Positions 1-64,000 of a stretch of DNA of 64,000 nucleotides are shown here, piece by piece. Location of the stretch: assembly GCF_964204645.1 (NCBI RefSeq), contig NC_134034.1, forward strand, positions 6,980,914 to 7,044,913. The letters are read 5' to 3'. Origin of the DNA: Tubulanus polymorphus. Lineage: Eukaryota > Animalia > Nemertea. The notes under the pieces are model-generated. The model had not been told where the DNA came from. It did no database searches and worked only from the letters and a program-made list of their open reading frames with translations. Made by a program: the position numbers and the translations under genes. Numbering within the stretch: position 1 is the stretch's first letter; every line of letters begins with the position of its first letter.

Positions 1-324
1 AATATATATAATTATTTCATTACATTTAATGTTATGAATCTACATTACTTTACTAACACTTTACTCACACTTTTATAACTAATATATATAATCATTTTTG
101 GTGAACCATAGGTTTGCCTATGCAAACGGTCTGATGAAGCAGTTTTCATTGAAAATGAATAGAGTACCGGTGTGTCAACAAGGCACAAACATTGGCTGTT
201 GAACCAATTGTGTTGATTTTTGGTTTCATGCTTTGGCTTAATGAGTTCTCGAGCCCACAAAAATTTCATAGTGATCGAGTTATTTTTAGGAGACTTATTC
301 TTGAAAAACACGCAAAAACCCTGC

Positions 325-480
325 TTTTTGATGGGTTTCGTCGTCAGACGAACCCATCTATGGCATCGTCGTCATGTCTGTCTGTCTGTCTGTCCGTCTG
401 TGGATGTTTCTTTATGACACGATTTAAGCTGTTTGTGTGGACCGACAATTCTGTAATTTCACACAGGTATTCTCTACTTG
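325..480 (+). mobile_element. Helentron-associated (HINE/DINE-1-like) non-autonomous element end
   Basis: T-run, then hairpin gatgggtt-tcgtcgtcagacg-aacccatc (331-359), then a (TGTC)n/GTCC microsatellite: typical HINE terminal layout. Distal boundary approximate. Confidence 0.5.
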
Positions 481-1409
481 ATGTAGATGGTGCAGCGTGG
501 TTTATATTTGATTCCGATGGTTATAAGTGCTCTAATTTGGTTAAAAGATAATTAACGTTACTCGCTAGTTCAAGCCGCTGTATAGCGCGTTGCTACGACG
601 ACGCTCTATCAACATACTGGTACTCGCTGTGTAATACTGAACACGTATATACCTTTAGATATTGATCGTACTAGCACCAGTTTTAGATAGCGCGCGCGCT
701 GATCGGTCTTAACACTTCTCGGAACTGCTGTGCTAAATTCTGAGAGGCCGAATCTATGCGCAATCATTTATTGGGCTCGTCACATTTGATAGTGAATGGA
801 TAAATAACCGGTGTCAATGATGGTCGCTACTCCCCATCAGTATAACTCATCAGTATAAGATATAATTCTTTCGAGTTTTTTTTTTCAATCCCCGAAGTTG
901 TTGACCTCGCCGTTTTATAAGCTTACCGATGATTCTTCTAGTATTTTCAAAGTCACAAGACATGACGAAGTCGCAAAGTTTTGTACAAATTTCACGAAAC
1001 AAACAATTTTTTAGGCGGCACCTGATCTATTGATTAATTACGATAAATAATGTTTATTTCATTAAAAACTAGTTTTATTCAAACACTACTTTCATCGCAC
1101 ATAGCGTGATCGGTAGGCCCTACTATTCTACGGTGGGCCATGGACTCTTTCATGTGGTAGGCCTATTACAAATGATACAATCCGCGTGTCCGTGAATAAG
1201 TGACACGTGGTGGGGCGGGTTGTGAGGAGCATCGAAACTAATCCATCACAAATAATAGATAGAAAACAATACCTTAAGAGGTTAACTTTAATTAACATCA
1301 TTACCAAATCAAAACCTGCACATCCTATCATAAATAGAAATTCTAAGAATTTATTTCAAAGAATAATAAATTACGTCTAAATATTGGGATTCGAACTCGT
1401 AGCATCGAT

Positions 1410-2283
1410 TCAGGTGCCTTTCCCAAAGCGTTGGTTGTTTTTTGTTTTAATTGCTGCGATAATACCAGGAGTTATCCATGGTTTATGGAATGAGGGATTA
1501 GTATGATTAACTGGTACCAGAGGGAAAACTTGATTGAAAACTAAAGAAACTTTTTCAATGAAAGTAGTGTAAGCAACTGAGGGATTATCAGATGAATACA
1601 CTTCACTCCAGTTAATATTCATTAGTAATCTGTTGAAATTAGAAATATTGCGCTGCGAGAAAATTCTAGTTTTAAAAGGTTGTCTGTCAGATAGAGGCTG
1701 ATCACCACTGCAGATAGTAAATATTGGGTAATGATCCGGAAGGTCGGTCATAAAAATCCCAGATTTGTGAACATGTCGCAAATCGTTACAAAAAATATTG
1801 TCAATTAAGGATGTCGAGTCACAAGTTACTCGAGTTGGCTTGTCAATCAAAGGTGAAAAAGAATGAGAAAATAAAGATTCGAGAAATATTTCAGTATGTT
1901 TGTGCGTATCATATTTCATGAGATCTATATTAAAGTCCCCCACAAGGTAGCAAAGTTTGTTCTCGCGAATAATTTCTGCCGTTAAAACTTCAAATTCATC
2001 TTGAAAAATTGGTAATTTTCCTCCTGGAGGTCTATATATTACTCCAATAATAATATTGGATTTTTTATCTAAAACAATTTCGATGAATAAAGATTCGAAA
2101 GTATGATTCCTAGTTGATAAGTCTGTCCGTACTTTGAAATTGAAATTTTCCTTTAGGAAGAGAGCTACGCCGCCACCAAGTTGACCATTGGCGCGGGATT
2201 TAAAAATACTCGTGTAACCGTTAATTCTATACAAATTGGATTTAGAATTATTGGAATTAGTCCAAGTCTCGGTCATGATATTT
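1410..2283 (-). pseudogene. Non-LTR retrotransposon (CR1/L2-like) ORF2 AP-endonuclease fragment, truncated before the RT domain
   Basis: EEP/APE motifs TETW, GGGVALF, GVIYRPP, LVGDFNID, SLIDNIF, DLPDHYPIF, followed by linker KPWITPGI; no RT domain follows. Confidence 0.88.
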
Positions 2284-3508
2284 GAATGCCAAAATAAATG
2301 CCTGGTCAAATAAATTAATATTTGTGATTGTATGTCCGCGTATGTTCGGTTTCAAAGCTGAATCATATTTGACGTTTACACAGCATATTAGGTTCGAATC
2401 TGTCAATGCATTTATTCTATGTATCGATATTTCAATTTACTACAATTCCCATCATTCTGAATGGCTTTGCAGAAAACCCGTCATCGCTGCTTGGCAGCTA
2501 TATTCTATGATAAGTTTTCACTTTAAGATGCCCTGCCCGCCTCCTGCACACTCATGAGGCGATAGCAGCCCCTTACGCACTCGGCAGATAGACATGCTTT
2601 GTGATGCGCGCCGGGAAAAATAATTTGTTATTTTCAACACGTTGAACACGACAACAGTGATTAAATTTACACGTTGTTTGTCGTAAATTGCGAGTCGAGT
2701 CATGCTGACTCCTTACAGTGTGCGGGCAACACTTCAAAAGTCGTTCCGTCTTGAGTTAAATGAACAATCCAATAGGGTTAAAAACCAAGGTCTGAACGAC
2801 GTAAACAAACAAAAAGACAAAAAAGCTACAACGCCGACATTACTCTCTGTGCGAAGTTTTGATGCATACGTTTGTTTGATCCGGTCGATTATGCATCGAG
2901 AGTATTTTGCATTCAGAAAAATTGTTCTGTTTTTGTTTTCATTATTCAGCAATAGGGCCTAACAGTTCATGCAAGGAAAACCACAATCAGTCGAGATTAC
3001 CCTCACAGTTATACGTTAAATACGAATCTTGTGTAGGCGAAAGTGCCGAAATTGTATTAAATGGGTTTTTGTATACAAATCTTGATTGATATAAACCTCT
3101 TGGCTGGGACATGATGGAAAACATCAGAATAAAATAGTTTGTCTTTAACAAAAATGCATTAATGAGGTTTAACAATACAAATAGCGTTGGCTAAAGCGTT
3201 CGGCAGAAAAATGAAATTCATTCAATTCTTAAGTCTGTGGTCCTCCTAATCAACATCGCCATAGAACATTTTCCGATTTCTTCACATCACAGGATCACTG
3301 AGGCTACACTGTGGTGTTTTCATATATTTTGCGTATCTTATGTCATGTATGGATGTATTATTGCCATGATCAGTCACCGTGTAACCATATCAATGAAAAA
3401 GAAATCAATATTTTATTCCTATGTCTCTGTACAAGACGACAATTTAAGTCAGACAGTCACAGACACACAATGGATAGATTTTCTGAGGACAAAAATTCTT
3501 ACCTAAAA

Positions 3509-3703
3509 ATGAAACGAAAAGCCAATTTTACTTCGAGTGAGCGTGTTATTCTAACTGAAATGGTGAAGGCTAATGAAGATGTACTACTTTCAAAACTAAC
3601 AAACACTGTAATGAATATGAAGAAACAGAAAATCTGGGAGTCAATTGCCGCTCAAATGAATCGTCTAGGTATCTGCGAAAGGACTGTTAGTGATGTGAAA
3701 GAT
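3509..3703 (+). pseudogene. Myb/SANT-like DNA-binding ORF (Harbinger accessory gene), 3'-truncated
   Basis: MKRKANFTSSERVILTEMV...KKQKIWESIAAQMN...RTVSDVK matches the MSANTD/Myb_DNA-bind_5 pattern; convergent with a Harbinger transposase. Confidence 0.75.
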
Positions 3704-3719
3704 ACGGCTCTAACCAAAT

Positions 3720-4850
3720 CGGAATTTGTTGTTGTGGCTCATATTCCATGTCGGGTTTTCCAAATTCTATGGCTAGATTATGCAACACAAAGCATGCCGC
3801 AATTCGTGACCACAACATTCTGGTTTCAATTGCAGTTCACCATGAAGAACCTGAAAATTATGTATAGAAAAATTTGTATCCTATTTCTCTATAGTTGATT
3901 TGATTGTCTGATAGAGTCTGAATCAGTTAATCAACTGCAATCAATTGTTTATCCCAATGAAGTACGTATCCGTGTTTTTCAAGAATATAGAAAATCGCAA
4001 TTTAATCGATGCATCGTAAAAACCTAAAATAAATGTAGTTCTTGAATAGTGGAAGTTGAATTCTAGTCATAGTTGCTTCCCAGTTATTGGGTAATTTGAT
4101 AATTACCAAAAAACGTTTTTTTTTTATTTCCCAAAAGCCATTTCAATTTGTACTCTTGATGTATGCGCTCGGTTGTTACGCTCCTGTCCTAGATTACTTG
4201 ACCGCAAATATGGTGTCAATAGGTATGATGAGCAACCATAGCCACTATCACAATAAACATTGCTCAAACAGGAGCCTGTCCACTTCGCTACAACATTGAT
4301 AAATGTACCTATTTAAAAGAAAGTTGATTTACTGATAAACTCGATACTGACAGAATAAACCAACAAACAAGAAGCAAAACTTACCTGTATGGTCACATAC
4401 TGCCTGGGTATTTATTGGATGAAATCCTTTTCTACTGACTTTTTATTCTTTATTTTTCATTCTTTACTTTTTATGCATTTTTATTCTCTTGTGGGCCCTT
4501 GATACGAATCTCAAGCAATCAATTGCAGCAATACAATTAGGAAAACCTCCAAAATCGTAGAAACCTTGGCGTTTTAGATTTTTATCCTGATCTGCGGTCA
4601 GCCAGACTATAAATTCGTTACTTTTCCTGGCAAGCACCTCTGATACTCTATGGACACATTTCCAAACAGTTGATTTAACGAGACCAAATGTATACCCAGT
4701 GCTTCCTAATAACTACCCGTTGCGTAATATAGGAGAGCAACCTCCACTTGTAACTCAGTAGAAAGTGCTTTGGAACGTTGTGTATCATACGTTCTATCTT
4801 CCCGAATTAAATCTGTTATTCGTGTGATATTTTTGGTTCGAAGAATGAGA
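3720..4850 (-). pseudogene. PIF/Harbinger (HARBI1-like) DDE transposase, intron-containing and degraded
   Basis: Manual minus-strand translation gives RSKALSTELQVEVALLYYATGSY, FYDFGGFPNCIAAIDC, RKGFHPINTQAVCDHT|gtaag, DSGYGCSSYLLTPY, QIEMAFGK*, AACFVLHNLA, with frameshifts, deletions and stops. Confidence 0.82.
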
Positions 4851-6091
4851 ACCTAAGCTATCGTCAAGTTGCAGTCATGAAGTCACGTGACAGGATCGGA
4901 AGATTTTTTTTTTTCAGATTGAGTGATATGCCTCAATGAAATAGGTCCACATACGTAATTCGCTTGTCTTAAGAATATTATAATTATCATGATAGATATA
5001 TTCAAATACTCTGAATAATATCATTTTCTAAAATCATGCGTAATGAATGCCAATTAAGCGGTTGGTTAAAACAAATCATTACATCTACTTGCGGATTGGA
5101 TATTTCAAATAAATCTCTAATTTCTTCTGTTAATTCATTTTCTACATGTCTTGAGCTATAAAATTCAGTGCTTTTTGTAAGTTGCTCACATGAGTTGCGC
5201 ATGAGCATTTCTAAGAATTGCTTTCTGCTCATGCTGAGCACTGTAAGCGGGCAGAAAGCAATTCGCAAGTTGCACGAAAAATATTTGTTGCATGCGGGAT
5301 TCGAACCTATTTTCGTAACCTGGTTGCAATAAATCTTTATTGAATTGAATTTGTCAGTCTGAATACCAGTCGTTGTTACGGTTCCGTACAACGTCTAACG
5401 CTAAAGTATCATATAGAGGTTAACTCCTGTTAATTGCAATGCAACAACTGATTTTAGTGTCAAATCAAACCTTTGTACTAAAATAAATAAATTAGTTACC
5501 TTGTTGACTTTGAAAACGTGTTTTATAATAAATTTTTTGATGATTTAAATCGTGAACCGGGGAATTTATTGATTTGATTTGAATTAAATTGATTGCCACT
5601 ATCGGGATTTCCAATACGGAATAAATTAATAAAATGTGAAAATTCAATATGTCTCTCTAAAATTACTCTAAATGTTATTTTTTGTTGATAAAACGCATAA
5701 ATTTTGGTCAATTTTAACCTTAATAATTTGAAACTAGAATAATATCTGCATTGGCATCAAGTTTAAGTTCGAATCCGTAATTTACACTCCCATCATGCAC
5801 CACGAAAAGCCGCCATATTTGTTATGTTGCTTCACTTCAAGTGTTTTTTGAAGCGTTTAGTCAAAAGTTTTGAGCTACTACGATCGTCAAAAGCTACTTA
5901 GGATTACAAATTTATGCACAAACAATAGCTAACTTCCATCTGATTACAGAACAGTCATTTTGTGGTAAGTTGATGGTGTTTTAAGGGGTGAAACAGACGC
6001 TCAAAGCCTCGTCCGTCAAATTGAGGGACGAAAATTAACCTTATATGAGAACTTTCGCCCTAGACGTTGTTTCAGGAACAACGGCTAGGTA

Positions 6092-6639
6092 CTAATGTCT
6101 ATTTATTAATGGATGAGACCTGTTTTTCTGGGATATTTTGCTTACTTTTTGGGGTACATACCTCATTTATGTCTTAACAGAATGCCAAAAGTCGTGGACA
6201 ACAACTGAATATCCGATATATTTCCAGTTCTGTACCAATTAGATGGATTGGCAAAAAGACTCCTAAAGTCCAGTTGAATGAGAGAGAAAATCCTCCATTT
6301 TGTGAAATTTCTTGAATTTTTACATTGTCACCATGCCTACAAAATGAAGTTATTTTTCTTGTGGGGTCTCAACAACTAAATCAGGGTGGCGTAGGCATGG
6401 TAACAATGTTCAAATCCAAGAAATTTCACAAAATGGAGGATTTTCTCTCTCATTCAACTGGACTTAATGAGTCTTTTTGCCAATCCATCTAATCGGTACA
6501 GAACTGGAATAATATCGGATATTCAGTTGTTGTCCGCGATTTTTGGCATTCTGTTAAGACATAAATGAGGTATGTACCCCAAATAGTAAGCAAAATATCC
6601 CAGAAAAACAGGTCTCATCCATTGATAAATAGACATTAG
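6092..6639. mobile_element. Foldback/MITE-like long inverted repeat (~250-bp arms, ~50-bp spacer)
   Basis: 6092-6340 is a near-perfect reverse complement of 6391-6639 (ctaatgtctattta...gcctac / gtaggc...taaatagacattag). Confidence 0.85.
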
Positions 6640-7201
6640 ACTATATCCGAGCAGAAGCTTCGAAGTCGTTGCACTACTACTCACGCAGAAAGGTTTTATC
6701 CATAGATAGATTTTCTTAGAATGCCTCGGCGATCATACAATATGATCGCTGGCACCGGAGTCGGAGATAGTGCCGGTAATCCAAAACCAAAAAATGTACA
6801 CCAGTCGCAGTTCTCCAAAAAAACAGTCGGCAACTACAACATCAACGAACGACAAACACACCGTCGTCATCAAGCAGCGACGTAATCATTGCGACATCTC
6901 TCCAGTAAGTTATTTTTCATCGCGAATCCTTGCACAGCACAGCATTTTATATATAGGCCTAATGCCGTAATGGCCTTAATTACACTAGAAACTAGTTGCT
7001 GCTCATGTATACTTGCTCAAGTCAAGGCCATTTATGCACGCCGCTCATTTACCTGCTCAGGTATTTTAATTTTATGGGAGCTGCTCATGAAAGTTGCTCA
7101 GTGTCTACCCTAAAGATAAAAAATACATCTTACTTGTCTATAATGAAAAAATTTCCATGAAAATAATATGTTGATATGTGATTAAATGAAAGGTTTCACA
7201 T

Positions 7202-7314
7202 CACATGGACCTGACAAAAAAAAATTGGACCCCAGTATCCTAGGTACTATACGTCTTTTTATATATAGTACCTAGGATACTGGGGTCAAAATTTTTTCAC
7301 GTCATGTCCCTGTG
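7202..7314. mobile_element. 113-bp MITE with 8-bp target-site duplication
   Basis: Imperfect TIRs cacatggacctgac / gtcatgtccctgtg; internal palindrome gaccccagtatcctaggtactat...atagtacctaggatactggggtc; TSD TTTCACAT at 7194-7201 and 7315-7322. Confidence 0.85.
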
Positions 7315-7372
7315 TTTCACATCTATTGAAAAATGAATATATTTCTCATGTCCGTTCTCTATTTTCTTATAG

Positions 7373-9187
7373 GCATATTGACACCGTTCTTGCAGTTGAC
7401 TTGGAATTGGGTCTGCACGTGTATTATGTAGGTGAACTGAAGAAGACTCATCGCCATTGGAACGTAAACAGCCAAACGTATATTGTAGCCGATAGCAATG
7501 ATCAAGGAACTATTCTGAAAGATGTGCATGTTGTTTTGTATAGTTTACAGTTTTTCTGTGTTGGAGAGGGATTTAAAGTGTTAACATGTAGCTGTAAGAA
7601 TGCACTCCTCAGCAGAAATCAACTTCTTACTCAGCAAATATGGACACCTTAACCCGCTCAAAAATATAGTGTCCGCTTCAAATTCATTAAATTGTAAATC
7701 ATCCGAGACAAAATTCCTGCAAGCAATCAGTGCCAACGGTCCAGCATGTGCTCTTCTACAGACCAATGATTTGGATCGCGTCATAGATATGTTGGATCAC
7801 GCGCTGTCCGAGATAACTGAAACATTTGATATTAAGAATTCAGAGATACTTAATCAGCTACTGATAGATGCACCTATACTGATTGAGTTTATCAGTCAGA
7901 GTTTATCAGATGATAATCTGCATAATGACTACATTGATTTGATGAGAGAACTTCTGAAGAAAATACAAGCTTGTTTTAAGGTAATGAATTTTTAATGGAT
8001 GATAATTTCGAGAAAATGTGAGGAGTTTTTGTTACATCAAATACATATTTTAGATAATACCTGATGAGCTTATGGTCTGATTTACTTTTGATTGCAGTGC
8101 AACAAGGATCATATATACACACCAGCTCCATACGAAAATCTTTTCAAGAGTTTGTCACTAACCTAATTAATTGTCCGAGTTAACCTAAACACCACAGGTA
8201 ATGAATACTTTCTGTGATTAGGATGATTTATTGATTTAGTAATGGTATTATTAATGTAATTCAGTTCAACATGTTTTTCCATTTGTCAATGTGATATATA
8301 AGTGCAGATATGTTTATTCAGTGATGCAGCATATGTAATGGATGATAAGAAGGATAATGACATGTGCCGGGATGATGCCTGTAATAAGATGTCAAAACGC
8401 CACAGGGTTCTTACACCAGAGATTTTTACTGTGTTTTGTCCGCATGGAAGTTGCTATGGATTTCAGGTGAATATAGTCATTCAGTAGAATTATTTTTTTT
8501 AAAATCAATTACCTCTGTTAATTCGTTTGTACATTGTATTATAGGCCATGGAGTCTCATGAATCGCCACGATTTCCATTTTCAATATTTAAGACAAGATT
8601 CACCAGGCCACCGTCTATGATCGTGTATGATAATGCATGCAAGCTGCATCAATATGCTCTTAATAGGTAAGTATTTAGGCAATTGGCCCGTGCACTTATA
8701 TTTGACCATAGAAATATTAACCAAATTCATAGATAACGGATTACCTGTTATCAAGATACTAAAGAGCTCAGTCCCAAGTGGTAGTGATTAACCGAGGTTG
8801 ATTGTTATTGAAGTAAGTTCATTAATTATTCTAATTACAGAGAACCAGAATTTTTCAAGAACACTATATTTTGTGTGGACAGAATGCATTGGGTAAATCA
8901 TACAGGGTATGTATTATCTCGTGAATTATATCTTTCATCACCTCATCTACTTGTCATGTATATATGTATCTAATTTTTTTCCATTTTGTAGGTGTTGTGC
9001 TGGCTATAAACTAGACACTTACTGCAGCCATGTGGATCTTTCCAATATTAATTCACAAGTGAATGAACAAGCTAATTCAGGACTTATTCGCCTGAAAAGT
9101 CAACTTGCTTACATGAAGCCAGAAAACTTTTTTCGGCATGTAGTATTTCTGGTCCTTAAAAATCAGGATAAAAATGTAAAGTTGTAA
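7373..9187 (+). CDS. Multi-exon KDZ (Kyakuja-Dileera-Zisupton)-type transposase, probably 5'-incomplete or decayed
   Basis: GT-AG-bounded exons join to give CNKMSKRHRVLTPEIFTVFCPHGSCYGFQ|AMESHESPRFPFSIFKTRF..IVYDNACKLHQYALNR|EPEFFKNTIFCVDRMHWVNHT|GCCAGYKL...INSQVNEQANSGL..LAYM. The CxHG, ESP, YDxAC, DxxH and NSQxxEQ motifs are those of KDZ transposases. 5' exon boundaries approximate. Confidence 0.72.
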
Positions 9188-9721
9188 AAAAAATTTGAAT
9201 CTGAAATATGTATTGTATCATAACACATTTACCAGATTTCAATATGCCTACCTGAATTGTCCTGTATTTTGCCACAAATTTCTTTTTGTAAATAATATAA
9301 TTAGTTAAACATGGAATATTTTTGTAAACTCGAAATCGAATAAGACATTAGCTCAAAAGGAAACATTTCTGACTTATTCTTAATCATTGTGGGATTAGGC
9401 CATACAAAGAAATACCTTTGTTTCTCATCAGCCCTTTTTGGAAAAGTGACGGGCCTTAATCCAAATTCAAATAGTGAAAAAAAAACGAAAACATTTCTGC
9501 ATGAGGGATGCGCATTTTAATTTTTTACTGACAAACTTTTTTTGACACGCTCAGAAAATGAAACTGATCAAGCACAAGCAATATTTTTTTATGAATTGTC
9601 GCTGCAACATGAATACCGTAGAGTGTTTCTTCAAGATTATGTCTCTATGTTATCACTTGATGCATATTTGTCCACGGTATATTTGTTCTGCAGTGTTATA
9701 TTCTACAATGATTACACCATG

Positions 9722-10626
9722 CAGGGTCCCTACAGGTCCTTGATTCCTTGAAAACTCCTCTAAACCAAAAATGTTTTTCAAGGTCCTTGAATATCATTTA
9801 ATTGGAGCAAAATGCCCTAAAGTCCTTGAGAACTCCTTGAATTTTGAGAAATTGGCAATGAGAAAATGTTTAGGTTACAAGTGTTTTCCAAGATTAGGCC
9901 TAGTTAGTAGTCATAGGCCCTATACACACAGTCTTTCACCAGCTAATTGTAGTATGATTAATACATAGTGTCTGCTATGCTTCTCATTGTATCTCTTGGA
10001 CATAAGAACTATGTTCAGAATTGTTCAGCATTATTTAATTAAGACTGCCTGGTTGGGAAATTAGTACTGATTAGCGGGTCGGTTATTTTAATCAATCAGT
10101 ATTTTCAAGGGTTTAAAGTGTTGCTTCACTATTAGTTGAGACAGTAATTATGTATCACTTGAATATATCAGGCTTTATTCGGTACACATCTACACTATCA
10201 TATTCTTCAAAATGCCGCGTGGAAACTGTATTTAATGATAACTGGCTTCAGGATCCAGACCTTAAGGATTGGCTTCTGAAAACATATGATAAACGTTTTG
10301 CAAAATGTTCAATCTGCGAATTTTAAGTTCATTTCTGTACATCTTTGTTTACGTTTGTAATTGAACAGAAGAGATACACTACACCTAAATCGGTACTGTT
10401 GGAACTAGGATTTTTTCACTCAATTAGACAGTTAGAAATCAAGCGTAGTAGGGTAAAAGATAAAAATTTGCTTATACAACCACCAAATTACCGGTTTATC
10501 AAGATAAGCAGTACCGTTTTAGGACCGTAATTTGGATATGAAAATGATGCAGACACTCGTTCAAATTTGAAATTTTATCCTTCAGAAGTCCTTGAATTCT
10601 AGAATGATTGATCTGTAGGGACCCTG
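9722..10626. mobile_element. Non-autonomous hAT5-like element (905 bp)
   Basis: Perfect 14-bp TIRs CAGGGTCCCTACAG / CTGTAGGGACCCTG; 5-bp TSD CCATG (9717-9721, 10627-10631); subterminal TCCTTGAA repeats. Confidence 0.85.
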
Positions 10627-11957
10627 CCATGGTGTGTGTTTATATGCTGATAAGAAAAGAAAGCAAGCATTTGTAAGCAAGCAATAACTATATTGATCAA
10701 AAAGTTTCAAATACTCATATACATCGAATTTTGAATATTTACATGTCTGACAATTAAAATTTAACAATTCGTCGACATTTCCCTTCCATTTTCTTCCATT
10801 CCTCCATTCTTTTGGTAACCTTTCGGGCACGACTTTGGCAACATTCTGAGTGCTGTTGGACAAATCTCTAGTCACATCTGTTTGAAAAAGAAATGAAAAA
10901 TATGAGCAAACACATAAACTGCAAATTTCTTGTTTTCTTTCTGATTATCTCATCCCTCTTAAGGATATAATTTCAATTTACCTGCAGGAATACTGTCCGA
11001 ATGTGCATGGTTCTGAATATTGTCACAAATCATAGTAGTATTCGGAGTATGTAGCGAACCATCAGCTTGTTTCTCTTCACTATATCTATTTTCTATTTAA
11101 ATAACAGAATAATTACTGAATAGAACAATCATTCAAGGGAAGCTGTTTTGTGACGTTTTCATTATCAATTTAAAATCAAAATAAGACTTACCAGCACTTT
11201 CCGCCAGTAAGGATGAAAAATACAAGTCCATTAAATCACTTGCATTATTCACTGCCTCTATGATTTTAGAAACATCTGAAAATGGAAATAGGCACAAAAT
11301 TATCTACAAGCAAAAACCTACTGGCAAAAAATATCAAATATGAATCGGAAAAATAGAAACAATCTAAATTATTTTGAGAATGTAATATATACACAATAAT
11401 GGGTACATGAATTCACTAATAGCATCAATAATGCATATTACTTTTATACTTACTACCAATATCCAAGTTATCAATTTCAGTGGCTTCGGATGTCGAATTT
11501 AGAGGCAAAATATACGTCTCATTACTGGTGCTGGTTGGGAAGTCTTCAACTGAAGTATAAAAGTACAAAAAAGTATTAAACTATAATTGTAGAGGTTGTT
11601 ACGTAATAAACTATAGGTTGGCAAAACAGCCAGTTTCACTAAGTTACTGCAATATATGATTATCAAATAGATGTTATTTAATTTAAGCATATAATTTTTA
11701 TTACATACTTAACGGAGTAGCGGGGTCACTGGGGATTGCATATGTACTGTTAATATATGTATATGCAGCATCAACGGTTGTAGCAGAGGTGACATCATTG
11801 CTAAGACCATTCTCATCACCTGCATAAATAAGAAATGAAATAAGATTAAAATAATGTTTTGTGATGATGGTGGCCTGTCTGTTCAGGGAGGTTCCCTGTT
11901 TTTGTTGATGGTAATGGCCTGCAAGTTATCATAAATCATAAAATTTAATAGACTTAC

Positions 11958-12531
11958 CAGTAAGACTCAATACATTATGATATCTATATGCCGCAGTGAT
12001 TATTCTGCGACACACATTTGCTGCTGATTCTCCCTCATTTTCTGATGCATCTCTTTTTTCACATCTCGGATTTAGCCACTCGCAATCCACTGGCCACCAT
12101 GGTGTTCTTTTACTCTCATTTCCCCATCGAGGCAATTTTTCAGCTTTTGGATTGTCCATCAATTTGGATATTAACACCACAGTTGGAATTATCACCAACA
12201 AATCTGTCAGTGGTAATCGGGACAGTGGTTTCCCATAGTCGATCATTATGTCAGGTAACTTGAACTCCACTACTGGAGCAGTTATACATTCCCCTGGAGG
12301 TATTACCGTCACTGAAGTTAATCCATTGGCAATAGACTTGGCAATAATGTCCTTGTTCTCCTCGAACGCTGCGCGCATTAATGGCGATCCAACAATTCCT
12401 AGTGTTTTTGTTTGGTTATTTTATCTGTGTAAAAAAAAAACAGCTCCAGCATCCATGGATGTGTCCTTCACATACGAATTTACACCTTTTACAATGCGGT
12501 TAACTGCACGGTGCGTAGCGGTATCCATCAT
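11958..12531 (-). pseudogene. NRF1/EWG-like DNA-binding-domain gene, first exon (one in-frame TAA at 12421-12423; further small exons probably down to ~10800)
   Basis: From ATG 12531: RAVNRIVKGVNSY...GIVGSPLMRAAFEE...LPDIMID...PRWGNESKRTPWWPVDCEWLNPR...CRRIITAAYRYHN, resembling NRF1 KPGWGKESCKPIWWPEDIPWANVR...LRTIVKNCYKQH. Donor GTAAGT at 11957. Confidence 0.7.
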
Positions 12532-12919
12532 TGATAATTAAATATATACGTGTCCACGACAAAATAAGTTTTCCGACTGATATACCTCACTGAAGCAAGG
12601 CTTTTATACATATTATCATCTGATTGTTTAAAGTAAACTGTATACTAGTCAGTATACTAGTGTGGAGGCAAATTAATGAAATTTATATTTTAGGGTGACA
12701 TCAGTCTTAGGGCAATTAGGGGAAATTTGATAGGGACTTATGGCTAATTAGGGAGTGAGCTTTAAGAGTAAGTAAGTAGGCTAAATTAGTCTAAAGCAAA
12801 TTAGAGACATCTATATTTTAGAGTAAAATTAGTCTATACAACGTTATAGAAAGTTGAATAGTTGGTGTAGTTAAGTTTAAGATTTGGTAGCTTGATAGGC
12901 CTATTTAATCATTTTTAGA

Positions 12920-13100
12920 ATGTATGAGCAACTTGAAAAACTCTTTCAGTAGATGTGAGCAACTTTCAAAAACCCTACACTGGCTCACCTCAGTAAATGT
13001 GAGCAACTTTTAAAAACCCTACACTGGCTCACCTCAATAGATGAGAGCAACTTACAAAACCCAAAAAATGCTCACGAGCAACTGTATGAGCAAGTTACAA
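12920..13100 (+). repeat. Cluster of GAGCAACT motifs with a ~44-bp tandem duplication (candidate subterminal repeats)
   Basis: Six gagcaa(ct) motifs; inverted counterparts (ttgctc/agttgctca) cluster at ~6994-7100. Confidence 0.55.
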
Positions 13101-14689
13101 AAATAGGCAGTTTATACACCTGATGTCTTACATTAGAACGATTTGGTTTAGATTTGATGAATCCAATATTCATATTAAAACCTAATGATGGTGTTTGGTG
13201 TTCACTCTCTCCCATTTATAAGGGAAAAAAATCAAAAGTGGTGATGAGTCGCCCTCTTGCCCTCTGGATTGAAAACGTCATTTTCTAATTACTAGTGAAT
13301 TAAATGTTGAAAGGAGAATAGATTCAAGTAACGACATAACGGCTGGAAAACAATAGTGCAGTAAGCAAAGGCAAAGTAGGGGAAATATAGATTTAAGTAA
13401 TTTCAAGACAAAAGACACAAACAAAAGTGTTTAAAACGTGCGGACAAGTAAAGGGGTAATCAGATAAAAACCAAGAGAAGGAACATGAAAGGCGATAATC
13501 AGTGAGTGTGCGGATATTCAAATATATATACTTTTCTATTCGAGTTTCTCGTTTTGACTGAATTTATTGTGGGATTTCTGCCGTTATCATCTTACACAAT
13601 TTTTAAACGAATATTGTGTATCTTCTCGTCTCATCGTTTACCACGTTCAGTTAGGGCCTATAGCTAGTCTAAAGATTTACCAAGTGTAACAGGAAAACAA
13701 TATTCTATGAATTAATTAGATTCAGTCTTTCGGTGTTCGAGATAAAATGCAAAATAAGAATCTAAAGTAACAGGCCTGACCTCAAATTGCCCAACAGATA
13801 AATTTTCGAAAACGAAGCAATCCAATCGTGTTTGGTATCAAATAACTGTGATGGGGTGGGCTCTCATATAGTATTTAACTGACCAATGCATGACAACGGG
13901 CGGACGACTTCCTTCAAGATAAGGAAAAAGGTCCTGCATTACTAGACGGTTTCTCCAAAGCCAAATGATCCCTTTTCGGAGAAAATCTAGGGCGATTTCA
14001 TTGAAACAGCCATTTTTGCAAAAAGAAGGGAGGTTAAACTATGAAGCTTTATAATGAAAAAATATTTGAATCCTACCGTTAACACATGATCAAAATGAAT
14101 CACTTTCCTACATGGGTAGTTGTAAAAGCAACGAAAAATGCATCAAAATGTTGAAAATATAACTGTGTTTGTTTACTTCCGGGTTTCTCCACGTCTTGAA
14201 ATTGTAATAACCGCCAAAACACGCCACAGCTGACAACCGATCCGATCAGCCATTATTACGGTGAAGGAGACATATGTGGAGTCAAGTTTGTTAGGCCTAA
14301 TTAATGGACGGATTTAAAAGACACGAAGTATACACACGGTTCCTAAATCCGAAATTTCCTCATACTGATCCCGGATACAGATAATTAAAAATTGTCGACA
14401 TTTTTTGTCACATTTTTGAAATTTATGCACCCTTATTTTTATTTTCATGGAAATTTTCTTATAAAAAACCCTGTTTTAGGCCAGTCTTGGCTGAGCCTAT
14501 TACTAAAAAAATGGAGCGAATTTAAATGACATGGTTTCCAGAATAAAGGCTCTTTTACTGTGCAACTGAGCATATATTCATACAAATCATTCATTAGAGC
14601 ATTATCCATTCTCCAAACTCTACGTAGCTGAATTTTGAAAGAGGGCCTCGTTAAAATTTATATGAGCTTTTTCGCGAATATCTGATCGC

Positions 14690-15372
14690 AAAAATATTGG
14701 TTTTTAAAAGCCAATCAGAAAGCAAAGACTCCTCTATGATTGGCTTAGCCGCAGAAATCAGCAGGTGTTCACGTGAACCTGCGGTATCGTCTACCGTTTT
14801 ACTTCCGGGTTTTATTTTCAGATCTAAAATTGTATTTCAAGATCGATTTCTGTGAAAGCTTTAATTAATTTGGTTTTTGGGAGGAATATTTTTATCAGCA
14901 CTACAGAAAATATCATTGACCATTGTGAAAAGTCCGGGAAAAATAGCTTTTTCTTAACCGGATAGATGACCTTGATATGCTAATTAGCCATTTGCTCGAA
15001 CTACAAATTCAATCAAATTTAATTCACTAAAAAAAATATCAAATCCAATTCAATTTTACTTTATTGAACAAATAAAAACATCAAATCCAATTCAATTTTG
15101 TTTTATCGAGCACATTTCAGAAAATTCAATTCTATTCCGCATTGAAATCAATGAGACCAAGGGAAAAGATATATCTGAGGTATTTGTTCCTGCCAGATCC
15201 AGTCGCTGCCTGTGCTACTTTTGTATTCTACGATTGTATTGTGTAAATTATTAGGTATTGAGTCTGAGCTGGGAGTGTATTTTGACAAATTTAACCCACA
15301 GAATGTATCATCATTTGCCGTTTTATGAAAAGCTGACAGGCTGGCCATAGTGCCCCTTGGGGCTCTTGTTCA
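14690..15372. repeat. Interspersed repeat cluster with copies elsewhere in the window
   Basis: 14750-15060 is the reverse complement of ~44700-44990 (gttcacgtgaac...acttccgggtttt); 15333-15372 is the reverse complement of 43786-43825. Confidence 0.7.
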
Positions 15373-16236
15373 ATTATCTCGGGGATTTCCACACGTGATT
15401 GGAATCAATTCTATAACCCTTTCCCGTGAAATTAAGAACGCGGGTGCATCCCATATGTTGAAGGAAGTGGTTCGCCCGGGTGCATGACAGTACTGACCAT
15501 AAAGTAAGTCATCTGTTTCGTAAATAACGAAGTTGTTTGGCGTTAGTTTCATTCATTTTTCAAGTTCCAAGTCAAAAGCGAAACCCATCATGGAAAGTTT
15601 CTTTCTGGTTGTAAATGGTCACCAGGGGGCGTTGAATATTTAAATTGTTAGATTGTTGAGCATTTGAAACCAAGTGGGCATGGTGTCCCTGGACCCCTAG
15701 CCTAGATTTTCATAGAATTTAGTGGCTGAGTTTTGGCGGGTATGATGTGCACCTCTATCGAACATTGAGGTCATCGGCCATCAAATATGGCTGCCAGGGT
15801 TGTCATTTTGAATTTTCTGGTTAGAACAATACAGCCTTTGTTTATTGCAGCGGTGAATCTGCATGTGTATTGCTCAATCATTAAGAAATTATGTGTGTTA
15901 ATATACAAGAGATCAAGGGCTACCTACAAAAAAAATCACAAATATGTCTTTCCACTCAAGCCAAAAGTCAATTTTCAGCCCTCCTCGGGCTGATATACCG
16001 GACTAACATGACCATATCAAATCATATTGTAGTCTTAACAATGCCATGGATAGTGATATAGAGAACGTATCCCGATTGTTTACTAGAAGTGCCCTTCGTT
16101 AAATGAAAGTTCACTAAAAATAGATTGCAATACAATTTTATCAGTTCAATTTGAACATGTGTTTGATTGAATTTTTGTGTATCCTATTGGTCTATTATAT
16201 TGTTTACCTATGTTAAAATTCTGTTTTCTTTTACAG

Positions 16237-16488
16237 GTTTGGAAAACTCACAAATATAAACCGGTTGATGGGGCGGATGAAGTTAAACCCATCTATCAAC
16301 TGAATACATTCAACGAAGCACAAATTACATCTGATAATCGCATCAAATTTGAAGAACGATTACGAGCTGCAGGTGTTCACAATTCCGATTACGCTAGAGA
16401 GATGCTATCAATGGTGAAGCCACCAACGCAACCACGACGGGACATGGAATCAACATTATTTAATCGAGACAGCAGTTTGAAGCTATAG
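16237..16488 (+). CDS. CCDC148: Last coding exon of a host gene resembling the CCDC148 C-terminus
   Basis: Polypyrimidine tract + AG at 16235-16236. The peptide KPIYQLNTFNEAQITSDNRIKFEERLRAAGVHNSDYAREMLSMVKPPTQPRRDMESTLF resembles, from memory, the vertebrate CCDC148 C-terminus (..[39 protein letters not shown]). Confidence 0.62.
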   Translation, partial: VWKTHKYKPVDGADEVKPIYQLNTFNEAQITSDNRIKFEERLRAAGVHNSDYAREMLSMVKPPTQPRRDMESTLFNRDSSLKL

Positions 16489-17509
16489 TGCAACAATACA
16501 TTATGACAGAATTATCGTTTTTTAATTGTGATAATTCTTACCTTCGTGATTTGACTTAAATCTGGTGCTTTCATAATCATGTGGGTTTCTGTTGCTCTCC
16601 AGAGGTTTTAATGGTCTTTTTTCACAGAAAAGCTGATTGTTATTTTCTGGATTATCGTTTAATTGTTATTGATTATGACACTACGATTTATATATACGGG
16701 GGGGGGGGGGGTACATTCCCCATTCTTTACTGCCAATGTCAATGCGGACGTATCACTACACGATTGCTTAAACCCCTCCCATCTACCACATAACTAACGA
16801 GAAAAAATGCGATAGAATAACTTTTTGGACCATTAAATCAGAAATCTGGCGACGCTATGTTGTATTGATTAATTGAAATTATTAATTTGAGTCATTTTCA
16901 GCTGTTATATTTGACGTGAACGGAGTTACAATTTGAAGTAACTATGAAAATTAGAAGAGGACTCGGCGCTTTTTTTACTACAACTTTCAATCCATTTTAC
17001 TATCATTGGCATGATGTCATAGACGTCAACCAATGCTTAAATATGATATTCTAAGGAATTCAAACATAAAATCAAAGTATTTTGAGATCAAAAACTAATG
17101 ATGCAACATTAACAGTTGCCACGGATAATTTGAAAATGATTTATGGTAGTAAATATGAAATTGTAGAGAAATCTATTAGATTTTGAACCAATAAATAATA
17201 ATGCACCATTGCAAAAAACAATGCAATTTAAGAATATTTAATATTCGAAATAACTAATAGTTATATCGAGTTCAATGTCGCAGAGCAGAATTTTCCTTCG
17301 AGTGAGGTTTTATTCATATGACTTTATTTGCTTTCCGAACTGTGTAATTCGAAAACACGAATCAAGACGACAAGATTGCCAAACGTGTCACTCCACTATA
17401 TCCAGTAGCCGTGCTGCATTAACATGGCTAACCAGCATTGATCCCCGTTACAGTCAAACTGACGTACCGATCGATATCACCGATCTGGTCGAACCGACCT
17501 ATTATCTTA

Positions 17510-17970
17510 AGAGACGAAAATAGATAATACAATGTATTTTTTTCGACTTTATTTCACTACATGAAATTCACCCTACATGGCTGAATTTCCTAAATAGAAT
17601 GACCAAAGGAAAGAACACTCATATAGTCTCTTTAGATAAATTCATTTGATTCATTAATTTAATTTAATCCATTATCTTACGCAACAGACACGCAAGATCA
17701 ATCAATTTCCATACCCATAATATTCCACGTTAAAATACTCACCGACCAAATATCTACTCTAAAGAATGGTCCAGTTTCAGTCGTATTAATACTTTTACCA
17801 AAAGAGCACGGTCTAGCTACCTTAGTACTCAGAATACAATACATAAATAAGTGTAAATCGTACCTAAAGAGACGAAAATAGATAGAATACGATCTATTTT
17901 CAGCTTAATTTCATTACACGAAATTCACCCTACATGGCCGAATTTCCCTAAATAAAATGACCAAAGGATC
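17510..17970 (+). repeat. Diverged ~100-bp direct repeat pair
   Basis: agagacgaaaataga...gaaattcaccctacatgg...aatgaccaaagga at ~17510-17610 and ~17868-17968. Confidence 0.7.
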
Positions 17971-18527
17971 GGCTGACAGATTAGTACCTGAACTTGTCAC
18001 AGAGGCGCACCAATACAGCGAAACAGTTTTAACCAATTCAATCCAAATTCCATAGAGATTGAAAGCAAAAATAACTCTATTACATTAATTAAAGACATGG
18101 GTTATAAATAATCAAACATTTGTTTAGAATATGATACAGTAAGCATTGAAAATATTGCAAATACAATTCAAACGCGATGATTTTTGGGGTCATATTTGTC
18201 CTAGCAACTTTAAACACCTGAAAATTTTCAGTACAACAAAAAAATTTAAAAATTCTCTCAGAAAGCCCATAGGGACACATATGGGCATACTATGTTGACA
18301 TCTGGCGGCAGATTTGATAACCTTTAAGTTTTTACAATGAATACATAATGGCGGCCCCCATGGAAATGGAGAGTGCATGAATATGCGTGTAGTCATCCAG
18401 CCACAGATTATAGACCAGGTGACACTATTGTTGTTAGATGTTATCTATAGTACTGGTTGCACACGTAGGCCTTGTTCTTAGTGTGATAAATGATGAGGAT
18501 GGTTCCAGTCAGGTGTGTTATTCAGCG

Positions 18528-19061
18528 GGGTCACATACGTCCCTATGGTTCTTTATGTCTTATGCAAAATTGCATAATTAGTATTCAAAATACTATTTAC
18601 AGGGAAAAACTATGGCCTACTGTATATGTACTGTGTATGCATTACTGGATCAGAGATGTATTATATTTACCTAATTTTTCTTTCTTGTACATGTTTACAG
18701 AATGTGACCGGACAATGTCCACCTTCATCGAGATGTCCAATTACAAAAAGAGGATGTGCAATCTGATAAATATGCCTACTAGCGAATGCAGTTACAAGAA
18801 CACGAATGCCGTGCTTTGTATTGAGTAGATAAAACGGACCAAAAATGTGACATGAATGCAAGGATGGACTTTGTTTCACGCAGACACGTTTCCGTCGCCA
18901 TGAGTACCGTTATAATTGAACTTTACAATGTCTAATTGGTATTAAGGGACTGTTAAGATGCTGAATGTGCCTATTTTGTGATATTACGAAATTTGGCAAC
19001 TCTACTATTTTTCCAATATTTATGACTGACACATACATTCCCCCAGGGACGTATGCGACCC
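18528..19061. mobile_element. MITE-like segment bounded by 17-bp imperfect inverted repeats
   Basis: gggtcacatacgtccct (18528) / agggacgtatgcgaccc (19045-19061); no TSD identified. Confidence 0.45.
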
Positions 19062-21237
19062 ATTTTCAAAATGTAGGTCAAAGTTCCCAAATTTCAAAAA
19101 TGAAACCTGGGTTGTACTTTGCTATGCTGTAGCTGCAATAAAATGCATTTTCATTATTTTTGTGTGGTTGCAATTGGTCTTGGGTTCTCTTGGGTTAAAA
19201 ACTTTTTTCATAGTAAACATCGGAGCACATCATCTGGAAAACATCGTAGGCTACAATAGGAATCATATCATGTGCAACATTGATTGTTCAAACCATGGAC
19301 GTATAAACCAGATCAAACAAGTAAAAACTTCATCTAGTTTATACATCCACGTTCATACTAACAATCACTCTGTAGATCTATTCGTAAATAAACACGCCAC
19401 TGTACGCCGCCTTTATTGCAAATATCGCCGTAAATCAGAGTCTGTTTCCATCGTATGGAAAATAACGTATGGTCAGCTATTTTCTATTGCGGTGGATCTT
19501 AATTCCTTCCGTTTTCCTACCGTTAATTCAATTCGTTTCGGTGTCGGTGCCATCAAATGAAATAGTTTTAATTACCGTGCGTATCTTACTGGAGGGCTAG
19601 GCTTGCAGCAAAGTGAGGTGGTCATATCGTAATGTTATTAAAGATCAAGTTACTCATCTTTTACGATGGCGGTAAATCGGGAAATATTGTAATACATTTG
19701 TATCAGTATGCGATGGGCGGTAAATCGAGGTTTTCCTGCACATTTTAGATACGAATGTTTAGTTTCCCATGAAATCCAGGCGGAAGGCGAGGTTGGCGAT
19801 GAATCGGGGGAAGGTTTGTAATTGGTACAAAAGATGTCACATTCCAATCGAATTTTCGTTGGGGGTAGGAACATTTAACATCATGTAAAAATTGTGCGTC
19901 AAATTTTTCTTTAAAAAACAACTTTTCAATCATTGATTCTGGATAAAATGACTTTGAAATCGCCTTCAAAGAGGCATTATATATAAAATCTAAAAAACCA
20001 AGTATTAACAAACAACTTTCCACACATGGTGTCTCATTTTTACTGAACGTATTTTGGATGTGTTTATAATCCATTTGTAGTTTGTAAACTAGGCCACTTC
20101 ACGCCTGCATGATATTCTCTGTAATTAGTAACAGTATACTATGCATAGTTTGTATCTTTTCATGTCATTTCTTCAAGAGAGGAGTCGAAATCGATCGAAA
20201 CGTTTGAACATGTAAATAAACTCATTATCCTCATGAAGATTGTGATAGTTGCGTTTTTATTATTATTTAACTGGATACTCTTCCGAAATTATAGAAACAA
20301 ATTGAATGGTCCAACTGGTTTCAGTAGAGTAGGGCTCTTTGAAGCCATCGTGTGTCTAGAACAGACATAACACACATAGCGTGTTTATACATTGGCCTAT
20401 GTACTTGTGGGCGATTCATCAAATGATTTTTGCTTATTAACAAATTGCAAAAATCTCTTTGAAAAATTTGGGGGCCCATTTTCGAGCCCGTGGAGCCCAA
20501 ACGGTTAATCGTAGACAGGGCGTGCCATTGACTTTTTTAGCCTCCAGGCTGTTATGAACAACTTTCATGCTCGGCCGAAGCTGAAAACTCAAAAGACAAA
20601 AATTTTTCTCACATAGTAATTTTTCGATGTCAGAATTTTCAAAAGTAAAACGCCCCCTGGTGGGTTAACGGGGTCCCCAATCAAAGATCCCTTCGACATA
20701 CCTCAAGGTACCTGTGATCCGTACAACTGACGAAAGTTTCAAGTAAATCCGTCAAGGAATATTGTAATGCTAACAGAATATAGCCATCCAGGCTCTCGCA
20801 TATAGATACCGTAGCTGCATTCATTAGCTCTCTATCCAGGGAAGTTACTGCAAGGATGCTATTGCTTGTATATGCGGCACAAAAATTCCTCAGTTGCGTT
20901 CACTCGAGACTGACCCCATTCAGTGCGCCACATATATATAAAGATACTAAAAAACTACAGATCTAGTACACCAGCTCTATCACTGCTTATAGGGACACTG
21001 ACACAAACAGACGCACTGACGCGCCGTGGGAATGACACGTAGGCAATACACATACGTAGATGGATACTGTTTGAATCGGGCTTAAATTTCGATGTTTAGA
21101 GGCTCAATTCTGATTAATATCACGTACAGTATTTGTCAATGCAGCGTAGTACTTGTGATACAGAATGGTTTCACCGACAGTAAAAGTAAGTTGCAGTTGT
21201 TTATATCCTTTCAGTAAGATCCAGTGTGAAAAAAATA

Positions 21238-21340
21238 GAATAATAATAATAATAATAATCAGCAGGAATACAATAGGGTTTGCTGCGAAGGCAGCAGAAA
21301 CCCTAATAATAATAATAATAATAATAATGATAATAAATAT
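21238..21340. repeat. (AAT)n microsatellite flanking a hairpin, Helentron/HINE-type end
   Basis: agggtttgctgc-gaag-gcagcagaaaccct between AAT runs; related to 28520-28699. Confidence 0.6.
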
Positions 21341-21712
21341 AGCTGCAAAGCAGCGATAACGGGTTTTCTGCACAGTCTTAGAATCCTGTTCAACGGTGGA
21401 TTTCGACAACGCATTTGATAAGGCTCAACATCAGCCATTACTAAACAGGCTATTAGGAAACAGTATCAATTATAGGTCGCCAAAATGGCTCAGCAGTTAT
21501 CTCTGAACGGAAACTTGTAACCGAAATCAACGGAACGCCTCATCTTGGAATGAGACGGTCTAACTAGTGGAGTCACGCAAGGTAGTATCCTAAGTCGTCT
21601 TCTGTTTAATGTCCTGACAAATGACATACACAGTAATCCAAAATATACCAGACCGAGTAAATTTCCAAAACCACCTGAACACACTGTTCGACCAAAAAAC
21701 TTAATGTTCCGA

Positions 21713-21955
21713 CAAAACCACGGGCGACAAAACCAAAATTATGAATTGTCGCGGGTGACAAAAACCAAAATATTGAATTGTCAAGGGCGACAAAACAAAA
21801 ATAATGAATTGTCGCGGGTCATAAAACCAAAATAATGAATTGTCGCGGGCGATAAAACCAAAATATTGAATTGTTGCGAACGACAAAAACAAAATATTGA
21901 ATTGTTGCGTGCGACAAAACCAAAATAATGAATTGTCGCGGGCGACAAAACCAAA
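21713..21955. repeat. 31-bp satellite, short left block (~8 units)
   Basis: Same unit as 23208-27733. Confidence 0.9.
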
Positions 21956-23207
21956 CTAGGGGTCCAGGGACACCATGCTCACTTGGGAAGTGGTTTCAAA
22001 TGCTCAACAATCTAACAATTTCAATACATAACGCCCTCTAGTGACCATATACAAAAACCAATGGCATTGAAACCCACCACAATCATAGAACATGTGAGCA
22101 GCTTTGATTTTGTAGTTGATTGTGATAACAAAATATGCCTCGTTACCAATTTAATATGGAAATACTAAGCCATTCTACTATTCAACGCCCCCTGGTGACT
22201 ATATGGAATAACTAATGTCCTTAAAAACTCACCACAATCATAGACGATGTAATGAACTACAACTTTGCAATGGATCATGGTAACAAACTATGCCTAGGTA
22301 CCAATCTAATAAGGAAAAACTAAGCTTTTCTACTATTCAACGCCCCCTGGTGACTATATGGAATAACTAATGTCCTTAAAAACTCACCAAAATCATAGGC
22401 GATGTCATGAACTACAACTTTGCAATTGATCATGGTAACAAAATATGCCTTGGTACAAATATAATATAGCAATACTAAGTTATTGTACTATTCAACGCCC
22501 CCTGATGGCCACATACAAAAACCAATGACCTTGAAACTCACCAAAATCATAGAACTCGTTATGGGCTACAACTTTCCAATTGAATATAGTAACACAATAT
22601 GCTCAGGTATCAATTTAATGTGGAAAAACCTTTTCCCACCTTCGAATGAGTACTGATGACACCAAGATGGCCGCCAATTGCCTCATAATTGGCTGATCAA
22701 AAATACCTGTCCCAGGTATAAAACACCCCTCTCTAAAGAATACCCATCAGCAATTGCAATGAGAAATGGCAAACCAGTAGGAACCTACATGACCTAGAAT
22801 TCTGGCCAAAATTTTTGGGCACTAAAAAGGTCATAGGACGGCCATCTTGAGTCGGATCGACCCAATTTTCATATGCTGATGGGCCTTTGGTAGATTCAAA
22901 TATAAACGAAAGATCAAGGTAATTGATCAAAGCGTCTTCAAAATTTCCCACGAAAACTTCGAAAATGTTTAAAAAGTGCTGATTTTGGCAAACAACAATG
23001 GCTACCAGTCGGCCATCTTGAATCTGACGGGGCCAGTTTTTGGGCTGACGATGTGTCTAGGGTAGACACATGTATAAACCAAATATCAAGACATTACCTT
23101 GAAGCGTCTTCAAAACTTCCCAAAATAACTGGATTCCGTCTATGGACGGCGACCGGACGAAAAGTGAACACAATAGCCCGCTGATACTAAAGTCCCAAGT
23201 GGACTGA
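21956..23207. mobile_element. Helentron-type non-autonomous element with internal ~130-bp tandem repeats, inserted into the satellite
   Basis: Starts ctaggggtccagggacaccatg (reverse copy at ~15670-15700); internal repeats ttcaacgccccctggtgac...; ends ggacg...aaagtgaacacaatagc plus hairpin; inserted in an A-run of a satellite unit; related copy at 43786-44583. Confidence 0.65.
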
Positions 23208-26200
23208 AAAAGAATTGTCGCGGGCGATAAAACCAAACTAATGAATTGTCGCGGGTGATAAAACCAAAATATTGAATTGTCGCGGGCGACAAAACCAAAC
23301 TAATGAATTGTCGCGGGCGATAAAACCAAACTAATGAATTGTCGCGGGCGATAAAACAAAAATATTGAATTGTCGCGGGCAATAAAACCAAAATAAAGAA
23401 TTGTCTCGGGCGATAAAACCAAAATAATGAATTGTCTCGGGCAATAAAACCAAAATAATGAATTGTCGCAGGCGACAAAACCTAAGTAATGAATTGTCGC
23501 GGACGATAAAAACAAAATATTGAATTGTCGCGGGCGATAAAACCAAAATAATGAATTATCGCGGGCGATAAAACCAAAATAATGAATTGTCGCGGGCGAT
23601 AAAACCAAAATAATGAATTGTCGCGGACGACAAAACCAAAATATTGAATTGTCGCGGGCGACAAAACCAAAAAAAAAATTGTCGCGGGTGACAAAAACAA
23701 AGTATAAAACCAAAATAATGAATTGTGGCGGGCGTCAAAACCAAAAACAAGAATTGTCGCGGGCGACAAAACCAAAATAATGAATTGTCGCTGGACATAA
23801 AACCAAAGTAATGAATTGTCTTGGGCGATAAAACCAAAATATTGAATTGTCGCGGGCGACAAAACCAAACTAATGAATTGTCGAGGGCGACAAAACGAAA
23901 ATGGTGAATTGTCCAGGCGACAAAATCAAAATGGTGACTTGTCTCGGGCGACAAAACCAAAATAATGAATTGTCGCGGGCGATAAAACCAAAATAATGAA
24001 TTATCGCGGGCGATAAAATAAAAAAATATTGAATTGTCGCGGGTGATAAAACCAAAATAATGAATTGCCGCGGGCGACAAAACCAAAATATTGAATTGTC
24101 GCGGGCAACAAAACCAAAATATTGAATTGTCGCTGGACATAAAACCAAAGTAATGAATTGTCGTGGGCGATAAAACCAAAATATTGAATTGTCGCGGGCG
24201 ACAAAACCAAACTAATGAATTGTCGAGGGCGACAAAACCAAAAAAAGAATTGTCGGGCGACAAAACACAAATAATGAATTGTCGCGGGCGACAAAACCAA
24301 AATAATGAATTGTCACGGGCGATAAAACCGTAATAATGAATTGTCGCGGGCGATAAAACCAAAATAATGAATTTTCTCAGGCGACAAAACCAAAATAATG
24401 AATTGTCGCGGGCGATAAAACCAAAATATTGAATTGTCGCAGGCGATAAAACCAAAATATTGAATTGTCGCAGGCGATAAAACCAAACTAATGAATTGTC
24501 GTGGAAGATAAAACTAAAATAATGAATTGTCTCGAGCGACAAAACCAAAATAATGAATTGGCGCGGACGATAAAACCAAAATAATGAATTGTCTCGAGTG
24601 ACATAACCGAAATAATGAATTGTCGCGGACGATAAAAACAAAATTTTGAATTGTCGCGGGCGATAAAACCAAAATAATGAATTGTCGCGGGCGACAAAAC
24701 CAAAATGGTTAATTGTCACGGGCGAAAAAACCAAAAAGGTGAATTGTCGCGGGCGAAAAAACCAAAATGGTGAATTGTTGCGGGTGACAAAACCAAAATA
24801 ATGAATTGTCGCGGGCGATAAACCGTAATAATGAATTGTCGCGGGCGATTAAACCAAAATAATGAATTGTCTCAGGCGACAAAACCAAAATAATGAATAA
24901 TCGCGGGCGATAAAACAAAAATATTGAATTGTCGCAGGCGATAAAACCAAAAAAGAAAATTGTCGCGGGCGACAAAACCAAACTAATGAATTGTCGCGGG
25001 CGATAAAACCAAACTAATGAATTGTCGCGGGCGATAAAACCAAAATAATGAATCGTCTCGGGCGACAAAAACAAAATATTGAATCGTCGCGGGCGACAAA
25101 ATCAAAATAATGAATTGTCGCTGGAGATAAAACCAAAGCAATGAATTGTCGAGGGCGATAAAACCAAAATAATGAATTGTCGCGGGCGACAAAAACAAAA
25201 TATTGAATCGTCGTGAGCGACAAAATCAAAATAATGAATCGTCGCGGGCGACAAAACCAAAATAATGAATTGTCGCGGGCGATAAAACCAAAATAATGAA
25301 TGGTCTCGGGCGACAAAACCAAAATAATGAATTGTCGCGGGCGATAAAAAGAAAATATTGAATCGTCACGGGCGATAAAACCAAAATAATGAATTGTCGC
25401 GGGCGATAAAACCAAAATTATTGTTTTCTCGCGGGCGACAAAACCAAAAAAAAAATTGGCGCGGGCGATAGAAACAAAATATAAAACCAAAAAAATGAAT
25501 TGTCGTGGGCGATAAAACCAAAATATTGAATATTCGCGGGCGATAAAACCAAAATAATGAATTGTCGCGGGCGATAAAACCAAACTAATGAATTGTCGCG
25601 GGCGATAAAACCAAAATAATGAATCGTCTCGGGCGACAAAAACAAAATATTGAATCGTCGCGGGCGACAAAATCAAAATAATGAATTGTCGCTGGAGATA
25701 AAACCAAAGCAATGAATTGTCTCAGGCGACAAAACCAAAATAATGAATAATCGCGGGCGATAAAACAAAAATATTGAATTGTCGCAGGCGATAAAACCAA
25801 AAAAGAAAATTGTCGCGGGCGACAAAACCAAACTAATGAATTGTCGCGGGCGATAAAACCAAACTAATGAATTGTCGCGGGCGATAAAACCAAAATAATG
25901 AATCGTCTCGGGCGACAAAAACAAAATATTGAATCGTCGCGGGCGACAAAATCAAAATAATGAATTGTCGCTGGAGATAAAACCAAAGCAATGAATTGTC
26001 GAGGGCGATAAAACCAAAATAATGAATTGTCGCGGGCGACAAAAACAAAATATTGAATCGTCGTGAGCGACAAAATCAAAATAATGAATCGTCGCGGGCG
26101 ACAAAACCAAAATAATGAATTGTCGCGGGCGATAAAACCAAAATAATGAATGGTCTCGGGCGACAAAACCAAAATAATGAATTGTCGCGGGCGATAAAAA

Positions 26201-27733
26201 GAAAATATTGAATCGTCACGGGCGATAAAACCAAAATAATGAATTGTCGCGGGCGATAAAACCAAAATTATTGTTTTCTCGCGGGCGACAAAACCAAAAA
26301 AAAAATTGGCGCGGGCGATAGAAACAAAATATAAAACCAAAAAAATGAATTGTCGTGGGCGATAAAACCAAAATATTGAATATTCGCGGGCGATAAAACC
26401 AAAATAATGAATTGTCGCGGGCGATAAAACCAAACTAATGAATTGTCGCGGGCGATAAAACCAAAATAATGAATCGTCTCGGGCGACAAAAACAAAATAT
26501 TGAATCGTCGCGGGCGACAAAATCAAAATAATGAATTGTCGCTGGAGATAAAACCAAAGCAATGAATTGTCGAGGGCGATAAAACCAAAATAATGAATTG
26601 TCGCGGGCGACAAAACAAAATATTGAATCGTCGTGAGCGACAAAATCAAAATAATGAATCGTCGCGGGCGACAAAACCAAAATAATGAATTGTCGCGGGC
26701 GATAAAACCAAAATAATGAATGGTCTCGGGCGACAAAACCAAAATAATGAATTGTCGCGGGCGATAAAAAGAAAATATTGAATCGTCACGGGCGATAAAA
26801 CCAAAATAATGAATTGTCGCGGGCGATAAAACCAAAATTATTGTTTTCTCGCGGGCGACAAAACCAAAAAAAAAATTGGCGCGGGCGATAGAAACAAAAT
26901 ATAAAACCAAAAAAATGAATTGTCGTGGGCGATAAAACCAAAATATTGAATATTCGCGGGCGATAAAACCAAAATAATGAATTGTCGCGGGCGATAAAAC
27001 CAAACTAATGAATTGTCGCGGGCGATAAAACCAAAATAATGAATCGTCTCGGGCGACAAAAACAAAATATTGAATCGTCGCGGGCGACAAAATCAAAATA
27101 ATGAATTGTCGCGGGCGATAAAACCAAAATAATGAATCGTCTCGGGCGACAAAAACAAAATATTGAATCGTCGCGGGCGACAAAATCAAAATAATGAATT
27201 GTCGCGGGCGATAAAACCAAAATAATGAATGGTCTCGGGTGACAAAACCAGAATAATGAATTGTCGCGGGCGATAAAAACAAAATAATGAATGGTCTCAG
27301 GTGACAAAACCAGAATAATGAATTGTCGCGGGCAACAAAACCAAAATAATGAATTGTCGCGGGCGATAAAACCAAAATAATGAATGGTCTCGGGTGACAA
27401 AACCAGAATAATGAATTGTCGCGGGCGATAAAAACAAAATATTGAATTGTCGCGGGCGATAAAACCAAAATAATGAATTGTCGCGGGCGACAAAACCAAA
27501 ATGGTTAATTGTCACGGGCGACAAAACCAAAAAGGTGAATTGTCGCGGGCGAAAAAACCAAAATGGTGAATTGTTGCGGGTGACAAAACCAAAATAATGA
27601 ATTGTCGCGGGCGATAAACCGTAATAATGAATTGTCGCGGGCGATTAAACCAAAATAATGAATTGTCTCAGGCGACAAAACCAAAATAATGAATAATCGC
27701 GGGCGATAAAACCAAAATATTGAATTGTCGCGG
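23208..27733. repeat. 31-bp tandem satellite (~145 units) with higher-order duplications
   Basis: Consensus AAAACCAAAATAATGAATTGTCGCGGGCGA(T/C); variant blocks recur at 850-bp and 570-bp offsets. Confidence 0.97.
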
Positions 27734-28519
27734 AATGATGCAATCGTGAGTTGAAATAACACCTGAAAAAATCGATGCACAGACATTTACTTTATATATC
27801 TACTTGAACAATCGAGCCTACTCAGTAATATACTCAGTTTTTACGAAACCTGGAGTTTTTTGTTTCAGAGAAATTTGAGTATCAGTATCCGATGCTATAT
27901 ACTAACGTTAACGTTAGTTATCCTCGCTCCGTCATGCTAAGTTATACATTTCATGTCAACCAGTATCTACAGGCAGCTGTACAGTGTGTACACACTATAT
28001 CTGAATACGAGGCTGGAATAACAGGCTCACTTCACGTAGGTTCATGATGAGGAGAAACTCGCAGCTGATCCCCGGAACGACGATGTAGTAACACACGTCG
28101 ATTCGTCGTGTTTACGGCTCGACAGTGCTTTAAAAATCTAAAGTAGTAAATTTCCTCTATATCGGTAATACGATTTGATGAGGAAAATGGGCTATTGTTA
28201 AAATTAGTTTTTAAAAACCGCGACAGAATGTGCAATCTTTGGGTAATAAATTTGTTAATTTATGCTTGAATTGATAATTGATGTGACAGAAAACGTGCGG
28301 TAGATTTCGGAAAGAGGACTTAGAAAAACATGTCGGCTCTTTGAATGGGGCTCAATTTTCGATGTTTACGGCCCGACAGTGCTTTTGTAACGATGATTCT
28401 TCAAAATACGCACGGGTTATTTGTAGATCGAAGTGAGCTGAATGATATCAGACGGATTGTATCGACAACAGCGTCAAGGTAACAAAGCCTTTGTTCTTTT
28501 AGTAAAAATAGTGTGGAAG

Positions 28520-28699
28520 AAAATAATAATAATAATAATCACGCGGATATCAATAGGGTTTTCTGTGAAATAACAGAAAACCCTAATAAGAAACACGCGA
28601 ATCTCAATAGGGTTTTCTGTGATGTAACAGAAAACCCTAATAAGAAGAAACACGCGAATCTCAATAAGGTTTTCTGTGATGTAACAGAAAACCCTAATT
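28520..28699. repeat. Three tandem ~55-bp hairpin units (HINE-type end) abutting Polinton copy A
   Basis: cacgcg...caatagggttttctgtga-(a/t)-(a/g)taacagaaaaccctaat x3 after (AAT)n. Confidence 0.75.
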
Positions 28700-28967
28700 A
28701 CACATATTAAAAATATTGCATTTTCTAATGAAACAACATTTGATTTTGAAAAAACAATAAATAGAAACTTTTAATGTAGAAAAGATTACTGATTTAATTA
28801 GGGAGTCATTAACATTTTATGAATTAGATGAAGATTTCATTATTGATGATATTAAACAAATAATAACTGAAATATATAAAAATGAAACTAATAATATTAT
28901 GAATGTTGAAATAATTATAACTAAGTTAACTCAATATTTTGAAGATAGTAATTTTTTCTATTAATAA

Positions 28968-29189
28968 ATGAGTGATAATAAGTGGATAATAATTGGATTA
29001 TATAATGGTGCTTTACTATCAGTTGGAACTGTTGGTTATTCAATGATATTAAAAATAGTATTTAAAATGGGAAGTGTTAATGTTGATAGATTTGATGTCA
29101 ATGATATTTTAAAATTAACGTTAGCAGTTACGTTATCTAATTTAACTATTGATTATTTGGAAAAACAAAAATATATTCCTCCTATATAA
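28968..29189 (+). CDS. 73-aa small membrane protein (copy A homolog of 57213-57434)
   Basis: Nearly identical to 57213-57434; starts at TAAATG. Confidence 0.75.
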   Translation: MSDNKWIIIGLYNGALLSVGTVGYSMILKIVFKMGSVNVDRFDVNDILKLTLAVTLSNLTIDYLEKQKYIPPI

Positions 29190-29212
29190 ATGCATAACTT
29201 TTTTGTAAAATA

Positions 29213-30690
29213 ATGGCATCTGCAATAATAACTATTATAGGATCGGCAATTACAGGTGGTGGTTATTTATTTAAACATATTGATAAAAATGGTTGATTAT
29301 CGGAACAAAAAAAACACAACTTATGGTTAGAAAAAAAATAAAGCAGTAGAAGAATATAGAGAAAAGAGGCAAAACTATATGGATTACATCAATAAAGAAT
29401 TACATAATCAGAAAATTACACATAGAGATTTTCAGTCAGTCGACGAAGCTAACGCAATAGATTTTAATAAAAATATTACATATAAAAATTTAGTTTTAAA
29501 TTCATTAACTAACTTTATGTTACTGAAACATAGTTTTTTATTTCTAAAATGGAAAATATATTTAATACATATGAAGTTACTTTTACTCGAGATGAATATC
29601 ATATATATTAAGTAAAATCTAATATGAAATATTGGCAGAGTCAATTAAATTTTGCGGTTTATTGTGCAACAACTGGCTATGGTATAATTTGGAATAATCA
29701 TTTAAATAACTTAGATGAAAATTGGAATTATTCTGATTAAAAATTAATTCACACAATATTTAGATTTCACACGTATTTTCAAATCAGAATAATATTAAAT
29801 GAATTAGAATGTCCTATGCCCGGATCTAAATATTTTAAAGAATTGGATAATAATATTAATCTATCTAAGTTTTATAAAATATGTAATGAATTTAATATAA
29901 ATATTAATTCCGATTTAGAGCGCTTGGTAAATTGCAAGGTATTTGTGAACAGTATGAAATAAAAAAGATTTGATTATATGCATAGAATTGGAGCTTATCA
30001 TAATTATAAAATTGATAATAATAATGGTTGGATTAATTTTATTTTAGAAAATAGTGAAGGTTTTTACAAAATCAGGTATACAAAGAATAAATCAATCTAT
30101 AAGAATATATTTAATTTGTATATTAGGCGCGCAAGTTGAAACAAGATCACCAATAGTTGGGAATGATAATACTTCATTTGATACACAAAAACAATTTAAA
30201 GTTTTTTTTGAAGATTCAATTCATAGTGATAAAAATAGATCGATTCGAGAAAACATTGTAAGATATCAAAATTTTTTAGATAAATCTCATGTAAGACTAA
30301 ATTATTTCATGGGTCCTAATTTATTGATTATTTCTGATGATTTAATATTAAAAATGGGAAATATAATTGGTTATAATAATTTGATTAAAACTGCAACAAT
30401 AAATAATTCATTTGGATTAAATGACATAAATAAAAAGATTATTACTGCTCCAAAATAAATGGAAGGTAAAAAAATTTGAAAAACTTATTCAATCAACAGA
30501 AACTAAAACTAAGAATATTGAATTAAATAACGATTCTAAAATAAAAGATTACAATACATCGGAAAATATAAAAACTGATAATATTCAACATGAAATAATT
30601 AAAAGCAATATTGATAATAAATCACATGAAAATACTAAATTAGCTATTACTTGTATAGGAATTGTAATAGGAGGAATATTTTATTTTTAA
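29213..30690 (+). pseudogene. Remnants of the 140-aa and 433-aa membrane-protein genes, joined by a ~0.7-kb deletion
   Basis: MASAIITIIGSAI...SVDEA joins directly to AIDFNKNI at ~29452; the 144-aa gene is missing; multiple frameshifts. Confidence 0.85.
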
Positions 30691-30712
30691 TTTAAATTTT
30701 TTTATTATATAA

Positions 30713-32146
30713 ATGGATGTAGAAGGTGGAAAAGATTATGAAATGGGTACTTACGACGAACCCGGCATAACTGAAGAACAACCGCCGGTATTTGATGAAA
30801 CAAGTTTTAATGGCGATAATGAAACAGCATATAATTCTAATTTAGCAAGACCTGATACTAATGAATATGTTAATAAAGCACGTTCAAGAGTGGACATTGA
30901 AAATGAAAATCCAGATTCAATTTAAAAAAATAGAATTAGAATATGAAGAATTAACTGATAAATTTAAACAAATTTTTTAAAAAAACTGGACTCATATAAC
31001 TAATAAAGGTGTGAATTATTAAGTAAGATTTGAAATATTTAAATGGTGATTATTATTGGCATTTAAAAGATGACTATAGTCTCGATAAAATAATAAAAAA
31101 TAATAAATAATAATAAAAAAACCAACTTTAATTAGATTAGAACAATCTAGAATTAAGAAAATCAATAATGATGTTATAACTGATGTTACAGAACGAGAGA
31201 TAAATCAAAATAGAAGAGAATTTAATCGAAGAAATGATGATTTTTTGAAGATAATTAATGAAAATCTAGAACCAGAAGCAATTCCTAAAGAAGTTATTAA
31301 TTCCAAAACTGGTAAACTTAAATCAACCGAAGTTCAAACTGAAAAACTTTTACAAAATGGGTTACTTGATGCAACAGATCAAGAATTAGAAGATTTAAAT
31401 ATATTTTCTGATAAAGCAATTAGAGAAATTATTAGTATAAGAAATGAAGCTGATAAATTTGCGCACAAAAAAGTATAAGAGATTTTAAAGTTAGAACTGT
31501 TAAAGATAGAAAAAGATAGAACTGTTAAAATTAAAGAAATAGAACAATTAAAAATAGATAGAGATAATAAAGTTATTGAAGAAATTGAATTTAAAGAAAG
31601 AAATGCATATTTAGAAAAAGAAAAGATGGTTTAGAATAAAACATAGAATTTCAGAAAGAAGAAATTAAATTATTAAAAAATCATATGATTATAATACTAA
31701 TAGATTAAGTTATTTTTAAAGATTTGTTGATAAAACCAAATTCTGAAATATCATTAAAAGATAGAATAAAATTATTATTTAAGTTAGAAGGTATAACAAT
31801 TCTTTCAATTCTAACAGCTGTAATTATGTTATTTACAACAATTGGTTTAGTTATTTCAAATTCATTAAAATCTACGCCTACACCCAATAAACTGGATAAA
31901 CCACCAAATAATAATTCTATACAAGCTAAAGTGAAAGATGGTTTAAAAAAATTAGCAAAATATTTATGGGAACTATCTAAAAAATCTGCTGCAGCTTTAC
32001 CCGATATCATTGCATCAATTGTTGGTTTTGTTTTAAAATCTGCTGGGAATATTCTTAACTTTGATGCTGAACATATTATTTTATTTTTAATTAGAGTTGT
32101 AAGTGCTATTATTTTTGGGTTAGTGAATATGATAAAAAATAAATAA
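30713..32146 (+). pseudogene. Acidic/coiled-coil membrane-protein gene remnant (homolog of 53267-54976)
   Basis: Starts MDVEGGKDYEMG; C-terminal LIKPNSEISLKDRIKLLFKLEG...IIFGLVNMIKNK is nearly identical to copy C; middle disrupted and divergent. Confidence 0.82.
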
Positions 32147-32166
32147 TTAATTTTTTTGTTAAATAA

Positions 32167-35100
32167 ATGAGTGGGAGTTATATAAATCCTTCTAAGAATT
32201 CTAGAATATCTAATGCTATTAAAGCAGAGAGATCTCATCATATAATTACTCATAATCCTTCAAATATTAATCCTGATGAAACTTTATATGTTAGAATCCC
32301 GAGATTAAATCAAAATCAACTTTTTATGTTCCAAATAGTATTTATTTATCAGCTGATATAAAAGTAACTGGCCATGATAATAATTATGTTGTTGATAATG
32401 TTGGGAGATATTTGATTAAAAAATTAACTATAAAGATTGGACCAGAAACAGTTTTTTCATTAGATGATTATAATTTATTTATGCATTATAAAGATTTATG
32501 GTTAACAAAAGAAAATAGAAATAATATGATATTTTAAGGCATCCAATCAGAAAACCATAATAAATTAAGATCAGAAGCTAATAATGCAATAATAACTCAT
32601 GCTACAGATAATTTGATAAAAAGGATATATGGAAGCAAATATAAAATTCCATTAGACTTTGAATTGATAAATAATAATGCACCTTTATAAAAATACGCAA
32701 TTCAAGAAGATATTATATTCGAGATAACATTTGCTCCTGTTAATGAAATTGTGCTATCTAGCGTTGTTCAAGATATGCCATATAGGCCCTCATTTTAGTG
32801 ATCTGCTTCAGAAGTCCGTATCCACAGCTGACGAATATGTTCTGTTGTTTGACGAATCACTAAATAAAGTCACACAAACAAAGCAAATGGATATATGGAT
32901 TCGTTACTGGAATCGAGGTGTAATTGATACACGTTTTTATGGAGCTCAATTTCTTGGGCATGGTGATGCGAACAGATTATTAAAAGAATTCAAAACAATC
33001 ATCAACAAACTTGACATGAAGAAAATGTTACAAATTTCAATGGATGGACCGAAAGTTAATTTGAAATTTGAAAGAGACATGGCAGCTGAACTTAAAAGGG
33101 AACATTCGAACCATCTACTTAATATCGGAACTTGCGGTTTGCATATTGTGCATGGGGCAGTTGGTACTGCATTTTCGGCAATTGACTATGACCTTCGTTC
33201 AGTGTTATCCGCTGTGTATAACCTGTTCAAGGATTCTCCGGCCCGACGAGAAGACTACATTTCTGTAACTGGCTGTGATGTTTTTCCATTACGCCTCTGT
33301 AAACATCGCTGGTAAGAGAACGTTCCTGTTGCTCGCAGAGCGATATTACTGTGGTCAAACATTCAAAAGTACATTAAAGCAGTAAACAAAAAGACTGTGA
33401 CAAAACCCACTTGTAATTCAAACGAAACTGTCGTGAAAGCAAGCAAAGAAGCACTAACAATACCTCTGCTGCAGTTTTTCCTATCAGTGTGTGAGGACAT
33501 TCATCCATTCTTGGTTAGATATCAAACTGACTCTCCTATGTTACCGTTTCTGTCGGAAGATCTCTCATCAATTCTACAAGGGCTAATGTTACGATTTGTT
33601 GATCCCGAAGTTATGCGGTCTGCTGTTACTACGCAACTAAAGTGGCAATAAAAGATGCTAAACTGAGTGATGTACAACGACTGAGTTTCTTCAATGATTG
33701 TCAAACTATTCTAGTGAGACTTACAAAAAAATTGATTGACAAGGCTCCATGTAAATATACTGTCGTTAGAAATGCCAGCTGTCTAGATCCAGTCAAAATG
33801 GCAACTGATCGTACCAGTTCCGTACATAAAATGAAGAATTTAGCTAAGGTAATTATTCAGTTATAAGAATTAGGAAAGAATTCCTGTGTATGCATACATT
33901 ATTAAGGATGACCTATGAATTGCACCTTTCTATTTTTCAGTCGTTTTCCGATTCAGAAAAACTATCATTAACAGATGTTGATGTAGCTGTACGTTAATAT
34001 ACAGACTTTTTAGATGGGCATGTTCTAATGAACCTCTCTGACTTCAAACTATATGACAGAGAAAAGTCACCATCCTTGGATGAATTCTTCTATCGGCGGT
34101 TGGCAAATGAGCCTAAGTACAAACTGTTGTGGAAAGTTGTTAGGATTGTGCTTGTACTGTCTCATGGGCAAGCTGCAGTAGAGCGAGGCTTCTCTGTCAA
34201 TAAGGAGGTGAGTTGATAAAAAGATACCATGAGATATTATTCTAAATTATACTTATTACGCTTAGCTAACCATGTAATCGACATACATTTTGTATTTCAG
34301 GTTAACAGAAATAATTTAAGCCACACAACCCTTGTCAACGAACGGATTATTTGTGATCATGTGAGAAAGCTCGGAGGAATCCAAAATGTAATCGTCACAA
34401 AAGAACTATTGGCATTGTGCAAAGGAGCCAGACAGAAATACCAGAAGTATTTAGATGAAAATCGTGCGAAAGAAAAACAATCTGTTGCGTCATTGAAACG
34501 ACAAAGACTTGAAGATGAGTTAGTCGAATTCGCATCGAAAAAGAGACACCTCGAAACGGACATTATGTCATTGAATTCAACTTCAGTGACACTCGCAGAC
34601 CAAGCTGAGGAGAAAGGAGCGCTTTCCCTTCTTACGCTTACGCCTGTTGTGGAAGAAGAAATTAAAAATCTAAAGAACACAATTTCACAGATTTGTGCAT
34701 AGACATTCTAATCGTGAGGAATATCATTGTTACTTTTGTGTATCGGAACACAGTGCGGAAAAAATATGGGTTTTGTTAATACATATGGTTATATGCTTTT
34801 GATTTTTGTTGTTAGTTTCAGTAGGAAAAAAGTGTCGATAATTATAATTGGCCCCTAAAATTTAGGTTAACATCTCCAAAAAACCCCTAAAAAACCCTAA
34901 AATTCTGGAAAGACCAATCTGTAGGAACCATGTATGGGATATAAATTATCGAATATATGTTTAGAATATGATTCAGTAACTGATGAAAATATTTCAAGCA
35001 TAATTCAAACTCAATACAATCAAGGATTTTCATTATTATATGATTATATTGATAAATTTAGAACTGTAACTATTAATGCAAGTGATGAAATAATTAATGA

Positions 35101-35574
35101 GAATATCAACTTCCCAAGAAGATCTATTAAAGGTATATTAATATTTTTACCATTGCAACATATTCTAATGGTGCAATAAATGTTGATAATCATTATAATC
35201 CTGAAATATCAAAGGTAGAAATAACTATTGAAGGTATAGCAAATAAAATATTTGGTAAAGGAATGAGAATGATAGATCAGTGGCCAGAAATAAGAAAACA
35301 TTTTATGAATGAAAAAGTAAAATCATCTGAAAATTGTAATATCAATCAAATTGATTATTATACCGGCAATAAGTATGCACTATGGTTAGATTTTAGAACA
35401 AAAGAGGATAATTCATTACATGGTTCTGGGAAAAAATTACAAAATTCAAAAGATGGAATACAATTATTCATGAAAAAGAAAAAAGGAATCAAAAATTTCA
35501 AAATGCACATTTATATTATATCTGACGCGCAATTAAATATTGTAAATTATCAATTAGATAGTATTCAATATTAG
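32167..35574 (+). pseudogene. Major capsid protein gene of copy A, split by a hAT insertion
   Basis: MSGSYINPSKN... to ...SSVVQDM at 32777; resumes MGYKLSNICLEYD at 34934 and runs to ..QLDSIQY; frameshifts and stops. Confidence 0.9.
32778..34932 (+). mobile_element. 5'-deleted hAT (hAT5-like) transposon with a spliced, inactivated transposase
   Basis: Motifs FDESLN..QMD, ISMDGPKVN, GTCGLH, DSPARREDY, KHRW*EN, SHGQAAVERGFS; introns 33849-33940 and 34208-34300; right TIR CTGTAGGAACCATG matches the 9722-10626 TIR at 12/14; TATG duplicated at both junctions. Confidence 0.85.
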
Positions 35575-35604
35575 AAATATAAAGTTAAAATTAACGATAT
35601 ATAA

Positions 35605-36748
35605 ATGGGGGATAAAAAACTCGAAATACTAAAGAACAATATCTAAGAAATTTATATTATAATCCTGAGAGTTCGGTTGTTTATTCTTCTGTAAAAACAT
35701 ATGGTCAAGAGTCAAAACAGTCAAGTAAAAGAAGATAAATTATATAAGATAATCCCAAATTAAATTTAGTTAAATATAAAGATATAAATGAATTTATGTT
35801 AGAACAACCAATATATGCAACACATAAAAAAATTGTTAGAAAATATAAAACTCATAAAACTATGGTAAGTTATGTAGATCAACAGTGGCAAGGAGATTTG
35901 ATTGATATGAAAAATCTTAAAAAAGATAATGATGATTATCGGTGGATATTGAATATAATTGATGTTTTTAGTCGTTATGTATGGAGCTTCCCACTTTACA
36001 GAAAAGATGCTGTACAAACATCAAATGTTTTAAGAAAAATTTCTTTCAGGTGGTAAAATAAAGCCAGAAAAAATACAATTTGATGATGGAAAAGAATTTG
36101 ATAATTCATCTGTTCATGAACTCTTAGATTATCATAATATTAAATATTTTTCAACAAAATCGGATAAAAAAGCAGCAGTTGTTGAACGATTTAATAGAAC
36201 ATTAAGAACAAGAATGTGGAAATATTTTACAGCAAATAATACTTTTAAATGGATTGATGTTTTACCAAAATTGATAGAAGGTTATAATAATTCTTATCAT
36301 TCTTCTATTGGAATGAAACCTATTGATGCTAGAAAACCTGAAAATGCTGAAATTGTTTGGAATAATTTTTATGGGGCATTTCTTGTAGATGATTTTGGTG
36401 AACCTTAATTTAAAGTTGGTCAAAATGTAAGAATTTCTAAGTATAAAAAGATATTTGACAAAGGATACGTTCGTAATTTTACTAGAGAAATATATAAAAT
36501 AAAAAAGGTAATAACAACAAAACCATATGTCTATAATTTAGAAGATTTAGATGGTGAAGTAGTCGATGGGTATTTTTATGAAGAAGAATTAAGTTTAACT
36601 ACTGAAAATCTAGAACAAGAATATAAAATTTAAAAAGTATAAAAAACAAAAACTGTTAATAGAAAGAAATATTCTTTAGTAAAATGGGTTGGATGACCAG
36701 ATAAATTCAATGAATGGATATCATCGAGGAAAATTTTAAAATGTATAA
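35605..36748 (+). pseudogene. RVE integrase with chromodomain, copy A
   Basis: QQWQGDLIDM, IIDVFSRY, KIQFDDGKEF, VVERFNRTL; frameshifted. Confidence 0.88.
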
Positions 36749-37350
36749 ATGAATAAGGAATTATTTATATTTGAGCCTCATAATATGTTAATTTCTGGTG
36801 TAACAAATTGTGGAAAAACTTATTTTATATTAAATTTATTAGAAACTATTTATAAAAACTATTTTGATAATATAGTATTATTTTGTCCAACGTATGAATT
36901 TAATCAAACTTATGATAGAAATATAACTAGAAATACTTAATTTATTGTATTAAATCCTAAAACAGAAAATTTAGATAATTGTATTAAAATAGCAATTGAT
37001 ATTTATAAAGGATCAAATACATTATTCATTATAGATGATTGTGCAAATTTACATGATTCAAAAATTAGAGAAAGTGAATTATGTTATTTAGCTTTCTCTG
37101 GAAGACATTTTGGGATAACAACATGGGTTTTAAATCAAAAATATAATTCAATTGTTAAAGATTTTAGAGAAAACATTAGATTTTTAGTATTATTCTACAA
37201 TAAAGATAGAAAATCGATGAAAAATGCACTTGAGGAAAATGATATAATTCCACATGATTTACATAATGAATATATGAATAAATTCATAAAAGATCAAAAT
37301 TACTATTTCGATTACAACACCCATTTAAATATGAATTTATTTATATTCAA
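36749..37350 (+). pseudogene. Packaging ATPase, copy A
   Basis: GVTNCGKT Walker A and FIIDDCA Walker B; frameshifted. Confidence 0.88.
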
Positions 37351-37640
37351 CTAGCTTGTTTATCTAGTATATTTTTAGTTAAATTCTAGTTAGATTTTAG
37401 TTATTGGTAGTTGAAACAAAAACAACAATATTTTAACTAGCTTGTTAATCTAGTATATTACTAGTTTCTAATTTCTAGTATAGTTACTTTCTAGTTGAAT
37501 TCTAGTTATTGGTAGTTGAAACAAAAATCAAATAAAAATCAACAAAAAATAAATAAAAACAACAATATTTCAACTAGCTTGTTAATCCAGTATATTTTTA
37601 GTTACATTCTAGTTAAATTCTAGTTGCAACAACAACTAAT
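37345..37640. repeat. Degenerate CTAG-rich repeats downstream of the ATPase in copy A
   Basis: aactagcttgtt..t(c)tagtatatt..tagtt x3 and tagttattggtagttgaaacaaaaa x2. Confidence 0.65.
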
Positions 37641-37711
37641 TTGTTGCTTATATAACTGGGAGGTGAAAATAAAATAAAATTTAAAATAGTGATGTTCCAA
37701 TTGAAAAAACT

Positions 37712-38548
37712 TTGGATGATTTAGGTATAACAGAAACAAAATTTGCGTCAGATAATAATGATGCTTTAAATAATATTACTACAAACAATAATTATGAATA
37801 TTTTCTTTATCGCAAACATCAATTAGAAATATTAATAGCATCTGGGAAATGTAAAAGTTTTATTAGTAAAAATTTAACTTATAATGAATTAGATACAATG
37901 AAATCAGATGAAATTATTAAATTATTTAAGATTTATGAAACTGCGAGAATAGCTAGAATTAATGATGCGATATCAGAAAATGTAGTAAAAGGTTATAGTA
38001 AATTAGGTAATTATGTGCTGCCAATTCAAGATAAAAATAGATTATATTCCGATTTAAAAAATGATTATTTAGTTATGACTGAATTAAATAAATGGATTGG
38101 ATATTTATCATTTCAATTAGGTGGATTTATGACACTATTATCAACTGGAGTTATAACATTTTCAAATATTGAAAGTAAAAATATTTCTATAATAAATGAA
38201 CAAGGTGGAAGAAGTGAAGAAAAACCGAGATCACAGAAACAAATTGAATGGTCTCGGCAATTAGGAATTAAATCACAAGAATATAAAAAAGCTGTAAAAG
38301 AAAAAATAAGTAATAAAAATGTTAATAAAAATAGTGAAAATATTGTTATTTCTACTCCTTCTAATGATAGAATATTGGATAAATGTCTATATTTTACAGT
38401 TGGATTTGTAATTGTATTCATTTTGATCGGGTGTAATTGGTATAAGAAATCAAATAAAATTCATGATATTAATAATTCTGAAACAACTGCTATTAAAAAT
38501 GAAAATACTTCTGAAATTCCAAAATTTATAATAAAAAAAATGGATTAA
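37712..38548 (+). pseudogene. Homologs of the 200-aa gene and the downstream TM gene, fused in frame
   Basis: N-part matches 47001-47603; the C-part (RSQKQIEWSRQLG...TM...KKMD) matches 47596-47989. An out-of-frame internal TAAATG at ~38193 suggests fusion by a 1-nt indel. Confidence 0.7.
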
Positions 38549-38964
38549 TATTTTAGAAAAAAAGCAAAAAAAATAATTTTTTTAATTAATTGAATATCTC
38601 ACTACTTTTGTCTATCACTGTGTGGGTGCTGTTTATGGCACCATCTATGCGGAGCAATTAAATTGTCCAGATAAGTCATTTCGGATTCTAGATATTCATT
38701 ATTTTTATTAATTTATTTTTTTAAATTTAATCAACAATTTCTAAATCATGATGTCCATCTTCATTTTTTCCATGATAGATTATTTTAAATCCTTCTTAAT
38801 CTTTTAATTCCTCTGTACTCAATGAAACCCATTTATCAGGTAAAAATGCTTTAAATTCTCGCGATGTACTAACATTGCAGTAGCTTAAATTAGCTGATAC
38901 TTTCTCTCCATATTTAGTTTTTATCATTAGTTTTTTAATTCATTATAAGTTAAATTTTATATTT

Positions 38965-40067
38965 CTAATATTGAATACTATCTAATTGTGAATTTACAAT
39001 ATTTAATTGTGCGTCAGATATAATATAAATGTGCATTTTGAAATTTTTGTCTCCTCTTTTCTTTTTCATGAATAATTGTATTCCATCTTTAGTGTTCTGT
39101 AATTTTTTTCCAGAACCATGTAATGAATTATCCTCTGTTGTTCTAAAATCTAACCATAATGCATATTTATTACCGGTATAATAATCAATTTGATTAATAT
39201 TAGAATTTTCAGATGATTTTACTTTTTCATTCATAAAATGTTTTCTAATTTCTGGCCATTGATCAATCATTCTCATTCCTTGACAAAATATTTTATTTGC
39301 TATTCCTTCGATAGTTATTTCAACTTTTGCTATTTCAGGATTATAATAATTATCAACCTTTATTGCGCCATTAGTATATGTTGCAATGGTAAAAAATATT
39401 AATATACCTTTAATAGATCTTCTTGGGAAGTTAATATTCTCATTAATTATTTCATCATTTGCATTAATAGTTACAGTTTTAAATTTATCAATATAATCAT
39501 ATAATAATGAAAATCCTTGATTGTATTGAGTTTGAATTGTGCTAGCAATATTTTCATTAGTTACTGTGTTATATTCTAAACATATATTCGATAATTTATA
39601 ACCCATATCTTTAACAACGCTAGATAATACAATTTCATTTACAGGAGCAAATGTTATCTCAATTATAATATCTTCTTGAATTGCGTATTTATATAAAGGT
39701 GCATTATTATTTATCAATTCAAAGTCTAATGGAATTTTATATTTGCTTCCATAAATCTTTTTAATCAAATTATCTGTGGCACGAGTTACTATTGCGTCAT
39801 TAGCTCCTGATCTTAATTTATTATGGTTTTCTGATTGGATGCCTTGAAATATCATATTATTTCTATTTTCTTTAGTTAACCATAAATCTTTATAATGCAT
39901 AAATAAATTATAATCATCTAATGAGAAAACTGTTTCTGGACCAATCTTTATAGTTAATTTTTTAATCAAATATCTTCCAACATTATCAACAACATAATTA
40001 TTATCATGACCAATTACTTTTATATCAGCTGATAAATAAATACTATTTGGAACATAAAAAGTATTTT
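38965..40067 (-). pseudogene. Major capsid protein, copy B (N-terminal ~50 aa deleted, remainder open)
   Basis: The 334-aa ORF is nearly identical to 51977-53224. Confidence 0.9.
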
Positions 40068-40196
40068 ATCAAATCTATCAACATTAACACTTCCCATTTT
40101 AAATACTTTTTTTAATACCATTGAATAACCAACAGTTCCAACTGATAGTAAGGCTCCATAATATAATCCAGTTATTATCCACTTATAATCACTCAT

Positions 40197-40553
40197 TTAT
40201 TTATCAAAAAAAATACTATCTTCAAAATATTTAGTTATCTTAGTGATGATTAAATCAACATTTATTTCATTACTAGTTTCATTTGTGTATATTTCAATTA
40301 TTATTTTTTTAATATCATCGATGATAAAATCTTCATCTAATTCATAAAATCTTAAAGATTCTCTAATTAAATTAGTAATCTTTTCTACATTAAAAGTTTC
40401 TTTATCTATTGTTGTTTCATACTCAAATGTTGTTTCATTAGAAAATGTAATATTTTTGATATGTGTAATTACATCATTAATGTTAAATTTCATTTCTTTC
40501 TCATGTTTAAAATCAAACCCAAAACATATACTCGGTCCAACAGTTATATTCAT
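40197..40553 (-). CDS. 118-aa hypothetical protein (homolog of 57435-57776)
   Basis: Shared MNITVGPSICFGFDFKH start and TKYFEDS.FFDK end; TAAATG start. Confidence 0.78.
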   Translation of the reverse strand: MNITVGPSICFGFDFKHEKEMKFNINDVITHIKNITFSNETTFEYETTIDKETFNVEKITNLIRESLRFYELDEDFIIDDIKKIIIEIYTNETSNEINVDLIITKITKYFEDSIFFDK

Positions 40554-40569
40554 TTATATAGTGAAAAAA

Positions 40570-41328
40570 TTACTCTCTACATCTTATAACTAATTCATAT
40601 ATCACAGGAAAGTTATTTAAATCAATTAAATATCCATTATGATTTCTTATTTCTAATTTAAAATTATTAAATTGTGGTATACAAGGTTTAAAATCACATT
40701 CAGCTAAATTATAATTTATTTGCGTTCCAAATTGTTTAACATTTTTTAATGGTAAAATATCTAATACACTAGAATTACAAATTGTATCTTTAGTTGCTTC
40801 AAATGTTTTTGTAGGATCAATTAAATTACAATAAATATAGAAATGTGTGTAAGGTATTATATTTGAGCTACCTTATACGTTTCTAGTAATAATACGCGGT
40901 TTAATTCCTAACATTTTAGCTATTGGTTTGTTTACATTAAATGCATGTTTTCTTTCATCATCTAACTTTATTTTAATTATATTAGTACTATCAATTTTAT
41001 TAAATTTAATTGAAAATTTATCTTCACTTTCAAGTTTTAATCGTGCTTTCCGATTAATTTCTTGGGCTAATGTTTCTAAATTATATAACCCTGGTTTTAA
41101 AAATAGATGAAACCATTTTTCTTTATATTCATTAAAAATCAAAAAGACTCTATGTTCATCAGTTTTATCCGATATATTGTAAAATGAGTTACATAAACTT
41201 ATATTTACTAATTTTAAATCAACACAATTCTTAAATTCTCTATCTAATTGTACTAATAAATTATGTGATTTATAATTTGTAAGTTTTCTAGAATCAACAA
41301 ATATTCTGTATTCTTTTAATTCTACCAT
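40570..41328 (-). pseudogene. Minor capsid (penton-like) protein, copy B, frameshifted near 40873
   Basis: N-terminus identical to 57794-58555; C-terminal homology continues in another frame. Confidence 0.82.
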
Positions 41329-41396
41329 TATTTATAACATTAAAAAATTACCGCTCATCACTAAAAATTAATTTTAATAAAATTTTTCCTTAATAA

Positions 41397-42305
41397 ATGG
41401 ATGAGAAGATACCATGCGAAATTTGTGGTGAACTTCTAAGAAAAAGTAATATGGCTCGACGTATGAAAAAACATGAAGAAAATTATAAACCCCCTAAACT
41501 AAACTGCCCAAAATGTAATAAACTATTCTCAAGAAATTATGTTAAAAAACATTCAGTGAAGTGTAAAATTAATGGCGCAACGGCTAATGTTGATAGTAAT
41601 GAAAGTAATAGTAATTCTGTTGAAGTTGAACCTGAAGTTATTTGGAAAAGACCTTTCTTATTCTATGATAAGGATAATATAAAAGATCATTTCTGTAAGC
41701 CTTGTCGAATAAAATATAGCCCTGAAAATATAGAAGATTGGGAGAATCATCAATTTCGTAAAGCACATATAGATAAAATTTCTAATAAATTTGAAACTGA
41801 ATTCAATGAAAGAAAAAATAGTTTATTAGAAAAAATAAAATATGAGAAAACGTTACCAGATAATGAAGAAACAGTTGAAAAGTTAGAAAAACAATATAAT
41901 GAATTAACAAGAAAAACATATTATTGTAAATATTGTAAATTGATTATTACAACAAGTAATTCAAATCTACATAATAGAACAATAAAACATAAAGAAAACG
42001 TAAGAAAATACCAAGAGCTTAATGAAGATCTATTACCAATAAATTATAAACGAAAATGTCCACAATGTAGTTATGCGACCTTAAGACAAGAAGGTACTGT
42101 GTTATTTTGTAATGAATGTGGATGGCAAAAGAATTTATTGGGTGGAGAAAAAACTAGAAATTTTCTCATAGATCCAAAATTAAATTATCTTGATGAAATT
42201 CAATTATATTACCTATGGCTGACAACAAGTTACCATAATGTGTTGTATCCACCAAAACAGCAGCGATTTCGGCGATCAGCACGGTCTTGTCACAAGTGTA
42301 GTTGA
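41397..42305 (+). CDS. Multi-zinc-finger protein (3' end probably runs into unrelated flanking DNA after ~42212)
   Basis: Several CxxC...H..H/C motifs (CEICG, CPKC, CKPC..H..H, CKYC..H..H, CPQC..CNEC); TAAATG start. Confidence 0.7.
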   Translation: MDEKIPCEICGELLRKSNMARRMKKHEENYKPPKLNCPKCNKLFSRNYVKKHSVKCKINGATANVDSNESNSNSVEVEPEVIWKRPFLFYDKDNIKDHFCKPCRIKYSPENIEDWENHQFRKAHIDKISNKFETEFNERKNSLLEKIKYEKTLPDNEETVEKLEKQYNELTRKTYYCKYCKLIITTSNSNLHNRTIKHKENVRKYQELNEDLLPINYKRKCPQCSYATLRQEGTVLFCNECGWQKNLLGGEKTRNFLIDPKLNYLDEIQLYYLWLTTSYHNVLYPPKQQRFRRSARSCHKCS

Positions 42306-42790
42306 GTGCGATCTTCTATTTTGTGGTATGTTTCAGTCACAATCCGTATATCAGCAGCTTCATCTGTACTTGTGTAAGTCACGAGGACTAAAAATTTGGG
42401 TTCTCCACCATCTGTAACCGGCTGGTTGTTGTATCTGCAGGCTGGCTGGGGAACTAGCATTTACACCAGCGGTACAGGATTCCATCCATCAGGAACAACA
42501 AGGCAGTTAAACCTTATATGTACAATCTTTATTGCATCCCGGAATGAGAAATGATTATTATAGCTTTACATTGTCTTTATATACAGAATCATGAGTATAA
42601 TGTGAGAACTTGGTGTCAGACAAGTTGTAGACATTAGGACTCACAAACAAACACCTAGTGACATGTTTGAGAGACATTGATTAATCATCGATGAGCACTG
42701 ACTATAGCTAATTATCGTGAAAACATGTTGAGTAATGTCACATGTTGATTACGACCTTAAAGCACATATTGACACTATAGTCATAAGTTA

Positions 42791-42847
<57 letters not shown>
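42791..42847. repeat. (ATT)n microsatellite
   Basis: About 19 tandem TAT/ATT units. Confidence 0.95.
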
Positions 42848-43785
42848 CATTAATATGTAGTAGAGGTATGAAATATTATGAACTGTTCGATATGACATTG
42901 TAGATCTATATGATTATGAAATATGCAAATTATATCAGGGTGACAGAGCATCATATTGATCCACAGCTAGATTTTCGTAGTATTTGAAAATGTTTCGTAG
43001 TATTTAGAAATGTTCTTAATGTTGTTTCCGTATGCGTGGGGGTTACGTTAAAGCCGTCAGACAAGAACGTACTAGTAGTAAGAATTACGAAAGTTTTTGT
43101 TTTCATCTACCAACGCAAACCATAAATCAGTCTATAAACAACAATTCTTTCTCGGTTCTTCTGCTGTGAGATCTGGCAAACATTCAGAAAATCTTTATAT
43201 AAAACTTTTAAATAGTTGGAACCATATTTGGTTGGGTCGGAACAATGGAGTGTATTTATAATGAGGCTCGTGAAGGGATCACGCTGATACTTGATGATAT
43301 TCCCGGCTACTATCCGTAAAAGGAAAAACCGGAAGTTTAGGAAGATGTGGTTGTTTTGCCTATCCTGTATTAAAATAGAATTAGTTAAATTGTAGATAAA
43401 ATAATTAGTATAAGTATTTCAAATAATTTAAGAATTGATAATCAATCACAATGTATTCCGAATCGTAGTTAATTATAATAATTAAAAAAGAAACAATGAA
43501 TTTGAACTGTAATTAGAAAAGAAAACAAAGTTTTGAAAAGATATTTTGAGTAATCTAGATGTTGTTTAAGAACAAATTGTTAATAATCGCTAATGTTTTA
43601 GAAAAATTAATTTGTGTTAAATGTTAAAACTAGCTGTCTGAAGTTTCTGTTGTCTGTATGCGCTCGTTGGTAATTCACAGACAATAGCTGCTCTCTCAAC
43701 AACGACTAGCAAGGAGTGAGTAAATCACAACGCGTCATGACAGGAGGGTTGGAAGAAAAAGTTTATATCAGCAAATCAGTTTCTA

Positions 43786-44583
43786 AACAAGAGCCCCAAG
43801 GGGCACAATGGCCAGCCTGTCAGATTTGCTTTTTATAAATGATGTAATCTGTGGGTTATATTTATCAGTATACACTCCCTGCTCAATGTCATTTACATAG
43901 TACAATCGTGTGTTAACACAGACAGCAGGAGCGAATGTAATATAGAAATACTAAGTTATTGTATTGTTCAACGCCCCCTGGTGGCCATAAACAAAAACCA
44001 ATGAGCTTGAAACTCACCTCAATCATAGAACATGTCATGAGCTACAACTTTCCAATTAATTATGGTAGCAAAATATGCTTAAGTATCAAAATGATGTGGC
44101 AAAACTTTTTTTCCACCTATGAATGAGTACTGATGACCCCAAGATGGCCGCCAATTGCGTTATAATTGCCTGGTCAAAAATACCCTCTCGGATATAAAAG
44201 ATCCTTTTCCAAAGAATACCCATTACAAATTGCAATGAAAAATGGCACACCATTAGAAAGCTACAGGACTTAACATTTTTGGGAACAAAAAAGGTCACAG
44301 GACGGCCATCTTGAGTCCGATCGACCCAATTTTTCTCATGCCGATGGGCCCTCGGGGGATACAAATATATACGAATGATCAAGGTTATTGATAAAAGTGT
44401 CTTCAAAATTTCCCTCGAAAACTTCTAAAATGTGTAAAAAGTGCTGATTTTGGCGAACAACAATGTCTGCCAGTCGGCCATCTTGAATCTGACAGGGCCA
44501 GTTTTTGGCCTGAAGATGTGTCTAGGGTAGATACACGTGTAAACCAAATATCAAGACATTACCTTGAAGCGTCTTCAAAACTT
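43786..44583. mobile_element. Helentron-type repeat related to 21956-23207
   Basis: Shares caacgccccctggtggcca..., caagatggccgccaattg, ggacggccatcttgagtc and aagcgtcttcaaaactt blocks. Confidence 0.7.
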
Positions 44584-45993
44584 TGGAACTCTCCTGAACT
44601 ATCTAGATGGTTATCTCTCGACTCAATAGCTTCAAGACCCATCTCAAAACAACTTTGTTCCATGCAGCATACCATTAACTCTCGGAATGCGAATTGGATT
44701 TAACATTTTTTTTGGCAGAATAAAATTTGATTGAATTTGCAATTCGAGCACATGGCTAATTAGCATATCAAGTTCATACACTCGATTTGGGAAAAGAAAT
44801 TTTTTGCGAACCTTGCGCAATTGTCAAGGATGAATTTTCTGTAGAGCAAATAAAAATTCCTCCCAAACACCAAATCAACTAAAGATTTCATAAAAATCGA
44901 TCTTGAAATACAATTTTAAATCTTAAAATAAAACCCGGAAGTAAAACAATAGACGATACCGCGGGTTCACGTGAACACCTGATTTCTGTAAACGAAATGT
45001 TGGTTGTGACAAATTGTTCGGACGGTTTTAGGTGGTAATAAGTATGGAAACGTAACGACCATGGTCGACTTATTCACACTTATTATATGAAATCAGGCCT
45101 ATGTGATATCCACATTTTGACTTTTTTACTCTCCAGACCTCCCTGATATAGAAATAAAAAATTTTGGTGGTACGAATAGTGCAATCACAGCGCCGACGGC
45201 GACAGAGCCGTGTCAGAGATCGGCGGAGTGAAAATTGCGGAGGTGGACGAACACGAAGAAGTAGGCTATTGAGCTACTTGAATGCTGGCGCGGCCCCGAC
45301 GCTTTTCGTTGATTAAGTAGTACAAATATCAAGCAATGGGTTTTCACAATCTACCGCCGGTGTTTACCGGATTTCAATATCACTCCAAAATTCAAAGAAA
45401 CCTCGAAATATCGAACCGCAACACTTTCGGTAGATATCCGCAGCTACCCAACCGGGAAACTTATTTGTTGATAGCATCGATAAAATCCATCATCTTCTCC
45501 CGTCAAGGGATTCGAACCCACTAAGCTAAAGCCGTGCCAGAATCGGGTCGGGCCAATCACAGCGCTTGTAACAAACCACATTAGGCTTCTGTGGAATTTC
45601 CCAGTAAATGGGCCAATCAGCGAACACGTAGCGAACGCGGAAGTATTGTCGCGTGTTGATACATGACGTCATGCGCAAAAGCGCCAGTAATGAAATCACG
45701 ATAATTCACGTGAACAGCTGCTGATATTTTTAGATAAACCAATCACAGGGAAGACACAACTTCCCGATTGGCTGATAAAAATTGAAATTTTCCCGATTGA
45801 TTTATTGAATTATGGAATAATGATCCAAATAATGAACAATACGTTGAGGATCCGATGTTTATACTAGAAAATGATTCTATTTGAACCTATATACATTCAA
45901 TGTACAGAGCTATGGAATAAATCTATAAATTCACAGCTGTTACAGCTGTTACTATGAATCATTATTACAAACATGCAAAAATACGTATAATAA

Positions 45994-46668
45994 ATGGAAC
46001 CAGAACAACCACAAACTATCAATATTACAAATAACACTGGTGTTATAAACATATACTACAAGAAGTGTTCTAAGTGTGAATTAGATAAATCATTAACAGA
46101 ATTTAGTAAGCGTAAGATTAGCAAAGATGGTTTTCAATATTATTGTAAAACTTGTATTAAACTATATACCAAACAATATCGAGAAGATAATAGAGAATCT
46201 TATAATGATTATATGACAGAATATATGAGAGAAAGATATCAAACAGATCTTAATTTTAGATTGAAACAATGCTTAAGGACTAGATTAACACAATTATTCA
46301 ACAAAGAAACACATTCAGAAACACTATCTAATTTATTGGGTTGTTCAGATGAATTTCTCAAATCATGGATTATATTTCAATTCGATGATAAAATGAATAT
46401 AGATAATTATGGGGATTATTACCATATTGATCACGTGTTACCAATATCTAAATTTAACATGAACGATGAATACAATAAAAAACTTATTTGGGGTTGGAAA
46501 AATTTAAGGCCTTTAGAAAAGAAAGAAAATCAAACCAAATCTAATAAACTAGATTTACAGTTATATTTAGAACAGTTAACAAAAGCAAAGAAATTTATTG
46601 ATCAATGGAATAATGATCCAAATAATAAACAATACGTTGAGGAATTTGATATCAAGGATCCGAAATGA
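45994..46668 (+). CDS. HNH-family endonuclease of the type common in large DNA viruses, with N-terminal Zn ribbon
   Basis: KKCSKC...FSKRKISKDG.QYYCKTC; YHIDHVLPIS...NLRPLEKKENQTKSNK. Confidence 0.82.
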   Translation: MEPEQPQTINITNNTGVINIYYKKCSKCELDKSLTEFSKRKISKDGFQYYCKTCIKLYTKQYREDNRESYNDYMTEYMRERYQTDLNFRLKQCLRTRLTQLFNKETHSETLSNLLGCSDEFLKSWIIFQFDDKMNIDNYGDYYHIDHVLPISKFNMNDEYNKKLIWGWKNLRPLEKKENQTKSNKLDLQLYLEQLTKAKKFIDQWNNDPNNKQYVEEFDIKDPK

Positions 46669-47000
46669 CTTATCTGGACAGTTATAACTACTGCTCCTAA
46701 TAGATGGTGCCATAAACAGCACCCATACAGTGATAGACAAAAGTAGTGAGATATCAAATCCTAATTTAAATAAAATATAATAAAAAAACAATAACTTCAA
46801 CTGCTAGTGAATTCTATTATATTTTTAATATTTTCTTTTCAAAAAGAGAATACTTTATATTTTGAATAGATCCGAATAGAAATTCTTTAAATTCAAATAG
46901 CTAGTATCAGTAGTCAATACTAGAGTTCTTTAACTTTAACTATCTAGTATCATTTGAAGAATACTTATAATATTTTTTTTGCTTTTTTTCTCTAATATAA

Positions 47001-47603
47001 ATGTCAAAGAAATCTAATAAGAATAGTATTGATATTGAAAACACATTAGATGATTTAGGTATTAGTGATAATAAAGATACAGTTGTTTCTAATTCTATTC
47101 AAGTTAATAACAATATTGATTATGAATACTATTTATATTGTAAGCATCATCTTGAATTATTAATTGCTGGCGGGAAATCTAAGGACTTCTTAGGAAAAAT
47201 AATAACTTTTCAAGAACTAGACTCTATGAAACCCGATAAAGTAATAAAATATTTTAAGATTTATGAAGAGGCAAGATTATCTAAAATAAATGATTCTATT
47301 TTGAATGGTATTGTCAAATGTTATTCTAAGTTATGTAACCAGTTAATACCAATTGATGATGAAAATAAATTATATAGTGATTTAAAAAATGACTACTTAG
47401 TTATGGCTGAATTACAAAAATGGGTTGGATATGCTTCATTTCAATTGGGATCGGTTATGACATTAATTTCTACTGGCGTCATAACATTTTCGAACATCAA
47501 GCCTATGGAATATAAATCAGGTAAGAACGAAACAGATGTACTACAACCAAACGTCGAAACAGAAAATGAATCGGAACAAAAATTAACTAAAATAAATGAG
47601 TGA
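47001..47603 (+). CDS. 200-aa hypothetical protein with a C-terminal hydrophobic segment
   Basis: Conserved with the copy A 37712 ORF; TAAATG start. Confidence 0.78.
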   Translation: MSKKSNKNSIDIENTLDDLGISDNKDTVVSNSIQVNNNIDYEYYLYCKHHLELLIAGGKSKDFLGKIITFQELDSMKPDKVIKYFKIYEEARLSKINDSILNGIVKCYSKLCNQLIPIDDENKLYSDLKNDYLVMAELQKWVGYASFQLGSVMTLISTGVITFSNIKPMEYKSGKNETDVLQPNVETENESEQKLTKINE

Positions 47604-47989
47604 TGGAGTTAAGAAAAAGGTTAGATCCGATAAACAAATTAAATGGGCAAGAGAATTAGGTAAAAGATCTTCAGAATTAAAAAAGCTAAGAAAAAGAAAT
47701 TAACTGACATAAATGAATCACAGAAATTATCTGATGATGCCGTACGGCACCCACACGGTGGTAATGATTCAAATAATAATCCATCTAATTCTTCTAATAG
47801 TGGAAGAAATAATTACTTATATATTACAATTGGGTTAATCACAATTTTTATATTCTCCGGTGTAATATATAAATCAAAATTCAATTCTGATGATAAAGAT
47901 GATTCCAATGATGATAAACCTATTATACCAGAAAATAAGTCAAATCATAAATCAAATGAAAATAAATCTAAAATATTATTAATGGATTA
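47596..47989 (+). pseudogene. ~130-aa single-TM protein with a frameshift near 47695 (not in the ORF track)
   Basis: TAAATG start MSDGVKKKVRSDKQIKWARELG; continues in another frame as NYLYITIGLITIFIFSGVIY...KILLMD*; homolog in copy A. Confidence 0.7.
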
Positions 47990-47996
47990 AAATAAG

Positions 47997-49082
47997 ATGA
48001 AAAAAGAACAATATTTAAGAGATTTATATTATAACCCAGAAAGTGAAGTATCATATTCTAACGTTTCAGAATTATGGAATAAAATTAAATCTGATAATAG
48101 CAATATAAAATATAGTGAATTAAAATCATGGTTACAAAATCAACCAACATATCAAATCCACAAGAAAATGGATAAAAAATATTTAACAAGAAAAGTAATG
48201 GTTTCATATATTGACCAACAATGGCAAGCTGATTTAATTGATATGAAGAACTTAGAGGAATACAACAAAGGATATTTTTGGATACTAAATGTTATAGATA
48301 TATTCAGTAGATACGCATGGAGTATCCCGATTAAAAATAAAACTGGTATAGAAGTAACAAATGCTTTTAAATCTATATTTAAAGAAGCTATCCCAGATAA
48401 AATACAATTTGATGAAGGTAAGGAATTTTATAACAAACATTTTAAAAAACTATCAACTGATAACGATGTAGAATATTTTTCAACACATTCAGATAAAAAA
48501 GCATCTGTTATAGAAAGATTTAATAAAACATTGAAAACTAGAATGTGGAAATATTTTACTGCTAATGAAACATATAAATATATCGATGTGTTAGATGATT
48601 TAGTGAAAGGTTATAATAATTCTAAACATAGTTCTATAAATATGAAACCTATACAAGCTAGAAAAGAAGAAAATTCAGAAATAGTTTGGAATAATTTATA
48701 TGGAGCATTTGTTACACATGATTTTGGAGAACCTAAATTTAAAATTGGACAACACGTAAGAATTTCTAAATATAGAAAAACATTTTATAAAGGTTATACC
48801 CCTAATTTTACTGAAGAAATATTCAAGATTAAAAAGATAATATTAACTAAACCATTTGTTTATAAATTGTTTGATTTAAAAGATGAAGAAATATTAGGTT
48901 ATTTTTATGAACAAGAATTATCATTAGTACCAAATCCAGATGAAATAGAATACAAAATAGAAAAGGTATTAAAAACAAAAACTCTTAAAGGAAAAAAGTA
49001 TTCTTTGGTGAAATATAAAGGATATGATGATAAATTTAATGAATGGATTTTATCTAGTAAAATTAAAAGAATAAATGAATAA
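47997..49082 (+). CDS. Retroviral-like (RVE/c-integrase) DDE integrase with C-terminal chromodomain
   Basis: QWQADLIDM, VIDIFSRYAW, IQFDEGKEF, IERFNKTLK; chromodomain YKIEKVLK...SLVKYKGYDDKFNEWI. Confidence 0.95.
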   Translation: MKKEQYLRDLYYNPESEVSYSNVSELWNKIKSDNSNIKYSELKSWLQNQPTYQIHKKMDKKYLTRKVMVSYIDQQWQADLIDMKNLEEYNKGYFWILNVIDIFSRYAWSIPIKNKTGIEVTNAFKSIFKEAIPDKIQFDEGKEFYNKHFKKLSTDNDVEYFSTHSDKKASVIERFNKTLKTRMWKYFTANETYKYIDVLDDLVKGYNNSKHSSINMKPIQARKEENSEIVWNNLYGAFVTHDFGEPKFKIGQHVRISKYRKTFYKGYTPNFTEEIFKIKKIILTKPFVYKLFDLKDEEILGYFYEQELSLVPNPDEIEYKIEKVLKTKTLKGKKYSLVKYKGYDDKFNEWILSSKIKRINE

Positions 49083-49689
49083 AGATTTGTTTATATTTGA
49101 ACCGCATAATATGTTAGTTACTGGAGTTACAAATTGTGGTAAAACACACTTCATATTAGATTTATTAGAAACTATTTATAAAAATCATTTCGATAATATA
49201 ATATTATTCTGCCCAACTTATGAAATGAATGAAACGTATAATAGAGATATAGTTTTTAAAGATAAAAAGTTTATTATATTAAATTCTAAAACAGTGAAAG
49301 ATAATTTAGATAATTGTATAAAAATTGCATTAGATATTTATAAAGGATCTAATACATTATTTATTATTGATGATTGCGCAAATTTACATGATTCTAAAAT
49401 TAGAGAAAGTGAGTTGTGTTATTTAGCTTTCTCTGGTAGACATTTTGGGATAACAACTTGGGTTTTAAATCAGAAATATAATTCAATTGTGAAAGATTTT
49501 AGAGAGAATATAAGATTTCTAGTTTTATTCTACAACAAAGATAGAAAATCTATGCAACAATCATTGGAAGAAAATCGAATTATACCTCCTGAATTACATG
49601 ATGAATATATGAATAAATTAAAGAATAATAAAGGTTCAAAATTATTACTGAGATTACAATTTCCATATGAATATAAATTTATAAAATAA
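49075..49689 (+). CDS. A32/FtsK-like DNA packaging ATPase
   Basis: Walker A GVTNCGKT, Walker B FIIDD, GRHFGI..LNQ motifs. Confidence 0.92.
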   Translation: MNKDLFIFEPHNMLVTGVTNCGKTHFILDLLETIYKNHFDNIILFCPTYEMNETYNRDIVFKDKKFIILNSKTVKDNLDNCIKIALDIYKGSNTLFIIDDCANLHDSKIRESELCYLAFSGRHFGITTWVLNQKYNSIVKDFRENIRFLVLFYNKDRKSMQQSLEENRIIPPELHDEYMNKLKNNKGSKLLLRLQFPYEYKFIK

Positions 49690-49699
49690 CTATTTGTAT

Positions 49700-50745
49700 A
49701 CCTATGTATTAGATATGTATTAGATATGTATTATATACCTCCCCTAATGTCTTTATTATCTTTAGTACTTTAGTACTTTTAGTACATAAAGAATTAATCT
49801 TTATTTTATTAGTAGTGAATAAAATAAAATAGAACTACTAAACTACTAAAGATAATAAAGACATAACAAACACCATAGATTTATCATTACTGAATCAAAT
49901 ATATATAATAAATCTGTAAGATAAATAAATTTATGATATTTATTACATCTATATGTGTTTGTTATGTCTTTATTATCTTTAGTAGGTTTAGTACTTTTAG
50001 TACATAAAGAATAAATCTTTATTTGATTAGTACTTAGAAAAATAAATATATAAATAATTTTTATAAATGATAAATATATGATATATATAATAAATATGTG
50101 TGATAAATAGATTTAATTATTGAAACGGTAATATATAAAATCCATCAGATGAATAAATATATATATTTATATCTTTATTATCTTTAGTAGTTTAGTAGTT
50201 TTAAAAATAATTTTATTCACTACTAATAAAATAAAGATTTATTCTTTATGTACTAAAAGTACTAAACTACTAAAGATAATAAAGACATAACAAACACCAT
50301 AGATTTATCATTACTGAATCAAATATATATAATAAATCTGTAAGATAAATAAATTTATGATATTTATTACATCTATATGTGTTTGTTATGTCTTTATTAT
50401 CTTTAGTAGGTTTAGTACTTTTAGTACATAAAGAATAAATCTTTATTTGATTAGTACTTAGAAAAATAAATATATAAATAATTTTTATAAATGATAAATA
50501 TATGATATATATAATAAATATGTGTGATAAATAGATTTAATTATTGAAACAGTAATATATAAAATCCATCAGATGAATAAATATAATTATTGAAACAGTG
50601 TTATATATATATGTATGTCTTTATTATCTTTAGTAGTTTAGTAGTTTTAAAAATAATTTTATTCACTACTAATAAAATAAAGATTTATTCTTTATGTACT
50701 AAAAGTACTAAACTACTAAAGACAATAAAGACACAAAGGTATTAT
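49700..50745. repeat. AT-rich intergenic region of interleaved direct and inverted repeats (~424-bp tandem period)
   Basis: tgtctttattatctttagta and its reverse complement tactaaagataataaagaca recur throughout; ~49860-50280 is repeated at ~50284-50700. Confidence 0.88.
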
Positions 50746-50759
50746 ATTCATATTTTAAA

Positions 50760-51944
50760 TTACTTTTCTGATTCTAATTCTAAAAACAATTTGCGCCATG
50801 CATCTCCTAATTCTTGCGATCTTCTTTCACCTAATAGTTTAAAATGATAACCATCAACCACATTCAAACCCTTAGCAAAGAATTCATAAGTTAAATAAAT
50901 ATATTGGTTTAATTTGTCTTCACTTATATTTTTATATTTATTTTTTGTTTCATTTCTTATTTTATTTATAACATCCTGTGAAAAATCTTCATAACTATAG
51001 TATTGAATTATTTCATCAAAGTTATCACTTATATTATCATTAGCAGCAACTTTTTTCAATTCTGTTAAAAAATCTATATTTTCAAATTTTATGAAATAAT
51101 GTATACCCCAATAATTATTTAGATCAATTTTTATACGCGTCCGACCAATTTTAATATCTAATAATACTTGTTTTGGATTATTTCTTACATAATCGATAAA
51201 AATTGATCTATATAATTTCCTATGATCATTATTTTCGATATCAAAAAATACATTTGGTACTCTATAAAGGTTATTTAAATCAGCAGCTTTTATTGTATGT
51301 TCAAAAGAATTATCATGTTTAATTCTATCTTTAGGTAATACAACAACATTACACTTTTCACATATATTTCTTTCTATATTATCCAAATGTATCTGTGTTA
51401 ATTTATGCTTTGAAAAATTACTACGACTTATATATTTATCACATTCTTCACAATATTTATCTTCTTTAACATTATCATTATCAATTTCACTATCATTATC
51501 CAATTCATTTAAAATCTTATTCTTATTTTTCTTATGCTTGAGTGAATTAAGATGAGTTGCCCAATTCTTATAACTTTTATACTGTTTACATACGTCACAA
51601 TATTTTTCATTTGTCTTTTTTGATTCAATATCATATGTAGAGGGTATATTATAAGATGTAGATGCTGTTACATCTTCTATTTTATATTCAATATCATTCT
51701 TATCTTCTATTTTAGTTTCAATATTATCTTCTATTTTATATTCAATATCATTCTTATCTTCTATTTTAGTTTCAATATTATCTTCTATTTTATATTCAAT
51801 ATTATCTTTTATTTTACTTATTCTATATTTGAATTGATTAAAGTAATCTCCAAAATACTTACTGTATTCATCATAAGGTAATATATAATATATATCTGAT
51901 ATCATTTCACTTGGAGATTGTATTTCATATATTCCACCTTCCAT
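50760..51944 (-). CDS. Zn-finger protein with acidic tandem repeats
   Basis: (IEYKIEDNIETKIEDKND)x2 followed by three CxxC...H..H fingers. Confidence 0.8.
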   Translation of the reverse strand: MEGGIYEIQSPSEMISDIYYILPYDEYSKYFGDYFNQFKYRISKIKDNIEYKIEDNIETKIEDKNDIEYKIEDNIETKIEDKNDIEYKIEDVTASTSYNIPSTYDIESKKTNEKYCDVCKQYKSYKNWATHLNSLKHKKNKNKILNELDNDSEIDNDNVKEDKYCEECDKYISRSNFSKHKLTQIHLDNIERNICEKCNVVVLPKDRIKHDNSFEHTIKAADLNNLYRVPNVFFDIENNDHRKLYRSIFIDYVRNNPKQVLLDIKIGRTRIKIDLNNYWGIHYFIKFENIDFLTELKKVAANDNISDNFDEIIQYYSYEDFSQDVINKIRNETKNKYKNISEDKLNQYIYLTYEFFAKGLNVVDGYHFKLLGERRSQELGDAWRKLFLELESEK

Positions 51945-51976
51945 TTAATATAAGATTTTTTATTAAAGTTAAAATT

Positions 51977-53224
51977 TTAATACATAACACTATCTAATTG
52001 TGAATTTATAATATTTAATTGCGCGTCAGATATAATATAAATATGCATTTTAAAATTTTTGATTCCCTTTTTCTTTGTCATGAATAATTGTATTCCATCT
52101 TTAGTGTTCTGTAGTTTTTTCCCAGAACCATGTAATGAATTATCTTCAGTTGTTCTAAAATCTAACCATAATGCAAATTTATTACCGGTATAATAATTTA
52201 TTTGATTAATATTACAATTTTCAAATGATTTTATTTTTTCATTCATAAAATGTTTTTTAATTTCTGGCCATTGATCAATCATTCTCATTCCTTGACAAAA
52301 TATTTTATTTGCTATTCCTTCGATAGTTATTTCTACTTTTGTTATTTCAGGATTATAATAATTGTCAACATTTATTGCGCCATTAGTATACGTTCCAATG
52401 GTAAAAAATATTAATATACCTTTAATAGATCTTCTAGGAAAGTTAATATTCTCATTAATTATTTCAGCATTTGCATTAATAGTTACAGTTTTAAATTTAT
52501 CAATATAATCATATAATAATGAAAATCCTTGATTGTATTGAGTTTGAATTATACTTGAAATATTTTCATCAGTTACTGTATCATATTCTAAACATATATT
52601 CGATAATTTATAACTCATATCTTTAACAACGCTTGATAATACAATTTCATTTACAGGAGCAAATGTTATCTCAAATATAATATCTTCTTGAATTGCGTAT
52701 TTATATAAAGGTGCATTATTATTTATCAATTCAAAGTCTAATGGAATTTTATATTTGCTTCCATATATACTTTTTATCAATTTATCTACATCATTAGTTA
52801 ATATTGCGCTATTAGCTTCTGATCTTAATTTATTTTGGTTTTCTGATTGAATACCCTGAAATATCATATTATTTCTATTTTCTTTAGTTAACCATAAATC
52901 TTTATAATGCATAAATAAATTATAATCATCTAATGAGAAAACTGTTTCTGGACCAATCTTTATTGTTAACTTTTTAATCAAATATCTTCCAACATTATCA
53001 ACGACATAATTATTATTATTACCGATTACTTTTATATCGGCTGATAAATAAATACTGTTTGGAACATAAAAAGTATTTTGTGTTAATCGAGGAATTCTAA
53101 CATATAAAGTTTCATCGGGATTAATATTTGAAGGGTTATGAGTAATTATATGATGTGATCTTTCTGCTTTAATAGCATTAGATATTCTATGATTCTTAGA
53201 AGGACTTATATAACTCCCACTCAT
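51977..53224 (-). CDS. Major capsid protein (putative double jelly-roll)
   Basis: 415 aa, rich in predicted beta-strands, the most conserved gene across the three copies; size and context fit a Polinton MCP. Fold is inferred, not computed. Confidence 0.8.
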   Translation of the reverse strand: MSGSYISPSKNHRISNAIKAERSHHIITHNPSNINPDETLYVRIPRLTQNTFYVPNSIYLSADIKVIGNNNNYVVDNVGRYLIKKLTIKIGPETVFSLDDYNLFMHYKDLWLTKENRNNMIFQGIQSENQNKLRSEANSAILTNDVDKLIKSIYGSKYKIPLDFELINNNAPLYKYAIQEDIIFEITFAPVNEIVLSSVVKDMSYKLSNICLEYDTVTDENISSIIQTQYNQGFSLLYDYIDKFKTVTINANAEIINENINFPRRSIKGILIFFTIGTYTNGAINVDNYYNPEITKVEITIEGIANKIFCQGMRMIDQWPEIKKHFMNEKIKSFENCNINQINYYTGNKFALWLDFRTTEDNSLHGSGKKLQNTKDGIQLFMTKKKGIKNFKMHIYIISDAQLNIINSQLDSVMY

Positions 53225-53266
53225 TTATTTAACAAAAAAATTAATTATTTATTTTTTTATTATGGT

Positions 53267-54976
53267 TTACTTGATATTTTTTGATATCATATTTACTAAA
53301 CCAAAAATAATAGCACTTACAACTGTAATTAAAAATAAAATAATATGTTCAGCAGCAAAGTTAATAATGTTTCCTGCAGATTTCAATATAAAACCAACAA
53401 TTGAAGCAATAACTCCTGGCAATGCTGCAGCAGATTTTTTAGATAGTTCCCATAAATATTTTGCTAATTTCTTTAAACCATCTTTAACTTTATCTTGTAT
53501 AGAATTATTGCCTGGAGGTTTATCCGGTTTATTGGGAGTGGGAGTAGATTTCAAAGCATTTGATATTGCTAAACCAATTGTTGTAAATACCATAGTTACA
53601 GCCGTTAGAATTGAAAGAACTGTTATTCCTTCTAATTTAAATAATAACTTTATTCTGTCTTTTAATGATATTTCAGAATCTGGTTTTATCAACAAATCTT
53701 TAAAAATAACTTTTAATTTTTTAATATGATTAAGATCATATGATTTTAATAATATATCTCTTTCTTCTTTTTGTAATTTTATGTTATATTCTAAATCATC
53801 TATTTCTTTTACTAAAGCTAACTTTCTGCTTTCAAAATCAGCTTCATAAACTACTTGATGATCTCTATTTAATTCTAATTGTTTTAATTCTTCATCTGCA
53901 TTAGTTAATTCTTTTTCTAACATGGTTATTTTAGAAAATCTCATCTTAATATTAGCAATTTCATCAGCTGATACTTGTATACCTTTAATTTCTCTACGTA
54001 TTTGTTCAGGAAATGCTTCTAATTCCTCATCAGTTAAATTAAGAAATCCTTTTTCTAGTAAATATTGCAGTCGATTTATTCCAGTTTCAGAACCAGATGT
54101 ATCTGATATACTATTCATCAGTTCTTCTGAATCTCTTAATCTATCAATTTGTTTTTCTAATTGTAATTGACTTGAATAATTATCAATTGGTTGAGTGTCT
54201 CTTCTCGATGTTTCGGGTGTTGAAGATCTTAATCTATCTAATCGATTTCTATTCTCTTCCATTTCTGGATCAAAATCAGTAGGATTTGGATTTTTAAATG
54301 GTGAATATTTGTTTATATCAATATTCGGAATTGGTTCTTCTTCATTTATTCAATCGAATGCATTCCATATAATTCTGAGAAATTCTCTACCACCTTTTGA
54401 ATTTTCAATTGTAGATGTTGCTCGTATTTCAGGTTCAAAAATATTTTCTTGACCCATTTTAGATAATTGAATTGATACAATTTTGTTATTTAAATTAACA
54501 CTATAATACCATGAATCATTTTTAAATTCTAAATTATTTGTGAAATATGGGTCATCTTTAAAAATTTGTTCTACAACACCTTCTGAATCAATTTCATCTA
54601 TTACAACTGTTGGTAATAATTCGTTAACAATTGTATCTGTTACTCTAGATTTCATTTTGAATAATTTCATAGGTTTATCAGGATATTTTTCTTGTTCTTT
54701 TACTAATAGTTCCATAAATTCTTTTCTTTCTCTTCTAGTTGAAATTCTACCAATTTCAGGAGCTTTTAAATATTTATTTAATTTTTCACGTAATTCGGGA
54801 TCATCATCATCATCATCATAATCATCATCTTCACCTAAATTAGTATTATATGCTGATTCATCATCATTATCAATATTAGTTTCATTAAAATCGGTTTGTG
54901 GTTCATCATCAATATATCCTTCATTATTATTTCCCATTGCTCCCATTTCATAATCTTCTCCACCTTCTACATCCAT
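53267..54976 (-). pseudogene. Single ~569-codon acidic/coiled-coil membrane protein interrupted by one in-frame TGA (54350-54352)
   Basis: The 208-aa and 331-aa ORFs share a frame, separated by TGA plus 29 open codons; copy A has both ends in one locus; C-terminal hydrophobic helices. Confidence 0.78.
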
Positions 54977-54992
54977 TTATATAATAAAAAAA

Positions 54993-56294
54993 TTAAAATT
55001 TAAAATATAATATTCCTCCGATTACAATTCCTATACAAGTTATAGCTAATTTAGTATTTTCATGGGATTTATTATCATCATTTAGTTTAATTATATCATG
55101 TTGAATTTTATCCGTTCTATTATTTTCTGATGTATTGTAATCTTTTATTTTAGAATCATTATTTAATTTAATATTATTAGTTTTAGTTTCTGTTGATTGA
55201 ATATGTTTTTTATTTTTTTCATCTTCCATTAATTTTGGAGCAGTAATAATCTTTTTATTTATATCATTTAACCCAAATGAATTATTTATTGTTGCAGTTT
55301 TAATTAGATTATTATAACCAATTATGTTTCCCATCTTTAATACTAAATCATTAGAAATAATTAATAGATTAGGGCCTATACAATAATTAAGTCTTACATG
55401 AGATTTGTCTAAATAATTTTGATATCTTATAATGTTTTCTGGAATCGATCTATTTTTATCATTATGAATTGAATCTTCAAATAAAACTTTAAACTGTTTC
55501 TGCGCATCGAATGAAGTGTTATCATTTCCAATTATTGGGGATCTTGTTTCAACTTGAGCGCCTAAAATACATATCAAATAAATTCTAATAGATTGATTTA
55601 TTCTTTGTATACCTGATTTTGTAAAACCTTCACCATTTTCTAAAATGAAATTAACCCAACCATTATTATTATCAATTTTATAATTATGATAAGCTGAAAT
55701 TCTATGCATATAATCAATTCTTTTTATTTCAAACTCTTCACCAACACCTTGCAATTTACCATGCGCTCTGAAATCGGAATTAATATTTATATTAAATTCA
55801 TTACATATTTTATAAAACTTAGATAGATTAATATTATAATCCAATTTTTTAAAATATTTAGACCCGGGTAAAGGACATTCTAATTCATTTAATATTATTC
55901 TGATTTGAAAATATGTGTGAAATCTAAATATTGTGTGAATTAATTTTAAATCAGAATACTTCAAATTTTTATCTAAGTTATTTAAATGATCATTCCAACT
56001 AATTCCACATCCTGTTGTTGCACAATAAACAGCAAAATTTAATTGATTCTGCCAATATTTCATATTAGATTTTACTTTATATATATGATATTCATCTCGA
56101 GTAAAAGTAACTTCATATGTATTAAATATATTTTCCATTTTAGAAATAAAAAACTGTGATTCATTAACATAAATTTCTAAATTAGTTAATGAATTTAAAA
56201 CTACATTTTTATATTTAATATTTTTCTTAAAATCTATTGCCGGAATATTATATTTAATTGATTTATTATATTGGAAAGCTTTTGGAAACCCCAT
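54993..56294 (-). CDS. 433-aa protein with C-terminal TM anchor
   Basis: WQNQLNFAVYCATTGCG core; tail LAITCIGIVIGGILYF. Confidence 0.8.
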   Translation of the reverse strand: MGFPKAFQYNKSIKYNIPAIDFKKNIKYKNVVLNSLTNLEIYVNESQFFISKMENIFNTYEVTFTRDEYHIYKVKSNMKYWQNQLNFAVYCATTGCGISWNDHLNNLDKNLKYSDLKLIHTIFRFHTYFQIRIILNELECPLPGSKYFKKLDYNINLSKFYKICNEFNININSDFRAHGKLQGVGEEFEIKRIDYMHRISAYHNYKIDNNNGWVNFILENGEGFTKSGIQRINQSIRIYLICILGAQVETRSPIIGNDNTSFDAQKQFKVLFEDSIHNDKNRSIPENIIRYQNYLDKSHVRLNYCIGPNLLIISNDLVLKMGNIIGYNNLIKTATINNSFGLNDINKKIITAPKLMEDEKNKKHIQSTETKTNNIKLNNDSKIKDYNTSENNRTDKIQHDIIKLNDDNKSHENTKLAITCIGIVIGGILYFKF

Positions 56295-56310
56295 TTATAT
56301 AACTAAAAAA

Positions 56311-56745
56311 TTAATAATTTATTAATTCTTTTAATAATTTATCTTGTTCTTCAACTGTTATATGGCCATTTAAACTTATTATATAATCTAGTGTGTTCTT
56401 TAATTTATTAATTTCTTTTATATTAGATTTTATTTTTTCTTTATTACTTTTTATATTTAATTTTGAACTTATACCAGTTAAAACACTTGAACTTAATCCT
56501 AACACACCAATTGATATAGCTAAAGGTGTTAATGGACTGAATATTGCTAAAAATGTTATTACAGAACTAATTGTAACCGAACCACTTATAATCAAATAAT
56601 ATATAATTTTACTTTTTAAATATTTTTTCTTTTTTATCTTTAAGTCACTTTCAAATTCTAATATTTGTTTTTCTAAATATGTTTTTAATTTAGTTTTATT
56701 TATATCATGAGGAATAATATCAATATTATCAACTTTATCTTCCAT
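56311..56745 (-). CDS. 144-aa two-TM (SLATT-like) protein
   Basis: Two adjacent hydrophobic helices flanked by charged helices. Confidence 0.72.
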   Translation of the reverse strand: MEDKVDNIDIIPHDINKTKLKTYLEKQILEFESDLKIKKKKYLKSKIIYYLIISGSVTISSVITFLAIFSPLTPLAISIGVLGLSSSVLTGISSKLNIKSNKEKIKSNIKEINKLKNTLDYIISLNGHITVEEQDKLLKELINY

Positions 56746-56764
56746 TTATTTAGAATAAAAATTA

Positions 56765-57187
56765 CTAATTAGTAAACTTATAAGCAACAAATATAACAAT
56801 AACTGTTCCGCCTAAAATCCATATTATTTCATATTTCTGTTGTTCTTTACTTGGGGTATAATAATCTGATAATTTAGGTTTGTATAGATGTAATTTTTCT
56901 TTATTGGTTACCGCGTTATATAAACTCATTGCATCATCAACTGATTGAAAATCTCTATGTGAAATCTTCTGATCATATAATTCTTTATTGATGTAATCCA
57001 TATAGTTTTGTCTCTTTTCTCTATATTCTTCTGCAGCTTTATTATATTTCTCTAACGCTAAATTATGTCTTCTTTGTTCTCCTAATGAACTATTTTTATC
57101 AATATGTTTAAATAAATAACCACCACCAGTAAATGCTAAAGCGTTAACAATTGCCGATCCTATAATAGTTATAATTGCAGAAGCCAT
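56765..57187 (-). CDS. 140-aa membrane protein (hydrophobic N-terminus and C-terminal TM)
   Basis: MASAIITIIGSAIVNALAFTGGGYLF...IIWILGGTVIVIFVAY. Confidence 0.8.
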   Translation of the reverse strand: MASAIITIIGSAIVNALAFTGGGYLFKHIDKNSSLGEQRRHNLALEKYNKAAEEYREKRQNYMDYINKELYDQKISHRDFQSVDDAMSLYNAVTNKEKLHLYKPKLSDYYTPSKEQQKYEIIWILGGTVIVIFVAYKFTN

Positions 57188-57212
57188 TTATTTAGCAAAA
57201 AAAATTATGCAT

Positions 57213-57434
57213 TTATATGGGAGGAATATATTTTTGTTTTTCCAAATAATCAATAGTTAAATTAGATAAAGTAACCGCTAATGTTAACTTTAAAATATCA
57301 TTGATATCAAATCTATCAACATTAACACTTCCCATTTTGAATACTTTTTTTAATACCATTGAATAACCAACAGTTCCAACTGATAGTAATGCGCCATTAT
57401 ATAATCCAGTTATTATCCACTTATTATCACTCAT
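57213..57434 (-). CDS. 73-aa small membrane protein
   Basis: Conserved in all three copies; hydrophobic GALLSVGTVGYSMVL. Confidence 0.78.
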   Translation of the reverse strand: MSDNKWIITGLYNGALLSVGTVGYSMVLKKVFKMGSVNVDRFDINDILKLTLAVTLSNLTIDYLEKQKYIPPI

Positions 57435-57776
57435 TTATTTATCAAAAAATTTACTATCTTCAAAATATTTAGTTAACTTATTTATGATTATTTCAACATT
57501 TATTTCATTACTAGTTTTATGATTATCATATATTTTGGATAATATGTTTTTAATATCTTCAATAATTCCATCTTCATTTAATTCATAATATTCTAAAGGT
57601 GATTTAATTAAATCAATTACTTTTTCTATATTATACTTTTCTTTATCAATCATTGACGCATTGTTAAATAATTTACTTTTTATATCAGTAATTACATCAT
57701 TTAGTTTAATTCTCATTTCTTTACCATGTTTAAAATCAAACCCAAAACATATACTCGGGCCAACAGTTATATTCAT
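57435..57776 (-). CDS. 113-aa hypothetical protein
   Basis: Homologs in copies A and B; its stop overlaps the next TAAATG. Confidence 0.75.
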   Translation of the reverse strand: MNITVGPSICFGFDFKHGKEMRIKLNDVITDIKSKLFNNASMIDKEKYNIEKVIDLIKSPLEYYELNEDGIIEDIKNILSKIYDNHKTSNEINVEIIINKLTKYFEDSKFFDK

Positions 57777-57793
57777 TTATATAGTGAAAAAAA

Positions 57794-58555
57794 TTACTCT
57801 CTACATCTTATAACTAATTCATAAATTACAGGGAAATTATTTAAATCAATTAAGTATCCATTATGATTTCTAATTTCTAATCTAAAATTATTAAAACGAG
57901 GAATGCATGGTTTGAAATCACATTCTTTTAAATTATAATTTATTTGCGTTCCAAATTCTTTAACATTCTTCAATGGTAAAATGTTTAGTAAACCAGAATT
58001 ACAAGTTATATCTTTAGTTGCTTCGAATGTTTTTGTAGGATCAATTAAATTGCAATAAATATAAAAATGTGTGTAAGGTATTAAGTTTGGTGTAGTAGCG
58101 TCAATATTTGTAAAAGATCTATCTGGAAGAATTCCTAACAGTTTAGCTATAGGTTTTTTTACCATAAATTTATGTTTTTCACTATTAGACAACCTTATCT
58201 TTATTCTATCAGAACTCTCACTTTTTAAAAATCTAATACTAAACCCAGAACTACTACCTAATTTGTGCCAGGCTTTTCTATTAATTTCTTGTGCTAATGT
58301 ATCTAAATTATATAACCCCGGTTTTAAATATATATAGACCCATTCATTTTTATTTTTATTAAAAATTAAAAAAGCTCTATGTTCAATAGTTTTATTCGAT
58401 ATATTATAAAAAGAATTACATAAACTTATATTAACTAATTTTAAATCTACACAATTCTTAAATTCTCTATCTAATTGTACTAATAAATTATGTGATTTAT
58501 AATTTGTAAGTTTTCTAGAATCAACAAATATTCTGTATTCTTTTAATTCTACCAT
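57794..58555 (-). CDS. Minor capsid protein (penton-like single jelly-roll)
   Basis: YRIFVDSR..., NSFYNI, FYIYCNLI, LNILPL, FRLEIRNHNGYLIDLNNFPVIYELVI: pattern typical of Polinton/virophage/NCLDV minor capsid proteins. Confidence 0.78.
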   Translation of the reverse strand: MVELKEYRIFVDSRKLTNYKSHNLLVQLDREFKNCVDLKLVNISLCNSFYNISNKTIEHRAFLIFNKNKNEWVYIYLKPGLYNLDTLAQEINRKAWHKLGSSSGFSIRFLKSESSDRIKIRLSNSEKHKFMVKKPIAKLLGILPDRSFTNIDATTPNLIPYTHFYIYCNLIDPTKTFEATKDITCNSGLLNILPLKNVKEFGTQINYNLKECDFKPCIPRFNNFRLEIRNHNGYLIDLNNFPVIYELVIRCRE

Positions 58556-58572
58556 TTATTTTACATATTTTC

Positions 58573-58914
58573 TTATTCGAAATCTATTTCATGGTGCCCT
58601 TTTTCATTCTTACCTTTGTATACGAAATAGAAATCTCCAGAACATAATTCTTCTAGATCTTCACTTGATAATCTATGAAATCTATCCGGTAAATAAGTTC
58701 TGAATTTATATTTATTTCCTTTTAATCCTTCATATTCTAAATGAATTACTAATTTATCTCCATATTTATTAGTAATTGTTTCAATGTTAGTAATTAAATA
58801 TTTCTTGTGAATTGTTAACTCAGTTAGTTTTTTGAATTTATAATATACAGATTTGACGCTTGAAGTATCTTTAATTCTATCTAAGAATTCACTGTGTACT
58901 TGTTTACTCTCCAT
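58573..58914 (-). CDS. 113-aa protein, possibly OB-fold ssDNA-binding
   Basis: FKKLTEL...TNKYGDKLVIHL...TYLPDRF pattern, adjacent to pPolB; function is inference. Confidence 0.6.
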   Translation of the reverse strand: MESKQVHSEFLDRIKDTSSVKSVYYKFKKLTELTIHKKYLITNIETITNKYGDKLVIHLEYEGLKGNKYKFRTYLPDRFHRLSSEDLEELCSGDFYFVYKGKNEKGHHEIDFE

Positions 58915-58942
58915 TTATTATACACATTTTTATTGAAATTGA

Positions 58943-61900
58943 TTAACACGCTAGAATCCTTTTCATAATCTCATTTTCTTTTGTTTCTTCTCTTTTGAAT
59001 TTTATATATTCATCTAAATTGCAACCATAGGCGACTGTGTGGATTCCATCATCTAAAATATATCTTTTATCATCAAATGGGTTTAGACTTATCTTCTCTA
59101 TCTCTTCAATAAACATTTCATGATCTTCAGATCTTAAACATTTCATTTTATGTTTTCTAACTTCTTCATTAAATATACAATTGATGTAATCTTTGAAATG
59201 AATATTCTTTTCAACAACGCTTTTAGTAATTCCTTTTAACTTTTTAGCTTCATGAGTTTTAGTTTTATAACTATACATTTTAGATCTAATACCAATGAAC
59301 TCTATCATTTCTTCACCACCTAATTCATCCTTAAACTTCCCAGGAACTTTTTTATTATCATTGGTAAACAATTCATGATTTTTTGGATAGTTACTGAAAT
59401 CAAAATGATGTTTTAATGTTTTTAAATCATCTGTTATGTTATCAGTTTTTATCTTTAATATATAACTGTCGGTATCAAAGTATAGAATTTCTATGTGTTT
59501 TTCCCCAAAATGGGGTTGTAATATATTATAATAGAATTCATACATTAGGAATTTTGATAATTCTAAAACTGCAGCTCCAACATAAATTGGTTTATTAAAT
59601 TTCATTGAAGTTCTTCTCATCTTAACTGCTGCTAAATTTTCATCAAATATTCTGTTACCTATAAACTTAGGATATGATTGTAAATGCCTTATCCTTTTAC
59701 CATTACTAACTAACTCAATATCATTTCTATTTCTAATATTTTCACAAGTCTTACCATAGAACGCATTGTTCATTAGTTTAAAGTAATCTTTTTCAAAATC
59801 AGTTTTAGATTTAGTTCTCTGTGTAGTATTAAAATCTATATATTTTTCTAACCATTTAGATTGACTGAATGAAATATATCTATGTACTTTTTTTAATATC
59901 ATTCCTTGTCTCAAATAAAACTTCAACATTCTATAATGCACAACGTAATTATATTTATCTTCTTGAGTTACCATTAACTTTTCAGTATGAATATGATTAT
60001 CGGGTTTAATTCTTTTTTGATAATTTGATAATTCTTCATGTTTAACAGTTTTATGTTCGGGACAATATGCTAGATTTCTAGATTTGAATTTAATATTTTC
60101 AGGGTATTCTAAATCTACAACGAAGAAGTAACCAGTATCTGAATCATCTGCAATATCTAGGATTCTTTTCTTCCAATCAAATTTATCAATTTGTAAAACT
60201 TCAGTTATTTCAAACATCCCATAAGGTTGTGGTTCCATCATTGCCCAACCATAAAGATTATTTGCATCTATGTATAATAATTTATATCCAGGATTATCAT
60301 TTACATTGAAATATCTATCACCCAATACACCTGAAACACCTCCTCTTATAGATTTTTCAAATAATAATAATTGATCTATATTTGTTAACAAATCCATTTT
60401 TATATCTGTAAATTTTAATCCACAATCCCATGTTAATCCTGGTGATGAATAACAATGACAAGGATCAATATTGAAATATTTTAGGTTTACATCTCTAAAC
60501 CTTTCGAATATATCGGTTAATAATAATACATCTGATTTTAAATATAAATCTACTAATTGTCCATGATTTTCTATTTTGAAATGATTCCAAATATTCAATG
60601 TTCTATTATATACTTCATCTTTAACATATTCATTTTTTAATTCATCATAGAATTGTTCTTTTAATAATTCAGTTATTTTAAAATCATTATGATTTTTATA
60701 GAAAGAATATGGAATTGCTCCTTTATATCTCATTAATTGAAAATCATCATTATTTGGGTAGTGTTGTTTTAATATCTTTAATTCATCATCAACTAATGAT
60801 TTTGATAAGTTATCTAATGAACTATTTAAAAATCTATATGAATCTATAAATCTTAGACAACCAAATTGGAATGATATATAATTCTCAGATGTTTTAGCTA
60901 ACATTCTAAATTTATAAGTTGGTATTTTATCTTTTGATCTATTTGAATTTAATATTTCTATTTCATTATTGATTTCTTCTATTTTATAGCATAACTGTTT
61001 GATGAATAAATGTGCATCATATCCTGATAGATTATGAAATATAACTGGTACAAAGTTAATTTTCTTAGCTTGTAAGTTACAATTCTCATGCGCTGCGCCT
61101 CTAAACTTTCCATTCAAATGATCATGGTCTCTTACTTTTTTATCTTTATAATTAAATATCTTTTCACAATAATAACATTTATCTGAAAACTCAAATTCTT
61201 CTTTATCTTCTTCTGTCATAATTATTTCTTTATTTGTATTCAATAATTTACTAAATCTTATTTCATATTCAATTAATAAGTCACAAAAATGATTGATAAC
61301 ATTTTCATTTCTGTAATTATAATATTCACTTTCAATTAGTTCTGGATAATCAGATTTAATATATAACCCGAAAGCAGCAGCTGATTGATGAATCTTTTTA
61401 ATAGTATTTGTTTTTGGTGGTTCATCTGAAAAATCATTTTCATTAGAATTTAATTTCTTTCTTTTATAATATATTTCTTTTCTATTTTGATCAGTTAGTT
61501 CTTTATTTAATGATTCAAAATCTCCATATATTACAAATGGTACTTTATTTTTGTAATCATATTTTTTGAATTCTAATATTTTATCTTTTTCATTTGGTAA
61601 AACTAATTTACAATAATCATGATTTTCGCATAATTGTTTATGATTTAATAATGCACTTTCAGTTCTGAATTTATGTAAACATTTTCTACATAGATATATT
61701 TTATTATCAAAATCATTTTCTGATTTAAAAAATAAATCAATTCTTTTAATCCACATATAATGATTCCTATAATATAGTATATCTATAACATCCTTTGAAT
61801 CATAATCTTTTGATAGATATAAAGGTTCTAATGTATAATGTTTTATGTTGTTACCTTTTGTATTTGGTAATTTGATTAAATCAAATACATTTATCTTTAT

Positions 61901-62974
61901 ATTATTATCTCTTTCTATCTTTGGGATGTCTTTAATTATAACAGGATACTTATCTATCTTATAATTATTTTCAAATGGTTTATAATGAGTTAATCTAAAA
62001 CTATGTGTAATATCTTCTGTTGGATGTAAACAACTTATTATAGCCCATAGAAAACATTTTTTATCAAAATTTTGTATATTTATTACTGCTTTTGTTGTAA
62101 ATGGTAGTTTAATATAACTTGTTCCATTTATACTATCGTCTTTATAATATGATAAATTATTTTCATCAATTGGTTTTGATTTAGTTAACTTATTATATTT
62201 TGTGTTATAAACATGTAAAGTTATAAATATTATCTCATCAAATATTAAACCAGATCCTTCAAAATATTTCTCTTCTATTTTAGTTTTTAATTCATTATAA
62301 CATTTATCTAATTTATCATCTATATGTTGTTTAGATATAATATGTTGTGAATGAGAATTTATATTATATATTGGTTTATCTTCAGATTTTATAAACTTTA
62401 CTTTAACTGATATACTAATTTTTGGATATTCTACGTTTGTAATTATTTTTATTATTTCTTTCATATTTTCTAAATGTTTTTTATTTTCTTCTAACGTTTT
62501 TCCTTTATGAAATTTAAACTCGATAGCTGCTGGACCAATATCACTTTTAAATGCTTCGGTTATCTCTATATCTTTATTATTATCTAATGAATTAATATAA
62601 TTTCTTACATCTTCCATGTATGGTCTTTTATTGTTTAATTTATTTTTTATGCTTTTAATTGCGCTTTGTTTCTTATCGTTATCATTATCAAAATAATCTT
62701 CACCTATAATATCATTATTCTTATTTCTAATATGACTTATAGATTTTAAATGTTCTTTATAATATCTTTTATCACTGAATGATTGATTACATGTATCACA
62801 TTTATATGTTTCTTTTTCATTCTTTAATTCATCTAATTTAGTTTCTAATATATCATCTTCATATTCTAGTTTCAATTCATTCTCTAAATGTGTTTTAGTT
62901 TTATTGTGTCTTGCTTTTTGGGATTTATCTATATCGATATTACATGTTGGACAGTAGTACTTATTTGCTTCCAT
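58943..62974 (-). CDS. Protein-primed family B DNA polymerase polyprotein (Zn fingers, OTU-like protease motifs, endonuclease VII-like insert)
   Basis: ExoI YGDFES, ExoII FHNLSGYD, ExoIII YLKSDV; PolA YIDANNLYG, PolB KLMNNAFYGK, PolC YFDTDS; EndoVII CYYC..VRDHDH..GAAHENCN; DKKCFLWAI...NHY. Start taken at TAAAATG 62974; alternative ATG at 63007. Confidence 0.95.
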   Translation of the reverse strand: MEANKYYCPTCNIDIDKSQKARHNKTKTHLENELKLEYEDDILETKLDELKNEKETYKCDTCNQSFSDKRYYKEHLKSISHIRNKNNDIIGEDYFDNDNDKKQSAIKSIKNKLNNKRPYMEDVRNYINSLDNNKDIEITEAFKSDIGPAAIEFKFHKGKTLEENKKHLENMKEIIKIITNVEYPKISISVKVKFIKSEDKPIYNINSHSQHIISKQHIDDKLDKCYNELKTKIEEKYFEGSGLIFDEIIFITLHVYNTKYNKLTKSKPIDENNLSYYKDDSINGTSYIKLPFTTKAVINIQNFDKKCFLWAIISCLHPTEDITHSFRLTHYKPFENNYKIDKYPVIIKDIPKIERDNNIKINVFDLIKLPNTKGNNIKHYTLEPLYLSKDYDSKDVIDILYYRNHYMWIKRIDLFFKSENDFDNKIYLCRKCLHKFRTESALLNHKQLCENHDYCKLVLPNEKDKILEFKKYDYKNKVPFVIYGDFESLNKELTDQNRKEIYYKRKKLNSNENDFSDEPPKTNTIKKIHQSAAAFGLYIKSDYPELIESEYYNYRNENVINHFCDLLIEYEIRFSKLLNTNKEIIMTEEDKEEFEFSDKCYYCEKIFNYKDKKVRDHDHLNGKFRGAAHENCNLQAKKINFVPVIFHNLSGYDAHLFIKQLCYKIEEINNEIEILNSNRSKDKIPTYKFRMLAKTSENYISFQFGCLRFIDSYRFLNSSLDNLSKSLVDDELKILKQHYPNNDDFQLMRYKGAIPYSFYKNHNDFKITELLKEQFYDELKNEYVKDEVYNRTLNIWNHFKIENHGQLVDLYLKSDVLLLTDIFERFRDVNLKYFNIDPCHCYSSPGLTWDCGLKFTDIKMDLLTNIDQLLLFEKSIRGGVSGVLGDRYFNVNDNPGYKLLYIDANNLYGWAMMEPQPYGMFEITEVLQIDKFDWKKRILDIADDSDTGYFFVVDLEYPENIKFKSRNLAYCPEHKTVKHEELSNYQKRIKPDNHIHTEKLMVTQEDKYNYVVHYRMLKFYLRQGMILKKVHRYISFSQSKWLEKYIDFNTTQRTKSKTDFEKDYFKLMNNAFYGKTCENIRNRNDIELVSNGKRIRHLQSYPKFIGNRIFDENLAAVKMRRTSMKFNKPIYVGAAVLELSKFLMYEFYYNILQPHFGEKHIEILYFDTDSYILKIKTDNITDDLKTLKHHFDFSNYPKNHELFTNDNKKVPGKFKDELGGEEMIEFIGIRSKMYSYKTKTHEAKKLKGITKSVVEKNIHFKDYINCIFNEEVRKHKMKCLRSEDHEMFIEEIEKISLNPFDDKRYILDDGIHTVAYGCNLDEYIKFKREETKENEIMKRILAC

Positions 62975-63019
62975 TTTAATACTAAATTTTTTATTAAAAT
63001 TGAACATAACACTTACCTC

Positions 63020-63345
63020 TCAACGCGTCCCGCCACGTGTGAGTCCTACCACGTGTGAGTCCCGCCTATTTATACTACTCAACAGTGGGGGAAACCCAGC
63101 TGCGTGTTGAGACTTGTAAATTATGAGGCTTGTGATTGGCTAGTGTAATAGGGAATACTCAACTGTGATTGGATAGAGTAATACTCAACTGTGATTGGAT
63201 AGATTAATAGTAAAATACTCAACTGTGATTGGCTGGAAATACTCAACTGTGATTGGATAGAGTAATAGGGAATATTCAACTGTGATTGGCTGGAAATACT
63301 CAACTGTGATTGGCTAGGGTAATACTCAACTGTGATTGGCTAATG
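63020..63345 (-). promoter_or_regulatory. Host Pol II-type promoter upstream of pPolB: 8 CCAAT boxes, TATA box, GC box, E-boxes
   Basis: Eight tgtgattgg units (CCAATCACA on minus) at 63131-63340; TATAAATA at 63067-63074 on minus; GGCGGG; two CACGTG. Confidence 0.65.
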
Positions 63346-63438
63346 TAGTTTTCTAGATGGGTTGTTCTAGAATCAACATGTAATACGCAATACTCAACGT
63401 GTTGAGGCTTGTAAATTATGAGACTTGTGATTAGATAG

Positions 63439-63644
63439 AGTAATAGGGGTTTAGTTGTTCTATATCAAAGGTTGAGAGGTTGAGGTTGATAAATTTTCCA
63501 AATGTTAAAATAACAATAATTTCTACTTGAATTAGGAGTGTACGCGACTAATTCAAGTAGAAATTATTGTTATTTTAACATTTGGAAAATTTATCGACCT
63601 CGACCTCTCGACCTTTGGTATAGAACAACTAAACCCCTATTACT
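63439..63644. repeat. Terminal palindrome: 97-bp arms, 12-nt loop
   Basis: 63439-63535 is the reverse complement of 63548-63644 with 4 mismatches; loop gagtgtacgcga. Confidence 0.93.
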
Positions 63645-64000
63645 ACCCTGCGTGGGAAAATCGGAATTCTGAGAATGCCGGTTCTTTCTACAAAAGGGGA
63701 CCGCTATCGAGAGAGAGGGGAGAATCTGTACCTTAGTAAGACGAGTGTCGACAGCAGGATAGGAGAAGCTTCGGAACGATAGGGATTCATATACAATAGG
63801 GATTAGGAAAATCATTCTTTGTTTAAGGTAAATAGAATATATTATCTTCAATATTATCATCCGGTATTTCAATTTATTCATTCGGATTTGTGCACGGACA
63901 CGTTCTCTCGCCAGGGCCTTACTCAAGTATTTTATAGATAACGATTAAAGAGAGGATTGTGACCGGTGTATCAATATATAGGCTTTAATACTTCGAATTC

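Follow-up and report, generated by a model that had tools for sequence, protein, structure and literature searches.

Polintons/Mavericks occur as many chromosomal copies and combine, in about 17 kb, pPolB with an HNH-type insertion, an rve integrase, a packaging ATPase, a double jelly-roll capsid and a penton, typically together with an adenovirus-like maturation protease (PMC10748475, in the parts drawn upon here, which do not discuss promoters). Terminal inverted repeats and a 5-8 bp target site duplication belong to them as well. Promoters matched to a helper have a precedent in mavirus and the EMALEs of Cafeteria. These are endogenous in a protist host, possess integrase and pPolB, belong to the virophage capsid lineage and carry a promoter motif matching that of the helper (the CroV late motif TCTA); lineages differ in motif, only the matching type was reactivated, and activation was demonstrated experimentally (excerpts of PMC10945749, according to which only few PLVs have so far been studied in culture). 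Gezel-14T PLV and the pacmanvirus transpoviron are further small elements carrying their helper's promoter motif, AAAATTGA or TATATA, at a subset of genes and in protist hosts. As for animals, the PLVs AHEV_PLV1/2, CBEV_PLV1 and Ca_PLV1 were found by co-purification with entomopoxvirus occlusion bodies and proposed to be hyperparasites of poxviruses; they measure ~12 kb, encode a cysteine protease and have no rve integrase (PMC11296320). The main text of that paper mentions neither promoter analysis nor TAAAT or a motif.

In vaccinia late promoters the 10th base upstream of TAAAT(G), a motif that overlaps the start codon, is a conserved T, whereas intermediate promoters prefer A and have their AT-rich core 15-19 nt before TAAA (PMC11980589, in part); the core of the viral RNA polymerase reads the TAAA initiator directly (PMC12917281, in part). 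Iridovirus delayed-early promoters contain AAAAT and those of ranavirus TAAAT motifs (PMC5294985, in part). Activation of integrated pox promoters in trans by vaccinia found no support in the consulted portions of PMC4985154 and PMC9578709. Helper-promoter mimicry is already known for virophages; we found no description of a Polinton lineage with pox-type promoters.

Gene content and boundaries of the element

The window (the whole 64-kb stretch of DNA that was analysed) contains an integrated Polinton-type virus, in agreement with the preliminary description; it has pPolB, integrase, packaging ATPase, double jelly-roll capsid and penton. This element, referred to as copy C, is ~17 kb long with ~23% GC. 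The window also holds a decayed copy A with insertions (28763..38695, plus strand) and a decayed partial copy B (38950..42305).

The plus-strand block opens with a 224-aa HNH-like endonuclease (45994..46668; weak HNH_4 match, E=0.033), followed by a 200-aa gene of a conserved 56-member family (47001..47603), an interrupted gene which closes after 35 codons as against 129-177 aa in relatives (47596..47990), the 361-aa integrase (47997..49082; rve E=1e-8, Chromo E=8e-5) and the 204-aa A32-type ATPase (49075..49689; Pox_A32 E=1.4e-12), whose start overlaps the integrase end. An AT-rich non-coding array of imperfect palindromes, with 17% GC and a 424-nt duplication (49747..50742), lies between this block and the converging minus-strand block. 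The latter encodes a 394-aa zinc-finger protein (50760..51944), the 415-aa major capsid protein (51977..53224), a coiled-coil/membrane gene with acidic N-terminus (53267..54976), a conserved 433-aa family protein with Met-Gly start and hydrophobic C-terminus (54993..56294), predicted membrane proteins of 144 aa with two helices (56311..56745) and of 140 aa, conserved (56765..57187), a conserved small protein of 73 aa (57213..57434), a 113-aa ORF (57435..57776), a 253-aa penton (minor capsid) homolog (57794..58555; PBCV-1 P1v1 profile, E=2.9e-6), another 113-aa ORF with no Pfam family (58573..58914) and the 1343-aa pPolB (58943..62974). The last displays the motifs DFES, YIDANNLY, KLMNNAFYGK and YFDTDS, N-terminal zinc fingers and an endonuclease VII/HNH insertion; Pfam recognized its accessory domains only.

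The gene count of 16 was upheld: 54976-53267 is one frame, broken at codon 209 by its only internal stop, and the C-terminal part corresponds to residues 221-483 of an uninterrupted 485-aa ORF in a relative (L003). We did not accept the TAAATG at 54345 as the start of a gene, since it opens a different frame of 10 codons. Two genes of copy C are interrupted (47596..47990 and 53267..54976); the damaged copy is probably not self-sufficient.

Neither a protease family nor an RNA polymerase family appeared in the Pfam scan of the 16 element ORF translations, several of which have no assigned family. No inverted repeat joining both element ends was found within 44.5-64 kb, the window stopping ~1 kb past pPolB, and no target site duplication was detected in copy C, which may be truncated. 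Its left boundary is defined by BLAST alone. The capsid fold was predicted with pLDDT 88 from an alignment, compared with 32 from the single sequence, and its top matches were the PBCV-1 and iridovirus capsids (E~1e-16); since the capsid matches these and no protease appeared in the Pfam scan, the element is not a virophage in the strict sense (Maveriviricetes). Searches of the capsid profile against PDB sequences, of the 433-aa protein against the Atlas and of pPolB against phages gave no match. The C-terminal part of the zinc-finger protein resembles unnamed Nucleocytoviricota clusters (Atlas scores up to 0.88), which we treat as a lead only.

The element differs from the Polintons/Mavericks of animals (as far as the cited parts of PMC10748475 go) in its several predicted membrane genes, in the maturation protease, which was not found, and in a promoter-like motif fused to its gene starts. 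From mavirus and the EMALEs it differs in capsid lineage, in its likely animal host and in the pox-type motif, recognized here from sequence. With the entomopoxvirus PLVs, compared by description only, it shares a probable link to animals and a proposed role as hyperparasite of poxviruses; it differs in size, in the integrase and in the cysteine protease.

The start-fused motif and its distribution

In 14 of the 16 genes, the ATG of a TAAATG is the gene start (45994, 47001, 47596, 49075, 51944, 53224, 54976, 56294, 56745, 57187, 57434, 57776, 58555 and 58914). All these positions, listed already in the preliminary description, were verified, and with a local upstream TAA frequency of 0.086 (~9%) the count corresponds to p~1e-13. 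The two exceptions also proved to be as described: the integrase (47997) starts with AATAAG-ATG, with TAAAAT 9 nt upstream, and has TAAATG in copy A (35605) and in a relative (L001), and pPolB (62974) starts with TAAAATG, with a further in-frame ATG upstream at 63007. Other remnant starts of copy A have kept TAAATG (28968, 30713, 32167 and 36749), and copy B contains it at 40196, 40553 and 41397; the last position was considered as a pPolB N-terminus, for which no support was obtained. Internal out-of-frame ATGs are rarely preceded by TAA (14/216 in family ORFs of the window, 44/905 in ORFs of the clade described below). The hexamer alone is insufficient, since 36 further copies within 45.9-63.0 kb head none of the 16 genes.

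The motif is bipartite with fixed spacing, T peaking 9-10 nt upstream of TAAAT. A run of at least five T within -22..-8 precedes eight of the 16 genes, including the capsid and predicted membrane genes as had been claimed (starts 47001, 53224, 54976, 56294, 56745, 57187, 57434 and 57776). Seven others have a run of at least four A (45994, 47596, 49075, 51944, 58555, 58914 and, with its TAAAATG, pPolB), which lies 10-14 nt upstream of TAAA; the integrase has neither. This split fades among more distant clade members, and in four of ten tandem minus-strand pairs the A's at -18/-17 are part of the stop codon of the upstream gene. A core pattern fitted on the window genes was scored on 13 held-out loci, which are relatives and not independent origins: it matched 29/53 gene-heading and 5/70 non-heading TAAATG sites (p=6e-9). 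T stood at -12 in 89% of the former and 26% of the latter, and at -13 in 77% and 30%, respectively. The T tract is no splice acceptor, since a pyrimidine tract with an AG acceptor precedes only one of the 16 starts.

The distribution of the motif is restricted. Across 15 close loci, TAAATG was present at 41/49 non-redundant homology-supported starts (33/40 without those of the window), compared with 0/43 starts in 14 AT-rich distant loci and 5/245 in 49 other distant loci. The preliminary description had proposed to look for the motif in homologous elements, where this comparison finds it within one lineage. Distant relatives mostly have a purine at -3 (38/43 in the AT-rich loci), whereas the clade has T. 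Similarly, an ORF of at least 100 aa was headed by TAAATG at 60/180 occurrences in the clade and by AAAATG at 0/150, as opposed to 1/85 and 22/140, respectively, in the AT-rich distant loci. The motif is kept at 36-44% GC (8/10 ORFs in L006-L008) and by each member of head-to-head gene pairs spaced 28-30 nt apart (L009, L010 and L011). TAAATG with its T/A tract is limited to a single capsid clade (SH-aLRT 96; FastTree 99, both from quick trees); Bartonella labels on some clade capsids were regarded as likely contamination and were not used. In the distant relatives no strong alternative start motif was found; the AT-rich ones often have TATA between -4 and -11, without enrichment over shuffles.

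Both compactness and the absence of introns had been claimed for these genes. As for the former, gaps said to be too short for Pol II do not discriminate: motif-less relatives are equally compact (median tandem gap 5.5 nt in 148 pairs; head-to-head gaps mostly 4-82 nt), and short gaps are therefore not evidence for transcription by a helper. As for the latter, uninterrupted frames were indeed seen, and the claim holds at the level of frames, its sole basis.

Possible readers of the motif

Since the motif is common to close relatives and absent from distant ones, a pox-like helper likely reads these genes. Judging from the sequence, we hold with moderate confidence that the fixed-spacing T/A tract with TAAATG is a promoter. 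Its reader would be the RNA polymerase of a cytoplasmic virus that infects the same cell and transcribes its post-replicative genes in the poxvirus manner. The resemblance to vaccinia late promoters, noted earlier, was substantiated, as both TAAAT(G) over the start codon and the T peak agree with the published consensus. T-preferring and A-preferring types are likewise present in both, and the A32 ATPase belongs to the A-preferring (intermediate) type in both. Differences were observed as well: the A-run is nearer to TAAA than the vaccinia intermediate core (PMC11980589), with partial overlap, and the capsid gene has a T-run, whereas vaccinia D13 is intermediate. No early-type promoter was identified in the element. 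The pox early terminator TTTTTNT showed no clear avoidance and no placement at gene ends, a test that was uninformative. Against reading by a helper we count the need for a cytoplasmic polymerase to use a chromosomal template.

The helper could instead be another large DNA virus, irido- or pitho-like, with a start-fused A-rich initiator, which we consider unlikely. The iridovirus and ranavirus motifs cited above do resemble the A-run type, and the Atlas lead from the zinc-finger protein points to Nucleocytoviricota. In an uncultured IMG/VR lineage with an L1R/F9L-family gene (L110, L128, L130 and L163), 2-3 of 5-8 starts read TAAATG, and some of these have T runs. However, the strict T at -3, the ATG within the initiator and the position of the T peak are those of the poxvirus consensus, while the asfar-like late motif is TATATA and that of CroV is TCTA (as given in the portions of the sources used). 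A promoter-pattern scan of IMG/VR yielded at least 120 loci, with flanks for 80, and among those listed none of the longer ones exceeded 4/11 genes at TAAATG, far from the 80-90% of the clade. Capsid queries against IMG/VR and GTDB genomes gave no match. The deoxynucleoside kinase of L003 has 38 homologs, none named poxviral, and viral loci reached through this kinase and the HNH gene had TAAATG at 1/15, 1/19, 1/2 and 1/15 starts. A helper virus with matching motif was not found in the IMG/VR searches.

An autonomous nuclear virus whose motif is a compact core promoter or initiator for Pol II, yielding near-leaderless mRNAs, is in our estimate improbable; the motif might be bound by a zinc-finger activator that the element would encode, or be inherited from a former short-leader host. 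Upstream of pPolB (63011..63339, minus strand) there are eight CCAAT boxes, TATAAA at 63074, two CACGTG and a donor-like GGTAAGT at 63017, and further CCAAT boxes lie at 45553-45767. As a sequence arrangement, this argues that host Pol II could read at least pPolB in copy C. The chromodomain integrase indicates a nuclear phase, and the element has zinc-finger genes. Motif-less relatives with purine at -3 are equally tight, and a Pol II route may therefore exist in the family. Yet 17 contigs diverge from the window sequence at 63003 and X1 depth drops ~60-fold beyond 63036; contigs of four runs (one organism, one study) across 50740-63430 reveal a many-copy family, and the Pol II-type signature may be present in only a minority of copies, or be part of an adjacent element. 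A TATA box adjoining the ATG would place the Pol II start site inside the ORF, and the TATA-like letters here do adjoin the ATG. Such a virus also fits poorly with T at -3 where all outgroups have a purine, and with the single acceptor-like tract among 16 starts.

It is very unlikely that TAAATG acts in translation, coupling genes on polycistronic mRNAs as a stop-start or AATAAA overlap. The TAA at 57434 is the stop of the upstream gene, the genes starting at 47596 and 49075 begin within the end of the preceding one, and several starts read AATAAATG. In 13 of the 14 starts, however, the TAA closes at most 22 open codons, an outcome contrary to the overlap that the preliminary description had named as a possible objection; the motif is also present at the block-first genes (45994, 47001) and in the head-to-head pairs, where no gene of the same orientation lies upstream, and coupling does not predict T at a fixed position, -12/-13. 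A by-product of AT-rich DNA, the other objection raised there, can be practically dismissed despite the low GC of the element and the 36 TAAATG away from gene starts, given the local-composition p value, the 0/43 in AT-rich relatives, persistence at 36-44% GC and the 44/905 internal ATGs. Chance, stop-start overlap and splice-acceptor readings of the motif largely fail.

Proposed mechanism and its meaning

With the promoter read by a pox-like helper, mRNAs would begin at the A's of TAAAT and, through slippage, gain a 5' poly(A) leader, so that A would stand at -3 of the mRNA; owing to this leader, T would be tolerated at -3 in DNA and ~16-19 nt between genes would be enough. Late-like function would fall to the T-run promoters (capsid, predicted membrane genes) and intermediate-like function to the A-run promoters (ATPase, HNH, zinc-finger gene, penton, pPolB). 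Through its integrase the genome would be kept in host chromosomes; as in mavirus-like elements, integrated copies may stay largely silent until infection by a helper. In some copies, the terminal Pol II promoter may allow some helper-independent expression of pPolB.

More tentatively, and with rather less confidence than in the promoter itself, we suggest that a widespread animal-endogenous Polinton clade with wholesale pox-type late and intermediate promoters may be an inducible chromosomal hyperparasite of poxvirus relatives. If so, endogenous helper-triggered virophage biology would reach from protists to animals, and a mechanism would be supplied that the entomopoxvirus PLV study left open. 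A clade-wide, precisely spaced promoter matching the transcription of one virus family would offer a way to predict the helper. In that case the motif would serve as a fingerprint of undiscovered pox-like viruses in the hosts of the clade, and would hint at a virophage-style antiviral system in animals.

Gene content and state of the element

The AT-rich element (copy C) spans approximately 45.8-63.0 kb, with 18-27% GC per kb versus approximately 35% GC in the DNA around it, and carries 16 genes arranged as two converging blocks. The rve-chromodomain integrase and the A32 ATPase were identified by domain matches, the protein-primed family B polymerase (pPolB) has intact catalytic motifs, and the penton was recognized by a profile match to PBCV-1 P1v1 (E=2.9e-6). 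The double jelly-roll capsid was modelled with AlphaFold at pLDDT 88 (53-sequence alignment) and matched PBCV-1 and iridovirus capsids in Foldseek (E~1e-16). Membrane proteins are predicted for four genes; a family search of the element ORFs detected neither a protease nor an RNA polymerase family. We use the term Polinton as defined in PMC10748475.

Two genes are interrupted (start 47596; start 54976, at codon 209), so copy C is not intact. No inverted repeat joining its two ends was detected within 44.5-64 kb; the copy may be truncated. Decayed copies lie at 28.8-38.7 kb (copy A) and 39.0-42.3 kb. Contigs from four runs (one organism, one study) cover 50.7-63.4 kb in many divergent versions, indicating that the element belongs to a many-copy family. 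Contigs of runs X1 and X2 pass from 56731 to 57184, and in one X1 contig 58908 and 62973 are separated by just a few letters. Each of these joints falls on the start motifs of two genes, as would happen if recombination between start signals had removed one whole gene.

The flanks contain fragments matching Nrf1, Myb/SANT-like and LINE endonuclease families, consistent with an animal host; among them is an ORF fragment that matches the Nrf1 DNA-binding domain (11929-12420, reverse strand, E=1.4e-11). Short, diverged capsid-gene fragments occur at 17040-17254 and 18089-18173, remote from the three main copies, and a long array of a 31-nt satellite (21600-27900) lies immediately upstream of copy A. 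A 51-nt direct duplication (92%; 45800-45850 and 46593-46643) flanks most of the HNH gene, close to the apparent left boundary. Copies of a ~36-nt unit, with orientation switching from one to the next, make up approximately 1 kb of non-coding DNA with 17% GC (49747-50742); they give a series of imperfect palindromes and include a 424-nt duplication. This array may represent an element of origin- or hairpin-like type. Copy A has a different repeat array 3' of its ATPase (37350-37680), and the metagenomic relative L001 has only 165 nt at that place.

The start motif in the window and in related loci

According to the preliminary description, 14 of the 16 genes start at TAAATG; these starts and both exceptions were all correct on re-reading. 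Before internal out-of-frame ATGs, TAA was found in 14/216 cases (family ORFs of the window) and 44/905 (clade ORFs). The hexamer alone is insufficient as a start signal, since 36 other copies in the element head none of the 16 genes. Fitting to the window gave a pattern (AA, 2-6 A/T, T, 7-8 nt, TAAATG) that matched 13/14 starts versus 3/36 other sites. T-runs precede eight genes (capsid, four membrane genes and three others) and A-runs seven (ATPase, HNH, zinc-finger, penton, pPolB and two others). A reading of the T tract as splice acceptor was rejected, pyrimidines and AG preceding only 1/16 starts.

Metagenome contigs were searched with a capsid profile; 270 of 596 candidates were confirmed, and the best 80 loci were used. 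Starts were counted in 12 shared gene families when the N-terminus aligned with a homolog of another locus, identical upstream 20-mers being removed. In the window and these best 80 of 270 loci, TAA preceded 41/49 starts in the clade set (the window and 14 loci with 50-77% capsid identity; 33/40 without the window), versus 0/43 in 14 distant loci below 38% GC, where 38/43 had a purine at -3, and 5/245 in 49 other distant loci. The motif thus recurs in homologous elements, and the same gene families start at TAAATG within the clade and with Kozak-like purines outside it. Integrases account for three of the eight clade misses, and TAAA(A)T lies a few nucleotides upstream of their starts; at least three misses resemble mis-assigned or damaged starts. 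The motif is kept at 36-44% GC (L006-L008).

With rows below 330 aa (L034 among them) excluded, a quick IQ-TREE run on 60 rows placed the motif-bearing loci in a single capsid clade (14 rows, SH-aLRT 96), which FastTree recovered after addition of database proteins (65 of 99 rows, support 99). On 13 held-out clade loci (L002, near-identical to L001, dropped; sites heading 30-64 codons excluded), the fitted pattern matched 29/53 gene-heading versus 5/70 non-heading TAAATG sites (p=6e-9). T occupied -12 in 89% versus 26% and -13 in 77% versus 30% of these sites; the two positions correspond to the 9th-10th base before TAAAT.

In the close relative L003, a gene for deoxynucleoside kinase, unusual Polinton cargo, has a T-run TAAATG start (L003:10340-10981, reverse strand). 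Several Bartonella assemblies include annotated fragments of clade capsids (P0046, P0128-P0135) on contigs below 2 kb, likely as contamination. In AT-rich distant loci (L015, L018, L022, L037, L045, L062, L069, L075), TATA often lies 4-11 nt from the ATG (e.g. TATAAAAATG), a weak pattern that might reflect the motif of a different helper (late motifs of the asfar-like type are TATA-based).

Resemblance to poxvirus promoters and alternative readings

According to PMC11980589, vaccinia late promoters have a TAAAT(G) that overlaps the start codon and a T conserved at the 10th base before TAAAT(G), and intermediate promoters combine TAAA with an A-preferring region further upstream. It is the core of the viral polymerase that reads the TAAA initiator (PMC12917281). 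As far as sequence can tell, the ATPase with its A-run resembles intermediate A32, and the four T-run membrane genes resemble the mostly late membrane proteins of vaccinia. In contrast, D13 is intermediate there while the capsid has a T-run here, and the element's A-run lies nearer to TAAA. The split is less sharp in distant clade members, and in 4/10 gene pairs the A's at -18/-17 are supplied by the upstream stop codon. A division into late-like T-run and intermediate-like A-run genes is tentative.

Genes, motif, spacing and clade restriction are established; a pox-type helper virus probably reads the element's genes. A helper from another virus family is unlikely, though some observations speak for it. 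Iridovirus promoters use AAAAT or TAAAT (PMC5294985), and in IMG/VR loci L110, L128, L130 and L163, from an uncultured virus whose genes include a membrane gene of the L1R/F9L family, the motif stands at 2-3 of 5-8 starts; several gene starts there have a T-run and TAAAT(G/A).

Transcription by Pol II is also improbable. Its strongest evidence is local, a signature at 63011-63339 (reverse strand) aimed at pPolB, with eight CCAAT boxes, TATAAA at 63074, two CACGTG and a donor-like GGTAAGT at 63017. However, 17 X1 contigs diverge from the window at 63003, and beyond 63036 the summed depth is ~60-fold lower, so the signature may lie in a terminus present in a minority of copies, or in an adjacent element. 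Outward of it lies a palindrome (63439-63644; 97-nt arms, 12-nt loop). The earlier argument that gaps are too short for Pol II does not discriminate, since tandem genes in relatives that lack the motif are separated by a median of 5.5 nt (148 pairs). In motif-less loci L017-L070, head-to-head penton/433-aa and membrane/capsid pairs are 4-49 nt apart at tightest, which is hard to square with ordinary Pol II promoters.

That TAAATG serves translation by stop-start coupling is very doubtful, because TAA closes at most 22 codons in 13/14 starts and head-to-head genes 28-30 nt apart carry the motif on each; stop-start overlap does not account for it. Chance is hardly credible: with a TAA frequency of 8.6% over the positions of that upstream DNA, 14/16 starts correspond to p~1e-13.

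Proposed helper dependence

Under pox-type transcription, the helper's RNA polymerase would initiate in TAAAT and slippage would add a 5' poly(A) leader to element mRNAs. Such slippage-derived leaders are a feature of poxvirus transcription. All element genes would then be post-replicative. The integrase may hold the genome in chromosomes until helper infection, by analogy with those EMALEs whose promoter motif matches that of CroV, for which this has been shown (PMC10945749). The proposal does not explain by what route a cytoplasmic enzyme would get to a chromosomal copy.

Helper-matched promoters are already known from virophages (PMC10945749), Gezel-14T and transpovirons, and PLVs co-purify with entomopoxviruses (PMC11296320). 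The words promoter, TAAAT and motif are absent from the main text of the latter, and we found no report of pox-type promoters on a Polinton lineage in the mostly open-access literature searched. The promoter-shaped, lineage-specific signal carried by this Polinton-type element is real, and through it the question whether an animal Polinton depends on a helper can be put to a direct test.
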